Source: Fimicolochytrium jonesii
Lineage: Eukaryota
NCBI RefSeq assembly: GCF_025526975.1
Contig: NW_026515669.1
Span: 1,922,001 to 1,986,000 of the forward strand
Length of the DNA stretch: 64,000 nt
Direction of reading: 5' to 3'
A model generated the notes under the pieces. The model did no database searches. It was given only the letters and a program-made list of their open reading frames with translations, and was not told the origin of the DNA. A program made the position numbers and the translations under genes. This document shows, in pieces, positions 1 to 64,000 of this stretch. The number at the start of each line of letters is the position of its first letter. Positions within the stretch are counted from its first letter, which is position 1.

Positions 1-1940
1 CGGGATTGGCAAGTACGCGAGCTTGTCGGCGATGAGCGGCACGACCTTGGCCAAATCGGCAAGGAGCTCGGGCTTAAAGGCGGGTTTGCCGCGCTCGTCA
101 AGGAACAAGTCGTTGATCAACTGCGAGGTGTCGGACTGCAAGCGGGCAGTAGCCTTGTTGGCGGCCAAAGCAGCGGCAAAGGCTCCGGCCTCGTACGAGA
201 TGTTTTGCGTGTGGTCACCGTACTTTTCCAACGCACGACGTCCGCGCTCGACCAACTCCGAGGCGTCCTTCTCGAAGGAAGACTTCTCGGTGTAGCCAGG
301 CTGGCGGAGGGTCTTCTTCAAGTAGGTAGAAAGGTCGTGCCAGAAGGTGGTCAACTCTTTGTCGTCGCGAGCCTCGGAGGCAAAGTCGCGGATGACCTCG
401 ATGAGAGGGTCGAGGGACTTTCCGTTGGCAATGTTCTCGATCAGCTGTTTCGCGTTGGAGATGGCGATGCGAGAGTCCTTGGAGGCCTGGATCTCGTCGG
501 GGTTGGTGGGTGCTTGGGCTGTCTTCTCCACAGCCGTCTTTGTCAGGTCCTTAGCCTGGTACGCAAGGGGGGCAAGCAAGTCAATAAGGTCGTCGATGCC
601 CTGCTGGAACTCGGGCTTTGATTGAAGCGTCTTTGCGACCGACTTGAGGCGGCGAACGATATCATCACGCTTGTCATCGGGCAAGTTGATAAGCTTGCGC
701 GCGACACGCTCGCCCGTCTGGCGGACTTGCGAGGAAGGGTCACGGAGTTGAGAGCTGGCCTGGTTGGCGTAGTCCTTTGCCTGCGAGATGACGCCGTGAG
801 CTTGCGCCTGGGCTTGCTGCTTGTAATCCCCAGTGGTCTTCTCGCCGGTGTACAACTGAGCTCCCTCACTGCGGATAGCGTTGGAAGCCTGGTTCACTTT
901 GTCTTCGGGTAAGCGAGACTCGGCCTGGTCTGCCACGACATCGACAATGTTCTTGGCGGTGTCACGCAACGTGGCGCCGGATGCGAGGGAGTCTCCCGCC
1001 GTCTGGTACGTCTGCCTTCCAGCCTCCTGAGCCTCCTGCCCAGCCTGCTGGGCCTGACCTTGGACCTGCGCCTGGGTCCCCTGAACGGTTTGCTTTTGCT
1101 CCTGAACCTTCTGTTCGGCTTGTTGGCGGACGTCCTGGGCGGCACCTTGAAGGCTGCTGTGGGCTCCAACCTTGTCCCTGGCCTGGGCAGCGGCGTTACG
1201 GACAGACTCGGGTGCATTCGGGTCGCTGGCAAGGTCATCGCTTGCTTCCAAGACGTTAGAGCGGACGATGTCTTGTGCGATTGAGGAAATGTCGGTGAGG
1301 AGGGTGCGGAATTCGGGAGAAGTAATGATGATTTTTGCGAGGTTGGCGGAGGTGGCACCGGCTTGAACCAGACGGTCAGCAGCTTCGTTGGCCTCTGTAG
1401 GGTTCAAGAGAGTTCGTCGCTGGGCAGACACTGTGGTTGAAGAAACGGAGAAGGAAAGGTCAGATCAAATGCATGGGGTGTTTGAAGCGGTTTTGACGCC
1501 GTGGCAAAATGGAGCTTGCTTAGGGCGACAAAGCATCACAAAGAACTTACGATTTCCGTAGTAGACCACATTCTGCAATTCGTTGTGAGCGTTAACCTGC
1601 TTAAGAACCGTTTGCGTCGACTCCAAAATACGCTCAGCGTCGACAGCAATCTGTGGGAAAACGATTCAAGGAACGCGTGGGGAAAATGAGGTCAGGGAAC
1701 TGCGCAGGGAAACGAGTGCAACCTGAACGCGTGGGGGAGGCAGCAGAAAGATGGAGATTTCCAACTTACCCTCTTTCCCGATGGGCTCAAGTTCTCAGCG
1801 TTCTGATGCAGAGCGTTGGAAGTCTGAGCGTCGTGGAGACCGCCTACGATCTGGTTGGTCGTTGGGAGCCTGCCCTCCTGAAGCGCGCTAGTGACCTCAC
1901 GGGCCTTCTCGATACGTTCGCGTTCAACGTCGACGGGCAT
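1..1940 (-). CDS. HAM1-like/DUF4449-type fungal protein with LEA-like repeats (5' part; runs off the left edge)
   Basis: Exons 1940-1770, 1650-1551 and 1430-<1 with GTAAG donors and CAG acceptors. They splice in frame to MPVDVER...GRLPTTNQI...LSPSGKRIAVDAERILE...AKIIITSPEFRTLLTDI, followed by A/Q/K-rich repeats. Family assigned from remembered motif similarity. Confidence 0.6.
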
Positions 1941-3732
1941 GATTGTAGATGTATAGTACAGTAGTCGTAGTGGTTTAGATAATGAGTAGATGGAGCTTGG
2001 GAGCTATATATGAAGTTGCGACGAAGAAAGGTCGAGTCGTGGGATAGTTGGTGTGTTTGTGTTGCGAGATGAGGGAATTGGTGGAAAGACAGAGGCGCGT
2101 CGTGCTGGCCCGTAGTTTCTTATATACCGCGCCTGCAAGGAACTATGACGCTGCGGAAGGTGTAATCCTTGGCGAATCTGGCTACAGCTCTGATGATGAT
2201 GAGAATCGGATTGAGCAGCTCCTGAACTCGTGCGTGGTGGCGGGACAGAGAAGGAAGGCGCAAGTTCGAGGAAGAAAGGGACTCCGCGCGACAAAAAAGG
2301 GACAGATGACGTTGTGGCGATCCCCGTGCGAAAGAACACCCGCCTCCCTTTCACCCACACACCGTCAATCGCCCCATACAAAAAGCATATTCAGCCTCAC
2401 CCAGCCCAGCAGGACAGCCTGCGAACGAGGTTTACCGTCGATAACGGCTGTCATCAGACCCAAGGCAGAGAGCCCAGACCAAAAGAAGTGAATTAGTGAA
2501 GGTGACGCAATTCTGGTGAGGCTTTCGACATCCAGAGCGACAGAGGCAGATCGCCGGGCACAAAACGCTCGGCGGAACGTCCCATTTCCATACTATATAT
2601 ATATGGTCTGGACTCGCAGATGGACGCTCGATCTTCAAATTCATGAACCCGGGGGAGCCGATCTCTGCCTTCCCATCAGCGATCTCTTCAAAGAGCTAAT
2701 CGTCCATCGGCGATATACAGTAGGTGGCCAAAAGTCCGGCGACGGGTTCGCCAAGCCTTCGTGTGCAACCCAAAAGTCAACGACCAGGTGCCGTCAATTT
2801 GCGTACTTCTTCAGATGGGCAGGCAGGCCGGCGACTTCTGCTGGTGGCTATGCTGGGGATGATGTGTCCTTGTCGCGTCGTACCCGGACTTTTGGCCACC
2901 TACTGTAGCAGATGCCAGGGGACCCTCATCATTTCCCAACTCACACAAGCCTCATGTCTTGCCGACGACGGATGCAAAAAACGGGCCATGGTTGTGAACG
3001 TGGGGGAGGCAAACTCGTCGTCATTCCCGTTTGGTGGCGATGCTTTTCGGCATCTGCTGTGTGCGCAGCCTATTCGCGTGACATCATCTATCAGCAATTA
3101 CGCGCACGTGAACTGTCTGACAGCATCTCACCGAGACCTGTCAGTTCGGTGGAAAACATTCGACAGTTTTGCATTCCGGTTTCCCCTCGTCTTCAGCCCA
3201 CCGTGCCGATAGAATGAAAGGAAAGCAATCAAGCGATTCTGCAGCCACAATTGAAGAGTCTCTATGTTTCTGCATGCGTTGGGAGCCAGAGCGTCAGCGG
3301 TCAGCTAACAGTATGAAACCCTTCCTTTGTGGAAGTGTGGATTTTTGCGGCGGCTCATCTTATGGCGATTGTGGAAAAGGGTGGGGGCTGCGAGGGTAAA
3401 GACCTCGGCGCCGCAGGTACTACCAAATGTTCAAAGCAGGCAAACTGGACGAGCTTGTGGGACGTCTGAGAGGTGCGTCAAGGTGTATCATTGAGATGAT
3501 AGCTGTGTCTCCTGAGGAAGGATGTGAGGCGTGGTATGGAGGGATGTACGGATGTATGGATGTGCAGTTAGGCCTTATTCGAATTGTGGAGAGATCGAAA
3601 TACACCTCCATATGTGACAGACCACTCCCCTGGCACACCGTCTCCAGTTTCTATATGTCTTACATAATCTATGTCACAACAAAGTTCGTCCCTGCTACGT
3701 GATTCCAATCACGACACCTGAAGGCAGTAACC

Positions 3733-5424
3733 TTAAACCGCCGGCTCTCCTTCCCCACCCTCCACCCGCACCTTCCTCGCCTCCCTACAAAACTTATAAT
3801 GCTGAAACAACGCCCTGCTCTCAATAAAGCCCCTCACCTTCCCACTCCCTTTCCCATTCCCATCCGCGACACATAAAGGACACTGCATGTTCAATCCCAC
3901 AGCGGGTTTAAGCGTCTCGAGATGGAGCTGCATCCCCCAGGAACGCCGCACGACCGCTTGACCGCAGATGGGGCAGGGTGTGTAGTCGTAGTCTGCTGCG
4001 GGGGTTGTATCGATCGTATCTGCCGTTACCGCATCATCAGCAGGGGGATGCGGCAACATCTGTGAAGGCCGCGGATTCGGTTCCAAGTTCCCCACCTGCA
4101 CAGGCAACTCCTCCCTCCCAACCGTCGTATGTCTATTCACCCAATGCTGCCGTCTCGCATCCCCCGTCGCAAACAGCCTCTCGCACCCATCCTTCTCACA
4201 CTTATATTTCTTCGCCGCGTCTTTATCGGGTGACCAGTCCGCGCCGAATTTCTGGAGGGTGTGCACCATGTGGACGTGTTGGGTGTATCCGCGGGCTGTG
4301 TCGAGTTGTTTGAGGCAGTGTGGGCAGGTTAGGGAGGCGGGGATGAGGGCGAGGCGGCGTTGTTTGGCGGTGTGGCGGGAGGTGGGGGTTGTGGAGGCGG
4401 GGCTGCTGGGGGTTATGTCGAGGGTGGGTTTTGGGGGTTTGGGATGGGGACCGGTGGTCGTTCCGTTCGTTTGTGATGTCTCGGTGGGAGCTTCCAAACC
4501 GTCGTCTAGGCCAGGGACCAAGAGAGCATCCACGGAAGTCTCCTCCATCCCCTTCCACACGACCTTCCCCTCTCCCCATCCAAACCTGAACAACCGACTC
4601 TTCATCTCGCTATGGTGGTTCCGCCTCGTCAAGCCGTTCTTAAAACTCCCGCCGTGCTTGTTCCGCTTAACCACGTATCCCGGCCATAACCGCTCATCAA
4701 ACATCGCTACCTGGTTCAACCGCAATTCCGACCGAGCCGCCTGTGCCACGACATCCCAGCGCGTCTCCTGACCATCGACCAGCGACACACATACGGATGC
4801 AAGAGGATGTCTACGCAGCACGGACGCGACGGAATCGAAGAAATGCGCCATAAGGAACCGATGGAGCCGGAAATCCTCCGTTCCTAGATGCGGGTGATTC
4901 CAGATCACGCAATCGAATCCCTCTGCTTCCGCGAGCTGGTTCTCAAAGGCTTTGCTCAACTCCCAGGCGTTGACACCGTGGCGGACTTCGACCCCGCATA
5001 CGTTCCGGAGCCAGTCGCCTTGCAGTGATTCGAGGATTTCGCGGCTTTCGGGGTATTTGCCGAGGAGCTCTGTACGGTCGTCGAAGGAGGTTGAGGTGAT
5101 TAGGATGCGACGGCGGGGTTGTGGGGTTGTTGCTGCGGTGGAGGAAGGTAGGAGGCCGAGTAGGGCGAGAGGGATGCGGTTGTAAGGGAGGGAATGCACA
5201 TCCGAGTGAGGTTTCGAGTGCGAGTGGGATATGGCGCTGTGAGCGACCGGTTTGGGAAACAGCAGGCGGCATAAGGCGAGGGAGAAGGAGAAGTTGCCGT
5301 CTCCTAGAATGAGGACTCGGAAAGGCCGGTCGACGTCGGAGTGGAGGTCGGAGTGGAGGTCGGAGTCGAGGGTTGCCCCGCTGGGAGGCGGGACCACCGG
5401 CGGTTGTAAGTCGCTGACGTTCAT
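3733..5424 (-). CDS. DUF2431 (BMT5-like rRNA uridine-N3 methyltransferase domain) protein with C-terminal C2H2-type zinc fingers
   Basis: Intronless ORF. Motifs RVLILGDGNFSFSLAL, STSFD, HGVNA, FDCVIWNHPHLG and LMAHFFDS, then CPHC..HVHMVH, CEKDGC..HWVNRH, CPIC and CPLC. Likely start is M95 of the track ORF (5424). Confidence 0.8.
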   Translation of the reverse strand: MNVSDLQPPVVPPPSGATLDSDLHSDLHSDVDRPFRVLILGDGNFSFSLALCRLLFPKPVAHSAISHSHSKPHSDVHSLPYNRIPLALLGLLPSSTAATTPQPRRRILITSTSFDDRTELLGKYPESREILESLQGDWLRNVCGVEVRHGVNAWELSKAFENQLAEAEGFDCVIWNHPHLGTEDFRLHRFLMAHFFDSVASVLRRHPLASVCVSLVDGQETRWDVVAQAARSELRLNQVAMFDERLWPGYVVKRNKHGGSFKNGLTRRNHHSEMKSRLFRFGWGEGKVVWKGMEETSVDALLVPGLDDGLEAPTETSQTNGTTTGPHPKPPKPTLDITPSSPASTTPTSRHTAKQRRLALIPASLTCPHCLKQLDTARGYTQHVHMVHTLQKFGADWSPDKDAAKKYKCEKDGCERLFATGDARRQHWVNRHTTVGREELPVQVGNLEPNPRPSQMLPHPPADDAVTADTIDTTPAADYDYTPCPICGQAVVRRSWGMQLHLETLKPAVGLNMQCPLCVADGNGKGSGKVRGFIESRALFQHYKFCREARKVRVEGGEGEPAV

Positions 5425-6009
5425 TCTTTCGGTCGGCGTGAAAGCTTCGAGTAAAGTGAGCGAGGAGTAGCAACTCGTCTTTCCCATAATTCCCTGTAAG
5501 CCCGAACGTGGGCGGAAAGAGCGAAAGATGGTGCAGAAAAGCAGCGTCACTTTAACTTGCTCGGAATCACGTGAGCACCGACCACCAATTCGCACCCAAG
5601 CGTTTCCAACTTTCCATCGTCCTTTGGGACTTGCACCACGCAACCAGGCTGAGCGGACATCGGGATCAACCACCAGTATCGGCCTGCTCATAACAACCGC
5701 ACTCAACTGAATCTGAAACAGTCATTCGCCTCCGCAACCTCAAATCCGCTTTTCAAAGTTTCGAGAAACCTGTGAGAACGAACTACGCTTACTCACTACG
5801 GAACACCCTTTTCGAACGAGCCTGCAGTTCCGCTGCAAAAAGGGGCATAGATCGCTAGAAGGTTGTGAAGCACCATAGAGCCATCACTTGAGCGAGCTAT
5901 CGTCAACAACGCACCAGCCGGACTTGCGAGCAATTTTCTGCCGCCTCCAGTCTCCCCACCTCCGTTAGCAAAACGACAATCCCCTCGCTCTCTTACTCTA
6001 TTTGGAAAA

Positions 6010-6450
6010 ATGTCCAAAGCACCAACAACAGCCCACCGCCTCCGTCTCCTCGTCGGCGCCGGCAAAGCAGCCCCCACACCTCCCGTAGGTCCCGCCCTCG
6101 GTCAGCGCGGTGTCAAATCCATGGACTTTTGCAAAGCTTTCAACGACCGAACAAAGCACTACGTTCCCGGCGTGCCCATCTCCGTCAAAATGATCATTGA
6201 GCCCAACAGGACCTTCACATTCGAGACGCGCAACCCGCCCACATCCTGGTTGCTGCTGCAGGCGGCCGGGATAGAGAAAGGGAGCGCACGGCCGGGCGAT
6301 GTGATTGTTGGGACGGTGTCGGTCAAGCATGTTTATGAGATTGCAAAGATTAAGGCACAGGATTCGACGTTCAGGGGTGTGCCGCTGGAGAAGGTTGCGA
6401 GCAGGGTGATAGGGACGGCAAGAGGGATGGGGATCAATGTTGTGAATTGA
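6010..6450 (+). CDS. MRPL19: Mitochondrial ribosomal protein uL11m
   Basis: AGKAAPTPPVGPALGQRGVKSMDFCKAFNDRT...GTVSVKHVYEIAKIK...GTARGMGINV is the L11 signature. Confidence 0.95.
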   Translation: MSKAPTTAHRLRLLVGAGKAAPTPPVGPALGQRGVKSMDFCKAFNDRTKHYVPGVPISVKMIIEPNRTFTFETRNPPTSWLLLQAAGIEKGSARPGDVIVGTVSVKHVYEIAKIKAQDSTFRGVPLEKVASRVIGTARGMGINVVN

Positions 6451-7077
6451 TGATGGGACGCGAGATGGGGGCGACAGTCAGACGGGATGGAGAGGGAGAG
6501 GGAGAGAGTGCTGTGCGGGGAGCGGGGATCCATGGATTTGTCTTGTCGGAACACCCAGTGCGGGCTATCCGGAGGAAATCTATCTGGCATACTCATTCGA
6601 TGACCCTCAGCAAAACCCAGATAGAGATGGACTGGGGAAGTCTGCGAGGATTGGGCTTACTGGGTCTAAACGACAACTCCTGGATGGGGGGAAGACCATA
6701 CATGTATTTAACGTTTGCATACACATACCATATAGCTTCCTTTTGCGGAGAACACTTTGCTAGAAGTGTGTGAAGACCTTGGGGCTTCAGGGGCTTTATC
6801 CCCGTGGAGCGCGTCTGCAAGACAGCCAACAGACGGCTGCGCGCAGTGGCCAAGGAATTGGGAACATCGGATAACCGGATGAACAGTTCACAACCTCCTT
6901 CCCCACGAAGCACTGCTGGCACACATTCCCACGAGCCAACGCCGCAGACTCATAGGAGAGTGCTGTAGTAGTAGCAGAGAAAGGGTCTGCAGCTGCCGTG
7001 TTATTCCAAAAGTCGGTGCTTTCATACGCCTCAGCGCGATATAAAAAGCGGAGAGCGGTACCTCCAGGATCAAAGTC

Positions 7078-9340
7078 ATGGACCAGAAACTTAGTGCCGG
7101 CCGCGAAATGATCATCACAGACTATCAGGAGGGAGAGAGGGAGGACAGCATGGCCGTCGCAACACGGTCTCCGCCCGACAACACAGTTGCAAGTTCGAGC
7201 GGACAAACAAGCGATGCACGAGCGAACCTGTCGCGCGTTTTCAATGCGACCGTAAGTGCTCGTCATATGCCACGATATAGGAGTATGCTTCACAACAGGT
7301 CACTAACAAGCCGATGTATCACAGCGCTTTCTCGTGGGAGTCTCCTCCGCTGCAACGAAGGTGGGCTTCGAAGCGGCCAAGTTCTTCACAAAGACCGGTT
7401 TAGACGTTGCAAGAGGTGTGGTTTCCGAAGTGGGCCGGACAACAGGTCTCGAGGCCGCCGGCGTGACACCTCTCGCCAATGGCGTCATCTCCGTTGCCGA
7501 GTTTTTCGCAATCAGCGGCATCGAGATTGGCCAGTACTGGACAAAGTTCGGCATCTCAACGGCCGACAGGAGCGTCAAGACGCTTGACAACATGTTTGGA
7601 TCTGGGGACGTCGCCGTTGCGGTTCGGAAATTCATCCAGCTTGTGCAGAGGGAGTTGAAATCGTCGAGTGGAGATGATTCCGCTCTCGCTGATATTGGGA
7701 CGGTGGATGCGTTTAGGGCGTTGATGGCTTGGATTTCCTTACAGCGCGCTACAAGCGTGCATTGGTGGGAAGAAGGGAAAAGCACTGGGAGACGGCTGAA
7801 GTTTGTCAAGTCCAAGCAAGAGGATCTCGACCGGGCAGCGGCAGCTGAAACGGAAGAAGTGGATTGGGCGAAGATCGCTGGGGGCGCAACGGCCGAGCCG
7901 GGTGATCTGATCAGAGGAAGCATCGGTGAGCCAGGAATGGCAGCGGAGAAGCGGGAAGCGTCTCCCGATAGATCGAACCCGTCTGGATCTGCCTCTGCTT
8001 CTGCATCGGACTGGAGCGCGCTTGGCAACTTTGCGGCTGCAGGATCAGCCGCCATTGTCAAGAGCGATAGCAAACGCCTGTCCGGTAGCAGCGACCGTCA
8101 AACCTCCCCGAACCGTGACAGAACCGTGATTGCCGATACGCAACTCCTTCACGATCTCCAACGCTACGCCAAATTCAGCACTGGAATGTACGGCCGTTAC
8201 CACATCGGCGCCCTCAACGGCGAAATCACCGTTCCGCTGCCCAACTTCCCACCACTCCCATTCGTTTCCAACAATATTGACCCACGACAAACAACCGGTA
8301 CTGAGGACGATCGGTTTTTCTCGAAACATGCCGACACACCACTCGAATCATTATATCACTCCAGCGGAGTCGGCTCGGACGATAGCGGATGGAAGTTTGC
8401 ATTCTCGAATGACAGCAATGCCGCACTATATAGCCCGACCGTCTACGTGATCGCGGACCACCCACACAAGCAGGTGATCTTGGCATTCAGAGGTACCAGT
8501 TCCTTCGAAGACGTGATGGTTGATCTCAGCTGCGAGTACGAAGAGTTTGATTGGGGCAGCGGCCACGAAATCGACGGGCCCAGCCATGCTCGCAAATCCT
8601 CGACGTACCAACAACAACCCGAAAAAGTACATTCAGGCATGATGGCCGCCGCTCGTGAAATCGCATCCCACGCCCACAAATCTGGCATCTTCAAAGCCGT
8701 CTCCTCGCTCCTCTCCCAAAACCCATCCTACGGTCTCCTCCTCACCGGCCACTCCCTCGGTGCCGGCCTTGCCACCTGCCTCACTTTCCTCTGGACAGAC
8801 CCAAGCACCTACTCCACCTCCGCCGCGTCCGGTCTACCCGCCGGCCGCGCCATTCGCTGCTTTGCGTACGCGGCACCGTGTGTCGCATCACCCATTCTCA
8901 GCGTGAACGCAAAACCGGTCGTAACATCAATCGCACTTGGCGCCGACCTCGTACCCCGGCTTTCCCTCGGCTCCGTACAAGACCTGGCGCGTATCGTGCG
9001 CTGGATCCATAAACGACCGGAAGTCAGGGACCGTACCGCGACGGACTCGGAAGCCGATATTGCGCTGAGGGCTAAGATCGAGGAGGAGTGTCTCGTGCAG
9101 GAGAAGCTGTACCCCGCTGGTCGGATTATCTGGGTGTTTGATACCAAGCCGTCAACACAGGGAGACGATACCGCTGACGCCGAAAATGCGCAATCTGTAG
9201 CTACTGCGTTTGAGATTGAGGTGTCGCCGGAGGGACATCCGCATATCCCAGCGCCGTTCAACCAGATCGTGTTTACAAGCCGGTTGGGGTCTGATCATTT
9301 GCCTCATATCTACCCTGCTATTTTGCAGAGGCTCACATAA
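7078..9340 (+). CDS. Class 3 lipase (diacylglycerol-lipase-like)
   Basis: Exon 1 is 7078-7251 and a phase-0 intron spans 7252-7324. Motifs ILAFRGTSS..D, VHSGM, LTGHSLGAG (GxSxG), CFAYAAP, DLVPRLSLG, LYPAG and DHLP. Confidence 0.88.
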
Positions 9341-9867
9341 TAGTTCAGCGGGGTCGTTCAGTGTAGTCCATAGTTTTTGTTTTCGTTGGCACCCACACTT
9401 ACCGTAACACTTCGATTTGAGCAATGTGCATTTTTGACTTTGTCGTTTCCCGTAGACCCCCGTATATACACCGCGATACTTGCGATTTTGATATCATAAT
9501 AGACGGTTGCTTCTTTCCTCTGCATCATAATTATTGCTTTCCACGACTTTCACTGTTTGCCTGTTCACCGGAGTGTCGAAGGTTTGGTTGGTGGAGCGAG
9601 GTTTTGCGGGTTGCGTTTTTGTGTCCCGTTCTGCGTACGTAAGTTGGCGTAGGATTTTCTCACGGACATCCTGGTTGCAATGTCAGCCACTGCGATAATG
9701 AGCAGCAATTGTCCAGCGCACACCACTCACTGCACCCAACGGCGACATTTTAGTTATTGCCGCCAAACTCGATACCTCGGTGGCATATTCCTTACAGAGC
9801 GCCGTACTTTCAGACGGCAAAGCCCACCGCCCAGTGCTAGTCGTTCCACAGCCCAATAGTCGCAGCG

Positions 9868-10976
9868 ATGGCCCGCAAACCCACCAAGGCCAAACGGCAA
9901 CCCATCACCACCCTCCTCCCCCGCCCCGCCCCCAGCATCACCAAACCCACCGCCTCCTCCTCCACCACAACCCGCCTCCGCTCCTCCCAAAAGCTCATTT
10001 CCACCTACCACACCCTCAACAAAAAGCTCTCAACACTCGTCAAACAGCACGACGAGCCCGCCGCCGCCGCCGTGCGTAGGGAGATGGAAGCAATGGGTGG
10101 ACTGCATGCGTATCAGAGGGCGAGTTTGGCGGGGAATGAGAAGAAGGGGATTGTGGCGAGTGAGAAATGGGTGTTGCCGTTTTTGAGGAAGGAGCGGACG
10201 AGGGTCCATGGTATTGCTCAGGCGGTGGAAGGAGAGGTTGATAAGGACGCGGACGATGCAACAGTGACGACGGGGACGAAAGCAAAAGAACCGACAACAA
10301 AACTGAAGATGTTGGACGTTGGAGCGGTGAACGGGCAAACGTATGCGAAACAGGCGTCGTGGATCGACGTGTCCAGGATCGATTTGAACCCGCAGGAGCC
10401 TGGGATTGAGAAGCAGGATTTCTTTGAGCGGTCGTTGCCGAAATCGGATGCGGAGCGGTTTCATGTGCTGTGTTTGAGTTTGGTGGTGAATTTTGTGGGG
10501 GATCCGAAGGCGAGAGGTATGTTATATGCTGCGTTGTTTGCATGGCATGCCACCTCCTATCATGCTGGGCGATGTGCTTGGTGTGCAACTAGTCGACCCA
10601 CCATTTTGCGTTCATCTTTCTAACGCCACTCATCCCCACCAACTGAATCTACATCCTACCCACAGGCGATATGCTCCTCAAAACCCTCCACTACCTCCTC
10701 CCCCACGGCCTCCTCTTCCTCGCCCTCCCTCTCCCCTGCCTCACCAACTCGCGCTACATGACCCATGAACACTTCACCGCCATCCTCACATCCATGGGCT
10801 ACGAGCTCGTCGACCATCATCATGCGCGCAAGCTTGCGTTCTACGTGTTTCGGAAAAGCGGGAATGGGAAGAAGGGCAAGGGAGGGAAGAAGATTGTGGA
10901 GTGGCCGAAGAGGGAGATGAGACCGGGTGGGAAACGGAATAACTTTTGTGTGGTTGTTAGGAGGGGTGGGGAGTGA
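9868..10976 (+). CDS. BMT2: 25S rRNA (adenine-N1) methyltransferase Bmt2
   Basis: Motifs ISTYHTLNK, MGGLHAYQRAS, LDVGA, IDLNPQ..IEKQDF and LSLVVNFV. An intron at 10517-10665 joins to LFLALPLPCLTNSRY...RNNFCVV. Confidence 0.92.
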
Positions 10977-11399
10977 GGATTGCCGAACGGGGGTTACGAT
11001 CCACCTTGGACGAATCAAGATGCTGTGATCAGTGTTTTGGCGCTGTACCGAATTGACACGGAACAGGCGCTTCCGACAAAGCCCACGCAACGGCTTGACA
11101 GATCGGATACTGGCGGGTCCCGTGTGCCAATTCCGGCTCGCCTGTGTCTAAGATGACGTTCCATCGATCACGCCCTGCATGTAGCATCCTCCCTCGGGAT
11201 GTGAGACCTTTTTGTCGACGGCAGCATGCTCACCGGCGATTCTCGCCTCGTCCACAAACAACCCCCTCGACTCCGTTCTCGGCGGCACTAGCGAACAACA
11301 TCTCCCACCAATCTTCCCGAAGTGGAATGTTGATGGCCCACCTTCAGTCTGCACAGAGCACGAAGTTCTCAAGAGTTCATGTAGACTCTAACAAGTCAA

Positions 11400-12682
11400 A
11401 CCACCTGCCCGCATTCGGTACAGATGCTCTCACCCCGATCCAACGGTGAAGTCGCTTTTTCAAAGCATGCAAGACAGCATTCCTAGGAGCATATGCTCTT
11501 CCGCAGGCCTGTGTACGACTTTCGACTCTGACTTTGCATGATAGTTCAACTCATACTTCGAGAAGAGCGTTGCATGTACAGCAATGAGGATGAGGAGGGC
11601 GAATGCAGCATCACAGGGCCAGCTGCCCGTGTCATTCGAGCGTCTCCGCCTGGAAGGCAGTCGGGGAAGAAGGATGCGCTTGGTGCCGAATGGGAACTTC
11701 ATCCCTGTTGCCAATGGGATGATGAGGTTCGAATACAATGTCACAGCTCAGTGAGCTACCCGAACTATAATTGCTATTCCACAATAATCGTAGGTGTACT
11801 CATGATAGGTAGCGTGAATAGCAAACACGGGTAGCTAGCTCAATACAGAGCATCACACCTCCACTCTCGCGGAACATCATCTGGCCGGTAGAACAACACG
11901 AAGCCCAGGGTGTGATGTAAATATACCTGAAGCCAACACCACCATCATCGCTGCAACTGCTGCTGGTGGTGGTGGTGGTGCTGGTGGTGGTGGTGCTGGT
12001 GCTCTCCTTCTCGTTGGTGTCCAACTTCATTCGCCTGCAGTCTCTACAAGAATGTTTGGACATTTCGTCAGAACGAGCACATCCTCTCAACATGGTATGA
12101 AGCAGACACAACCACATGCGATTTCGTTCACATACCGGCTGGACTTCATCAAGATGCGTTCCCGTTGAGTGCTGGGATCGGAACCGACGCCATCAGCAAA
12201 GTTCTTGCACGCTCTCGTGTATCCTTGGTCGGTGTGGATTGCGACGTCTCGCGATCGATACTTGAATTCGCACGAGCGCCGATTGACAAGCTTCGTGAAT
12301 CGCAAAGGGGAGACCAGCCAACACCGGAGACGAGGCGGTAAACAGGTCCGCAGCCCGCGGTGAAGGTCGTCCCCTTGAGCTCGACCTATCATCTCCCCTG
12401 GAGACGCTGGGTCGATGGTAGAAAGGCGAATTGCCGGACTTGAGCGGCCGTGGTGGTGAGGAGGAGGGAGCTATCTGGCACAGATTGATGACAGAGTTAG
12501 CACCTTGTAGCCCTTCATGCCGCATAAACACACCATCGACTTACGGTTTCATTCCCGACCTGGTGAGGGGGCATCAATTGGTGAGAGAGTACATTGGATT
12601 GATGAGGTGCATTGGATGGTTGCGCGGATTGAACGAGTTCTTGGAAGTTCAGGGTCGCATCATTCCTCTCCCTCTGCGCCAT
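11400..12682 (-). other. Possible degenerate or hypothetical spliced gene
   Basis: ATG at 12682 (MAQRERND...) with a GTAAGT donor near 12545, followed by short broken ORFs. No recognisable domain. Confidence 0.2.
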
Positions 12683-12713
12683 TGCAGTCCTAGGGAGAGA
12701 ATTAGGGTTGCAA

Positions 12714-12812
12714 TCTCTCACGTCACCCTCGCGAGATCTCTCGCGTCATCTCTCGTTATCTCGCGGTCACCCTCGCGTCATCTCTCGCGCCACCCCGTCA
12801 AACCGCGAGAAG
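12714..12812. repeat. Cluster of short degenerate CTCGCG/CGTCA repeats
   Basis: GTCACCCTCGCG occurs twice and CTCGCGTCATCTCTCG twice within ~100 bp. Confidence 0.7.
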
Positions 12813-12990
12813 GTTGGCGCGGATGAACTCTTGGCGAATGTTGACGAGGAGGTGGGTGAGCTAGGCGTTCGCGAGCTCGAGTCCCGGAGAGTAACGCGTC
12901 TCCGCCATTTGAAAGAGAGGTCGGAGAGAGCGGGGCGCATGAACGAGATATGCCCGATCCAGATCCAACCCCGAACCTCTCAACTCACCT

Positions 12991-15900
12991 CTACGCCGCC
13001 CACGAATCCCCCGCACCCCTCCTCCTCTCGTTCGGACTCAAACTCCTCTCCCTCGCTTTATGCACCCTCCCATTCCCGATCGGCGCGATAAGGAACGTGT
13101 CGGGAAAGAACCGCGGGTCGTGACGCGAGGTTGTGTCGACAGGTGCGGAGAGGGCAAGGGTGGACAGCGTAGCGGTGCAGGTGTCGAGGTCGTCGGTGTC
13201 GAGAGTGGTAGAAAGGGCGGTTGGGGGGTCCAGGTTGCCGGGGCCCGAATCAGATGGGTGGCATCTGTGTTTTTTTGGTGCTGATAGCTGGTGGCTATCC
13301 TCGGCGTCGGGTCTGCGGTTCTTGGAGTTTTGGTTGTCAGTGCAATGGAGTCGTTCAGTTCTCCAAGTTCTCCAAACGGCATTCACAAGCCTTACCATTT
13401 TCCGCTGAAAAAGAGGTAGTGTTGCAACCACACTCCGCTTCCCAAAAAGGTGGCGACCTCGCTCAGCTCTGTCCATCCACTGTGTTCGAGCAGCGACGGT
13501 GGCGTGCAGGAGGACCACGTCTTCCAGCTGTAGATTTGTAGGGCCGAAATCAGAAACCAGTTTGTTGAGTTTGCAAGTCATGATGCAATGACAATCACCT
13601 GCGTGTCGGAGCCCTGTTAGGGTCACTGATCCCAAAGGTGAGATATTCCAGCCGTAAAATGCCGTCTGTCTGGCAGATTTTGCGGACCGGGGGCAAATGA
13701 AATCCAGCCAACCATCCAGCGAGCAAAGCCCGTCGAATGCAACCTTTCATGCGTAATAGTACGCGTAGTTCAACATAATGAACTACTTCAGAGAGTCGGC
13801 TTTGCCTCGGAATGTATCTCCCCACGACAACGGGTTGATAGTCCTATCTGGAGCGCCGGCTTCCCCGTTCGCTTTCCGGCGGGATCGATAGTGTTCTAGC
13901 TCCTCCTCTTGTGTATATGGGTATCGATGGCATGCGAAGGGGTGGTTGAGTGCCGGTTGCAATGCATAGCGTCTCTGGGCTTCCGATGTTGTGATCCGCC
14001 GTTTCACCTCTCGCTCCGCGGCGTACTTGCGCTCGCGTTTGGGATCGGTGGTCCATCAATAAGCACAGCCAGATCAGTGCGGGATTCGAAGATGTTTGAC
14101 CTGCTCCATCTTGACTTCTCATTCCCTTGTAAACCTGTGGCGACGGCATCGGGGCCCCAGGACGAATAGACAATAGACCCGGTGGTTTTTGCACCACTTC
14201 GACGCCGGTTGTTGTAAAACTCAATCAGAGATTGCCGGGTCAGTGGGATGAGTGCACGTATGTTCACTTCGAAGACGTATCCGGGGTCTTGATGTGTCCG
14301 AAAGACGAGATTAAAGTTTCGCTTGTTGACTCCGACACTGCTTGGTCTGCAGTCACCATTTGCCATACATACGCGGTCCCGTGTAGCAGGTCCCAAGGCC
14401 GAACATGTCGCAAACCGAGCGGAGTCGATTTGAACATTGCGTTCTTTAAGGTCCCCTATGCGCGGTTTGGAAGCGGTAGTTAGTGTGCGGGCAACAACTT
14501 TGCCATCAGAGCGCAGTATTGAGCTTACCGTGGGCAACGTCCTCATATCCCTCATACAACTCTGGCAGGGTCACAGCATACAGGAGCAGATCGGATACCG
14601 GATGTCGTGGATTTCTTCATGGCGATTATCGACCCTTGTATGAGGTGGAGAACATCCAGTGGGGATCGACCATGAATGTCGGCCTTCTCCAGGAATCGCT
14701 TCGTCACTGGGACCTTCGTATTGGCAGTGTTCCATTGGTCCAATGGTATTGCGCTCGTAGCAGCAGCGTTCAACCTTGCTCCAGATTCAGCTGCAGCATT
14801 TTCATGCCTCCCCGTATCTACACCATTATCCACGCCACCTGCATCGCCCATATCCGCCGCTCCGCCCATATCCTCCTGGTGGTCCTGGTCTTCACCGTCC
14901 TCTGGATCATAGACGCTGATTGTATCCGCGTTCCTGTCACCCTCCTCCACACCGTCACCCTCTTCCACACTCATCGCAGTGGCCTCGGTGCTGGCCGCGC
15001 CGGTCTTCGTACTCGTGGGGAGGTGGTGGGGCTCCCCGCTCTTGGTCCGGATCAACCCGTACTCCCTACGTATGATACGACGTCCGGTCAGAACGGTACT
15101 CGGCGTCGTGGCAAAAGAGAGCAGGTATCGATACCACCCCATTATACCTATGACCGCAACTAGTATCAATTTCCCTCGTCCCATGCAACAACTGCGGCAA
15201 ACACGACCACAGCATGTTGTTCCGCAAGCGCAAAGCAATTCCATACTCCGAATACTCGAAGTAGCAGTCACTGTCAGCGGCGTCGACGCCTTCCTCCGAA
15301 GTGGCAAATGCGATGGCATGCTCGCTTTCGTCGGCGTCGGTGTGCGGTGGAGCAACATAATGGCGCCGATCATCGGAAACTCGCCCTTGAACTCGTATTC
15401 GAAGCGCATGCCCTCCGCCGCGATGAAGAGTCTTCCATTGGGAAGGAGATGCCAGTAGTGGCCACTCATACCAGTGCCGTTGGTGCTGGCCGTCCCGTCC
15501 TCCGGGTGCATGATGTCGCGGTTCGGCACCTTCAGTAGCTCTTGATGAGGTTGTATTCGCTACCAGTACACATCAACGTCCGTCAGACCAGAGAACGAGC
15601 ATTTGCGCCAAGCGGTAATATCCTACCGGCGGGGGGGCCTCGTACTCCCACCCATGCAGTCCAATGGGATGAACAGCCTCCCATATGGGAGAACCGGGAG
15701 AGATACAGAATCTGGCCAGAGATACAGAATCTGGCCTTCGCTTCGCTCAGTTGGCTTTTGGATACCGTACAGCTGGTACCAAATCCTATTGAGGCACTGC
15801 AGCACTCAGGAATCCAGCTCAAAAGGATTTGGTACCAGCTGTACGGCTATGCCGTGAGAACCGCCGAAAACTCGGCCACTGCCTGCTCGAATGACAGGCC

Positions 15901-16091
15901 CACATCCTCGTACTTGATCTATAAACGAACAGAACTGTGAGGTCTCTGGAAAACTCACGACACGACATGGCCATCCTCATCCTGGGCAAATGCGCTTCTC
16001 GTAGCAAAACGGATGGAAATTTGAACAAACCTGGGGAGGGAGGCTGTGGGACCGAGGCAGAGGAGGCGCATGGAGACGCCACCGGCGACAT
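12991..16091 (-). pseudogene. Degenerate minus-strand gene relic containing a TET/JBP-like 2OG-Fe(II) dioxygenase domain
   Basis: A chain of frameshifted, stop-interrupted ORFs with a relic intron (~14528-14456: GTAAGC, CACTAAC, CATAG). A frame absent from the track reads HYVAPPHTDADESEHAIAF...YFEYSEYGIALRLRNNMLWSCLPQLLHGTREIDTSCGHRY. HxD is at 15344-15336, the distal H at 15185 and R at 15149. Confidence 0.6.
15765..15846. repeat. Perfect 23-bp inverted repeat (MITE-like hairpin)
   Basis: CCGTACAGCTGGTACCAAATCCT (15765-15787) pairs with AGGATTTGGTACCAGCTGTACGG (15824-15846). The pairing extends 6 bp inward with one mismatch. Confidence 0.9.
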
Positions 16092-16376
16092 CTGTTGCTG
16101 CTGCTAGCTGGGAGCCGAGCTGAGCGTTGAAGGCCGCAGCCCTCCCGCACGACTTGCGCTGCGATCTTCACCCCCGCCGCAAGCCCCGTTCGCCACGCAG
16201 GCAACGAGGTAACCCCACACACGCAGCTGCGCCCTGCATGAAGGTAACGCTTGCCTCTTTTCCATGACGCGCCCTGCATGTTGCTCTTCGGACTTTTGTT
16301 CCCGTCGCTCATTTACGGACGGACACACACACGGCGGACTGCTTGACACTCCCATTCCGTCCCCACTTCAACAAGG

Positions 16377-17755
16377 ATGTTCTGGGACCTCAACGTCCCA
16401 TATGAGCCGCAGGCGGTCGCTAACACAGAGCTAAAGAAGACTATCGCCATACTGCACGAATGTAGGTACGTGCGGGTGTTCTCTTCGTAGGGAGTTTTCT
16501 TTGAAGGACCCTCATATTGCGGTTGAGATTCGGCCGAGGTGTGCAATAGTACATTTCCATGTTCCCTCATACACTCCGTCTGACGGCTTTCTTCTCGTTT
16601 AGTTGGGTATGGGGCAGTTGCATATAACGTGACCTACTCTGGGAAAGAGGCAACTTCCAAGGTATGCTTCGGGGAATGATGAAACGTCTACGGTGCAGGA
16701 CGTAGCTTATGGAGGTTGACCACTATTTCCCACTCCCCTCAGCCAAATCCGATAAAACCTCTGAAACTAAGCGAGATTGGCATCAAATCCGCCCAAACGA
16801 CGACCGGTCGCTCGTCCCTGCATCCTTTTATATCCGCAAATGTGGCAGCGTGGACGGATGGATTTCAGCAACTGTCTCGACTGACAGTCATTGCTGATGA
16901 TACGAGCGCGAATTACCAATTGGTAGGCAATCTGAGAGTTCAGATTGAGTAGCGGACCAGGATCTAATCATGTCCATCACAGACATCAGCAAACTCCAAC
17001 GCAGCGTCATATGATCTGATTGCAGTGCAACCGACAAACGAAAAGCTCTTCCAGTCAGCCTGCAGCCTGTTCGATGTGGATATTGTATCCCTGGACATGT
17101 CCAACCGCCTGCCATTTTTCATCAAAGGACCAACAGTAAATGGGGCATTACAGCGTGGGGTGTTTTTCGAAATCGCTTATGGGGCTGCTATTCGAGGTTA
17201 GTGATGGATGATGGATCTCGTGCATGACGTGGTTTGCCGTGACGTATCTTCCTGAGCACGGCCTTTGCCTCTTCCGCAGATGCAACGGCACGAAGGCATC
17301 TCATCAGCAATGCGGCGGCACTGGTCCGAGCGACGAAAGGCAAGAATATCCTGATCACGAGTGAGGCCCAAAAGGCAATGGAGATACGAGGACCTTACGA
17401 TGTGATAAATCTGTGAGTGATGCCAGATTCGATGCTTTTGATGAGGGAACTGATCAGTGACGTTGTTCACCCAGTGCGACCATTTTTGGAATGACTCGCG
17501 AACAAGCGAAAAATGCCTTGGACGCAAACTGTCGGGCTGTTGTGTTACATGCTGGTAAGAAGCACTTTCCTTTTGATACCGAGGACACTCTTGCAGAAAG
17601 CGGGATCAACAACTGATCTACTCTCCTTGTATCAAACAGCCACCCGACGTCAAACTCACCGCGGCATACTCAGCATGGAGTCTGCCGCATCGTTGAGTGC
17701 GGCGAGCACATGGAAGCTTGGGCAGGGTGAAGAGACCGAAGCTATGCAGGAGTAG
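16377..17755 (+). CDS. RPP1: RNase P/MRP subunit p30 (multi-exon)
   Basis: Starts MFWDLNVPY. Exons encode QLSRLTV, YDLIAVQPTNEKLFQSAC..DVDIVSLD..RLPF..RGVFFEIAY, RRHLISNA..LVRATKGKNILITSEA..RGPYDVIN and ATRRQTHRG. Confidence 0.92.
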
Positions 17756-17845
17756 ATGTTAAAACAATAGGGCGTAGAGCTTGATAGCTATACAGTGGTG
17801 GGTGGTGGATCGAGGTTAACGGTTGCATCAGAACTTATGTGTATT

Positions 17846-19400
17846 TATGAAGAATATGGATGGATGAAGGTCGCCCGGCGCAAGCCAGGTATAGCCACGA
17901 TCGTCGCTAGGCCGGCAGGCTGTCTCCTTACTGTCGTTGTCTGAATGGCGAGCGATGCTCCCCAGAGAGCGGATGTCCTGTTGTTGTTGCTGTTCCTGGA
18001 TTGTTGACCATGATTTTCAGCCATGTGTCCGGTACCAGCCTGACGAAATCACCGACTTACCAGGAGCGCTAGCTGCTCTCTCAGTTCTTTGACGTGGAGG
18101 GTCTGGTGCCGGGCGACACCGCTGAGAGCGCGGATATGATGTTGCTGCTGTTGCTCCTGCTGCTGTTCCTGAATGGGTGACCATAATTTCAGCTCTGTGC
18201 CCCGCTACGAAGCCGAGACGAAATGAACCAACTTACCAGGACAGCTACTATGAACGGAAATATGGAAAGAGAACAAGGAAGGAGAGAAAACGCCAAAGCT
18301 GATTCAGGACATGGCGGCATACGACGATTACAAAGTGAAGCGGACTCCCGAGGTCTCACTTTCTCTCACTTACCAAAACGCGCAAGAACGACCTCCTCGG
18401 CGGGCACTGCAAAAAGGCGAGAAGCATGTTTAGCTACTCCGGTCATCTCTCCGACCTTCAGCACATGTTTCAGTGTGCTCTGACTCACGAGCTGCGTCTC
18501 GCGGGCTTCATTCTCCATAGCTACTTGTTTGAGGCGAAGGAGCCGTTCGCCTACTTCGAACATGTTCAAGTAAATACATATCTATCTGCAGCACCGATGC
18601 AGCACGGCTTTTGAGCCATCCTTTAATGTAGTTGTCATTCCGTCGTCTGCGTTCCTACAGCGCCTCAGGACGCCGAAAGTCCCGGTTCCAAATTTCGAAC
18701 GGTTTGCGTAAAAAGATCGATTTGGGGGACATTGGAATGCCGGGAGAGAAAGATGTAGTGACTGCGAACAGTCATCACATCTTTCTCTTCCGGTATTCCA
18801 ATTCCTACGCTGTGGCAAGACCGCGCCGAAGCTCTTGTATGATTGTTCTTGCCCATCCCACGCGATTTCCAACGTTCTCCAATCCGGAGTTCGTGCATCG
18901 TCGTTCGAGATGCTGCAAGCGACATCGGAGCGTTCGCACCAGTTCAATGTCGAGGAATCTCGTATCACATAGGGAGGGAACTCTGACATCGTTGGGGCTT
19001 GCAATACATCCATTGTGGCCGAAGGAGAGCCCGTTCATCTCCGGCATTTTCCTGTTCCTCCACGTCCACTTCAGTCAAGTAGTCGAGGGAAATCTCTGTC
19101 TTCAATCGCACGGTTGTAATTCGACGGCAAGGTGTATTCGGGATACATTTGTAGAGCAGTTCTCCACTAAACCCATCCCCTTGTTGTCCAGGCACGAATT
19201 TAAGTGCGGTCCAGCAAGTTTGTTGATGTAACCACTGATGAACTCCACCACACACCCCTTCGAAGAGTTGCTGATCGTCAACGTAGTTGGCCATCGCCGT
19301 CTGTGCCTGCAACTAGCCGGCGCACGGCCCGACATTGGTAAAGACCAGAACTCCGTGATGGGGGATCCTTGGTCGATCTCGCAGGTGTGATTGACTTCTA
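17846..19400 (-). pseudogene. Degenerate multi-exon gene with a duplicated intron-plus-Gln-rich-exon unit
   Basis: Two similar CTG|GTAAGT...CAG|GAACAGCA units (~17960-18070 and ~18140-18250) encode EQQQEQQQQHHIRAL... and EQQQQQDIRSL.... Upstream frames are broken. Confidence 0.35.
18731..18802 (+). other. 34-bp stem hairpin (pre-miRNA-like or mini-MITE)
   Basis: Arms are 18731-18764 and 18769-18802 with a CGAA loop. Read as + strand RNA it has 30 Watson-Crick pairs, 3 G-U pairs and 1 A-C mismatch. Confidence 0.85.
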
Positions 19401-19947
19401 TGCGAAGCTAGCGCGCACCGTCCATCTCAAGCCCCTGCAATGTACGCGCCCGAAAGCCAAGCGGCACAATGCTCGAATGCGACGATAACGCCTATCCAAC
19501 ATGGAGGATGAGACGTGGCGGAAGCACCGGTTTGCTTGTTGTTGTTGTTTTGGACATCGTGACGTACGATTTGATGGCGAGATCCTGTCCCGTTCTTGCA
19601 GGTAGAGTATGTCCCGATCCGACGTACATGCTTCGTGCTTTTGAAGAGCATGACCGGAATGCGGCCCAAAGGGCCTTTGCGATCTTCTTTGATTGGGCAG
19701 ACTTCTAACGCGTACGCTTTGACTTGGGGTCAGGCTTGGACCCAGACTTTGGTTTTGCAGCTGCAGTCAGGCTGCAGTCGTCTTTTGTTTGGGTGGCACA
19801 GTGCCCGTGGGTTGGCGTTTGCGTCGTTGTTTCTTTGGAGGAGGGAGCGGGGGTTCTTTGTCATGTACTGTAGCTCCAGACCCGGCAGCGTCCGTCCAGA
19901 CGGTTCTCGACTTTCAAGTCCACTGCACAAAGCATAAGTACAGTAAA

Positions 19948-20923
19948 ATGGCCACCGCCCTACCCGCGCACCTGCTGCTTCGCTCGCATCTTGCGGCAGG
20001 TGGCCTCCGTCTCTCGCCATGATTTACTCAACTGCCTCCGGGTATGCAGAGCCTGGAACTCCGCACTCCCCGCGCAAGAACGGTGTCTCATCAAGTACGA
20101 CTTCGAAGAACTCGATGGCATTGGGTGCGGACGTGTCTTCAACAACGCCGCGAGTCTCCACATCCAGGCGCTGGATACCAACGCTTACAGCATTTGGGAC
20201 GGCCCGAACATCGCCTACCTGACCTCCGAGTTTGGATTCCTTTCGACCATGCAATCCGAATTCCTTTCGACCATGCAATCCGACCTGCGTGGCATTGACA
20301 GTGATAAGATGCGCAGATATCATCCGAATGCGCCAAAGGATATGTCTCAATGGTCGGCCTTGAGCGCTGATCTCGCGTTCCTCGCTGGGCCGCTCCAAGT
20401 CATCGGCTCGGAATATACCGAGCTAGATGGGACCGAGCACATTGACCGCAGCACGGGATATAACGGAGAGATGGCATTCCCATTGCTATTATCAGCTGTC
20501 CCTGAGTTGGACGACCCATCCGACGCGGTAGCCTGCAACGCTCTTCTCGCTCGGCTGCAGGTTTCAGAACACCTTCGCGGATACTACGGAATCAGAAGGA
20601 TCTCGTTAGCAGATGAAGACGCGGTCATGGCGTTTCTCGTCAGGCTGTTCGAATGGGATAGACGATTCTTCCGCGGGTGGTTCAGTCTCGAAAACGATGC
20701 GCAAAGACAGACCTTAATGAGACTGCATCAGGCGCTGAAAGACGACAATATTGTCGAGCTGATCGATGTAGATCGTCCAGAAGCGACTTATTACGACGTT
20801 GGTCGCGGCGGATGGGATGGGAATTTTTGTTTCTTTGTCTTGTGCAGGAGGGGAACGACGGGCCGGAATGTGGTGGGGTGGATGATGTTCCAGAATTTGC
20901 ATGATTATGAGACTTTTCATTGA
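19948..20923 (+). pseudogene. F-box protein with a +1 frameshift near the 5' end (pseudogene or sequence error)
   Basis: ATG 19948 (MATALPAHLLL) is out of frame with ..RILRQVASVSRHDLLNCLRVCRAWN. Removing one base at ~19979 restores an F-box motif. Intronless, with a 24-bp tandem duplication at 20236-20283. Confidence 0.7.
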
Positions 20924-21418
20924 AGAACCTTTCAGGTGTAAGCAACATGTAGCATTATTTACTATATAAGTGAATTCATGTCTCCACATACATACTACGG
21001 GAAAGTTGCCGCAGCAGAAGTGGTTTAAAGACCGGGCGTCTATATAGCCTTCCACCTTCTTCTAGCCCTCTCTTTCCTTTACCTTTTTCCCACGAAGACC
21101 GAGAATCACCGTCCGTTTTGCACCCACCCACCATCCCTACTGTATATATCGTTGTACGTGTGGCCTCAGTGCCGTCGAATACATCGTGCTTTTTACTGTA
21201 CCTCCAAAAGGTGCATCTCAGGCGAGAGGGACGGACGGAAGCGCTTGAATCCCGAGAGAGAGCGGAACGCGTTGGTGCCGTGTCTTCTCTGAGAGGCTCT
21301 AATAATATCGATACAATGACTGCGTGCGTCATCCGGCGGCAACAAAGACAAGGCCTTTTTCCTTTTGAACAGAACCCTCCAAACAGCATTAAGCGACCTC
21401 GTATTCTCCATAGCAACC

Positions 21419-23550
21419 ATGACTCAACTCTGGTCCGCAGACAACAGGGTCCCCCTCTTCGTATTCGGCCTCACTACAGGCATCGCCCTCACCGCTGCAG
21501 TCCAATATCTCGTCACAAGCATCTCAGGCACCCCGCTGAACCTCCGCGCCGCTGCCGATGAAGATCGCGACCACCGCTCCTCCTCCTCCTCCTCCTCACA
21601 ACAAGGCCCCGTCGCCCAACGCAAGAATGTCGAAACTGCCACCCAGCGTCTCGAGCGCCAGTTCACAATCTCCACCGCCATGCTCCATAACCTCGTCAAG
21701 GCCTTCATCCGCGACATGGAGCGTGGCTTGAAACGCGACAACGCTGTCATGAAGATGATCCCTTCCTATGTCATCCGTAGACCCACCGGTGACGAGACCG
21801 GAACGTACCTCGCTCTTGATCTCGGTGGAAGTAACTTTCGTGTCTGTGAATGCACTCTCGCTGGGAAAGGACAGGTCCGCATCCGCCAGAAGAAGTTTGT
21901 CGTGTCCGAAGAGTTGAAGACCGGCACCGCCACCGCCTTGTTTGATTACTTTGCCGAGTGTGTTAGTTCCACTATGGATGGGTTTGGCTTGGATAAGCAG
22001 GCCGGCACGAAATTGGGTTTTACCTTTTCCTTTCCGGTTCAGCAGCAGGCTTTGAATAGAGGTGAGTGACCGAGCCGGCGAGCGACGAGCGATAGCGAGT
22101 CCACTGTAATACCGAGCGCTAGCGAGGACGAACGCAGTGAGTGCGAGCGAAGCGAGTTCCGCGCCGCAGGCGCAAGTCTAGGCGAGCGTAGCGAGCCCCT
22201 GTCTTAAACCGTGAGCGACAGCGAACAATCGCTTTTATTACGCATCGGCGACCAACATCCTCGTCGCGAGCGGAGCGAGCAGCATATCGTTGGACCATCC
22301 AACCATCTTCAACCATACCGTTCAACCATCATCCATCATCCATCCGCATCCATCGATTTCTAACTCCGCCTCTTCAATCCATAGGAACCCTGTACCACTG
22401 GACAAAGGGCTTCACTGCTGAAGGTGTTGTTGGCCAGGATGTCGTGGGTCTTCTTGACGCTGCCTTGCGGAGGAAGGTTGGTTTCGTCTCTCTCCATCAG
22501 CGAGACGTTCGCAACATATGTCCTAACCTCCTTCTTCCCTCGCAAACTAGGGCCTGAAAATCGACGTAACCGCCCTAGTGAATGACACCGTCGGAACCCT
22601 CATCTCGCACGCGTACCTCGACACGGCCACCACCATGGGCGTGATCCTCGGCACGGGCACTAACGCCGCGTACGTCGAGCGCCTGGAAAACATCCCCAAA
22701 TGGACCGGCCCCAAATGCCCTACCAACGAAATGATCATCAACATGGAGTGGGGCGCATGGGGCCAGGACGGGATCATCCTCCCCACCACGGACTACGACG
22801 TGAAAGTCGATCGTGCGAGCCCGAACCCGCAGAAACAGAGTTATGAGAAGATGATCTCCGGGTTGTATTTGGGCGAATTGACGCGGTATATTATAGTGGA
22901 TTTGATCTCCACTGGGGAGCTGTTTGCGGGACGACGGTGTGAGGCGTTGGAGGTGCAGCATAGCTTCGACACGGCCAACATGTCGCGTATCGAACGGTGA
23001 GTCTCCATTCCTTCTCAACGTTTACTTTACCCCCACACAATCCGCCACTGACACATATCTCCTTTATCTCTCCCCCGCCCCCCTTCCCCAGCGACCACTC
23101 AATGGAACTAACAGACACCCGCTCCATCCTCGAGGACCTCTACGCCGTCAAAAAAACCACCCTAGCCGACCGCCGCCTCGTCAAACGCATCTGCGAGCTC
23201 ATCGGAACCCGCGCCGCGCGCATGGCCGCGGTCGGGATCGCGAGTGTGGTCACGAAAACGAATAAACTTGCCGGAACGACGGTGGCGGTGGACGGGAGCG
23301 TGTTTGAGCATTATCCGCATTTTGCGAATCGGATGAGGGATGCGCTGAGGGAGCTTTTGGGCATCAATGCTGAGGGGATTGTTTTGGCTCAGGGTGGGTT
23401 TGAATTTGTGCGGAGGGGTGGTTTGGGGTGACTCTCCGTAACTGATGCTGATCTTGACTTTTTTTTTTTTGGATAGCCCGCGACGGATCAGGACAAGGTG
23501 CTGCACTCATCGCTGCGCTTGCTGACCACGGCGAGGAGAAGTTGCAGTAG
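21419..23550 (+). CDS. Hexokinase/glucokinase with an N-terminal hydrophobic segment
   Basis: Exons 21419-22061, 22385-22476, 22551-22996, 23092-23393 and 23477-23550. Motifs MIPSYV, LALDLGGSNFRV, LGFTFSFP, WTKGF, NDTVGT, GTGTNAAY, INMEWG, EKMISGLYLGEL, DGSVFEHYP and DGSGQGAA. Confidence 0.96.
22064..22290 (+). repeat. Intronic GCGAG/GNA-hairpin modular element, copy A (hexokinase intron 1)
   Basis: Contains GAGCGAAGCGAG, GAGCGTAGCGAG, GAGCGGAGCGAG and GCGCCGCAGGCGC. GTGAGCGACAGCGAAC (22211-22226) is identical to the reverse complement of 47766-47781. Confidence 0.8.
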
Positions 23551-23963
23551 AATTCACGAAATCACCCTTCCCTCATTCGGTTACTGTTATCACCATGCCA
23601 AAAAAATGTCGATTTGGACTCCTCATTCATATTGTCCCCGCCCTGTGTGTCTTTCTGCTACGCTTTTTTCCCCTTCCCAGAGATCATGATGAAATGAAAT
23701 GAACACTGCGTACGGTTATGATAGTTTGGAACGGATCTGCTCCTCGTAGAGAAAAACCGTGCGATGGTCGAATACGAACGGCACAAACAGAGGGGCGACA
23801 AAGAACCGCTCCATGTCGCTCAAAGAACACGCACTCCGGCAACAAAAATCCCAAAAGTCGTCCCCAAAGATCAATTCCTCTAAACCATCCATTTGCAGAA
23901 CATCCCTCCCATAAAATAAAAAGCCAAAAAGAACAAATACCTCTGGCGCCCCCATCCATCACT

Positions 23964-25358
23964 TCATCCCGCCCGCGTCGTCTTCCCCCCCGTCTTGCCA
24001 CCCCCCGTCTTCCCCTTCCCACCCGCGGTCTTGGCCGGCGTCTTGACGGCCCCCTCGTCGGCCGTGGCTGCTTTGCCTGCTTTGGACGCTTTGGGGAGAA
24101 GCACGGCGTGGATGTTGGGCAGCACGCCGCCTTGCGCTATCGTGACCTGCGGGGTGAGCGAGGTGAGCGGGGGTGTGAAAGATGGGTGGGATGCGGAGAG
24201 AAGAGGGGGATGCGGGGAAGAAACGCACCTTGTGAAGCAACCGATGCAACTCCTCGTCGTTGCGCACGGCGAGTTGGAGGTGCCGCGGGCTGATCCGGGT
24301 CTAATTCACCAAAACCCAAAAAAAAAAGAGAAGAACATCTGGTTAACGATCGGGTGGATATATGTGGTCGGGGGGCGAGGGGAGACGCGCAACGCACCTT
24401 TTTGTTATCGCGCGCGGCGTTGCCCGCTAGTTCCAGCACCTCCGCGGAGAGGTCTAGTGTGACGTGGAAGCGGTGGGGGGAGGAAATGTCAGTGAGGACC
24501 ATCGGAGCGAGGATGGGGAGGGAGGTTTTCGCCCCCCCTCGAATGAATCCATTTTCTCTCGCCCTTGCTACCCATCATCGGGGGTTTCCTCCCACATGGG
24601 CGAATACTCACCGAGGGAAGCTACGGAGAGAAGAGAAGACTACTTACATTCGAGCACGGCAGCGAGGTAGATCGGCGCACCGCCGCCGATGCGTTTGGCG
24701 TAGTGGCCTTTCTTCAGAAACCTATTCACGCGACCTTTTTTTCGGGAGGGGGGGGTTCCGGAAGTCAGAGATGGGTTTCGTTATATGGACTGTTGTCCAC
24801 GGCTGTCGTAGGGGTGAATGGGACAGCCCACGACGTACCGACGGGGAATTGCAGGCCTGTAGGGGCGCAGAATTGAACAGGTGAGGGACCCGGGCGGATA
24901 TGCCCCCGCCCAAGACAGTGGTGGTTAGCTCTCCCGTCTCACTTACCGGCACGGTCAGACCGCGACGTCATCTTCCCTCGCACCGTACGTGGACCCTAGC
25001 CATTCCACAAAGTCAGAAACGGGGAAATCAGCAAACCAAACCATGTCCGCCAAACGAAACAGCACAGCCCGGTGGAGAGTCGGGTGTGGGTGGACTCACC
25101 CGCGGCTTGCCGGCTTTGGCGAGGAGGGCGGAACCTGCATATGCGAGCAAAGGATGAGCGTGTGTGGGGGGTGATATGCAACGAACCAGGACCTCCCACT
25201 CCCGCGGCCTTTGCCATCCCGTCCACCTTATGTGTCGCCCGTATGCACGCACACCCTCACACAGAGAACCGACCACCCCTCCCGACGTTGTGTAGGCTAC
25301 CTTCTTTGACGGTCTCGACCATCGTGCGCGCGTTCTTGAGGTGGGCGGGCTGCGACAT
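23964..25358 (-). CDS. Histone H2A variant, 8 exons
   Basis: Exons 25358-25301, 25134-25100, 24995-24947, 24856-24839, 24734-24648, 24453-24398, 24300-24229 and 24146-23964. They splice in frame to ...[103 protein letters not shown]...[10 protein letters not shown]. Confidence 0.93.
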
Positions 25359-25846
25359 GGTTTTTCCGGGTTCGAGCAAGTGGCGGTTTATGGATGGATC
25401 TAAGTCGAATGGGGGAATGGGGGAGGTATGGGACAAAGGGTTTGCAAGTGTTGATCGATTTGTAGAAGACAAACAGCGCAGGGGACTGTTTACCTTTTAG
25501 TGGTGATGTCGGCGGGTTGTGGGGTGGGCAGAACGGTGTGGAGAAGCCACGGCTGGTGTTTATCTCTGTGAGATTGACAGCCGGCTGTTGCTTAAGTAAG
25601 TGCGCGAGCCCGTCAAATCACACACCAACGGCTCTTTTTTCGGGCACTGCGTAGTTCCCTCGCAAACTTTCACATCCACTCCACACAAGATGCCCCAGCG
25701 CAACACCACACGCACCGTTCAAACTCAACCGTGAAGCAGATGCATATTCGACGTATATGTACATTATGATGATGATAAAACTCCCCAAGAAAGTAAAATC
25801 CCCCACTTCTCACCACCCCCAGTCTTGGATAACCTTTCCACACCGC

Positions 25847-27533
25847 CTACTTCGAATAACTAGTCGTAACAACACACTTGATGATCCCATCCTTCTTCTC
25901 ATCAAACAGCGCATACGCCTTCGGCATCTCCTCGAACGGGAAGGTGTGCGTGATGACGAAGGACGGGTCCATTTCGCCGGTTTCGATGAGGTGGAGGAGG
26001 TGCTAGGTGGGATGGAGAGACGGTGGGGTTAGACGTGTGGGAATCCGGACGGGACGGGACGGGCTTACCTTCCAGTATTTTTGGACAAAGACTTGTCCGC
26101 CGCGCATGGTGAGGCCTTTTTCCATCTGCGCGCCGACGGGGTACTGGTTTGCGAGGCCTACCCAACGAAGAAAGGACCGATGCCCGTTAACGCATGTGTC
26201 CAAATGGAGGGTTTCACATCGAGTCGGTACTTACCAGCGTAATCCCCGATCAGCACGACCACCCCACACTTCCGCACACACTTGATACACTCGGCGACGA
26301 CATCCACGCCATCCGTCTCCAGGTTCAACCCGCGCTGGATCGCATGCAGGTAACTCTTGTTATACCGGAATCCGACACAGTCGATCGCGACATCGGGCCC
26401 GCCTCCATTGGCCGGGAAATGCTTCATGAGCGTCTCGTACACATCCTCCTTCGCAAAGTCCAGCGGCACACACCCGATCGACCGCGCAACCTCCAGCCGC
26501 GCAGCGACGGTGTCGATCACGACCACCTTCTTGGCCCCGCGATGCAACGCCCACCGTGCAGCCATGAGCCCCACCGGCCCGGCCCCCCACACCGCGACGG
26601 TGTTGCGCCCTTCGGCGGACGAGACTTCGCCGAGGTCTACCCCGTGCCATCCCGTGCACGCGATGTCGGAGAGGACGATGCCGTGCGCGTCGGAAACGCT
26701 GTCTGGGAGAGGGAGGAGGTTGACGTTGGCGAAGGGGACGCGGGCGATCTCTGCTTGGAGGCCTGTTCCGAAAAAAAAAACCCCCCAAAGAATAAATCAA
26801 CATGAATTGTCCATGATCAACACCCCTCGTCGACATTGCCCCGACCCGCCCAAAAGAGCGTTGTTAAGCTCCGCACGCACCATCATACCCGCCCAACAGA
26901 TGCGAGTACCCAAAGATGCCCGCGGAATGGTGGCCATACAGATACGTCATGGTCCCGGAGTTGTTGGTCGTCTCGCAGCTCGAAAACAGCTCCTGCTGGC
27001 AGAACCAGCACTCGCCGCACCCGATGATCGCGGATATCACCACCCGCTGCCCGACGTGCAGGTTCGTCACCTCCGCCCCGACTTGCTCGATTATGCCTAC
27101 GGCTTCGTGCCCGAAGACGTCGTGCTGCATGGGCATGGGTTAGTGGGGTGGGGAAATGGGGAGGGAGATAGGGTAGGACAATCGAGGGGTTTGGGTCTCC
27201 GCACCTTCTCGATCTCGGGAATCTGCCGATGATACAAATGCAAATCGCTCCCGCACACCGTCGTCGCCGTGATCTTCACAATCGCGTCCTTGGGGTGGCT
27301 GATCATCGGGCGCGGGCGGTCGACGACCCTCAGATCCTTCTTGCCGTAGAATTCCTATATATATCCGAGAGGTGAGCAAAGCAAGCTGATGGGGGAGATA
27401 GTTGACGGCCGGGACGCAGTACCAGAGCACGGGTCTTGAGAATCGGATCCTTGATGCTGACGGTAGGCGTCGCGGTCGGGACGGTGCCGACGAGCTTCTC
27501 CGGGAGGGAGCCGATGTAGTTTTGGACCTGCAT
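25847..27533 (-). CDS. Zn-dependent medium-chain dehydrogenase (formaldehyde-dehydrogenase-like)
   Basis: Multi-exon. Motifs KITATTVCGSDLHLY, GHEAVG, CGECWFC..C, GIFGYSHLLGGYDG, SDIACTGWH, VWGAGPVGL, GPDVAIDCVGF and C-terminal KDGIIKCVV. Confidence 0.92.
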
Positions 27534-28475
27534 TGTTGTGCCTTTCGGTTTCTTACTTCTGTGGTTTTGGTAACGGTGCGGATGTTGCGACTATATCTCG
27601 TGCGATGATGGATGGCTTCGAACGAACTCGGAGGACGTCCCTCCACCCCCCACCCCCGCTTTTTATACCCCCCACCCTTCCCATCCACAGCGGCATTCAT
27701 GCCATCCCGTTATCCCGCAACGCCGCCAGAACAGGTTCAAACCCCGCCGATTGTGCGGGAAATCGCAGGGTGTGAAGTGACAGCAGAGTGACAGTTCGGC
27801 GGGGCGCGTCAAGGTGTCGTCATTTCCGCGTCTTTCCGGGGAGGGGACCGGACCGTGTTGTTGATTTGGGGTTTTCGTAGGTGGTATGGCAAGGGACGGG
27901 TGGAGGAGGTTGCGGGATGTGGGGTATGGCGCATGTCCGTCTGCGGCATGCATGCCCGTGATGCCACAAATTACGGTATATAGAAGCGGGAATTTAGGAA
28001 TTTAGGTCCGAAGCCTCGCAAGTCGCATGAAGTGGATTATATGTAACCTGACATCATACAATGCATCGGCAGCGAGCTCTTACATAGCCTCCGACAAACG
28101 GCCTGAAGCTAAGTTGCTCAGAGCTGTGAGTTTCGTCTTTCCTCAGCCAAGCCACATACAAAAGCAGCGAATAAAGAGTTCAAGTCCTGGGGATCGAAAA
28201 GTCCATGCGAAGGTGGAGTGGGGGATATGGGAGACACAAAACAACACCGCAATTGGCACAGAGCCTGCTATATTTGTATGATTCTCAATTACGTTTGTAT
28301 TGTTATTCCGTTTCCCGAATATGCGGGGTGGGGAGAAGACGAGATCTATCCTCGCAGCGATTTCTATAGGCCCGTCCACCATTCTGCACAGCTTTGCTAC
28401 AATCTTTCTACGTCCATTCACAATCCCAATCGCCGCGCCGGTGTGCGTAAGTGAGATATAGTACCTCCCTACACT

Positions 28476-29609
28476 CTACTCCTGCTTCTCCCTCTGCGCC
28501 CCACCCTTCTTCCTCCGTTCCTTATTGTACTTTGTCGAGTTCCGCACCGCCTTCCGTCTTTTCTGCAATTTGTGCTTGTTCATCGCCTTTCGGCGTCGTT
28601 TGAGGATGCTGATCGCGTGCATTGTCTTGTCTTCGGTGGTGGATGCAGGTGCGTCGCCAATGGCTGTGGTGCGTTTCGCAGCGAATTTGTAGATCCGGCC
28701 ATGTCTCCCACTGCGACCACGGATGAGGGAAGCGGCGGTGGGGTTGGAGACACGCGGACCCATTTGGAAGGCGTCGAGAGCGGCGGCAACGGGGTCGGAG
28801 TCGTCGATATTGTTTTCTGGGCCGAAGGTATCAAGCATCTGCTGCTCGGTCAGGCCCAACTGCGCTTTGGAGTCCACTAGCATGCACGCAAGGACCTCTG
28901 CCGTGTCCTCATCGACGGGTTCCAGCGTCCTCGGGTTCGTGAAGTCGCGGTCCACTACAGCTTGTTTCGCAAGCGTTATCGGATTCGTAACGGAGGAGGG
29001 CGGTGGGGAGAGAGAGGAAGGGAGAGGTTGCGCGATGCGTTTACTCGCGATATATTCAGACACGGTGTCGAGCGGGTGTTTAGGCCGTTTCATGCGAAGC
29101 TGAGCTTGAGAGACGATGGCTTGTGGGCCCGTGGGGTAATGCGGGGCGCCGAATGTGCGCAGGGGGGTGGAGTAGGGGACGGTGCCGAAGATTTTGCAGT
29201 ATTCGTCGTTGTAGAGTGCTAATACCCGCTTCTCGCCAATTCGTTCGATCAGGTGTCGAAGATGTGGGCCTTCAGCAAACATATTCCCCGTCGGCCCCAT
29301 CGTGGTTGGCGCCGCCGTCTCACCCCTCCTGGCAGTCTCAATCTGCACGACCGCCTTGGCACCATAACTCTTCAAATTCAAAGGTCTATGTTCTGCAAAA
29401 AACGCCGCATGGGCAAACAACCGGTCGTTGGGGTGAGGTGCAGGGGGTGTGTTGCCCTTTTGAAGTTGGAGGGTGGTTGAGGGTTGTGGGGCGGCGGCGC
29501 GGATCCCGTTTCGGCCGTCTGTGATGGGCCGTATTTGGGAATGGCGGAGGCGGAGGGAGCGGCGGGAGGCTGCTGATGGGACGCGGGATGTGCAGCGGGT
29601 TGATAGCAT
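28476..29609 (-). CDS. Mitochondrial mS38/Cox24-like protein (DUF1713 C-terminus)
   Basis: Arg-rich presequence-like N-terminus, an internal FFAEHRPL motif and C-terminal MHAISILKRRRKAMNKHKLQKRRK. Confidence 0.8.
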   Translation of the reverse strand: MLSTRCTSRVPSAASRRSLRLRHSQIRPITDGRNGIRAAAPQPSTTLQLQKGNTPPAPHPNDRLFAHAAFFAEHRPLNLKSYGAKAVVQIETARRGETAAPTTMGPTGNMFAEGPHLRHLIERIGEKRVLALYNDEYCKIFGTVPYSTPLRTFGAPHYPTGPQAIVSQAQLRMKRPKHPLDTVSEYIASKRIAQPLPSSLSPPPSSVTNPITLAKQAVVDRDFTNPRTLEPVDEDTAEVLACMLVDSKAQLGLTEQQMLDTFGPENNIDDSDPVAAALDAFQMGPRVSNPTAASLIRGRSGRHGRIYKFAAKRTTAIGDAPASTTEDKTMHAISILKRRRKAMNKHKLQKRRKAVRNSTKYNKERRKKGGAQREKQE

Positions 29610-31005
29610 TGTTGCTGGATGTGGTGTGGTTTGGCTAGCGCCGACTCAGGCCGTCGAGTCCAGTGTCCTTCGATATGCGCCGCAGTTCTAGAGTATTGTC
29701 CTAAATCAGGAGTAGCAAGCGGGGTCTGAGGAGGCCGATGATCTGCCTTCCGGATGTTGTTTGTTGTTTGGGTGGCAGTTGAGGAAAGACCCGTCGGCAG
29801 TCAGTCGCTCAGCAACGAGACATTGCGGTCACGTGCGCTGTTCATCTTCTGCATTAAACCAACTCGCTCACTTTGCCACCATGCAGCTCCACCCAATACG
29901 CAACGGCCAGCACTGGGCAGAGGAGTGAGACGACACGCCACCAGGACATGCGATTAGGGGATATCCTAGGACTAGGACCCGGACGCCGAGTTGGAATGCC
30001 GCGACAGGAAGTCGGGGGTTAAAACTGGGAGGAACATTCGTGAGACTGACTGCTCCGTCCATTTGATTCATTCGCGTCGTTTCTGAGATGAGGATTCGGA
30101 CGGAGATTTGTCGCATGATTCATTTGCCGGCAACAGGAGGGATATCAATGGAGATCACCAGCACTACAGGACGGACGAGCAGGGCATTCAAAGAGATTTC
30201 GTTGCCGCCCATTATCAGTACATTTCACCAGCAGTCTCTAGCGGAAGGATGGGCAGGGGCCATACGGAGCTTGCCCCGACGCCTACGACTTGCTTTTGCA
30301 TTTGCAAAACTCGCACTTCCGCATATGCCACGCTGAGAAGGACATTGGCGGAATGTAGTGCAGTGATGTGATATGGAATGGATACTCGTGCCAAGGTAGC
30401 ATATACAGTATCTACTAATATGCAACCTCTGACGACGTGCGCAGAGAGCTAGCAACGCGCGACCATGGGGCACGAGTAAGGCTTTTGTTTACTCCATCCG
30501 GCCGTGTTCCCCGGGAGTCGCAGTCCACGTTTTCATCAGGGAGCTGACGAAGTTTGCTGTTTGTCCGATTTCAGTTGTGGACTGAATTTGAAGGGTGCAA
30601 AATTGATCTGGCTGGGTGGCGGCCCCCCCCCCCTAATTCATCATAAGGATACATATTTACAGTAAGTGAGGGATCCGAGTGTAACATCCAAGTGCGGCGG
30701 GTGATCACTTTTGACAGGGCCCAACCCCCAACCCCTCCAGATTGATTAGGAAACGGGTGCAGAATCTAAACAGAAAGGACGGCCTCCTTCTTGTTATGCG
30801 GCTAAGAAACAACGAAAGAGACAAAAGGCCCTCGTCGCCGGCCTTTCCCACGACTCCCGCACATTCCCAACCAACACCCTCATCACCCCACTGCTTCGTC
30901 GTCGGCTGGCCCGTACGTCCTCGCTCTCGCCGTCGCTCACTGATACCATATAGAGTCATAGAGTTTCACACACACCCCAACCACAACCCCCAACCACAAC
31001 CAAAA

Positions 31006-32485
31006 ATGCGCTCCGCACTCTTCGCCCTGGTCGCCGCCGTCGCAGGCTCCGTAAACGCAATCACTGTCCTCGAAGCTCTCCGCGCAAACGCTGGGACCGC
31101 CCAAGTCGCCGCCGCCATCGCTGCTCACCCGGAGTGGGCCGCTGCGACCCCAAAGACCTTGATTGTTCCTACTGATGCGAGCATTGTCGCTGCGAGGGCA
31201 AGGGGGAATCTGGCCCCTACGGATTTGGGATTTGTTTTTTTGCCTACTGCTGTGGACCATAGGGATAAGGCTAACTACAAGGTAAGGCCGAGTGAAGGGA
31301 CCCGAGCGGGTGCGACCCAAGGGCTGGCGACCCGAGCGTTAGCGAGGGCGTTTGGTTTCGGTCAGGGAATCCGAGCGTTCGTGAGGACGACCACAGCGAA
31401 CGCTCGGACTGGGACGAGGGGAGCGAGGCGCAGGGATCATTGAGGAAGGCGAGCCCTAGGCGAGCCACATTGCGCCTACGGCGCTAGATTTTCCTCACCT
31501 ACGCATGGTTTCAACCATCCAACCGTCGCTTGTTTGTTTTCCCACGCCTCGCTCATCCAACTGACCTTTGCTTCGCGTCGGCTTGCTTCTATTGTCGCAG
31601 GTCTTGAAGGCCCCCCAGACGGCCCTTCTGTTCGACAACTACGTTCCCGCCGGCCCACCGGAGATCCACGTCCGCTCTTCCACCCAGCAGGGCCTCATCA
31701 CCAAGGCCGTCAACTGCGATGACGGTTTCTTCTACGTTTCCAACATCCCCTTTGAGGCCGCGGTTGTGCCCTCGAAGGCAATCGTCGCCAACCCGGCCGC
31801 CACCTCCTTCCTCGCTGCGTTCACCAAGCTTGGACTGGTCGCCACCCTGGACTCGCTGACCGATGTGACCATCTTTGTCCCCACGGAAGCCGCCATGGCC
31901 GCCGCCGCACCCGCTCTTGCCGCCTTGACCCCTAACCAGCTCGCCTTTGTCCTGGCCACCCACATTGTCCGCCCCGCCAAGTTCAGCACGGAGCAGGACA
32001 ACGTCGCCATGACTTCCCTCAGCGGCCTCGCCCTCCCATACACCGTTGTCGGTGAGACCGCTTCCCTCGGCGGTGCCGCGATCGGAACCCTCGTTGACGT
32101 GCCCACCTCCGCTGGCGCCATCCACACTCTCAACTCCGTCATCATCCCCGGTGTCGCCAACCTGCCCCCCGCCGCCCCCGGTGCCCCTACCATGTTTGGA
32201 ACCATCCCCATCGTCGCCGGTGGTGCCACCGCACCCAACTCCACTGTTTCGTCCGTCGTCGGTAACCCCACCACCTCTTCTACCGCGACCGTGACCAGGC
32301 CCATAACATCCTCCCGCGTTACTGCCGCCGCGACCCGCCCCGCTGTCGCTACCAGCGTTGCACCTGTTGTGTCTGCGACTCCGTCGGCGGCTGCCACTGC
32401 ACCTAACTCTGGCGCCAACTCTATTGCTGGGTCGTTTGCGGTTGTTGCTGCTGCGGCTGCTGGTGTCGTCGGTCTTGCCTTTTAA
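31006..32485 (+). CDS. Secreted, probably GPI-anchored fasciclin (FAS1) domain protein
   Basis: Signal peptide MRSALFALVAAVAGSVNA and a phase-0 intron at 31282-31600. FAS1 motifs TLIVPTD, VTIFVPTEAA, LATHIV and GAIHTLNSVIIP, then an S/T-rich stalk and hydrophobic C-terminus. Confidence 0.85.
31284..31525 (+). repeat. Intronic GCGAG/GNA-hairpin modular element, copy B (fasciclin intron)
   Basis: Several CCGAGCG/GCGAG units. CCACATTGCGCCTACGGCGC (31465-31484) matches the hairpin module of copies C and D. TTCAACCATCCA (31510-31521) is shared with copy C. Confidence 0.7.
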
Positions 32486-33272
32486 AGGTGACATTTTCCC
32501 CATATCATAGTTTACACATGGCGTCACTTTTAGTTTTGTGAGACGGCGTAGAACATTTCATACAGTAGATGTGCTCTTTGCACAGACAATTTATCCCCCT
32601 CCATATTCCTCTACCCACCCACCGTATATACAGGCCTATATGCATAGATAGATGGGGAGTGGTATCACACAGTTCTGTCATGTTGAATTCGCATCAATAT
32701 AGTCATAATCCGAGTTCAGTCCGTTGCAAGACGTTCAGCTTTCCTTTGTTCTTTTGTTTCGTGACCCGACACATATTTGGTGAGTTCAAACATCGGATTA
32801 TGAGCAGTACGAATAGGGAAAAACGAGGGGGAGGGGGAGGGGGGGAGGAGGGGGGGGGGGGGGGAGTATATTGTATCTGAGCAAGAGGTAGTGAGAAGTG
32901 GGATGGGAGAAGGGATGATTTCCAACTGCCAACGGGAAAGAGCGGAAGATATTGCGGGGAAACGCACGCGAGATGTCTATCACGGGGGAACCCAGCGGGA
33001 ACCCGCTTCGATGGTCGGCACGGAACTTGGGCAAATGTGTAACTCCCCTCGTTGACACTCCGGCCCCTCATCAGCCCCCAAGTCGTCCCAGATACCGCAT
33101 ATGTAGCGGGAGGCCATCCACCCGGCACGACAGAATCCACCAGCGGCTGGGAAGTCTATACATCAACTCTGCGGACATCTTCAGTGCAGCGTTGCCTGCC
33201 TAGCGAGTGTGGCGTGTGCACCTCTCTGATTCCAGGCTTGCGCTCGGTGGAACTGGGGCCTCGGGGCTGTTT

Positions 33273-34225
33273 TCAGATGTCGAGCGACATGGTGAACGCG
33301 TGCACGGTCGCGCCCCAGCCTATCTGCGCATCGTCGTCGTCTGTCAGGTTGCCCCTACAAGTCCCAAAAAAAAAGAAAGAAAGGGGTGTGTGTGTGTGTG
33401 AATTCCCCCCCTTACACGGCCCCACCCCAAGAAAACTCCCAATGATATTTACCAATCCGGCTCAGTCATATCATTCTCGTTCCCCACATTCTCCCAGCTC
33501 TCGAAGCCCTCCAACGAGTCCACCACAAGCTCCAGCCCCGCCGGCAGGGTGTCCCCACACGTCTCGAGGAACCGCTGCACGCAGTGCGTTCCCGAGATGT
33601 CCAAGAAGGTCAGATGCGCCAGGTTCTTGATGATCGCGGGGAGATGCATATCCGACGCGTTCGTGCCCGCTATATTCAGGGATTCAAGGTGTGGGAGAGC
33701 CGGTGGATGCCGCGCGAGGGGTTCGAGGGCGTCGTCGGTGACAAAGGGGAGGCATTTGAGTTCGAGGTGGCGGAGGTGGGGGAGGAGGGCGATGGCGTCG
33801 CGGACGCCTGCGTCTGTGAGGCGGTCGCAGTAGGCTAGCGAGAGGGATTGGAGGTGTGTTGTTTTCGCGAGGGCGGGGAGGGCGCGGTCGTACAGGGATC
33901 GACAGCCTTCGAGGTCGAGGTGGGTTATATGTGGGCAGGCGTTTAGGAGTCGCTCTAGGGCTGCGTTGTTGACGAATTCCCAGTGGCCGGGCGCGCTGAG
34001 GAGGTTGAGTTCGCGGACCAGCTCGCCCAGGGTTTTGTTCTTTTCGATGGTTTGGAGAAACTTCTCGAACGCGGATGCGCTCGCGATCTCGGGAACGGCG
34101 TAGACTGTCGGGGTGGCGAGGTTGTTCCAGAGCTTGCAGACGCGGGCACAGCGGGCGAGCGTGCGGCCGTCGCTGGCGAGGAGGATCTCGGCGATGAGCT
34201 CGAGGGGGAGGAAGGTCACTGTCAT
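33273..34225 (-). CDS. F-box/leucine-rich repeat protein
   Basis: F-box MTVTFLPLELIAEIL..LARCARVCKLW and LRRs (LDLEGC, LSLAYCDRLTDAG, LNIAGT, LDISGT). A probable intron at 33452-33355 leads to a short last exon. Confidence 0.88.
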
Positions 34226-35045
34226 TGATGTGCGAGGGGCGGTGGAAGGTGGGAGAGTGGGTGCGGGTGGGAGGCTGAACCGCTTATACGGGATCGTAAC
34301 CGGCCGACGGAATTGACGTATCTTCTGAAGTTTCACTCGTGATTTATGGTCAGGCTGAGGCGGCGGTCTGGGGCCTCCGAGCGGTTGGAAGAGTCCTAAA
34401 GGGGCGCTGATGTTGATGGGACGCCGTAAGTCTAGGTTTGAGTGCAGGGTTCCGCTGGTGCTGGTGCTGTTCTGTCGGCGAGTAGGGCGTTTGTGGGTGG
34501 ACGGGAAACAACTTCGGAAGACACCTAAGGAACAGAGATGCATTCCGTGCGCGGAGATACGGAGAAGGGATTGAGTTGGGGGTATGTTCTGCAAGCCCTT
34601 CTATCTGGGCACGAATGTAAAGTACAGTATCACCCGTTTGAACTCGATGCCATATGGGCCACAGGTGTGACAAATACATACCTTGTTTGCTCTGAGTGAG
34701 TGGGCGAGACTGTCTCAGCAGAGAGACCTCAAGTGGATAGGGAGACGTTGCGCAAGAAGGAACGAGAACACTTGTTGCGAGTGGTGGTAGTTCGTATGCG
34801 ATTTGTGTTGGGCGAGCGGGAGTAAGTGAGGGAGGAGTGTGAAATGCGGGGAAGATCAGCCATGAGGGTGTGGCTTGTGCGTGGCGTCTGCGTGGCTTGT
34901 GCGCTGTACGTAAGCGCTCTCTCTCGACCCTCGCATGAATCGCTTCCTGTGCTGGGAAGGCTTTGAACAGCCAGCAAGGAAGGCAATTGCGAGGAAAACA
35001 CTCCGGTCCTATCAAGGCGCCTGCTCTCAGCAACCCAACGCAGCT

Positions 35046-36324
35046 ATGCCGCCGAAAAAGGTCGCCGCCGCCTCCACAGATTCAGCAAAAAAGAAGCTTC
35101 CATCGCCTCCCAAGGTCGCGAAACCACCACTCTCCAAAGAGGTCGTCGAAACCAGCGACGACAGCACCGACTCCGAAGAATACCAGGCCATCCGAAAGCA
35201 GGCGACGGCTTCCTCGCCGCTAGTCTTCAAACCGGTGGGGGCAAAGAATGGCGTCAAAGCGGCCGTAGCGCCGGCGGAAAGTCCGAATGAGAGTGAGGAC
35301 GAGGAGGAGGAGACGGAGGACGAGAATGATATGGGGGCGAATGCTCCACCGGCAGGAGACAACGACGACGAGGAGGATGAGGATGAGGAAGATGACGATG
35401 AGCCAGACACCAACGCCTTCGACCACCTCCACAACACCCCATCCGTCGACGACCTCGAACTAGACTACCAGCCCCCAAAAGGCTTCACCCTCGAAACCCT
35501 CGCCCGCACATCCATCTCCAACCCCTTCGACGTCGACACTCTCACAAAGGACGATTCAAAAGAAGTATGGCTCTTCCGCGCCCCGCTGGATGTCTCCCTT
35601 GAACAACTACGTGGTCTCATGCTCAAGACACAGTCAAAAGCACCACCGAGCGAAGAAGGCGAGTTGTTAGGCACCCTCCCCATCCCCACCTCCGGCCCCC
35701 CAACCCACGCCTACGGCGTCTTCGACGTAACCCACAACCCCCTCGACGCCGCCGACCTGCGCGTCGTCCTCCCCCAGGGTAAACAGCAGCGGTACGCCCT
35801 CCTCCCGCACACAGCGAAACCGATCACGCGGTTCCTGAATGTGGCACCCGTGGACGATGATGTGGCGAGTGCCGAGGCGGTTAGGAAGGCGGGGGAGAAG
35901 GCGAGGGGGGAGAAGAATGAACGCATGGTGCATCCGGAGGGGATGCGGTTGCAGAGTGCGCCGTTTGGGTTTGATACCGGTAAGATTTGCAATCACGTCT
36001 TTCCAATGTTCTTACTACTTGAAAACTAACCCCCTTTTTCTCGCGAAAACAGCCGGCCGCGCACTTGAACTCTCCCTAGCACGCTACCCCCATCTCCAAC
36101 CCACCACCACCTCCACATCCCCATCGACAGCCAAATCACCCAAAAAATCAAAACACACTAAAACCCCATCAACAACAACAACGACAACACCAACAGCCCC
36201 ATCACCCGTTAAGAAACGGAAACGCTCCAGTGCGGTGGTTGAGGAGGTTGCTGGGGCGGCCACGGCGGTAACCCCTCAGGCGGCGGTACCGAAGAAGAAG
36301 AAAAAGAAGAGCGAGATGGAGTGA
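35046..36324 (+). CDS. RPA34: RNA polymerase I subunit A34.5
   Basis: Motifs YQPPKGF, KEVWLFRAP and HPEGMRLQSAPFGF. Intron at 35980-36052 and a Lys-rich C-terminal tail. Confidence 0.8.
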
Positions 36325-37047
36325 GGCGAGGGTTGCTGTGGAGCCAGGGTGATGACGAGGGGGGTTTGGAATTTGGAGTGGGGGATGGAGTGGGGGGATG
36401 TAGAATGAAAATGAGTAGAGAGGCGCTTTTGGAGTGGGGCTTCGCCGTCGGGGACCTCGCGAATGGCACAACCGCCGAAAGAATGACTCGACACGCATAC
36501 TCAAAAAAAGGGAACCTACACGAGACGGAGCCGAGGGCTACCCGTGTCTTGTCTGGGCCCGCTCGCTACCCATCATCCCCGACGCGACTCACAAAGACAG
36601 GCGCCGCTCCACCCCTCCTCGCAGACAGACACCGCACATCTGCGAGGATCCGCAAATCACTTGCTCAACCCATCCCCGACGAGGCTCCGCCCACATTGCA
36701 ACAGGGCCCCCGCCCCCATGCCATACCATCCCGTCACCGTCCATCCACATCTGTATTTATTTATATACCATTTGCGCTGCCGTAATCCTCATTGCCCATC
36801 CTATCATCTCATGGCCAAAGTTGTGCATCCATCCCGAAAGTCCATTTCACAGACGCAAACGCAGGATTGCAGCATTAGGATTCGTTGTTTCATTAAGAGG
36901 ACGGTAATATTGCAAGTCGCTACGGATGCTCAGCCTTCGCAGAAGAAAAGAAAGCGGGGGCTATGCATAACGGGGAGATGAGGGTGCATATACATGAACG
37001 AAAGGTAGGGAATTATGTACGCCTGCGATAGAATGAGACGGGTGGCT

Positions 37048-38262
37048 TTAGGCGCGCTTGAGGATCCAGTCGATGTAGTGTTGGATGATTGCGTCTTGTT
37101 CCGTGTCGTTGTGGACTGGGGAGAGATGAAGAGTGTTGTGCAAAGATCAGTTTCTCCCCCTAGTCCCAAATGCGGGATGAAACCCCAAACTCACGTTCAT
37201 GCAACCCTCCCTTGACGACCTTCCACTCCTTATCGCTGCTCCCACACTTCTCCGCCCACTGCTCCGCCGCCTTGAACGACACGATCTTGTCCTCGTCCCC
37301 ACAGACAACCAACACCGGCAGCGAGAAACTGCCCGCGGTCTTGGCCAGCTTCTCCCCATTCAGCACGCAGCTCGCCGCGGTCCCGAACGACGTGTACGCG
37401 TGCACGAGCGGGTCGGCGCGGTAGGATTCGCGCACGGAGGGGAGGTGCGAGAGGTTGGCGTCGTCGACGGTGGATTTGATGGTGAGGGTCGGAAGGATTT
37501 TGGAGAGCCCGCGGATGGCCCAGTATTCGGGCGTCGAGACGGCGGAGTTGGGCCCGAGGGCGATTAGGGGCGCTGGGGGATGAGGGGAGGGGAGAGGGTT
37601 GGGTTAGTGAGGAGAAGTAGATGGATGGTTGAAGGATAATCAGCTGCCGACGAGGAGATTTGGGCGATGATGGGCAGGAGCGGTGATCGTGCTCGCTTCG
37701 CTCACAAAAGATCTGACGCTCGCTGAGGCTCGCTAAAAACTGTGTCAGGGGTGTTGCGCCTCCAGCGCAATGTGGGCTCGCTTCGCTCGGTAATTAGAGT
37801 AGAATCGCTTCGCTCCCGATACTCACATGAAACGACAACCCCAGCCAACCCCTTCTCACTCCCCTTCCCCATCGCAAAGCTCAACGCAATCCCCCCACCC
37901 ATACTATGCCCCATCAAAAACCCTTTAACCCCACTCTCCCTACTCCTCTCCACACAAACACCCACATCCTCCATCAGCCTCTCCCACCCCTCATTATGCC
38001 CCAACGTCGCCTCCTTGACCACATCCTTGTGCACCACCGTCTGCCCAAACCCGCGCTGGTCGAACCCGCGCACCTTGATACCCGCGACCGCGAACTTGTT
38101 GAAGACGTGGTCGTACCGCCCGACGTGCTCGCCCATCCCGTGGCAGAAGGCGACGGTGGCCCGCAGCGGGGTGCTGCTGGGGGGCGACCAGATGCGGTGG
38201 TAGATGGGGGAGGGAGAGGGGGCGTGGGTGGTCCATTCTTCGGTTATGATGGCGGTGGACAT
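37048..38262 (-). CDS. Monoglyceride lipase/lysophospholipase (alpha/beta hydrolase, Yju3-like)
   Basis: Exons 38262-37827, 37572-37195 and ~37115-37048. Motifs HGMGEHVGRY, FDQRGFG, GHSMGG, YRADPLVH, GDEDKI and GLHELHND. Confidence 0.9.
37620..37820 (-). repeat. Intronic GCGAG/GNA-hairpin modular element, copy C (lipase intron 1)
   Basis: Three GAGCGAAGCGA units. The 28-bp block 37706-37733 is identical to 47844-47871, and 37751-37775 matches 47804-47828 at 22/25. Confidence 0.85.
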
Positions 38263-40100
38263 TTTGGCTGGGGCGTGGATGGGACGGTGGGAGGGTGGGA
38301 GGCGGGTGGGGTGGGATGGGGCTTTCGGTGGGGAGTGAGAGTGGAGGTGGGAGTGGGAGTGGGAGTGGGAGTGGGAGTGATGGGTGGGAACGAAGTGTGC
38401 TGGAGGCAGGAGGTGGGACTTTATGACGGTGGGGGCGGGGATGATCTTGCACTCACGAACAGCGACGAGGAGGCGGGATGAGCTTGAGGTAAGGTGCATG
38501 CAGCTCAGCGAAGCCTTTTTGTGGAAAGTGGAGAGTGTTTGGGTGACGGCCGCTTTGTGGTGCTCGCCACACTTGTTGGTCGTTGAGGAAGCGGAGCGGC
38601 GGACGCACAGGCGATCAAGCAGGGGGATCACCTACAAAAAGGGGTCATATCATAATATCACACATGGATGCACACATGGATGTATTGGATGTGGGACATT
38701 GCTTCCTTCGTCGCACAGCGCATATGCCAGAGAGCAGAAGGTCTCCGTCTCTACTTGACCCATCTTGTTTTGTCTCGAGAACATATGGAAATGCCCCATG
38801 CCAATGCAGCACAGACATCCTTCCTGCGCATTGCTCTTGCGGGCTCCGAATCCCGCTATGTGAGGCCATTCCCACCTTTCATCCTGGGCTCCATCACCAC
38901 ACCACACCACATTATGACAGTGAATTAGAGATCCTACCCTCAATTCTAAACGGCCGAAAAAATTTCCCAAAGCAATATCGCTTGCTTTTATTACGCTCCG
39001 CATGTGCCGTGAAAAATCTAAAAGAGGTATACCCCTAAGTGACTCAAACGACAGGTGCCACTATGGACGCTGCCCAGTGCCGACGGGTGTGATGGGTCTG
39101 GCGAAAGGGACGAGAGGACACTGGCGGAGAGATAGCCATCCCAGTGGTGAACGGCTCGTGGCATCCCTTACATATAGGCGTCAAATACCAAGATTTATGT
39201 ATGCGTGAACGTTGTCCGGATATCCGTAGGAGACTCGTCCAGCACGGTCGTGCCTGATCTCCCTTCGTCGGCGTCACGAGCGTTGCTTCAAGTCTTTCCC
39301 TCTTTCTTCATTCCTAGAACGGGTGGGGAGATGGGAGTTGATCCGCGAGGATACCTTCCGACGGTTGTTGAAGGCTGTGGAGTCGAGACTTGTTGCTGGC
39401 CTGCATCACTTATCACAGGGCACCAGGGCAGACTCGGACAGAAGGAAGCAGCGAGCATCGGAGTCCTCTTGGCAAAAGTGGAAAAGCGCCTTGGGCGATC
39501 GGGCCGCTTGCCTGGGTTGGGTTACAACCAACCGCTAATAACAAGATCCGCCGCTGAAAACATGGAGTAGCGGTATAAACCACACCCAGTTCCGAATCCC
39601 ACTCAATTATGCAAGCCCCGCAAAATCCACAACAGGAAAAATGTCGGCGGAGTGACACATGGGGACGGCTTTGTTGTTGTCGCATGACCTTCACAAATTG
39701 CGAGAGCGGCGTACCATTGGGAGTCGACGGTGGAAGAGGTGTGATTTTATGATCAAGCCATACTGAAACTCCGCGGCCGCCTCTTCGGGAACGTAACCTT
39801 GTCATATAGGTTGGAATAGGACGGTAGGAGGTAGATAGTGGAGGCGGGAGACAGTTCAATTGAGAAAAGGGCCAATACCTACACCCAAATCCAACATTTC
39901 GCTGGAGCCAGCGGCCGAGAAATGCTGAAGCGACGACTGCGAGGGTCGATGAAAAAAGCACAAAAAGGTCCGACGGCGTTGCGGTCTCTCGAATCCTCAC
40001 CAGCTCTTATAAACCAGATCACACCCGCTTCGTCGCACCTGTGAACCTGCCACACACTTCGAAACTCACATCCAACACCTTTCTTCCATCAACCCCAACA

Positions 40101-40499
40101 ATGCACTTCACAACCCTCACCATCCTCCTCGCCTTCCTCTCCCTCGCCGCCGCTCAATCCTCCAACAGCGTCGTCCTCGGCCCCTGCACCGTCGGCGCCA
40201 CCTGCGACCTCATCCCCGCCGCCTCCACCACCGCCTCCGCCGCCGCGCCAACGGGCAGCCCCATCCTCACCCGTACCACCAACAGCACTGCAACACGCGC
40301 AACCAACGGCACCACCTCCGTTGCTGCTGTACCGACGCGGGACCCGCTGCCGAGTATCAGCTATGTGGACCCGTTGAGCATGACGATGACGTTTGGAGCG
40401 GGTGCAACGCATTTGTCGAGTGGGGTGGAAAGGGTGGGGGGCATGGGGTGGGCGGCAGTTGTGGCGGCGGCTGGGGGCGTTGTTGTAGGGCTCTGGTAG
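40101..40499 (+). CDS. Small secreted Ser/Thr-rich, probably GPI-anchored protein
   Basis: MHFTTLTILLAFLSLAAAQ signal peptide, two Cys, a Thr-rich region and a hydrophobic C-terminus. Confidence 0.75.
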   Translation: MHFTTLTILLAFLSLAAAQSSNSVVLGPCTVGATCDLIPAASTTASAAAPTGSPILTRTTNSTATRATNGTTSVAAVPTRDPLPSISYVDPLSMTMTFGAGATHLSSGVERVGGMGWAAVVAAAGGVVVGLW

Positions 40500-41516
40500 A
40501 GATGATTTGGGTGCTATCCACAAGTTTTTGTTTTTGTGTTTCTGTTTCCGAGGGGAGCGTGGGAGTGTCCCCTTGGGACATCGGCCGTGCGGTGCGGTCA
40601 GCGCTCGAATCCACATCCAAGACGGCGCAACTGGACAACGTTGCCAGGCAATCCCCGTGAAACCAGCCGCTTATCATCCCCCTCCCGCCGCCCGCCCGCA
40701 CCTTTATCCGTACCGGCAATAGAATGAGGAGCCCCCCGATGGCAGGCCACCGGGATCCCATCTCACCTCACGTCACAAGCCGCTCAGCTATCCGAAAGCC
40801 TTATTCATACGCCGAATACGACCGAAGTTAGGACCTAGATAGAAACCTTCTCATATACATTTTGTACAGTAAACGAGCTCTTCTTATATACAGTATATGC
40901 AATCGCAAGGTGTGCGTTTCAAATCGAGAGAATGGCGAATGGGCTGTGATTTGTGCTGTTGGAGGTCGTTTGATACATGCTTGATACAACGTTATTCCAA
41001 TGTGTTGATGGATGGATTGGGCATCCGAGGCGCACTCTCGGATGTAGGATTTTGGATTTGAACATGTCCGGCATGAAAGCTCCCCGGTTGTGCGATTGCG
41101 AGAACGTTGAACAATGGAGACCACATGGCCGCTGCAGGCTAGTGGAGTTAACCAGGAAACGAAAACGCTACGACGACTCAAGCAAACCTTAACAAAAGCA
41201 TATGGCGCCAACCGCCTAATAATCGATAGCAATTCGGAAGTGAGACTTTTTTTGTGGTTTGTGAGATGAATTTGAGGAAGTATGAAAGGTGAGGTAAGGT
41301 CTCTCAGCCTCGCTAGGCTGTCAAGCTCTTCGTTGCTTTGTTGAGGTCCCGACGACGGTCGGCGTTTTTCAACTTATCGTTTCGATAGCGGATACACACC
41401 TACCTTCTATCACATCCCTGGAACGACCACATAATCTTCACCTCAATCAAGAACAAATACCCGAGGTCTCCACCACCACCAACACCTACTCACATCCTTC
41501 ATCCAAAGCCCACAAA

Positions 41517-42059
41517 ATGCGATCTCCAACCCCCTTCACCCGCCTCCTCCTCGCCGTCCTCCTCCTCACCCTAACCCACGCCCAAATACCAATCCAACCC
41601 TGCGACATCAAGTGCATTCTTATCCCGGGGTGCTGCCCCGACTTCCCGTTGCCCGTACCCGGACATCCCGCGACGATCGTACCACAGCCGGGCGTAACTA
41701 TTGTGGTTGGCGGTGGTGGTGGAGGGAGCGGTGGGGGGTTGGCGACCGTGTCGATTGTGAGGCCGTCCAGGACGACGGAGAAGGTGGTGATTACGGCGTC
41801 GACGAGCGCGGGGGGGAGTCAGAGCTCGGCATTGACGCCGACGCCGACGGAGAGGGTCATCGTTGTTGGGGCGGGGAGTGTGAGTGCGAGTACACCGGCG
41901 AGTGCTAGTGCGACGAGTGCGACGCCTGCGGCGGCCACGTCCGCGGATTCGGCGACGAGTGCGGGGTCGCTTGGCTTTGATGCCAAGTTCGGTGCGGCTG
42001 CTAGTGCGGGCGGGATCGCGGTGATGGCGGGTTTATTCGTCGCTGCGGGGGTCGTCTGA
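41517..42059 (+). CDS. Small secreted Cys-containing, probably GPI-anchored protein
   Basis: Signal peptide, CDIKCILIPGCC, an S/T/A-rich stalk and a hydrophobic C-terminus. Confidence 0.75.
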   Translation: MRSPTPFTRLLLAVLLLTLTHAQIPIQPCDIKCILIPGCCPDFPLPVPGHPATIVPQPGVTIVVGGGGGGSGGGLATVSIVRPSRTTEKVVITASTSAGGSQSSALTPTPTERVIVVGAGSVSASTPASASATSATPAAATSADSATSAGSLGFDAKFGAAASAGGIAVMAGLFVAAGVV

Positions 42060-42859
42060 TTCGATTTGATGCCGTAAAGCCTACGACGGAGTGCTATCCT
42101 TTCACATAGACATAGATAGACATTGACTCGCATCCCCTCGCCTCTCATCACTCTGCATATCCCGTACACTTTTGCACGAAGTGGATGTAGAAAATTTGTA
42201 TCCTTCTCTTTTTGTCACCATGGCGAAGCTTTCTCTTGTCATAGCCCGCATCTCTTGATATATAGCCCCGCGGAGTACATGGAGAAACGCTGCACATTGA
42301 GTTGATTCTCTACTCGTATTGACAGCGATATGGAACATCAGTTGCGACCGGCCTCCTCCTTTCCTCCAGTGCATTTCTTTTGCACATGAAAAAGTCATCC
42401 AGGCCGACAGTTCTGTTGGTGAATGAGTCATTCAACGCGCTGTCGATTTGGTATACTGACCACACTCCGCCCTTGGCCATCCCGCCGTAACCTACGCTTT
42501 CCAACTCTATCGGAGCTGTGCATTATTGAGCATCCGCCATTTAAGGTTTCCGTGGCCTTCCCGCGCATTCGATCCATTTGTCCTCGCACTACCATCAAGC
42601 TCCCTTCATATCGCATCCTTCATCGCTGTCACAGAGCCAAACAGACGGTCACTTGTTGAGAGACAAGTAAACACTCTCATTTTCCACCTCCTATCCCCTT
42701 CCCATCCTGTTACTTGATACCACTTACCGGAAAGCTGATGGGGACAGGGAAGGCGGACGTACGGAATCAACAACCAGAACATCAGAGGCGTAATACGAGC
42801 ATAGTAGTCAAGAGAACGACGACGAGCGACAACATCAACATTCGGTACCCATAGCAACC

Positions 42860-45800
42860 ATGGGTGGAGCAGACTACAAGAAGAACGCGTAAGTGCGACG
42901 AGGGCAGCCATTCGGTTCAAAGCTTCCGCCGAACAATCAAGCCGCCACGGAAACTCACTAACTGCTTCGTATCCTTGGTCCAACTTCAGTGGCTTCATAG
43001 GAGGAATCAGTCTCCTCATCAGCAGTGTCACGGGACCGGGAATCCTCACCATCCCGCTGCTCTTCCAACAATCCGGGTGGCTATTGTGAGTGTGAATTCA
43101 CCCGTCGCGGTGAGCGAAGAGGTCTTACTGATAAGCCCCTGCCGCCCGATTCGATTCAGACCAATAGTATGCTTCATCGTCATCGCATTCCTCTCCGGCC
43201 TCGGCTGCCTGTTCCTTATCGAGAGCATGACGTATTTTCCAGGGAATGAGAAGTTTCAGGTGCGTGGAGGCGTCTTCCATGCATCAGGAGGCGTTGGTGC
43301 GAATACTAACGCTATTTGGTCATTTGGGTATGGTTTGGATCGAGCAGAGAAACGTCGAGCTGACTGTCTTGGTGCATCAGGTAAGGTTCTGGAGCTGCGA
43401 GCATCTGCGTCCTTTCCCATGTGGGAAGTCTGGGGATCGAGCAAATGGAGAACACGCCTGGATGGTTTTGGGAGGATCGAATGAGTTGAGGAGGACTTAG
43501 AAACCGGCGGTGGAGGCGGTGAAGCGACAATAACGACTAAAGCGCAGGCAAACAACATGCACCGCAGCAGATCGAAAACATATCCCGTCGTCCAATCCAT
43601 CGACCGCTTAACAAAACCCTTTTTCCGTTAACCCACATAGTTCTACGGGCGCAAATGGTACTACCTGATGCACGTCGTCCTCTACGGCTCCCTCCAATCC
43701 TTCAACATCGCCTCCATCATCTCCGCCGCCCAGGTAAGTAAACTGTCTCCCACCCACTCCCGACACCCACTCACCCATCTCATCTCAAACTAGACATTCG
43801 ACTCCTTCCTAATAACCCTAGCCGGCCAAACATGCGGGTACGGCATCAGCCCGCAGGCGGGCTTCATTTGCGTCAGCGAGCAGACGAATTCGAATTCGCC
43901 GTTTGGGGATAACTATATGTTGGCTACTGCGGGGTTTATTGTGAGTTTGATGGAGTCAAGATGATATCCCCAGGAGAGGAGCTGGATTGAAAGAATTTTT
44001 TGGGGGGGAAACAGCTACTGCTAGTCCTCGTGATCCCGCTCATCTCGCTGAATCTGAACGATAACCTGATCGTCCAACTGCGTAAGTTTATCTTGACACC
44101 GACGCAGTCACTTTTTTTCTTCGACTGCTGATATTCCTTTCCGCAAAGTCTCCGTGGTCTACCTCGCCTTCGCCATCTTCATCTACGTCTGCATCGCGTT
44201 GGCCGTTGGCCTCAACAATGCTGGGATGAAGACGATCGGGAATGATATGACGCCTGTGTTGGGGACTGTTATGTTTAATTACAGTTGAGTTTCTGTCTCT
44301 TTTGGGGTATTGGTTGTCCCAGTCCCCCATGATTGGTTGTTTTGACTGACCGACTTCTGCTTGTTTGCGTAGCGCTGGCGAATACGGTGCCTAGTTGGGT
44401 TAATACGAAGGTATACGACGAGGCTGGGAAAGAAGAGGGTGGCTGGGTGGGCATGGAAAACTGATGGGTCCACTTGATCGTGTCGTTACAGCACAAACGG
44501 GTCCCGATCGCGAAAACCATCTGGTACTCCGTCTGGATCTCCACGGCTCTGTATATCGTCATCGGCATATTCGGTATGTTCCCCCAGCCATCGCCGCTCT
44601 ACTTTGCCCGCTTTGCCCGCTTTGCCCATCCCCATCCCCACCCTGACCAACACCTCTCATACCACAGGCGGCGCCGCCTTCCCGATGCCCGACGACTCTA
44701 ACCTGATACAAGCGGTCAGCGCCAGCACGAACGTGTCGCAGTCCGGCAAGAACATCAATGCGCTGATCAACGTCACGTACCCGATCTTGGTCCTGCTGAC
44801 GTCTATACCGGTGTCGATCATTATCGTGAAGCTGAATTTGGTGTCGAGTCGGTTGTGTACTGGATGTGAGTTGGAGCCCAACATGATTTCGCAAAAGGGC
44901 AGCAATGTTTCGCATGGGTTGATCATCTTTTCGGATTTCATCACACAGCATGGGCCCAATTCTGGGCCGCCGCCGTCCCCTTCCTCGCGGCCCTCCCCTT
45001 CCAAACCGGCGCCTGGATCACCGTCTTCTCCAACTGGACCTCGCTCATCTTCCAATCCACCTGCAACTTCGCCGCCCCCTTCCTCGTCTACCTCTTCCTC
45101 CACAAGCGCAACATGGTCATGCAGCAGTCCGTCCTCGACGAACTCGAGTTCCTCGACTTGGATGCCGGGATCAAGAAGTGGAGGGATGATGATGATGATT
45201 TCGATTATGTGTACCATCTTCCGCACGCGGATCTAACACGGTTGGGGATGAGGAGGTATAACCCCTTCGAAAACGCGGTGGGCGCATCGCAGGCGAGTCT
45301 CGGGCACGGGCTCCACGACCCAACCGCAGCGGGGGGCGGCGGCGGGTTAACGGTCCCAGGAGCGGGTGGGCTCGCCCCACCGGGCGCAATGCAGTCCCAG
45401 TTCCTGTACCGCGGCCGCGGCGGCGGGGTCGGCCAATCCGTGTCGGCGCTCTCAACCGCGTCTGGCCAGTCCGCCCGGCAGCTCATGAAACAGATGCTTG
45501 GACCGGGCGGTGATCGCCCGCCACGACGTAAACTGGGCGCGCAAGGTGGGGCGGTGGGAAGCGACGGCGCAAGTGTCATGCTCGGCGGCGCACAGTCCCG
45601 CCGCACAAGTTTGGGCGGGTCCGGGCTCAACCTCGGTGTACCCGGCGGCGGCCCGAACGCCCCCGGCGCCCGCTCCCGGCGGATGTCCCTAATCAGCGGA
45701 GGGGGCAACTTGAACAAGATTTTTCCCGTGTCCGACATGGACGACCTTGAAGCGAAAGGCACCGACGGGAAGCGGTTGGACGCGGATATGGCTGCGCCCA

Positions 45801-45961
45801 GTTATATTGTGGAGGACGTGACGGGGGAATTGGGGCAGTTTCGCGCGATGCCGTATTGGGTTACGAGGCGGGTGAGCCCGAGGGTGGTGGCGGGGGTTAG
45901 TTTGATGATTATGATGAGTGCGGCTCTTGTGGTGCTTGTGTTGGATATTAAGGCCGGGTGA
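42860..45961 (+). CDS. Amino-acid transporter family membrane protein (many short exons)
   Basis: Exons encode GGISLLISSVTGPGILTIP.LFQQSGW, LFLIESMTYFPGNEKFQ, VELTVL, GTVMFNY..ANTVPSWVN.K, TYPILVLLTSIPVSIIIVKLNL and WTSLIFQSTCNFAAP, then a long cytosolic loop and a final TM helix. Confidence 0.8.
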
Positions 45962-46444
45962 TGATTGGATCTGCGGTGGTGTGATGGTCGGATGTTTGGG
46001 ACAAGGGACGGGGGCTGATTCATGAACGCTATGGATGGTCGGCGAAAACCCGTGTTCGGCGGGACGGGTGCTGTCAAGGACCTTCTTTTCTGTATAGTGG
46101 AATTTTTCGTTTCCTTCTTTGTTATCTTCAACCTTTTTTTTCCTATTTGAAGGGCATTGGTCCTCGTATTGTCGCAAAAAATGAACGTTCGGATTGCAGA
46201 CGATGGACATACAGTGGCAACATCTTTGATTTTGGTTATACAGGTTGCCGATACGATTTTCTACGCTACATAAGTTCCGTTTCCCCTCCATGATCTCCCT
46301 TTTCATATGTTCAACATCGAAAAGCTCGATCCACTTCCCTGCTCCGCCCAACATTGGTTTCTTCCTTCCTCCCTCTTTTACCATTGATAGTGTCCGCCCG
46401 TCAACGAGCCAAAGAATGTACTTTTGAGTGCTCGATTATTGATA

Positions 46445-48519
46445 TCACTGCTGCTCGGCAGCGGCGGCAGCAGGTGCGTCCGTATTAGCAATGGCGGTTT
46501 TGCCGGCGGACTTGGCGTACTGGTCTGGGTATGCCTTTTGGAATTTGTCTTTCAGTGACAGAACTATGTTTGATGGGGGCAAAGAAGGGATTATTCAGCG
46601 AATCATAAAGAATGGTGGCAATCGGCAGCGCAATGGTCAATACTCACGAGTCTCAGTCCCACTACCCTTAATCCCCGTCACGCCCGCCGTGCTAGGAGCC
46701 GCAGGCGCAGGAGCACCCGCCAACCTCGCACTAGTACGTCTCTGCGGAATCAACGTAGTACCTCCAGGCGACCGCGGGATATTAGTCTTGCGAAGCCGCG
46801 CATACATCGCCTCCTTTGCAAGGTCTGAAGCGTCTTGGGCGTTGGTGGAAGTGTTCTCGGTGAGTGGTTTTGTGGAGAAGGAAGGCGGTGTGGGAAGGTC
46901 GTTTTCTTTGTCTTCTGAGGGGGTTGGGGTGGATGTGGGTTCGATGGGTTCGGCGGCGATGGCCACGCTTTGGGGAGCTTCGAAGGGGCTGGAAATAACG
47001 TACGACGATGGATTAGCCCTAGCCTCGAGAGTCAAACGTTCACCGGTTTTACAATCGCAATGGTGCAACATACCTTTCAGCATCACTAGTAGGCCCGTAC
47101 GTAGACGCCAGCTGGCTCTTCATACGCTTGAGCGTTTCCAAAGGCCTCGACGACGAGCTTGCCGACCCCGAGCTTGTCGAGCTGGTATTGCTGACCGATC
47201 TAGGGCGGGCTGGCAGCGAGCCAGCGGACGCCGCCACACGTTTGAGGGGGGACTCGACGTAGCTCGCAGGTGCCTTTTTCGACATGTATTGTTTCCTCGG
47301 GCTGGCGTTGATTAGAACATGAGCAAAAAATGCGGAAAACGGGAGGAGCCTCTGTCGAAGAGCGTAACCCTTCCACGCACCTTATATACTGGACAACCTT
47401 CCGCTGGACCCTGCACAGCTCCTGCAACAAGTCACCCATCATCGGTTGTTCTGCAACTCCATTCATCTGGTTCCGTTTCCCTTTGGCCTGAGCGTCAATC
47501 TTGAGAGACGTGTCGGTAGGGATCACGGGTGGAAGAGGTGGGGGTGGTGGAGGCGGCAGCCCTGTGGTTTCGGGAACAGGGATGACGGATTCGAGGCTAG
47601 ACAGACGGCTTTGCAGGTATGCGACGTTGGCCTCGAGTGCCGCGATCTTCTCCGCTTCGTTTTGCTAAACCATTACCCATTAAAGATTAGTTCATCAATC
47701 ATCAACCCATCACTTAGACCACCATCAGCCATCATCGAGCACGATGCATGTGTAAACGAACGACAGTTCGCTGTCGCTCACACTTAGAAACCATGTGAGG
47801 AGAGTGTTGCGCCTTTGGCGCAATGTGGTGCTCGCCTCCCTTGAAAAGATCTGACGCTCGCTGAGGCTCGCCAAGAGCCGTGATCCGGAGCATTGCGCCT
47901 TTTGGTGCAAGGGATTCGCTCTGCTCGCGAAGCGTTTGCGATGGTTGCGCTCGCTATCGGTCGGGCTCACATCGCAAACCAAGGCTCCCCTCATGGGTCA
48001 CCTGTCTCAAGCATCCCTGTGTCTCGCTTCGCTCGCCGCTGTCGCTCGCGGAGGCTTTCGCTCTGATCGCCATCTCTACGCTCGGAGTCTCCTTTCGTAC
48101 CATACCTTCTCCACAATTACAGCCATCTGCTTCCCACTCTCGTCGTCGCTCGCACCAATGTCCTTAGTCTCCACCTCCTCGTCGTCCGCATCACTCCCAC
48201 CGACAAACCCCCACCACCTCCAAGTCCCCTTCAGCACGTCCCACGTCAGTGCAGTTGCAACGAACCCCAGCAAAACGGTAGTCGAAATCGCCGCATAGTT
48301 AACCCAAGCGGACATGATGATCTGCGTTGTCTTGTCGTAGGTATCGAGCGGGGGCAGGGTGTACGCTTCGGGCCCTTCGTCGTCGTAGTCGGAGCTGCGG
48401 TAGGCGTAGGTGTGGTCGTCGTCGCCGTCATTGTCGTAGTAGGAGGATTGAGCGTAGACGTCCCGCTGCTGCGCTGCGAGGCCGCCCGCGATCAGCCAGG
48501 GAATCCAGGTCTGTAGCAT
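46445..48519 (-). CDS. Proline-rich coiled-coil membrane protein resembling the PRR11/MTFR family (5 exons)
   Basis: Intron 1 is 48105-47665 (phase 0). The protein has a TM segment, then [49 protein letters not shown] and LSLKDKFQKAYP. Confidence 0.6.
47761..48075 (-). repeat. Intronic GCGAG/GNA-hairpin modular element, copy D (intron 1 of the PRR11-like gene)
   Basis: Shares an exact 28-mer with copy C, an exact 16-mer with copy A, the hairpin module with copies B and C, and GAGCGAAGCGAG. Confidence 0.85.
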
Positions 48520-48910
48520 GGCGGGGACGATTGGTAGCGTAGCTTCAGTGCTGTATCTGAGAGTGGTCCTTCTACAGTCTCTTTGTTTTCGTAAGGCTTG
48601 TCCGCTGTTCTCTGCTGGGGGGTTTGGGTTCTCGTCGAAAACAGCAACATTCCCACCCAGAGCCGGCTAATTGATTTTGTGCGCGAAAGTAACGCGCAGA
48701 CAGACCCCTTCAAATTCACTCCAGGCTCCAGCCAGCTGAAGAAAGTTCTTGGCTTCCCACTAAGGTAGGGACGCCCATGGCTACATCGGTTGGACGATAT
48801 CGATACGTCGATATGTGACAAACATCACCTCCCGCGGTGGACCCTGACTTGCTGCATCCTGATATCCTACTTACAGGCGTAAAGTGTGCGACCTGACCAC
48901 TTCCGCAAAC

Positions 48911-49390
48911 ATGACCGATGCCCAGGCCCAGCGTCCGCCCCTTCCTCCGTTCACCCTCGAGTCGGCGCTTCAGAAGGTCCGTTTGGCGGAAGACGGATGG
49001 AACAGCCGTGACCCCGCTAAGGTTGCCCAGGCCTACACCGTCGACACATACTGGCGCAATCGCGGCGAGTTTGTCGCGAATCGCACCGAAGCACAGGCCT
49101 TTTTAGAGCGCAAGTGGAAGAAAGAATTGGACTATCGCCTGATCAAGGAGCTGTGGGCGTTCACCGACAACCGCATCGCCGTGCGGTACGCGTATGAATG
49201 GCATGACGACTCGGGCAACTGGTTCCGCTCCTACGGCAATGAGAACTGGGAATTTGCGGACGACGGCTTGATGGCTAAGCGGTTTGCGAGCATTAATGAT
49301 TTGCCTATCAAAGAGTCTGAACGCAAATATCACTGGCCGCAGGGACGCCGGCCCGATGATCATCCGGGGCTCTCGGAATTAGGTCTATAA
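48911..49390 (+). CDS. DUF1348 SnoaL/NTF2-like protein
   Basis: Intronless. [73 protein letters not shown]...RFASIND. Confidence 0.92.
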
Positions 49391-50050
49391 ACCTCGTGCG
49401 TAGGGCAGATTCAGTGATATGTAGTATCTGTTCGTGCTGGGGGACAGAGCCTCTCCGAAACTCTACTTCTAAAAAGCAACTATACAAAGTTTTTGGTTCT
49501 GATTGTCTACTGTATGTGGGCAAACCGTGATCCACGCCTTTCACAAGTCATTGCCGTCCCTTATGCGTTGGTAGAAACCAGCGACATCGCCCGCGCCATC
49601 CAACGCAGCTGGCCCGATCTTGATTCAGAAAATGGGAACTTCTGGATGCAGTTTAGAGAATGGGACTTTCTGAAGACTACCGCCTTTTTAATGGAAAACC
49701 ACGTTGACAGGATGGGGGAGAGGAAGTGTTGTGCGGGGATGGGATTTGTGATGATAACATGGCAAGGTTTCCCTTTGGTCTCTAAAAAGGGAATAGAGTT
49801 CGGACAAGCGTTGGGAAGGGCGCGTGTCCGAACGCACAGACGTCGCTGAGTTCCCTTTCTTCGCACAGCACCAGCCCAATTGAACCCCACTGAACCCACT
49901 GGATCAGTGTGTTCACCAACGGAAAGATAGAAGAGACGCTGAGCATCTTGGGGAGGCAAGAGCAGTAGCATCCCACCGCAGGCACAGCACCAGTGCTCCG
50001 AAATCACACTCTCAACAACACTCCGTAATCCCCACCTACCCACAACCAAC

Positions 50051-53000
50051 ATGGTCCGTACCCACATCCCGTCCTCCGCCCCACCACCGCTCATCCCAAC
50101 CCGCCGCTAACTCACACCTCTCACCCGCAGGTCGACCGTAAACGCCCACGCCCCACCTCCCCAACCCGCCCCTTCAGCGACGACAACCCGGCCTCCTCGC
50201 CACCCCCCCGGAATGGCGATGAAGCGCAGCCATTTGAAGAGGAAGCAGAGGAAGCGGATGAAGTCTTCGTGGACGATGTGTTGGATATGATGGAGGAGGA
50301 GGAGGAGGAGGAAGGGGGGGAGGACTTGTTTGGGGATAATGTTGATGGGTATGTATGTGAAACTCGTCCTCCCTCTCTCTGTCCCTTGTGGTGTGGTGTG
50401 ATACCCCTTCACCACAGCAGACCTAAACCATTGATTTCTTTTTCCAACGGGAAACAGAGATTACCGTGAAAACGTGCGCCTCGACCGATACGAGATCGAC
50501 GACGCGGCCGAAGCCGAGGAGCTCGACGCGATGGATCTCGAGACCCGGCAGCTCGTGGAGGCGAAATTGAGACGGCGCGATCGCGAGGCGGCTAGACGGG
50601 AGGGGAGGTTGCCTGCTGCTTACATGGATGATGGTGAGTTGAGGTGGGGGGCATTTGCGAGGAGGGGGGGGGGGGGGGGGTTGATGGTTGCTGATTTTTA
50701 TTTGTTGAAGATGATGATGAGGATCTGGACGGCCCCATGCCTGTGCGCAGACGCCGGAGACATGGGTTGGACGATCTGCAGATGGATCTGGATGGCGAGG
50801 TACGAAAAACATCACCGCCTGTCTACACATCAATGCGGAACGGCGCTGAATGTAAGGGTGTTGCTTCTCTCCAGGTGGAAGTCCCCGCCGACATCTCCGA
50901 TGTGCGCGGCCCGCTCAACGAGTGGGTGATCATGGATGGCCCACGCCAGACCATCAAGCGCGAATTCCACCATTTCCTGACCTCGTTCGTGAACGAGCAG
51001 GGGGAGTCGGTCTATGGAGAGCGGATCCGGAATATGTGTGAAGGTAGGCTCGGTCAAACCGATCCGTTACCCACCACATAAAATCAAGTTCCCGCATATT
51101 CACAACTCCCGACGGTCAAAATCTTTCTTAGCCAACGGCGAATCCCTCGAAGTCAGCTACGTGCACCTCGCAGAAGTGAAACCGAACCTCGCCTTCTACG
51201 TTGCCAACGTGCCCGCCGAAACATTAAAGATCTTTGACGTTGTGGCCCTGGAGGTGGTGCTGATCGGGTTTGAGGAGTATGACAAGATCAAGAATGAGAT
51301 TCATGTCCGGATGACTGATTTGCCTATGTGTGAGACTTTGCGGGATCTGAGGTCTGTCCTGTTTATCTGTGTTTGCCTTTTTCTATATTCGTTTACAGAT
51401 GTTGTGATGTGACATTTTCCTAGACAAACACATCTCAACACCCTCGTCCGCGTCACGGGCGTCGTCACCCGCCGCACGGGCGTCTTCCCCCAACTGAAGT
51501 ACGTCAAGTACGACTGCGTGAAATGCGGTGCCGTCATTGGGCCGTACTACCAGGACGCCAACACGGAGATCCGGGTGGGAAACTGCACGAGTTGTCAGTC
51601 TAAAGGGCCCTTTAATGTTAATGCTGAGGAGGTTAGTTGGCTGGGTTTTGTCCCTCGCTCCCTTGAGTCGCCGTTGTTCTAAGACTGAGTGCTGACTGCG
51701 TGTCGGGAACGCTTTGACAGACGGTGTACAGGAATTATCAGCGTCTGACGCTCCAGGAAACTCCCGGATCGGTGCCCGCCGGACGTCTGCCGCGGCACAA
51801 GGATGTCATCTGCTTGTGGGATTTGGTCGACTATGCGAGGCCTGGAGAGGAAGTGGTACGTTTTCTTGACTTGGTTGATTTCCTCATGCTCCCGGTGTGT
51901 GATCGACCGCCATCGTTTGCTGAATTAGTGAAACCCCTCCCGTAAACAGGAAGTCACAGGAATCTACCGCAACAATTTCGACGTGTCGCTCAACACGCGC
52001 AACGGGTTCCCGGTCTTTGCCACGGTCATTGAGGCCAACTCGATCACGAAGAAGGAGGATGCATTTGCGAGCTTTAGGTTGACGGAGGATGATCAGAAGA
52101 AGATTCGGCAGTTGGCCAAGGATCCGAAGATTTTGAGTCGGGTACGTGTTTGAGAGGCGGTGTGAGTTGAAGGGTTGTGGGGAATGGATTCTAAATGTGT
52201 TGATGGTTTGCGCAGATCATCAAATCGATCGCGCCCTCCATTTACGGGCACGACGAGATCAAGACGGCGCTCTCTCTCGCCATGTTCGGCGGCGTCTTCA
52301 AGAACCCCCAAGGCAAGCACCGACTCCGTGGCGACATCAACGTCCTCCTCCTCGGCGACCCGGGAACGGCCAAATCGCAGTTCCTCAAATACGTCGAGAA
52401 AACCGCCCACCGCGCCGTCTACACCACCGGCCAGGGCGCGTCCGCCGTCGGTCTCACCGCCTCGGTGCACAAGGACACGGTCACGCGCGAATGGACCCTC
52501 GAAGGCGGCGCGCTAGTCATGGCCGACAAGGGCGTGTGCCTGATCGACGAGTTTGACAAAATGAACGACCAGGACCGCACATCCATCCACGAAGCCATGG
52601 AGCAGCAGAGCATCTCGATCTCCAAAGCGGGCATCGTCACCACCCTGCAGGCCCGCTGCGCCGTCATCGCCGCCGCCAACCCGATCCGCGGACGATACAA
52701 CTCCCAAGTCCCCTTTTCGCAGAACGTGGAGCTGACCGAACCCATCTTGTCCCGGTTCGATGTGCTGTGTGTTGTGAGGGATCTGGCGGATCCCGTGGTT
52801 GATGAGCGGCTGGCGCAGTTTGTGGTCAATAGCCATATACGCAGTCATCCGTTGTATCAGAAGGATCAGGATGTGGAGGATTGTGTGGCGCCGCCGCAGG
52901 ATGAGGATGTGAGTTTTTGGCGGAGTTGAAACTCTGCGGGTTTGTGTGGGAGGCGTTTGTGGCTGACTGTTATGTGCGACTTGTGTGTGTGATTTGTAGA

Positions 53001-53749
53001 TCATCCCGCAAGACTTGCTGAAGAAGTACATCATGTACGCGCGCGACAAGGTGTACCCGCGCATCGCCGATATCGACCATAACAAGCTCGAGAAGCTGTA
53101 TGCGGAGCTGAGGCGGGAATCTATGGTGCGTATTATTCCATTCATCTTCATTTCATATAACCCCAAGCTGACCCCCAACCCATGCTTTAGATGACGGGCG
53201 GGATCCCCATCACGGTCCGGTACCTCGAATCCATCGTGCGCATGTCGGAAGCGTTTGCGCGCATGCATCTGCGCGACTTTGTGAGGCAGGACGATGTCGA
53301 CCGCGCCATCTCGGTCACGATCCGGAGCTTTATCTCGTCGCAGAAGTATTCGGTGAAGAAGCAGATGGAGAGGGTACGCGCTGGTGTCATTTCCCGTTTC
53401 CCCCCGGGCGAAAAAAAAAAACGTCATGGCAGTCTCATCACCTGTCGGCACATCTAACCCATCCCCTTGTAATCCCACACAGGCATTCGACAAATACCTC
53501 TCCCGCGACCGCGACTTCTTCGAGCTCCTCCAACACATCCTCTCCGAGCTTGTCGCCGAACATATCCGCTTCGACTTTTACCGCAACGACGCCATGCCCA
53601 CCGGCGAGATCCGCATCGACGCTGAGGAGCTGGTGGTCCGCGCCCGCCAGCTGAACATACATGATTTGGCGCCGTATTACCAGAGCAGGATCTTTAGGAG
53701 TGCCTTTAGGTTGGATGAACGGGCGGGGGTTATTGTTAAGAAGATGTAG
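50051..53749 (+). CDS. MCM2: DNA replication licensing factor Mcm2
   Basis: Multi-exon. Acidic GEDLFGDN N-terminus, [80 protein letters not shown] and PILSRFD. Confidence 0.97.
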
Positions 53750-54021
53750 GGATAATAGTAGCATATGAATTTCTGGACGCACCATGGAATGGATTCCGTT
53801 CGAGGTTGTGCTTACTTCCATGCCAAATGTGCAACTTCCATGCCATGGGATATAGTACAAATAACAGACATAACAGACAACTCAAAACTCCAGACGCGTC
53901 AGGACAGCAGCTTCTTGCATCCATGCAAAAGCAACCCCCTTTCTGAGCAGACATATTCGGTACGCCACAGTTGTGCCGTACGCCACTGTAGTGCCACTAT
54001 AGTACACAAGATAGATACAAC

Positions 54022-57000
54022 TCAAAACTCCAGCTTAACCTCCCACTCCCTCCCAACAATTACCGCCGGATCCCTCAACGTAACCCTCACCAGCCCATCC
54101 GCCAGCTTTTCACTCTCCACCAGCACCTCCCTATCACTCTTCTTCCCGCCCTCAGTCACAACGACGCGTTTCGGCGCCGTTTTCAAGCCTACAATCACCA
54201 ACCGCTCCACGCGTGAGCCGACCTCGGTGATCGTCGACTCGGACGGGGCAGAGGTTTGGGTGGTGTGAAGGGTGCTGCTGAGCGTGTTGTGGGTGTAGGA
54301 GAGGGCTGAGAGGATGTACTTGTTCTCTTGGTATTGGAAGGTGTGGCCGTCGTCGGCGTAGAGTTCGCCGTGGGCTTGTCCCTACGTTGCCGATATATGA
54401 GTGAGACCTGATTCCAACGCTCGCAATTACAAATGAGGGTTTGCCACCCACCTGTTGATCCAAAGCAACCCATAACGTGTAAGGGTCGCGCAACATAAGG
54501 TTCGAGGCGCGGCGGACTCGCTCGCGTCTGGGGATGATGCTTCCGCCCCGCAGGAGGACCGGGATCCTTTCTTGCGGAGTCTTGATTGTGACATGGCCGG
54601 AGGTTGAGGCCGCGAGCTTCGCGTGGGTGTGGTAGTCGTACCATACCTGAAAAAAAGTGAGGTCATTATAACTGCACTTTTTCTGAAGGTGTGAGCACAC
54701 AAACACGATACATACCGATGCCTGGGGTACGTAGACGTTCACGCTCTCCTGGTCCTTGCTAATAACAGGCTTGACCAGAATGCCACTTCCGAGCATAAAC
54801 TGATCACCGATCGCGAAAGTGGCTTCATCCTCAGGAAACTCCGCAAGCAATGGTCTGTCCAACGGGTCAATCGTGAGCCTCAACCACGCCACGAAAAGCT
54901 CTATGCAAGCGAGTCCCAAACGTACCTCATTATAGGCGCCCCAGACCTCGTAGCCTCCGCGAACAAGGTATAGATGTATGGCAGAATCTTGTAGCGCTCC
55001 CTGATCGCGGCTCGGATCAAGGAGGTGTAGGGCTCGCCGAAAAGCCATGGTTCGCGACGCTTCGTGTCGATGTGGGCGTGTGCTCGGAAGAAAGGCTGAA
55101 AGGCTGCGACTTGGTACCATCGAACCAGGAGGTCGGGTTCGGGGTTGCCGAAGAATCCTCCGACGTCAGCTGCAAGATTACAAAGTACAGAGATTTAGTA
55201 GGGATAATCTTACACAAACGATATTGATGGCCAAACTCCCTACCTCCGCTAAACACGACCCCCGAGGTCCCAACAGACAACAACATCGGGACCGAAGCCT
55301 CCAAATGATCCCACTTGGCAAAATTGTCTCCAGTCCAGATAGCCCCATACCGCTGCGTCCCCGCAAAGAAAGCACGGGACAAAATGAACGGGCGTTCCTT
55401 ATTGTCCGATCGCAGCAGATGTCCCTCATAACTCGATCGGTGTAGCAGTGTACCATAGACGTTGTGCACGTCGCGGTGCTCGACGCCGCCGTTATGGAGC
55501 GCGTCTTTGGGCATGGTGATCTCTGGCCCGGTGAAGACGGAGGGCTCGTTCATGTCGTTCCAGGTGAAGAGGGAGGGCGTTGAGCCCTTGTATTCGGAAA
55601 ACTTGAAACGCTCGGCCCAGTACTTGCGTGCTTTTTCGTCGGTGTAGTCGATCCAGCTTGAGCTGCCTGTGAGTGAGTTAGTTTTAGCCAAATCGGTTGA
55701 GCTTTCAGTATGCCGTTGTGTGAAGCTTACCTGGCCAGCACCACCCGTCGACATCGTTGCCGTTCTTGTCTTTGATAAAGATTCCCAGGTCTTTTGCTTC
55801 CTTATAGACTTTGTAGCTGTCATCTCGTTTGATATGCGGATCAATGATCGTCACCATCTACACGAAAGTCCACGGTGTCAGATGAAACCCCCTCGCGATC
55901 GACGATAGCGAGTAGCGTCAACCAACCTTCCGTCCCTTCACAGCCAAATTGTTCTGCATCTGTTCCGAATTAGGAAACTTGGCACTGTCCCACGTGAAAT
56001 ATCGTTTGCCATCGGTATGTTCGATATCGAGCCAAAGCACATCGTACGGGATATCAAATTTGTCGAAATTGGCGTCCACATCCGCAACATCCTGCTCATC
56101 AATGTAATTCCACCGACACTGATGGTACGCAACAGCGAAATGCTGCGGCAACACCGGCCGTCCAGTCAGCGCAGTGAACGAGTCAAAGATATCCATCGGT
56201 TTCGTGCCCAGGAAGATAAACACATCAAAAGCGCCCGATTCAGCCATCCAGTGTGCCGTCGTGCTCGCTTTGGGCGCCTTGTGCGATCCGAACGGGAGCC
56301 ATTTGGAGGCTTTCGACAAGATATCGCTCTCGTCGTGTTTCTCAACGTCCACCCACATCTCGGCGGCGTTCATCCAGTACAGGCCGGCTGAGACGCCTTT
56401 TTTGTGGGAGAACATGAATGGGATCGAGCCGTATAGAGCCATAGGGCTGTCGAGGATGTACTCGGCGACATCAAGGTTGTACAGACGGTAGGGGTCATCG
56501 TAGACTTTTCCTTTGCCCCTTGTCGGCAGGAGGGAAAAGTTCGCCGCATGCTCCGGCAGTCCATACACGTTGCTGGACCCAGGGAAGGAAATGTCAAATC
56601 CCATCGATGCCGGGCCTTTTGAGAGCGAGTTGATTAGGAGCGACACTCAACGGCTGTGGCGAACATTTATCGTCTTACCATTAGGCTTCGAATCAGTTGT
56701 ACTCTTGAACGTCTCCTCCCACAAATCCTTGTTCAGCGCCTCTTTCAGCTTCTTCTCTTCATCATCCGTGATCCCTGTCTCAACAACAAGATCTCCAGAC
56801 GAAGAGGAAGCATCCTGGTTCGCAAGGCCAGCGGCCACGTCCTTCTCCCTCCAATGCTCGTAATAAAAGTAACCGTGTTCATTGAAAGTCACGGCGGGAA
56901 CATTGTTGACACTCAGCGAGAAAGCAAATGGCTTGGCGCGGATCACCAGGGAGTTCTGCTTTTTCTCCCCAAAAACAACGGTCGTCTCCGAGGAGTCCTT

Positions 57001-57462
57001 GCTATTCGTCGAGCTGCTGATTGGCACTGACTTGGGCAGCTCTGATGCTAGCGCGAGATCGCCGGACAACTCATAACGAGACTTAACGGGCCGAGTCTCC
57101 TTTATCTGCACACGCGCGGTATTTCTTTCCAATAGAGATACGGAGAGTGAGAACGGGATCTTGTTCTCCGCATCCAGCAGCGACGCCGTCACCAAGCCCG
57201 CCTTCTCATCGAATTTCAGCGACCCGGCAACAAGCTCATAAGGCGAGAGCCGCGAGTCCTTCGAGTCATTGTACACTTTGTCGGCAAAGTCTGCGTACGC
57301 CCGCTGCCGAACGCAGAATGCGCTCTGATCGCAGCGCTTGAAGTCGTCGGATTTCACCATGTAGCCGGGAGCGGGGAAGAGCGCTACTAGGAGCACCGCG
57401 GCGCATGCGATCTGGGTTTTCCAGCCGGCGGAGATGGTGGGCTTGCGCCTGACTGAAGCCAT
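54022..57462 (-). CDS. ROT2: Glucosidase II alpha subunit (GH31)
   Basis: Signal peptide, [65 protein letters not shown] and AIWTGDN. About 8 exons. Confidence 0.95.
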
Positions 57463-57719
57463 CGCCGAGAGATCGCTGTGTGTGTTGGATAACCTGACCG
57501 GTAATTAAGTCCGGACTCTATATAGTAGACGGCAGAAAGTGTCTTGCGCCCTTAGCACAGGGGATCAGAGACTATATGAGAGTGAATTCGAAGTCTACTA
57601 TGCTACCGGATCGCGCTGTCGAGCCGACGGGCCTTGATCTTTGGCGCTTCCAGCCTGGAAACATGACGTGCAACTCACATATAGTCGCTGTTTGCGTTCC
57701 CCCCTCCAGAACAGAGACT

Positions 57720-58060
57720 GTAGATTATTGGCTGTTACTGGCGCAGAAGGCTGTGATTGGCTGTTACTCGAATGTAACCCTAACTGTCAGTCATTTCCTC
57801 CGGAACGCTGTTATTGGCTGCTAGGCGCGCGGAAAGCTGTGATTGGCTTCTCGTCGCACATGTAACCCTAACTGTAAGACGCGGTGCCTAAGGTTCCTTC
57901 CCATTGGCCACGCTTCCGATTGACCAATGGGACCCCTACTTCGCCGCCAGCCTAACGTTCCTTCCCATCGGCCATGCTTCCCATTGTGGCCAATGGGAAC
58001 CCTACGTGGCCTTCCCATTGGTAAGCAACTCCGCCGACGCCGGCCTAACGTTCCTTCAGT
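57720..58060. repeat. Degenerate tandem repeats with multiple CCAAT boxes in a divergent intergenic/promoter region
   Basis: ATTGGCT x4, TGTAACCCTAACTGT x2, CCTAA(G/C)GTTCCTTC x3 and CAATGGGA(A)CCCTAC x2. Confidence 0.7.
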
Positions 58061-58193
58061 TGCTTCTTCGACGTCTTCCAAAACCCTAAAAGCCAGCGCT
58101 CTCGAACACTCCTGCGAGCCGTTCACAAGCATCAGGGAGAGCGGTACCGCCCGTTAATCACTCTATTGAGCGGTCCGTTTCCAAGCCAGCCAG

Positions 58194-59167
58194 ATGACAT
58201 CCATCAGGAAGCCGGTGGATCGCATTTATTTGACCAGTCGTCAGGCTCGGGAGGTAACCGGGCGATGTTGCACTAGTTTTGGGGTGATAAGCGGCATATC
58301 TGACAGCCTGGAATCTAGGCTAGGGCTTTCAACGATGCTCCTTTCTCGTCAACATGTTAGTTCCACTTTGCTTCTAACGCCTTGTGTAATATACCATTCT
58401 GACCCGAGATCCCAAATTACATAGCTCGAGCATCATACAAACCGCATGATGTAAGTCAGGAGCAGAGCCCTTCAACTTAGAAGTAAATTCATAATATAAA
58501 ACCGCATCCGCAAACAGGTAATATCGATCCTCAAAGAAGAACGAGCAGAATACGACAAAAACAAAGGCAAAGCCCGCCACGCCGGCGAATGGTGGGACAA
58601 ATCCAACGATCCCCGACTCCCGTCCTCTTCCCAACCCAACAAACACGCCGAAACGATCTATAGAGACAGCTTCAAATCCCAGGACTACGCCAAATGGCTC
58701 CGCAGCGTCGCCAACGTTCCCGTCGCGGGGAACAAAAGCGCTCCGAATGATGGCGCGGCGCCGACGGGACCTAGTGTGGCGGCTGCCGCGGCTGCGAACC
58801 CGTTGGCGAAGCGGCAGGTGGTGAAACCGGCGACAGCGCCCGGGGATTTTATGAAGGATTGGGGACAGCATAGGGTTAGGAAGCAGGTGTCGGGGGAGGA
58901 CAGTGGGCGGTATGATATCATTACGGGTACGTGCTTACTGACACGCCGTTGACCACTGGAGGTTGAGCCAATGCTCATGTCTACTCTTCTCCGGCAGGCT
59001 CGAGGCTGTTATCGTCATCGCAATCCATCAGGCCGTTGAGGATGTCGTACGATAAAGTTGAAAACGGAAGGGACAGGAGCTACGACATAATCTCTAATGT
59101 CAAGCTGGTACCATTACCTTCGGTAAGCTTTCCGAGGCGCTTTTCATATGTACATGCACCTCTCTGA
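58194..59167 (+). CDS. Hypothetical multi-exon protein (possible flagellar microtubule-associated protein)
   Basis: In-frame exons ~58424-58450, 58518-58926 and 58998-59167 with GT-AG introns. Motifs ETIYRDSF, RYDIITG and RSYDIISN. The 5' end is uncertain. Confidence 0.5.
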
Positions 59168-59379
59168 GACTCCTCCAAGCAGGAAGCGGATGTACAAGGA
59201 TGATGATAAGGATGATGATGGTGAATCAAGGACTCGAAGTTGCTCCGCTACATTGTGCAGTGCATTACTACGTAATAGATACCCTATCGTACACCAGGAC
59301 CTCCTTGTCTATCGGTGCCGATGTCTATGTCTATGTCTCATTTCTACATCTGCTTGCACCATCGCCGATGGTTCATTTC

Positions 59380-60682
59380 TCAAAATTGTAGCTTGACAAT
59401 CTCACGACGCACGGAGTGCGCCTCGACCCATACGCTCTGTATCTCTTTCGCCGAGCCATCCTCCTCCACCAACTGCAGGAACTGCGGTAGGGACCCTGAA
59501 CAGCCAAAATATGTCGTTTTGGCGGCCACATATCTGCAAAAAGTGTCTGTGTGTGAGTCCTCTCTAAAGTGGGAGTGGGCGATAAGATTAGAGGGACGCA
59601 CGCTATGCCACCAGGTTTTATCACCGCTTTGATCAGATCGAGCAGCTTGCGATGCGAGTCTGCTGAGTAGATCGTCTCGGATGTCAGTATTATGTCGTAC
59701 TTTTGTTCTGCAGACATGTCGGCGAGCTTGTCCTAGGAAAGTCCGGAAAGTTTAGCTCAATGGTTATACAACCGAGCTCAATCTTAGCTTTGCACCTTCA
59801 AGGATGCCCAGTCCCCTGCCCAAAAATTGACTGGGAGCGTGGCCAATTTCGTGAAATCCAAGTCCACCTCGACATTTCCCCCTTCATGTTCATCTTCTGG
59901 TGGAAGTTCTGTGGCGATGTTCAACAGTACGTTGGGTATGGTGACGAGCCGAAGTACTTCCTCGTTCTAGAAAGATGATTTAGCGTAAGGGTTGATACGC
60001 TGGTGAGACCTTTCAAACTTTGACGTACATAGTCCTGCAGATCCACCAAAGCACCCTTCCCGAGGCAGAAGATCCCAGGAAGCGACGACCCACACCCCAG
60101 CTTTCTCAAAAATCAGTCGTATGATGTCGCGCTGCATAAGCCGCCTGTGCATTGCCCTCACCTCAAAAACCCTCTTCCCTTGCAGCTGCTCAGCCTCATG
60201 TGTCGCTAGGTAGTTTACCAGATCGACCGCACATTCCCATGTCTTGAGCCCTCCCTCGTACCTCCCAGGTATCAGGTCCGATTGCGACAGGATCGCGTCG
60301 CGAAAGTAATCTGCTTTTTCGAGCTTGTCCGTAACGGCTACTTCCCATTTTATGTCGGCGAGGCTCCGTCGATGGAAGGCCCCACCTTCAGTGAGAAGGC
60401 AGTCCCCGATTACTGTCAGTTCTCTGGAAAGCTAGGGGGAGAGCGTCAGAAAGAACAGCTACGCTTTGAAGTCGCCTGAGCCGTTCCTTACGAGTGCGTC
60501 GTCCAGAGCAATGAGGTTTGCCGGCGCCTCAGGGGTTGCAGGTGGCTGCCCTATCGTCAGAGAGTTGGCTTGCCCGACACTTGCTTCCTAGTAGACGTTC
60601 TTCAGTTTTAGCAATGAAGTGAAGCGGAATGGGAATCGTTCAAAGAAGGACCTACCTCGCCACCAAAACTGAAAAATGACAT
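59380..60682 (-). CDS. HPM1: Protein-histidine N-methyltransferase (METTL18/Hpm1)
   Basis: Exons encode MSFFSFG, FHRRSLADIK, SDLIPGRYEGGLKTWECAVDL, E-LGCGSSLPGI, QDYNEEVL..TIPN, GDW, YDIILTSETIY and AAKTTYFGCSGS. Confidence 0.9.
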
Positions 60683-61195
60683 TCTCTACTACCGAAGACT
60701 GAAAAGAAAAGGACTAGAGAGGATTGCGCTGCTTCTTCCACAGTTCCCAAAAGTGCCCTGGCCGTCGATGTAGAATCGAATTTTGGACTTCTGCTCGACT
60801 TGTCTGACGCCAGGGTGGTGATTATTATGGGGAATCAAAAAAGGATGTGCCAGGGAACATGTTCCAGGGACAAGGATGTACGTGTTCCGGTCGCCGGTCG
60901 TCTTGGGATTCCGCCCTGGTGGGTCTCCAGTCCCAGGGATTCCGACGGTATCCCTGACAAAACCAGTTCCCTTTACCAGCCCAGACCATGGTAAACCATC
61001 TTCGCCACGGCATGAGAAGCACGCAAAATCCGGCGTGTTACAAAGAGGAGTTTATACCCAGAACCAGCGCAGGAAGGGCCGAGTAACACCGCAATCCAGA
61101 CCGCAGAACGACCTCCGGACAACGCGTTTTTCTCGCACATGGTGAGGAAAACACGGAAAACGTGCTTCTCCGTCGTCGCTGTCGAAAACTCCTCA

Positions 61196-61897
61196 TATTC
61201 TGTCCTTCTTACTCTTTTCTTCACTCCAATACATGTTTTCAGCCCTCTCGGAAGGGCCCAATATCGTCCAAGTTTCCTCTGACGTTACAATGATGGAGCG
61301 GGGGAGGTCGATAACTTCTATGGACGTCATTTTGGAGCGAGGGGGTTGCAGCGCTGTCACCGGCAAGGGCGTTGGGGAGGGGTTGGAGTGGGTTGTGGCG
61401 GATGTGGGGGGGAGGATATATATGTTGAATTAGCGGGCGGAGGGGACAAGGGGACTGGGAGGGGGGTACGGGTTAGTACGTTACGTTGTAGGAATGGAGG
61501 TCAGATGGAGGTGTCGAAAAATGGCCAACGACACTCCCACCTTGTGCCTCGGGAGGCGACAGGACGGCTTCGTTTCAAATTTACGGCCTTTCGGACGAAA
61601 AGGACGATTTCGAATGCGGTCTCGTTCCATGTTCAGATCCTCCAAATCCAGGAAAAGCTGATGCATGACAGTTTCAAGGGCCTTTATTTCGTGCTTCAGA
61701 ATGCTGATCCGTACTTCGTAGTCTTTGAACAGCTTCTCCATCACAAATACCCAGCCCACCCCGAAAAACAGGACCTGGGAGCCAAAGACCACAAGCGTCG
61801 ATTCTACAAGGTTGCTTGTGGAGCTTTTAGTTGCGTCGAGTGGCACGGGCGGCGGCGGCGTCAGACCGGCCACCGTATTCGAACCTACGATTGACAT
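61196..61897 (-). pseudogene. Chimeric or truncated GPR89/Golgi pH regulator (GPHR) fragment gene
   Basis: SQVLFFGVGWVFVMEKLFKDYEVR (GPHR TM1) is fused directly to ISILKHEIKALETVMHQLFLDLEDLNMERDRI (GPHR mid-loop). Unrelated sequence follows, including a TACTAAC..CAG acceptor near 61455. Confidence 0.65.
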
Positions 61898-62509
61898 CCT
61901 TACTGTAGTGGCATTCGCGTTTATTGCCTGTCAATTGCACCGGTGGGGTGGGTAATTTGGAGGACAGTCAACTCGTATACGTGGCGGAAAGCTAGGCTAT
62001 ATACATAGATACTGCACAACGCACAGACAAATGAGTGAGGGAGTCTGGGTGCTCCTTCCCGGGTCTGCTGTGTGGTGACGATGGAGGTTGGAACTTGGAA
62101 CGGGATCGACGGAGGTTGGGAAAGTTCCCTCTATTGGAACAAGGGCTTTCTCAGGCGAAATTCGTGAAGTTCGGCCACGATCTTTGTCATATGCTCCACA
62201 TTAGGCGACATTAGGGGCCTTCAGGGTTCGAATATTACATACAGTACAAGCGTCGGCCGGGCGAGGCACGCGCTTTCGCACGCGGGCCCAGCGGCGTCGC
62301 TTTTCCCTCACTTTTCCCCACGTTGTTTTCCCGTCCTGCTTTTCCGTTCGCAAAGCTTCAATAATTTACATACGTTTATTTACACCCCACCCATTAACAT
62401 TTACACCCAGGCCCATCCCAAGAAAAAAAGGAAGCCATCCCCAAACCTCCATAGGAAAGCTAACACATCCACAGTCCACGCTGCGATAATACGTCACCTC
62501 GCACCCCGC

Positions 62510-64000
62510 CTACATGTAATACATAACCTTCGCCAGATCCGGCTTCACAAGCCCATACGCAGCCGTCATATGCTCCATCCCCACCGTCGTCGGGCTGTAC
62601 CGGGCCGACGCCGACTCGCCGGCCACGGAGCCGTGGGCGCTGTTGCTGTTGTGGCTGCTTGTGCCTTCCATCGCGACTTCGCTTGAAGTGGTCGTTGCGG
62701 TTGCCGTTGCCGTTGCCGTTGTGGTTGTGGTAGAGGTGGATGTGATGGGAGCAGCAGCCACAACACCCTCCTGAGACCGCACAGGTATACTCCCCTGTCG
62801 GACCGTCCTTTCACCCAAAGGCACCGCATTCTCCCCCCCGGGCCCGCCCACACTAACGCTCACAACCGCCGGCGGCGGCAGGTTCAACTCCACCACGCTC
62901 GGGGGCACAAAGAACGGATCAGCCCACGAATCGCCCATAAAATGGAACCGGGCGCGCGCGGCGACGAGATGCGCGTAGTAAGCGGGTGGGCAGACGGATA
63001 CGGCGCGCGTGGCCCGACAGTAGAGGTAGCAGAGGCGGTAGGTGAGTTCTTGCAGGCCGTCGGCTGTGAAGTGGTTTTCGTCGAAGAGGACGTGGTAATG
63101 GGTCGGTTTGGAGGTGCCTTGGAGGCCGGGGTGGGAGGCGAGGTAGAAGTCTGCGGTTTTGTAAGGGACAAATTTCAGTAGGAGACTGGTGAGGAACGAC
63201 AGGGACATTGCACATACCAAACTCGGCAGGATGGGTGATTCCCGCCTCGACGACGGTCCCAGGAAGCACATTACCGGACTTATCCGCATCCGCCTTCTTC
63301 AACGGGAAAAACCGTGCATGATGCCGTTTCTGCACAATCACAAACGTAATCGTCGGCCTATACCCCTCTGAATGAAACAAAAGGGTAAGCATCCACATCC
63401 ACCTCCCAAAAAGCTCCCCCACTCCATTACACTACAACGAATCCCTCACATACCTTCCAACATAGAACAAGCCTTAACAAGCGCCGCCACCTCCGTCCTC
63501 GCAATCTCCCCAAACTGCCCCTCACTAACTCCATCCCTATAAAACAGCACCCTCTGCGGCTTACTCCCACAAAACTGATAGAAGGTCCTCAACAACTCCA
63601 CCGCAGCCCCCGTCAAATCCCTAATCCCCTCACTCCTCCCCTTCTGCACGCGGATAGCCGCAGCGTACCGCGAGCACTGGGCGTCCATGGACGCGACGAT
63701 GGCGGCGATGGAGGGTTTGGCGTTGTCCCCCGGTGCGGGGTGGGTGATATCGGCGCCGAAGATAATGGTGGGCTTTTCGGCGACGAAGGGGAGTTGCGCG
63801 TTCCCGAGGTAGCAGTTCATGCCGCCGAGTTTGACGTTGATTTTGAGGCAGAGGTTGGCGCAGTATTGTTTTTTGGCTGCAAAGACGTCTGTAGAATATA
63901 AAGGGGGAAGGAAGTTAGCACATGTGGCCCTGTCTGCCAACAATGCAAGGTTTGGTTTACTCACGCTTGGCCTGCATACACTGCGTCGCAATCCCAATAA
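62510..64000 (-). CDS. Argonaute, C-terminal MID/PIWI exons (gene continues beyond the right edge)
   Basis: [97 protein letters not shown] and C-terminal MYYM. Confidence 0.97.

Follow-up and report, generated by a model that had tools for sequence, protein, structure and literature searches.

Introduction

Within the 64,000-nucleotide stretch of Fimicolochytrium jonesii DNA analysed here (the window), a minus-strand reading frame near 15 kb raises the question of whether a DNA-modifying dioxygenase was once encoded there, what became of it, and whether it had arrived as the cargo of a mobile element. There is good reason for confidence that the conserved core of this locus is the iron-binding C-terminus of a protein family whose intact members have a predicted TET/JBP fold, the window copy itself being likely a dead pseudogene.

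Homologous core and predicted catalytic residues

The stop-free frame, hereafter frame B, is a listed ORF at 15066..15572 on the minus strand, with 168 codons and a TAG at 15068-15066. It contains no Met upstream of its NNMLW stretch and encodes exactly the peptide quoted in the first-pass annotation, whose description of a frame of about 170 codons lacking an early start was confirmed. Homology in frame B is confined to its lower part, HYVAPPHTD...RYNGVVS (15126..15362, minus strand), which was delimited by profile and tblastn searches and corresponds to the C-terminal strands of the double-stranded beta-helix. This core scores 66.0-73.2 bits (E 1e-22 to 1e-24) against a profile built from 17 relatives, far beyond chance, and aligns with positions 220-302 of the family profile, which has 313 positions. 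In tblastn, all eight relatives matched solely 15087-15398 (minus strand; E 1e-12 to 3e-9), every other match in the 64 kb having an E-value of at least 0.24.

Residues are numbered here on the 98-aa translation of 15069-15362 (minus strand). From the alignment of the relatives, the HxD motif, H7-T-D9 (His-Thr-Asp; 15336..15344, minus strand), is predicted to supply Fe(II) ligands; H7 is a His in all 16 relatives having a residue there, and the Asp is found in 13 of the 16, with HVAD in P0005 and P0002 and HVN in P0025. The predicted third ligand, the distal H60 of a His-Gly-Thr motif (15177..15185, minus strand; His codon 15185-15183), lies 53 residues after H7 and is a His in 16 of 17 relatives. 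Twelve residues further on, R72 of an Arg-Tyr pair (15147..15149, minus strand), which is conserved in every one of the 17 relatives, is predicted by its position to contact 2-oxoglutarate. The HxD, the distal His at +53 and the Arg at +12 were therefore all present as first described, and homologues keeping these residues do exist. As the HxD...H...R core is common to all 2OG oxygenases, the HxD and distal His are necessary features and not TET-specific ones.

As for the state of the core, 19 of 28 well-conserved columns are retained, and Pro38 and Trp54, which all 17 relatives share, are replaced by Ser and Cys, respectively. Since all three predicted catalytic motifs are kept and no stop interrupts the 168 codons, the core itself can have decayed only slightly, if at all.

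Relatives of the core

A phmmer search of 1.84 billion representatives gave 11 matches at E <= 0.001, eight of them family members with 36-46% identity; P0001, P0008 and P0010, repeat proteins matching in several short stretches, were left out. Those relatives that bear a species name are hypothetical proteins from the chytrid genus Geranomyces, which belongs to the same fungal order as F. jonesii. The closest are KAJ3183836.1 (P0005) and P0024 of G. variabilis, and KAJ3145737.1 (P0002) and P0018 of G. michiganensis, P0005 and P0002 having 39-41% identity to the window core in tblastn. They share with the window the pattern FPM...Y.A..H.D...PEYG...W.W...HGT...RY, and they differ from it by the HVAD of P0005 and P0002 (HTD in the window) and by their length: they are proteins of 299-442 aa with an N-terminal part of about 250 aa that is absent from the window copy. 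The Geranomyces proteins are uncharacterised, with no Pfam domain on record, and the literature searches found no biochemically characterised family member.

Relatives are also encoded on 37 AT-rich metagenome contigs. In the alignment of relatives, the N-terminal half of the family is poorly conserved. A FastTree phylogeny of 17 sequences over about 80 columns, from which P0009 was left out as too short, placed the window copy on a long branch beside the Geranomyces sequences (support 0.96), and not in the AT-rich clade that contains the relatives of L001, a metagenome member described below.

Surroundings and possible mobile origin

The first-pass annotation had suggested that the relic was the cargo of a mobile element spanning about 12.7-16 kb, possibly with a KDZ or Plavaka transposase at its flanks. 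The locus is flanked by a Bmt2 rRNA methyltransferase gene with two exons (9868..10973, plus strand) and by the gene for RNase P subunit p30, of which an exon was located (16968..17198, plus strand). Scans of 123 ORFs over roughly 9.8-20.9 kb detected no transposase of any family (KDZ, Plavaka, hAT or other), no long or terminal inverted repeats were seen to bracket the region between 11 and 19 kb (the longest distant pairs being of 22 nt at 77%), and the 64-kb window holds no second copy of the relic. Because neither a transposase nor terminal repeats were found, a mobile element is unsupported in the window, and the proposed element was not borne out. Scans for Rfam families, tRNAs and tandem repeats between 10.5 and 18 kb returned nothing relevant.

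A carrier was met in a relative, and it is a hAT element rather than a KDZ or Plavaka one. On L001, a metagenome contig of 6872 bp, a family member (1989-2951, plus strand) and a hAT transposase gene (3466-5424, minus strand) converge on each other some 500 bp apart. The transposase matches Dimer_Tnp_hAT (1.2e-23), hAT RNase-H fold (2.7e-9) and zf-BED (3.1e-5), and the two genes are situated inside inverted arrays of a 12-mer (94-175 and 6698-6872). A second contig, L032, gave a weak hAT match (7e-5). Transposon-borne fungal TET/JBP genes, of the PU, AG and PE types and including TET+ hAT7 in rusts, have been described by Kojima (2025; PMC12730594), and the L001 member with its hAT transposase and inverted repeat arrays shows the same kind of association as those TET+ elements. 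The taxa concerned there are Pucciniomycetes, Agaricomycetes and Pezizomycetes, chytrids being unmentioned in the text covered by a word search (PMC12730594).

A TET-carrying hAT-like or KDZ/Plavaka element could be imagined to have landed in the interval that separates Bmt2 from RNase P p30 and to have decayed there until nothing but the dioxygenase tail could be recognised. Besides the L001 and L032 contigs and the hAT-borne and other transposon TET genes described in Basidiomycota and Pezizomycetes (PMC12730594), such an origin would accord with the interval of 11.0-16.7 kb, which has no recognisable gene except the relic, and with the divergence of the 37 metagenome copies from each other (36-99% identity to the L001 protein). 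However, a hAT signal was found at only 2 of the 37 metagenome loci, most contigs being too short to tell, and the L001 transposase matched the window with nothing better than E 0.70, at a place where Pfam gave no match. In addition, the family is not expanded in Geranomyces, as there are only two family proteins per genome, and it is with Geranomyces, not with L001's AT-rich clade, that the window copy groups. Added to the want of a transposase, of terminal inverted repeats and of a second copy in the window, these points make a past as transposon cargo rather doubtful. Such a past would concern the origin of the sequence only and is compatible with its being a pseudogene.

Two other candidate stretches were considered. 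The first, a hAT dimerisation-like stretch at 14597-14746, in the acidic tail described below (tblastn E 0.70, no Pfam match), is at most a tentative lead. The second, a putative further relic at about 13.38 kb, NAVWRTWRTERLHCTD in ORF 12994-13746, was rejected: it scored -0.3 bits with no Pfam match, and in the Atlas its recognition was 1401 and its highest score, 0.86, was with unrelated clusters.

Frame change, truncation and probable decay

The reading frames of the window copy run from A to B and back to A, as traced by homology, motif and the phase of codon-position GC. The first change occurs after FPMIG and before HYVAPPHTD, at 15363..15364 (minus strand), where two bases stand between a Gly codon in frame A (15367-15365) and a His codon in frame B (15362-15360). 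Read from the reading frames, this spacing is what the loss of one base would leave; the frameshift call rests on one assembly, in which an error is conceivable.

Frame A has 335 codons without a stop (ORF 14552..15559, minus strand). Its upstream piece, RIQPHQ...EFKGEFPMIG (15365..15559, minus strand), is bounded upstream by a TAG at 15562-15560 and likely represents the former helices and first core strand. The proposal that the part YWHLLPNG...EFPMIG lies in the adjacent frame stands, with weaker support than the core. In its favour, the motif [FY]PM[FIVL], which precedes the HxD in the closest relatives, occurs only three times among the 127,996 positions of the window's six frames, one of them being 15379 (minus strand), and the codon-position GC of the piece, which is in phase with frame A, is 39/26/48 of 65 (p 4e-4). 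Smith-Waterman comparison with P0005 and P0018 gave colinear alignments abutting the core, with scores reached by 11 and 9 of 300 shuffles, respectively; against it, the family HMM gave no score on the piece (-3 bits).

Concerning the lower boundary, the GC periodicity of the core is in phase with frame B without being significant (p 0.12), and below about 15150 the phase is again that of frame A. A candidate intron of 73 nt, GTATCG...CTGAC...GAG (15062..15134, minus strand), would restore frame A, a second frameshift being the alternative. The acidic tail that follows in frame A (14555..15058, minus strand) is without homologues. Coding-like codon-position GC (p 0.002) was seen in its first 69 codons (14852-15058), and no periodicity was detected in its last 99 codons or in ORF 14007-14570.

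The relatives align to the window only by their residues 174-335 (tblastn). The window copy corresponds to residues ~198-333 of the 345-residue P0005 and to about the last third of a protein of ~300 aa, and does not hold a complete catalytic domain with its N-terminal strands and helices. When family and Geranomyces-only HMMs were run on all stop-free fragments between 14.0 and 17.5 kb, only the core was recovered and no N-terminal part. When the 15.56-16.65 kb fragments were aligned with five N-termini by Smith-Waterman, the highest z was 2.9, for a non-colinear match; the 'TVLF' stretch shared with P0024 (z 2.7) and P0005 (z 2.0) did not rise above this noise and was discarded. Since the N-terminal half of the family is poorly conserved, exons further upstream might encode an N-terminus too divergent to be recognised. 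No protein with the core in frame was found in the protein collections, which include the proteome of the same genome.

A gene that is still alive, encoding a short or N-terminally divergent dioxygenase with the frameshift due to an assembly error or bypassed by splicing, might account for the intact HxD, His and Arg, for the 168 open codons of frame B and the 335 of frame A, and for the existence of a public model at the locus. Splicing could even provide the links, by an 86-nt GT...AG intron (15471-15386) from A to B and by the 73-nt intron (15134-15062) back to A. Yet the 86-nt intron, as a substitute for the frameshift, was rejected on motif and GC periodicity: it would delete the FPM strand motif, found at only 3 of the 127,996 positions, together with a strong frame-A coding stretch (GC3 48/65 vs. 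GC2 26/65). Even a read-through product would start near residue 198 of 345, without the strands and helices to which solved TETs align from residue 73 on, frame A being closed upstream by the TAG at 15562-15560 and one more stop within 15563-15676; and the public model has neither the core in frame nor a homologue. A living gene is, on this evidence, very unlikely.

The preferred reading remains that of a pseudogene, in which the ancestral gene would have lost a base at 15363-15364 and its N-terminal part would have been lost or have decayed past recognition. The locus would now yield no active enzyme, because the solved TETs align to residues 73-336 of the 345, of which the window has only the equivalent of ~198-333.

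Predicted fold and TET/JBP assignment

Evidence for the fold comes from one intact relative. An AlphaFold model of P0005 (345 residues; pLDDT 70.4, pTM 0.63) was compared with solved structures by Foldseek and VIA-align, and the matched TET/JBP chains were those of CcTet (7w5p, 7vpn, 8jkk), CMD1 (7cy4-8), human TET2 (4nm6, 7ne3) and NgTET1 (4lt5, 5cg9). In Foldseek, TET-family entries took ranks 1-24 (CcTet 4.0e-8, CMD1 7.2e-8, TET2 9.9e-7, NgTET 2.4e-6), the first non-TET rows having values of 2.3e-5 to 1.6e-4. In VIA-align, they took ranks 1-16, with Z-scores of 15.3 for TET2 (246 aligned residues, 4.5 A), 15.0 for CMD1, 14.6 for NgTET1 and 13.3 for CcTet. These best structural matches extend over model residues 64-337 and have the HxD, distal His and Arg in the same order as the family; sequence identity to the solved TETs is 8-15%, and the likeness is that of a relative's predicted structure. 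The solved TETs contain the full fold, the window copy about its last third. Folded alone with its alignment, the 98-aa window core reached a pLDDT of 58.6, a pTM of 0.42 and a best Foldseek E of 0.13, values of little meaning for a fragment. The expected double-stranded beta-helix fold was accordingly predicted for P0005, with TETs as nearest structures.

On the window frames themselves, Pfam gave no match at E <= 10 in frame B and only IucA_IucC (E 0.094) in frame A, and the family profile matched PDB sequences by chance rows only (E >= 0.79). Among the family members, sub-threshold matches were obtained to PF20515 (2OG-FeII_Oxy_6, Tet-like) in 5 of 17 and 8 of 35, and to PF12851 (Tet_JBP) in 1 of 17 and 3 of 35; these were the only Pfam families matched more than once, and they were also indicated by the Atlas. 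The matches span the part from HxD to His, in L001 profile positions 26-208 of 211. No relative, nor the window, reached the Pfam gathering score for either family, the best scores being 24.1 bits for a cut-off of 34.9 and 23.8 for one of 27. The profile match anticipated in the first-pass annotation was thereby obtained in sub-threshold form in relatives and not in the window.

That the family should belong with AlkB, FTO and NMAD-1 rather than with TET/JBP is highly improbable: it is true that the P0005 model also resembles AlkB, ALKBH3, FTO and NMAD-1 (Z 10.9-12.5; Foldseek 3e-5 to 2e-4) and that the HxD...H...R core is present in every 2OG oxygenase, but AlkB itself (Z 12.5, 178 aligned residues) falls below all TET rows in VIA-align, where the TET family has about 70 more aligned residues than the AlkB group and Z-scores higher by 0.8 to 2.8, TET entries also stand above that group in Foldseek, and the sub-threshold Pfam matches are to two Tet families and never to 2OG-FeII_Oxy_2 or other AlkB models. 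For the intact family members, the model therefore predicts a dioxygenase fold of TET/JBP type. The ancestral protein may be taken as an Fe(II)/2-oxoglutarate oxygenase whose substrate would have been a methylated base in DNA (5mC, or, as reported for CcTet, 6mA). The TET/JBP-like 2OG-Fe(II) dioxygenase relic originally suspected is upheld, as a frame-shifted and truncated copy, by the predicted fold of its relative, which is nearest to the solved TETs.

Public gene model

A public model, P0149 (uncharacterized protein, F. jonesii, 435 aa; 12994..15511, minus strand), reads frame A across the core. Its exons lie at about 15511-15247, 15147-14582, about 13539-13396, and 13320-12994, and its 99-nt 'intron', GTATGG...CATAG (15148..15246, minus strand), removes the frame-B stretch YGIALRL...HGT...CGH, distal His included. 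Among proteins of 184-587 aa, no part of P0149 has a homologue other than the model itself. P0149 is an orphan model built, in the wrong frame, over what is likely a pseudogene. It is scarcely credible that it is a real gene whose orphan product overprints or re-uses the dead dioxygenase sequence: the existence of the model, the 79 stop-free codons across the core within the 335 of frame A, and the coding-like GC of tail codons 14852-15058 (p 0.002) would agree with this, but P0149 lacks any homologue beyond itself and any Pfam domain, the core read in frame A has the wrong GC phase (36/49/42 of 79), the last 99 tail codons and ORF 14007-14570 have no periodicity, and the model requires an intron that cuts sequence conserved in another frame.

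Implications

The direct weight of the window copy is small, because it is in all likelihood a dead fragment, and the family is of more interest than the copy: through the relic, a small family of unannotated proteins, predicted to have a TET fold, came to light in Chytridiomycota. In the literature searched, fungal TET/JBP genes were reported only for Basidiomycota and Pezizomycetes, and no article paired TET/JBP with chytrids. With the hAT-adjacent L001 member, the known association of TET genes with fungal transposons would reach one more lineage.

According to the portion of PMC13297926 consulted, 6mA is heavily used by early-diverging fungi, and CcTet, the only biochemically characterised fungal TET, also oxidises 6mA; for these two reasons, the intact relatives are reasonable 6mA-eraser candidates. 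The same source connects Gly331 and Asp337 of CcTet with the recognition of 6mA. In a broader scenario, unlikely as it stands, the relic would record how one chytrid lost its member of a hitherto undescribed TET/JBP lineage of early-diverging fungi, resident in Geranomyces and riding on hAT elements in AT-rich fungi. In hosts rich in 6mA and poor in 5mC, this lineage would erase 6mA, an activity that CcTet has in vitro, rather than 5mC.

A probably decayed dioxygenase-like core on the minus strand

The relic of Fimicolochytrium jonesii is likely what remains of the end of a decayed gene for a TET/JBP-like dioxygenase, an ordinary pseudogene. The first-pass annotation, which read the sequence as a decayed enzyme of this type, is upheld on that point by the homology of the core, the frame change, the lack of an N-terminal match and the predicted TET-like fold of a relative. 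The stop-free minus-strand frame that it quoted is indeed present as frame B (15572 to 15066, 168 codons without stop), which neighbours frame A (15559 to 14552, minus strand, 335 open codons); GHYWHLLPNGRLFIAAEGMRFEYEFKGEFPMIG in frame A lies just upstream of HYVAPPHTDADESEH in frame B. The 98-residue core (15069-15362, minus strand) has its HxD motif at H7-T-D9; the distal His, H60, follows the HxD His by 53 residues, and the Arg, R72, follows H60 by 12, a spacing identical to the one claimed. No second copy was found in the window (55% G+C), as tblastn of frames A and B returned only themselves.

When the core was compared by phmmer with 1.84 billion representative proteins, 11 matches were found at E <= 0.001, eight of which (P0002-P0007, P0009 and P0011) cover the core in a single stretch with 36-46% identity. 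The other three (P0001, P0008 and P0010) are repeat proteins matching in five or six short stretches and were set aside. Searched back on the window by tblastn, all eight relatives matched 15087-15398 (minus strand) alone, with E-values from 1e-12 to 3e-9, any other match in the window being no better than E 0.24. A profile search with the alignment of the relatives found 15 proteins among 5.8 billion, and an HMM of 313 positions was built from a 17-sequence family alignment (A2); frame B matches its positions 220-302 at 66.0 to 73.2 bits. By the reciprocal matches of the relatives and this HMM score, the core is, or once was, genuine coding sequence.

As for its conservation, the core keeps 19 out of 28 columns whose conservation among the relatives reaches 85% or more; Pro38 and Trp54, both invariant in 17/17 relatives, are replaced by Ser and Cys, respectively. 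An unrooted FastTree phylogeny was computed from about 80 core columns of 17 sequences, P0009 being omitted because of its shortness; in it a long branch (0.94) leads to the window copy, which groups with the three Geranomyces proteins and P0011 (support 0.96). Two members of A2 look degenerate themselves: P0024 (G. variabilis, 442 aa) tracks its paralogue P0005 up to FPED and then wholly diverges, without HGT and RY, and P0025 has HVN in place of HxD and YST in place of HGT.

Family membership and predicted fold

The family has four named members, all of them hypothetical proteins, from the chytrids Geranomyces variabilis and G. michiganensis. A scan of metagenome contigs added 37 family loci, with a G+C content of 17-27% for 36 of them and 40% for L027. 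None of the 15 proteins from the profile search has a Pfam domain on record. Below threshold (E <= 0.01), PF20515 (Tet-like 2OG-Fe(II) oxygenase) appears in 5/17 members of A2, PF12851 (Tet_JBP) in 1/17 and an unrelated DUF once; among the metagenome ORFs, the sub-threshold counts are 8/35 for PF20515 and 3/35 for PF12851, with two unrelated families once each. The top scores of this kind reach 24.1 bits against a cut-off of 34.9, and 23.8 bits against one of 27. The profile comparison thus gave sub-threshold Tet matches in the relatives and no Pfam domain in either raw frame of the window, A or B. A protein atlas agreed with this, its matches being Basidiomycota hypothetical proteins (0.96), PF20515 (0.90) and Tet_JBP (0.88).

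The intact G. variabilis protein P0005, folded with A2, gave a model with a mean pLDDT of 70.4 and a pTM of 0.63. Its top Foldseek matches in the PDB were CcTet (4.0e-8), CMD1 (7.2e-8), TET2 (9.9e-7) and NgTET (2.4e-6), the leading non-TET entries being SpoC, NMAD-1, FTO and AlkB (2.3e-5 to 1.6e-4). VIA-align of the Foldseek candidates ranked TET2 (Z 15.3, 246 aligned residues, 4.5 A), CMD1 (15.0), NgTET1 (14.6) and CcTet (13.3) above AlkB (Z 12.5, 178 aligned). A DSBH-type fold had been expected, and this relative, about 40% identical to the core, has TETs as its best matches; folded by itself, the window fragment gave a low-confidence model (pLDDT 58.6) that had no structural match. By sequence, no PDB chain was matched by the family profile. 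Given the recurring sub-threshold Tet Pfam hits, the P0005 fold matches and this absence of a PDB sequence match, the family is predicted, from a relative about 40% identical to the core, to belong to the 2OG oxygenases as a distant branch of TET/JBP-like type.

The relatives are 298-345 aa long and only their last third (residues 174-335) matches the window. Since the solved TETs align to the P0005 model from residue 64-85 onward, the part missing in the window belongs to the fold. The N-terminal 200-250 residues were unmatched in every frame of 14.0-17.5 kb, with both the family HMM and a Geranomyces-only HMM, and five N-termini compared by Smith-Waterman with all stop-free fragments of 15.56-16.65 kb reached a best z of 2.9, non-colinear and at noise level.

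Iyer and colleagues are said to have first described fungal TET expansions, which may bear on the novelty of a chytrid TET-like family; no prior description of such a family was found in the literature searched. A word search of PMC12730594 (Kojima 2025) gave no mention of chytrids, and the PE type of that paper has HxE, whereas the present family has HxD. According to a 2026 review (PMC13297926), CcTet, which acts on both 6mA and 5mC, is the one fungal TET to have been characterised biochemically, and transposon-borne TETs are placed in Basidiomycota and Pezizomycetes. No chytrid TET is stated in the text passages of PMC4738411.

Frame changes around the core

The reading frame switches just upstream of the core. 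The closest relatives carry G-[DN]-[FY]-P-M-[FI]-V about ten residues ahead of HxD, and frame A reads K-G-E-F-P-M-I-G at the equivalent place; among the 127,996 six-frame positions in the window, just 3 fit [FY]PM[FIVL], this frame-A piece included. The piece is colinear with residues 198-254 of P0005 and 212-242 of P0018 (G. michiganensis) and abuts the core, its alignment score being equalled by 11/300 and 9/300 shuffles, respectively. Its G+C counts by codon position (39/26/48 of 65, p 4e-4) follow the pattern of the real genes in the window: of eight measured, all but the short p30 exon (GC2 0.45, GC3 0.47) have a GC2 of 0.39-0.51 and a GC3 of 0.63-0.77. The sliding periodicity phase follows frame A at about 15675-15376, frame B at 15375-15076, and returns to frame A between 15150 and about 14850. 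As the piece goes unscored by the family HMM (-3 bits), its assignment to frame A rests on motif, composition and weak alignment, and read-through with X adds nothing (73.1 vs 73.2 bits). The adjacent-frame upstream part proposed earlier therefore has motif, G+C phase and weak colinear alignment on its side, and the silent family HMM against it.

The Gly codon at 15367-15365 is separated from the His codon at 15362-15360 by just two bases, so that an intron cannot fit there; judged from the sequence, the gap is as would be left after loss of one base. An 86-nt GT...AG interval (15471-15386) joining the frames was rejected, as it would delete the FPM strand and the stretch of strongest coding signature. 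Further upstream, frame A is interrupted by a TAG at 15562-15560 and by another stop within 15563-15676. Downstream of the core, the return to frame A could occur via a 73-nt intron (15134-15062), a candidate with a CTGAC branch-like site, or via a second frameshift.

The public gene model over the relic

Frame A finds a single protein, P0149, an F. jonesii 'uncharacterized protein' of 435 aa modelled at 12994-15511 (minus strand) with an ATG start at 15511. The model crosses the dioxygenase core in frame A, and its intron at 15148-15246 cuts out the frame-B YGIALRL...HGT...CGH, i.e. conserved strands and the distal His; it continues through an acidic tail to two exons lying 1 kb beyond, at 13.5-13.0 kb. 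No homologue or domain was found for any part of P0149, which appears to be an artefact of gene prediction on top of a pseudogene. No protein with the core in frame was found either, though the proteome of the F. jonesii genome is in the searched collections; with the orphan P0149 lying over the locus, the relic is therefore unannotated and masked. Its value is that it points to an unannotated family and reveals the mis-modelled gene above it.

Flanking genes and mobile elements

The relic lies within a 5.7-kb stretch between two plus-strand genes, Bmt2 (exons 9868-10518 and 10665-10973) and RNase P p30 (exon 16968-17198). Bmt2 is 100% identical to a protein of F. jonesii (Spizellomycetales), its next best matches being from Powellomyces (58%) and Geranomyces (52-53%). 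Carriage by a mobile element, as the first-pass annotation had suggested, was not borne out at the window copy. Across 123 ORF scans, in sets of 9, 64 and 50 (minimum length 38 aa for 11.0-16.7 kb and 70 aa for 10.6-19.9 kb, with a few larger ORFs nearby), no transposase family appeared, and scores were confined to both flanking genes, one F-box-like ORF and a handful of chance rows; no long inverted repeats were found in 11-19 kb. No Rfam family or tRNA was found around the relic.

Concerning the relatives, the 6872-bp metagenome contig L001 (about 25% G+C) holds an intact family member at 1989-2951, with a hAT transposase about 500 bp away on the opposite strand. This transposase has a BED finger, a hAT RNase-H fold and a dimerisation domain (1.2e-23), and inverted arrays of a 12-mer are present at both contig ends. 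L001 (1-6872) looks like a nearly complete hAT-type element with an intact TET-like gene, the termini and any target-site duplication being at or beyond the contig ends. When 41 ORFs of 100 aa or more, drawn from the longest 16 of all 37 loci, were scanned, no transposase matches other than these appeared, and L032 has a weak hAT match (7e-5); most contigs span just 1-3 kb, too little to show whether a transposase lies nearby. Transposon carriage is real for part of the family and unsupported for the window copy, which groups with low-copy Geranomyces genes.

Several minor features were also recorded. About 400 bp upstream of the relic, 29-nt arms that are 97% complementary enclose a 24-nt loop in a near-perfect palindrome, which is adjoined by an exact tandem duplication of a 19-mer, the pair being at 15765-15846 and 15699-15736; neither sequence occurs elsewhere in the window. 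At 13322-13387 (minus strand, ORF 12994-13746), NAVWRTWRTERLHCTD resembles the N.IW.W....HGT stretch of the family; as a second relic it is probably due to chance (-0.3 bits, no other support). The frame-A tail at 14597-14746 (minus strand), PLDQWNTANTKVP.VTKRFLEKA, gave nothing with Pfam and shows a putative match, 31% over 52 residues, to the hAT dimerisation domain of L001 (tblastn E 0.70). The 349-codon open frame at 19874-20923 (plus strand) has a weak F-box-like match below cut-off (E 0.0014). Finally, a TGG/TGC triplet array of 12.7 copies occupies 11958-12001, in a part of the window with no other assignment, and is read on the minus strand as a Thr/Ser run.

Follow-up and report, generated by a model that had tools for sequence, protein, structure and literature searches.

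Four introns of unrelated genes in a 64 kb stretch of the genome of the soil chytrid fungus Fimicolochytrium jonesii (hereafter the window) carry arrays of small hairpins. The arrays are copies, related and in part decayed, of a single repeat of 130-320 nt and lie on the sense strand just behind first-intron donors. On balance, these copies appear to be relics of a non-autonomous element moving as single-stranded DNA (ssDNA), with a helper enzyme probably of the HUH type, and the intronic mini-hairpin arrays are likely the remains of an undescribed mobile element. The initial annotation had offered two options, a regulatory RNA system or relics of an ssDNA element mobilised by HUH enzymes; the relics fit better, with HUH enzymes as the probable agents.

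The four introns (A to D, n=4) measure 254-441 nt against a median of 83 nt (range 60-259) in the other 59 of the 63 modelled introns, which confirms that they are unusually long. One further long intron among those modelled in the window, of about 259 nt and fourth in its gene, is without a hairpin core. All four had been described as first introns. This holds for A, C and D, which are the first coding introns of genes with annotated F. jonesii proteins, and takes another form for B, which is the only intron of its gene, modelled from an open spliced frame and a fasciclin domain; rank is counted here from coding exons, and further 5'-UTR introns are possible for all four. A gene-finding script splits A-D at internal donor-like sites, in contradiction with the annotated proteins for A, C and D. 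A micro-exon of 27 nt in C, made up of the shared module M1, was rejected because the protein P0121 is without it. The host genes have no evident function in common. The name PRR11-like, once given to the protein of the gene hosting D, is not retained, as the annotation has it uncharacterised and neither Pfam nor Atlas gives a match.

Table. Host genes, introns, hairpin arrays and modules (M1 to M4) in the window
Feature	Position	Strand	Remarks	Basis
Hexokinase gene (host of A)	21419-23550	+		
Intron A	22062..22384	+	323 nt, first intron of hexokinase	P0001 exon map
A, hairpin array	22070-22281	+	best-preserved copy	
A, four tandem-GA hairpins	22084..22157	+	loops GATA, GCTA, GCA, GAA	
A, M2 core	22161..22173	+	5-bp hairpin, GCA triloop	
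A, GA hairpins	22181..22280	+	loops GTA, GACA (M3, 22211-22226), GGA	
A, TTCAACCATC tract	22321..22330	+	probable 3' part of element or C-rich intron tail	
Fasciclin-domain gene (host of B)	31006-32485	+		
Intron B	31282..31600	+	319 nt, sole intron of the gene	open spliced frame, Pfam Fasciclin
B, array	31288-31487	+	decayed	
B, block collinear with D 48093-47983	31364..31466	+	non-hairpin spacers included	
B, M2 hairpin, spacer, TTCAACCATC	31465..31519	+		
Alpha/beta hydrolase gene, monoglyceride-lipase-like (host of C)	38262-37048	-		
Intron C	37573..37826	-	254 nt, first intron of alpha/beta hydrolase	P0121 exon map
C, array	37817-37690	-	collinear with A along most of its length	
C, M4 GA hairpin, then M2	37751..37790	-		
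C, M1 28-mer	37706..37733	-	GA hairpin (CTCA loop) and T-run, identical to D 47844-47871	
Uncharacterised 461-aa gene (host of D)	48519-46445	-		
Intron D	47665..48105	-	441 nt, first intron of uncharacterised gene	P0124 exon map
D, array	48087-47765	-	duplicated M4-M2 sub-unit	
D, degenerate first M2 hairpin	47893..47910	-	upstream of M1, overlooked initially	
D, M1 28-mer	47844..47871	-		
D, second M2 (47804-47828), spacer, M3 (47766-47781)	47766..47828	-		

The unit common to the arrays is a hairpin of the form stem-GA-GC-loop-GC-GA-stem, in which a tandem G·A mismatch lies beneath a GNA or GNNA cap. Exact cores number 16 on the sense strand of the four introns (1,337 nt), 0 on the antisense strand, and 6 on both strands of the rest of the window. 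In 12 of the 16 the loop is GNA or GNNA, giving the GC-GNA-GC or GC-GNNA-GC core of DNA mini-hairpins. The outer stems co-vary around the fixed GA-GC-loop-GC-GA core: their pairs form in 12, 10 and 5 of the 16 cores against 8.9, 6.9 and 4.0 after permutation, the summed pairing is equalled in 166 of 20,000 permutations, and the covariation score of 0.29, over hairpin units that are not independent, is matched by 2 of 500 shuffles. The link to ssDNA mini-hairpins claimed earlier is supported by core and loop alike; what that account overlooked is the tandem G·A pair with its co-varying outer stems.

All four variants of the GNA triloop are present, and the G..A tetraloops are GNYA in 7/7 cases and GNRA in 0/7. 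Judged by sequence, these loops belong with the series of DNA mini-hairpins and not with the GNRA loops of RNA. The measured series includes GACA, GATA, GTTA and GNA cores (PMC13037366), and published measurements find GC-GNA-GC and GC-GNNA-GC extra-stable as DNA and much weaker as RNA. ViennaRNA energies do not separate DNA from RNA folding: the sense strand is preferred over the antisense by 1.4-3.0 kcal/mol with RNA parameters (6/6) and by 0.3-0.8 with DNA parameters, and since the RNA parameters favour it more, there is room for an RNA role. Whole-intron RNA folding gives z values of -2.8 for B, -1.9 for D, +0.9 for A and +1.1 for C. As proposed, the arrays fall outside known RNA families, with 0 Rfam matches at E<=1 over 21000-49000.

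That the arrays form one family in one orientation is borne out by alignment, as 6/6 intron pairs align better than 200/200 dinucleotide shuffles; in reverse orientation the score is reached by 1-177 of 200 shuffles. Between copies nhmmer gives E as low as 2e-10. The homology includes spacers and not hairpins alone, and the block that B shares with D aligns with a local score of 51 (shuffle maximum 27; nhmmer E 1.8e-4 and 3.2e-7). Masking A-D leaves the 64 kb window without any further nhmmer match below E 1.3 and free of intergenic copies.

The modules reported initially are all present: C and D share the 28-mer M1 without a mismatch, A and D likewise share the 16-mer M3, and the positions claimed for M2, M4 and the TTCAACCATC tract are correct. 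M4 is not confined to the introns, one core lying at 15738-15748 on the minus strand. Their supposedly shuffled order is mostly a misreading. The copies are largely collinear, with a duplicated sub-unit in D and some deletions, M3 is a variant of M1, and the degenerate M2 before M1 in D restores the order M4-M2-M1. The common order is GA hairpin(s), M4, M2, M1/M3 and a T-rich tail. The C-D alignment (score 74) spans M2-M1-M4. Among 300 block-permuted orders for each comparison, the score of the real order is reached by 0 for A-C, 0-2 for B-D, 2-22 for C-D and 6-14 for A-B; for A-D and B-C the real order does not surpass the permuted ones.

The copies differ in their state of preservation. Among candidate hairpins, those intact with a GNA/GNNA loop are 6/7 in A, 1/8 in B, 2/4 in C and 1/9 in D; A is nearly intact, and the breaks in B and D are uncompensated. 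Such uneven decay is what relics differing in age would show. A and D contain internal repeats, T-runs flank M1, and in the C-D comparison the exact 28-mer adjoins a block with only 37/60 identity.

Each array starts 6-18 nt past the donor, and its removal leaves 111-126 nt of intron. The 3' 30-nt ends are unrelated in 6/6 pairs, 35-93% of control pairs (42 control introns) scoring as high, and the 5' ends are alike for B-D only, the five other pairs being unrelated; the last 60 nt of A and C are weakly alike (3% of control pairs). Likeness thus stops short of what defines introners, namely extension to about 10 nt of both splice boundaries. Donors differ and intron phases are mixed. The unrelated 3' ends and the ordinary-sized remainder point to secondary insertion rather than to an introner, in agreement with the earlier view that these are not plain introners, and the species has 0 introner families in a genome survey. 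The reported lack of TIRs and TSDs was also reproduced at the intron ends, the element's own ends being undefined in the four decayed copies: the best 5'/3' inverted match is 7-8 nt with one mismatch, and no consistent repeat occurs at the intron-end junctions. The four copies have no 12-16 nt TIR of the Helitron-like type, their alignments no visible shared terminal repeat of the Replitron type, and the arrays as read no GTAG/CGTC foot. No transposase, HUH or helicase domain occurs among the 67 window frames scanned.

Arrays are present in 4 of the 14 modelled first introns of the window. Given the host genes and n=4, the first-intron pattern has a P of about 1/32 and the strand pattern of 1/16. 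G-skew upstream of the four donors is 0.18-0.73 (mean of the others 0.17), values matched by first introns without the element. Cryptic splice words were rejected as the cause of the strand bias (branch-like, 5 antisense versus 2 sense; donor-like, 2 versus 6). In an alignment of hexokinase proteins nothing is seen at the intron-1 site.

If the arrays are relics of an ssDNA element, the hairpins would act in ssDNA and are predicted to be read by the helper enzyme, probably of the HUH type. The element would have entered ordinary introns already in place, in which the stretch between donor and branch point would be the only room available, and the target would be the non-template strand exposed by transcription near the 5' ends of genes. 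The sense bias would arise because a polar ssDNA join places the folded strand of the element in that exposed strand. Local duplication, deletion and exchange between copies may then have produced the mosaic identity. What is odd for a DNA element is the lack of free intergenic copies in the window. The exact 28-mer beside a diverged block in C and D, and the near-intact A, also fit selection in place. In a rather speculative reading, a nuclear eukaryotic element whose hairpin vocabulary is that of ssDNA replicons would target the non-template strand that transcription exposes at first introns, and the best-preserved copies of this element would have become a host signal folding that strand.

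In eukaryotes, elements within introns as a rule either have no strand bias or are depleted on the sense strand. A sense-fixed first-intron family of ssDNA-type hairpins, if true, would make transcription-exposed DNA a eukaryotic insertion target or, alternatively, the folded non-template strand a regulatory feature. The host-signal and targeting reading, if true, would mean a REP-like ssDNA repeat system within spliceosomal introns; if the four copies are simply HLE2-like relics, they would represent a new family of transposable elements in a little-studied phylum. Arrays of this kind are repeats that the introner pipeline filters out by design.

Maintenance by the host, with hairpins folding in non-template DNA or nascent pre-mRNA to tune transcription, R-loops or splicing, gene conversion spreading the copies and selection keeping them, is the main rival reading, unlikely but not negligibly so. 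It would account for the solely first-intron, sense placement and the absence of intergenic copies in the window, and it agrees with the covariation of outer stems, with modules better conserved than spacers and with the RNA parameters that favour the sense strand; GNA hairpins are also described as functional at ssDNA promoters and priming sites (PMC13037366). However, most hairpins of B and D are broken without compensation, whole-intron folding of A and C is nothing special (z +0.3 to +1.1), GNRA loops and Rfam matches are absent, 10 of the 14 modelled first introns lack an array, and the hosts share no evident function.

The 4/4 sense and intron-only placement would need no targeting rule if one family of introner-like elements had created whole introns, sense orientation being automatic, and had since come to resemble ordinary introns through decay, a course also taken by fungal ILEs. 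The closeness of the arrays to the donors and the A-C likeness, which spans most of the intron and weakly includes its last 60 nt, agree with this, and ILEs are long, structured and degenerate (PMC3609843). It is nevertheless quite unlikely in view of the unrelated 3' 30-nt ends and mostly unrelated 5' ends, the differing donors and mixed phases, the ordinary intron size of the array-free remainder, and the 0 families given for F. jonesii in an 8,716-genome survey, which favours young families (PMC12130899). Very unlikely is a local, self-templated expansion, in which each intron built up its own array from a strand-specific hairpin seed, through slippage or template switching, and likeness reflects a small common vocabulary instead of descent. 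The vocabulary is indeed widespread and convergent, unrelated loci of prokaryotes and viruses match intron A over 30-46 nt, and A and D do hold internal repeats, but shared non-hairpin spacers, an exact 28-nt block and kept order between unlinked genes, together with the nhmmer values between copies, argue for descent.

Known systems resemble the proposed ssDNA element in part. The DNA mini-hairpins d(GCGNAGC)/d(GCGNNAGC) at phage G4/ssiA priming sites and N4 promoters have identical cores (GNA; GACA, GATA, GTTA) and depend on one strand (PMC13037366), whereas the F. jonesii units add tandem G·A pairs and outer stems and form chained arrays inside spliceosomal introns of nuclear genes. Bacterial REP/BIME/REPIN repeats with RAYT are likewise short imperfect hairpins in composite arrays, non-autonomous, decaying and with tandem higher-order units (PMC3733652, PMC3116915); the F. 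jonesii arrays are instead eukaryotic and intronic, with hairpins all in one orientation, head to tail (0 antisense cores), no inverted pairs, no GTAG/CGTC foot seen and no RAYT in the window. Non-autonomous Helitron-like elements (HLE1, HLE2/Helentron) and Replitrons are also eukaryotic and of HUH type, a type only inferred for F. jonesii; they have hairpins, insert in a specific orientation and mostly leave no TSD (PMC11417382, PMC10288648). HLE1 and HLE2 are marked by TC...CTRR ends in A|T, or by 12-16 nt TIRs and a 3' stem-loop in T|T. Unlike them, the F. jonesii copies have no definable TC...CTRR ends, 12-16 nt TIRs or terminal direct repeats, hold many small GA hairpins in place of one terminal stem-loop, and are restricted to first introns. 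Introners and fungal ILEs are similarly related long introns in unrelated genes, of fixed orientation and degenerating (PMC9860276, PMC12130899, PMC3609843), but in F. jonesii likeness falls short of both splice ends, the species has 0 families and folding energy is not uniformly low. Finally, the double-hairpin elements of chytrid and fission-yeast mitochondria are also GC-rich hairpin repeats in Chytridiomycota, thought mobile and without a known enzyme; they are mitochondrial, short two-hairpin units and mostly intergenic, as opposed to the nuclear, multi-hairpin, strand-fixed arrays described here (PMC10085805). No published description of such intronic arrays was found, with limited coverage of subscription journals, and the papers containing the 11-mer have titles unrelated to them. 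An assembly of F. jonesii is public, related species have been sequenced, and Spizellomyces punctatus is reported to be transformable.

Searches beyond the four introns returned no homologue of the whole element in the viral, phage, plasmid, prokaryotic or metagenome collections searched, and blastn gave no match for A among phages or for D among plasmids. In viral contigs, M1 and M4-M2 patterns had 0 matches, the 6 M2-pattern matches were discarded as lacking GA cores, and none of the 12 viral loci picked out by a donor-plus-hairpin pattern can be recognised as an intron. Both metagenome matches to the M2 pattern come from a single coding region in a prokaryote-like gene and are chance, and many of 120 prokaryotic matches are one Streptomyces coding stretch. 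No RAYT/Y1 transposase lies within 1.5 kb of 28 prokaryotic look-alike loci. The hairpin vocabulary itself recurs on one strand of non-coding viral and prokaryotic DNA: viral loci hold the M2-core 13-mer 8 times on their GA strand and 0 times on the opposite one, and viral non-coding DNA (109 loci) holds 78 extra hairpins on the same strand and 10 on the opposite. Protein-primed polB is present in only 2/43 viral records, which gives no reason to tie the vocabulary to that class in particular, and rolling-circle Rep genes lie beside the vocabulary in 3 of 14 viral loci scanned. Viral arrays are near contig ends in 15 of 78 cases against 4.2, an excess that assembly breaks may explain.

Four long first introns, A (hexokinase), B (fasciclin-domain gene), C (alpha/beta hydrolase, monoglyceride-lipase-like) and D (uncharacterised 461-aa gene, for which the label PRR11 lacks support), carry arrays built from one shared unit, stem-[GA]-GC-loop-GC-[GA]-stem, here called the GA hairpin. 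In a pyrimidine-GA-purine context, tandem G·A makes sheared pairs; the opposite strand would have TC·TC, so that the GA-hairpin structure would be confined to one strand. A strict structural scan of the window returned 25 matches, 11 on the sense strand of introns A-D and none antisense. With GA swapped for eight other independent dinucleotide pairs, the same scan gave 7-19 matches, 0-1 of them inside the introns; TC/TC is simply the mirror image of GA/GA. Exact cores number 16 sense and 0 antisense in introns A-D, and six elsewhere in the window. The loops seen include GAA, GTA, GGA and GCA, and the G..A tetraloops are GNYA in 7/7 cases. Outer stems retain pairing while their sequence varies, tests of this kind being inflated by the relatedness of the units.

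Donor-like GTGAG words lie within the arrays (22137, 31381, 37705, 47781), and in two cases a GA hairpin has such a word at its foot. In intron C, module M1 (37732-37706) lies between AG and GTGAG in the manner of a 27-nt micro-exon, one that is absent from the annotation.

Arrayed introns and other features of the window
Feature	Position	Location or description	Remark
Intron A	22062-22384	first coding intron of hexokinase	mapped by annotated protein
Intron B	31282-31600	single intron, fasciclin-domain gene	spliced frame open
Intron C	37826-37573	first coding intron	mapped by annotated protein
Intron D	48105-47665	first coding intron, uncharacterised gene	mapped by annotated protein
Terminal-inverted-repeat element	2716-2907	192 nt, 29-nt terminal inverted repeats, TA at both ends	unrelated to arrays
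Repeat cluster	15690-15846	18-nt direct repeat, 29-nt inverted repeat, lone M4 core (15738-15748, minus) within 160 nt	no Pfam matches in region
Exon-intron-like units	17985-18240 (minus)	tandem pair of similar units, ~173 nt each	
Long hairpin	18731-18802	34 bp, 4-nt loop, 88% complementary	no gene identified in region
Partial M4-like word	43086-43159	second intron of transporter-like gene	no nhmmer score
Small palindrome	55893-55915	alpha-glucosidase intron	no nhmmer score
Tandem repeats	57886-58060	~64 nt, CCAAT-like words	between alpha-glucosidase start and next gene

The modules of the initial annotation, M1 (exact 28-mer in C and D), M2 (hairpin module), M3 (exact 16-mer in A and D) and M4 (GAGCG(A/T/G)AGCGA), are all located where it placed them. 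Same-orientation alignments of the six intron pairs score 27-74, each above all 200 shuffles, while reverse-orientation scores are matched by 1-177 of the 200. With introns A-D masked, nhmmer searches with single-intron and profile queries found no further copy in the window below E 1.3. All four copies lie in first introns (P 0.0017 under random intron draw, about 1/32 given the host genes, which have 1, 2, 4 and 4 introns) and all are sense-oriented (chance 1/16). Within the window both proposed biases are real, resting on four events. The modelled set behind these counts, which are approximate, comprises 15 genes, 63 introns and 14 first introns; three hand-set models have boundary errors, two doubtful ones were left out and several genes lie outside it. 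In this approximate set the other 59 introns have a median length of 83 nt, and one of them, the fourth intron of its gene and also long (~259 nt), lacks the hairpin core. Hexokinase exon 1 matches an F. jonesii protein at 100% identity, and its nearest protein matches beyond that species are in Geranomyces, Powellomyces and Spizellomyces.

The idea of modular copies held in part. The proposed shuffled order for the most part did not; a single layout, GA hairpin(s)-M4-M2-M1/M3-tail, fits 4/4 copies, with a duplication in D and M1/M3 lost in B. In D a degenerate M2 precedes M1 and a second M2 comes after it, and M3 is the counterpart of M1 with one outer pair compensated. Four pairs (A-C, B-D, C-D and A-B) align better in their actual order than with the blocks permuted; A-D and B-C do not. 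Collinearity is somewhat aided by a 5'-to-3' composition gradient. What stood is the patchy identity of C and D, where an exact 28-nt block adjoins one of 37/60; this makes some exchange between copies, or tighter constraint on the modules, likely. The 3' tract of D (47740-47690, minus) is rich in GATGG, the reverse of the CCATC-rich tract of A, B and C.

The best fit, which we consider somewhat probable, is a non-autonomous element with a single-stranded DNA phase, inserted into pre-existing first introns. Arrays start 6-18 nt past the donor and end 100-117 nt ahead of the acceptor; if the shared tail is assigned to the element, the remainder is by arithmetic ~60-100 nt, an ordinary intron. 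HUH transposons, according to PMC10288648, bind hairpins, insert in fixed orientation and possibly use host-made ssDNA. The target would be the non-template strand bared by transcription, which, if so, would give both sense orientation and 5' position. Exon ends ahead of the four donors are G-skewed, as are those at first introns without the element, and none of 67 frames scanned in the window is a helper gene. That the arrays descend from a decayed introner is improbable: by the criterion of PMC9860276 introners should be similar at both ends, whereas here the 5' end is common to B-D only and the 3' ends are no closer than pairs among 42 control introns, except that A and C resemble each other weakly over 60 nt. 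This agrees with the earlier view that they are not simple introner copies, as does the lack of TIRs or TSDs at the intron ends with its reading on that point; the PMC12130899 supplement gives 0 introner families for F. jonesii and its listed relatives. Decay is uneven, hairpins with a GNA/GNNA loop being intact in 6/7 (A), 1/8 (B), 2/4 (C) and 1/9 (D) cases. Local expansion of each array, against which the cross-intron alignments speak, is less probable still.

A function kept by the host is unlikely, if less so than either of these; folding of whole introns A and C gave nothing remarkable, and Rfam has no match to the arrays.

The mini-hairpin stability invoked initially is borne out for ssDNA in the review PMC13037366, where these DNA cores melt at 69.5-76.5 C and the RNA tetraloop version at 39 C; the review locates the DNA cores in ssDNA promoters and priming sites. 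One result speaks against reading the hairpins as DNA: the sense-strand preference in ViennaRNA is larger with RNA than with DNA parameters. The DNA set probably lacks sheared-GA terms. The array would work similarly to REP/BIME arrays (PMC3733652 and PMC3116915), non-autonomous Helitron-like elements (PMC11417382) or chytrid mitochondrial DHEs (PMC10085805), but no membership test assigns it to any of the three. A literature search found no description of such intronic arrays.

Searches of viral, metagenome, phage and plasmid sequences found no homologue of the element. Its hairpin vocabulary is widespread: the two-hairpin pattern occurs at at least 121 viral loci, and M4 plus the M2 core at 29 viral and 120 prokaryotic loci. 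Among the matches listed, 109 non-redundant viral loci hold further GA hairpins on the same strand 78 times and on the opposite strand 10 times, with 8 versus 0 for the M2 core and 5 versus 0 for the M3 type. G..A tetraloops across all fetched loci are GNYA in eight cases and GNRA in one. Since these loci were selected by motif, they show analogy, not ancestry. Of 101 frames neighbouring pattern-matched loci, 79 were scanned. A rolling-circle Rep gene adjoins 3/14 viral loci (two microvirus-type, one Rep_trans), RepL 1/14 and terminase 4/14; the 28 prokaryotic loci are mostly intergenic repeats, one adjoining a plasmid Rep3 gene and none with a Y1 transposase within 1.5 kb.

Several phage groups (L250, L251, L253, L254, L268, L272, L275) have non-coding clusters of GA hairpin and M2 core, four loci adjoining terminase. 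In the Clostridial arrays L192 and L195 (~1450-1600), which adjoin a 23S_rRNA_IVP four-helix gene, GA hairpin, M2 core and M3-type hairpin alternate with a constant 6-nt spacer, and on the viral contig L104 telomere-like CCTAA repeats directly precede a GA-hairpin array.

Elsewhere in the window, the terminal-inverted-repeat element is a probable Tc1/mariner-type MITE. Among modelled genes, GC skew runs from C-rich 5' to G-rich 3' in 28/31 intron-preceding exons of at least 150 nt, a gradient that possibly reflects exon-scale self-pairing or a chromatin-linked bias.
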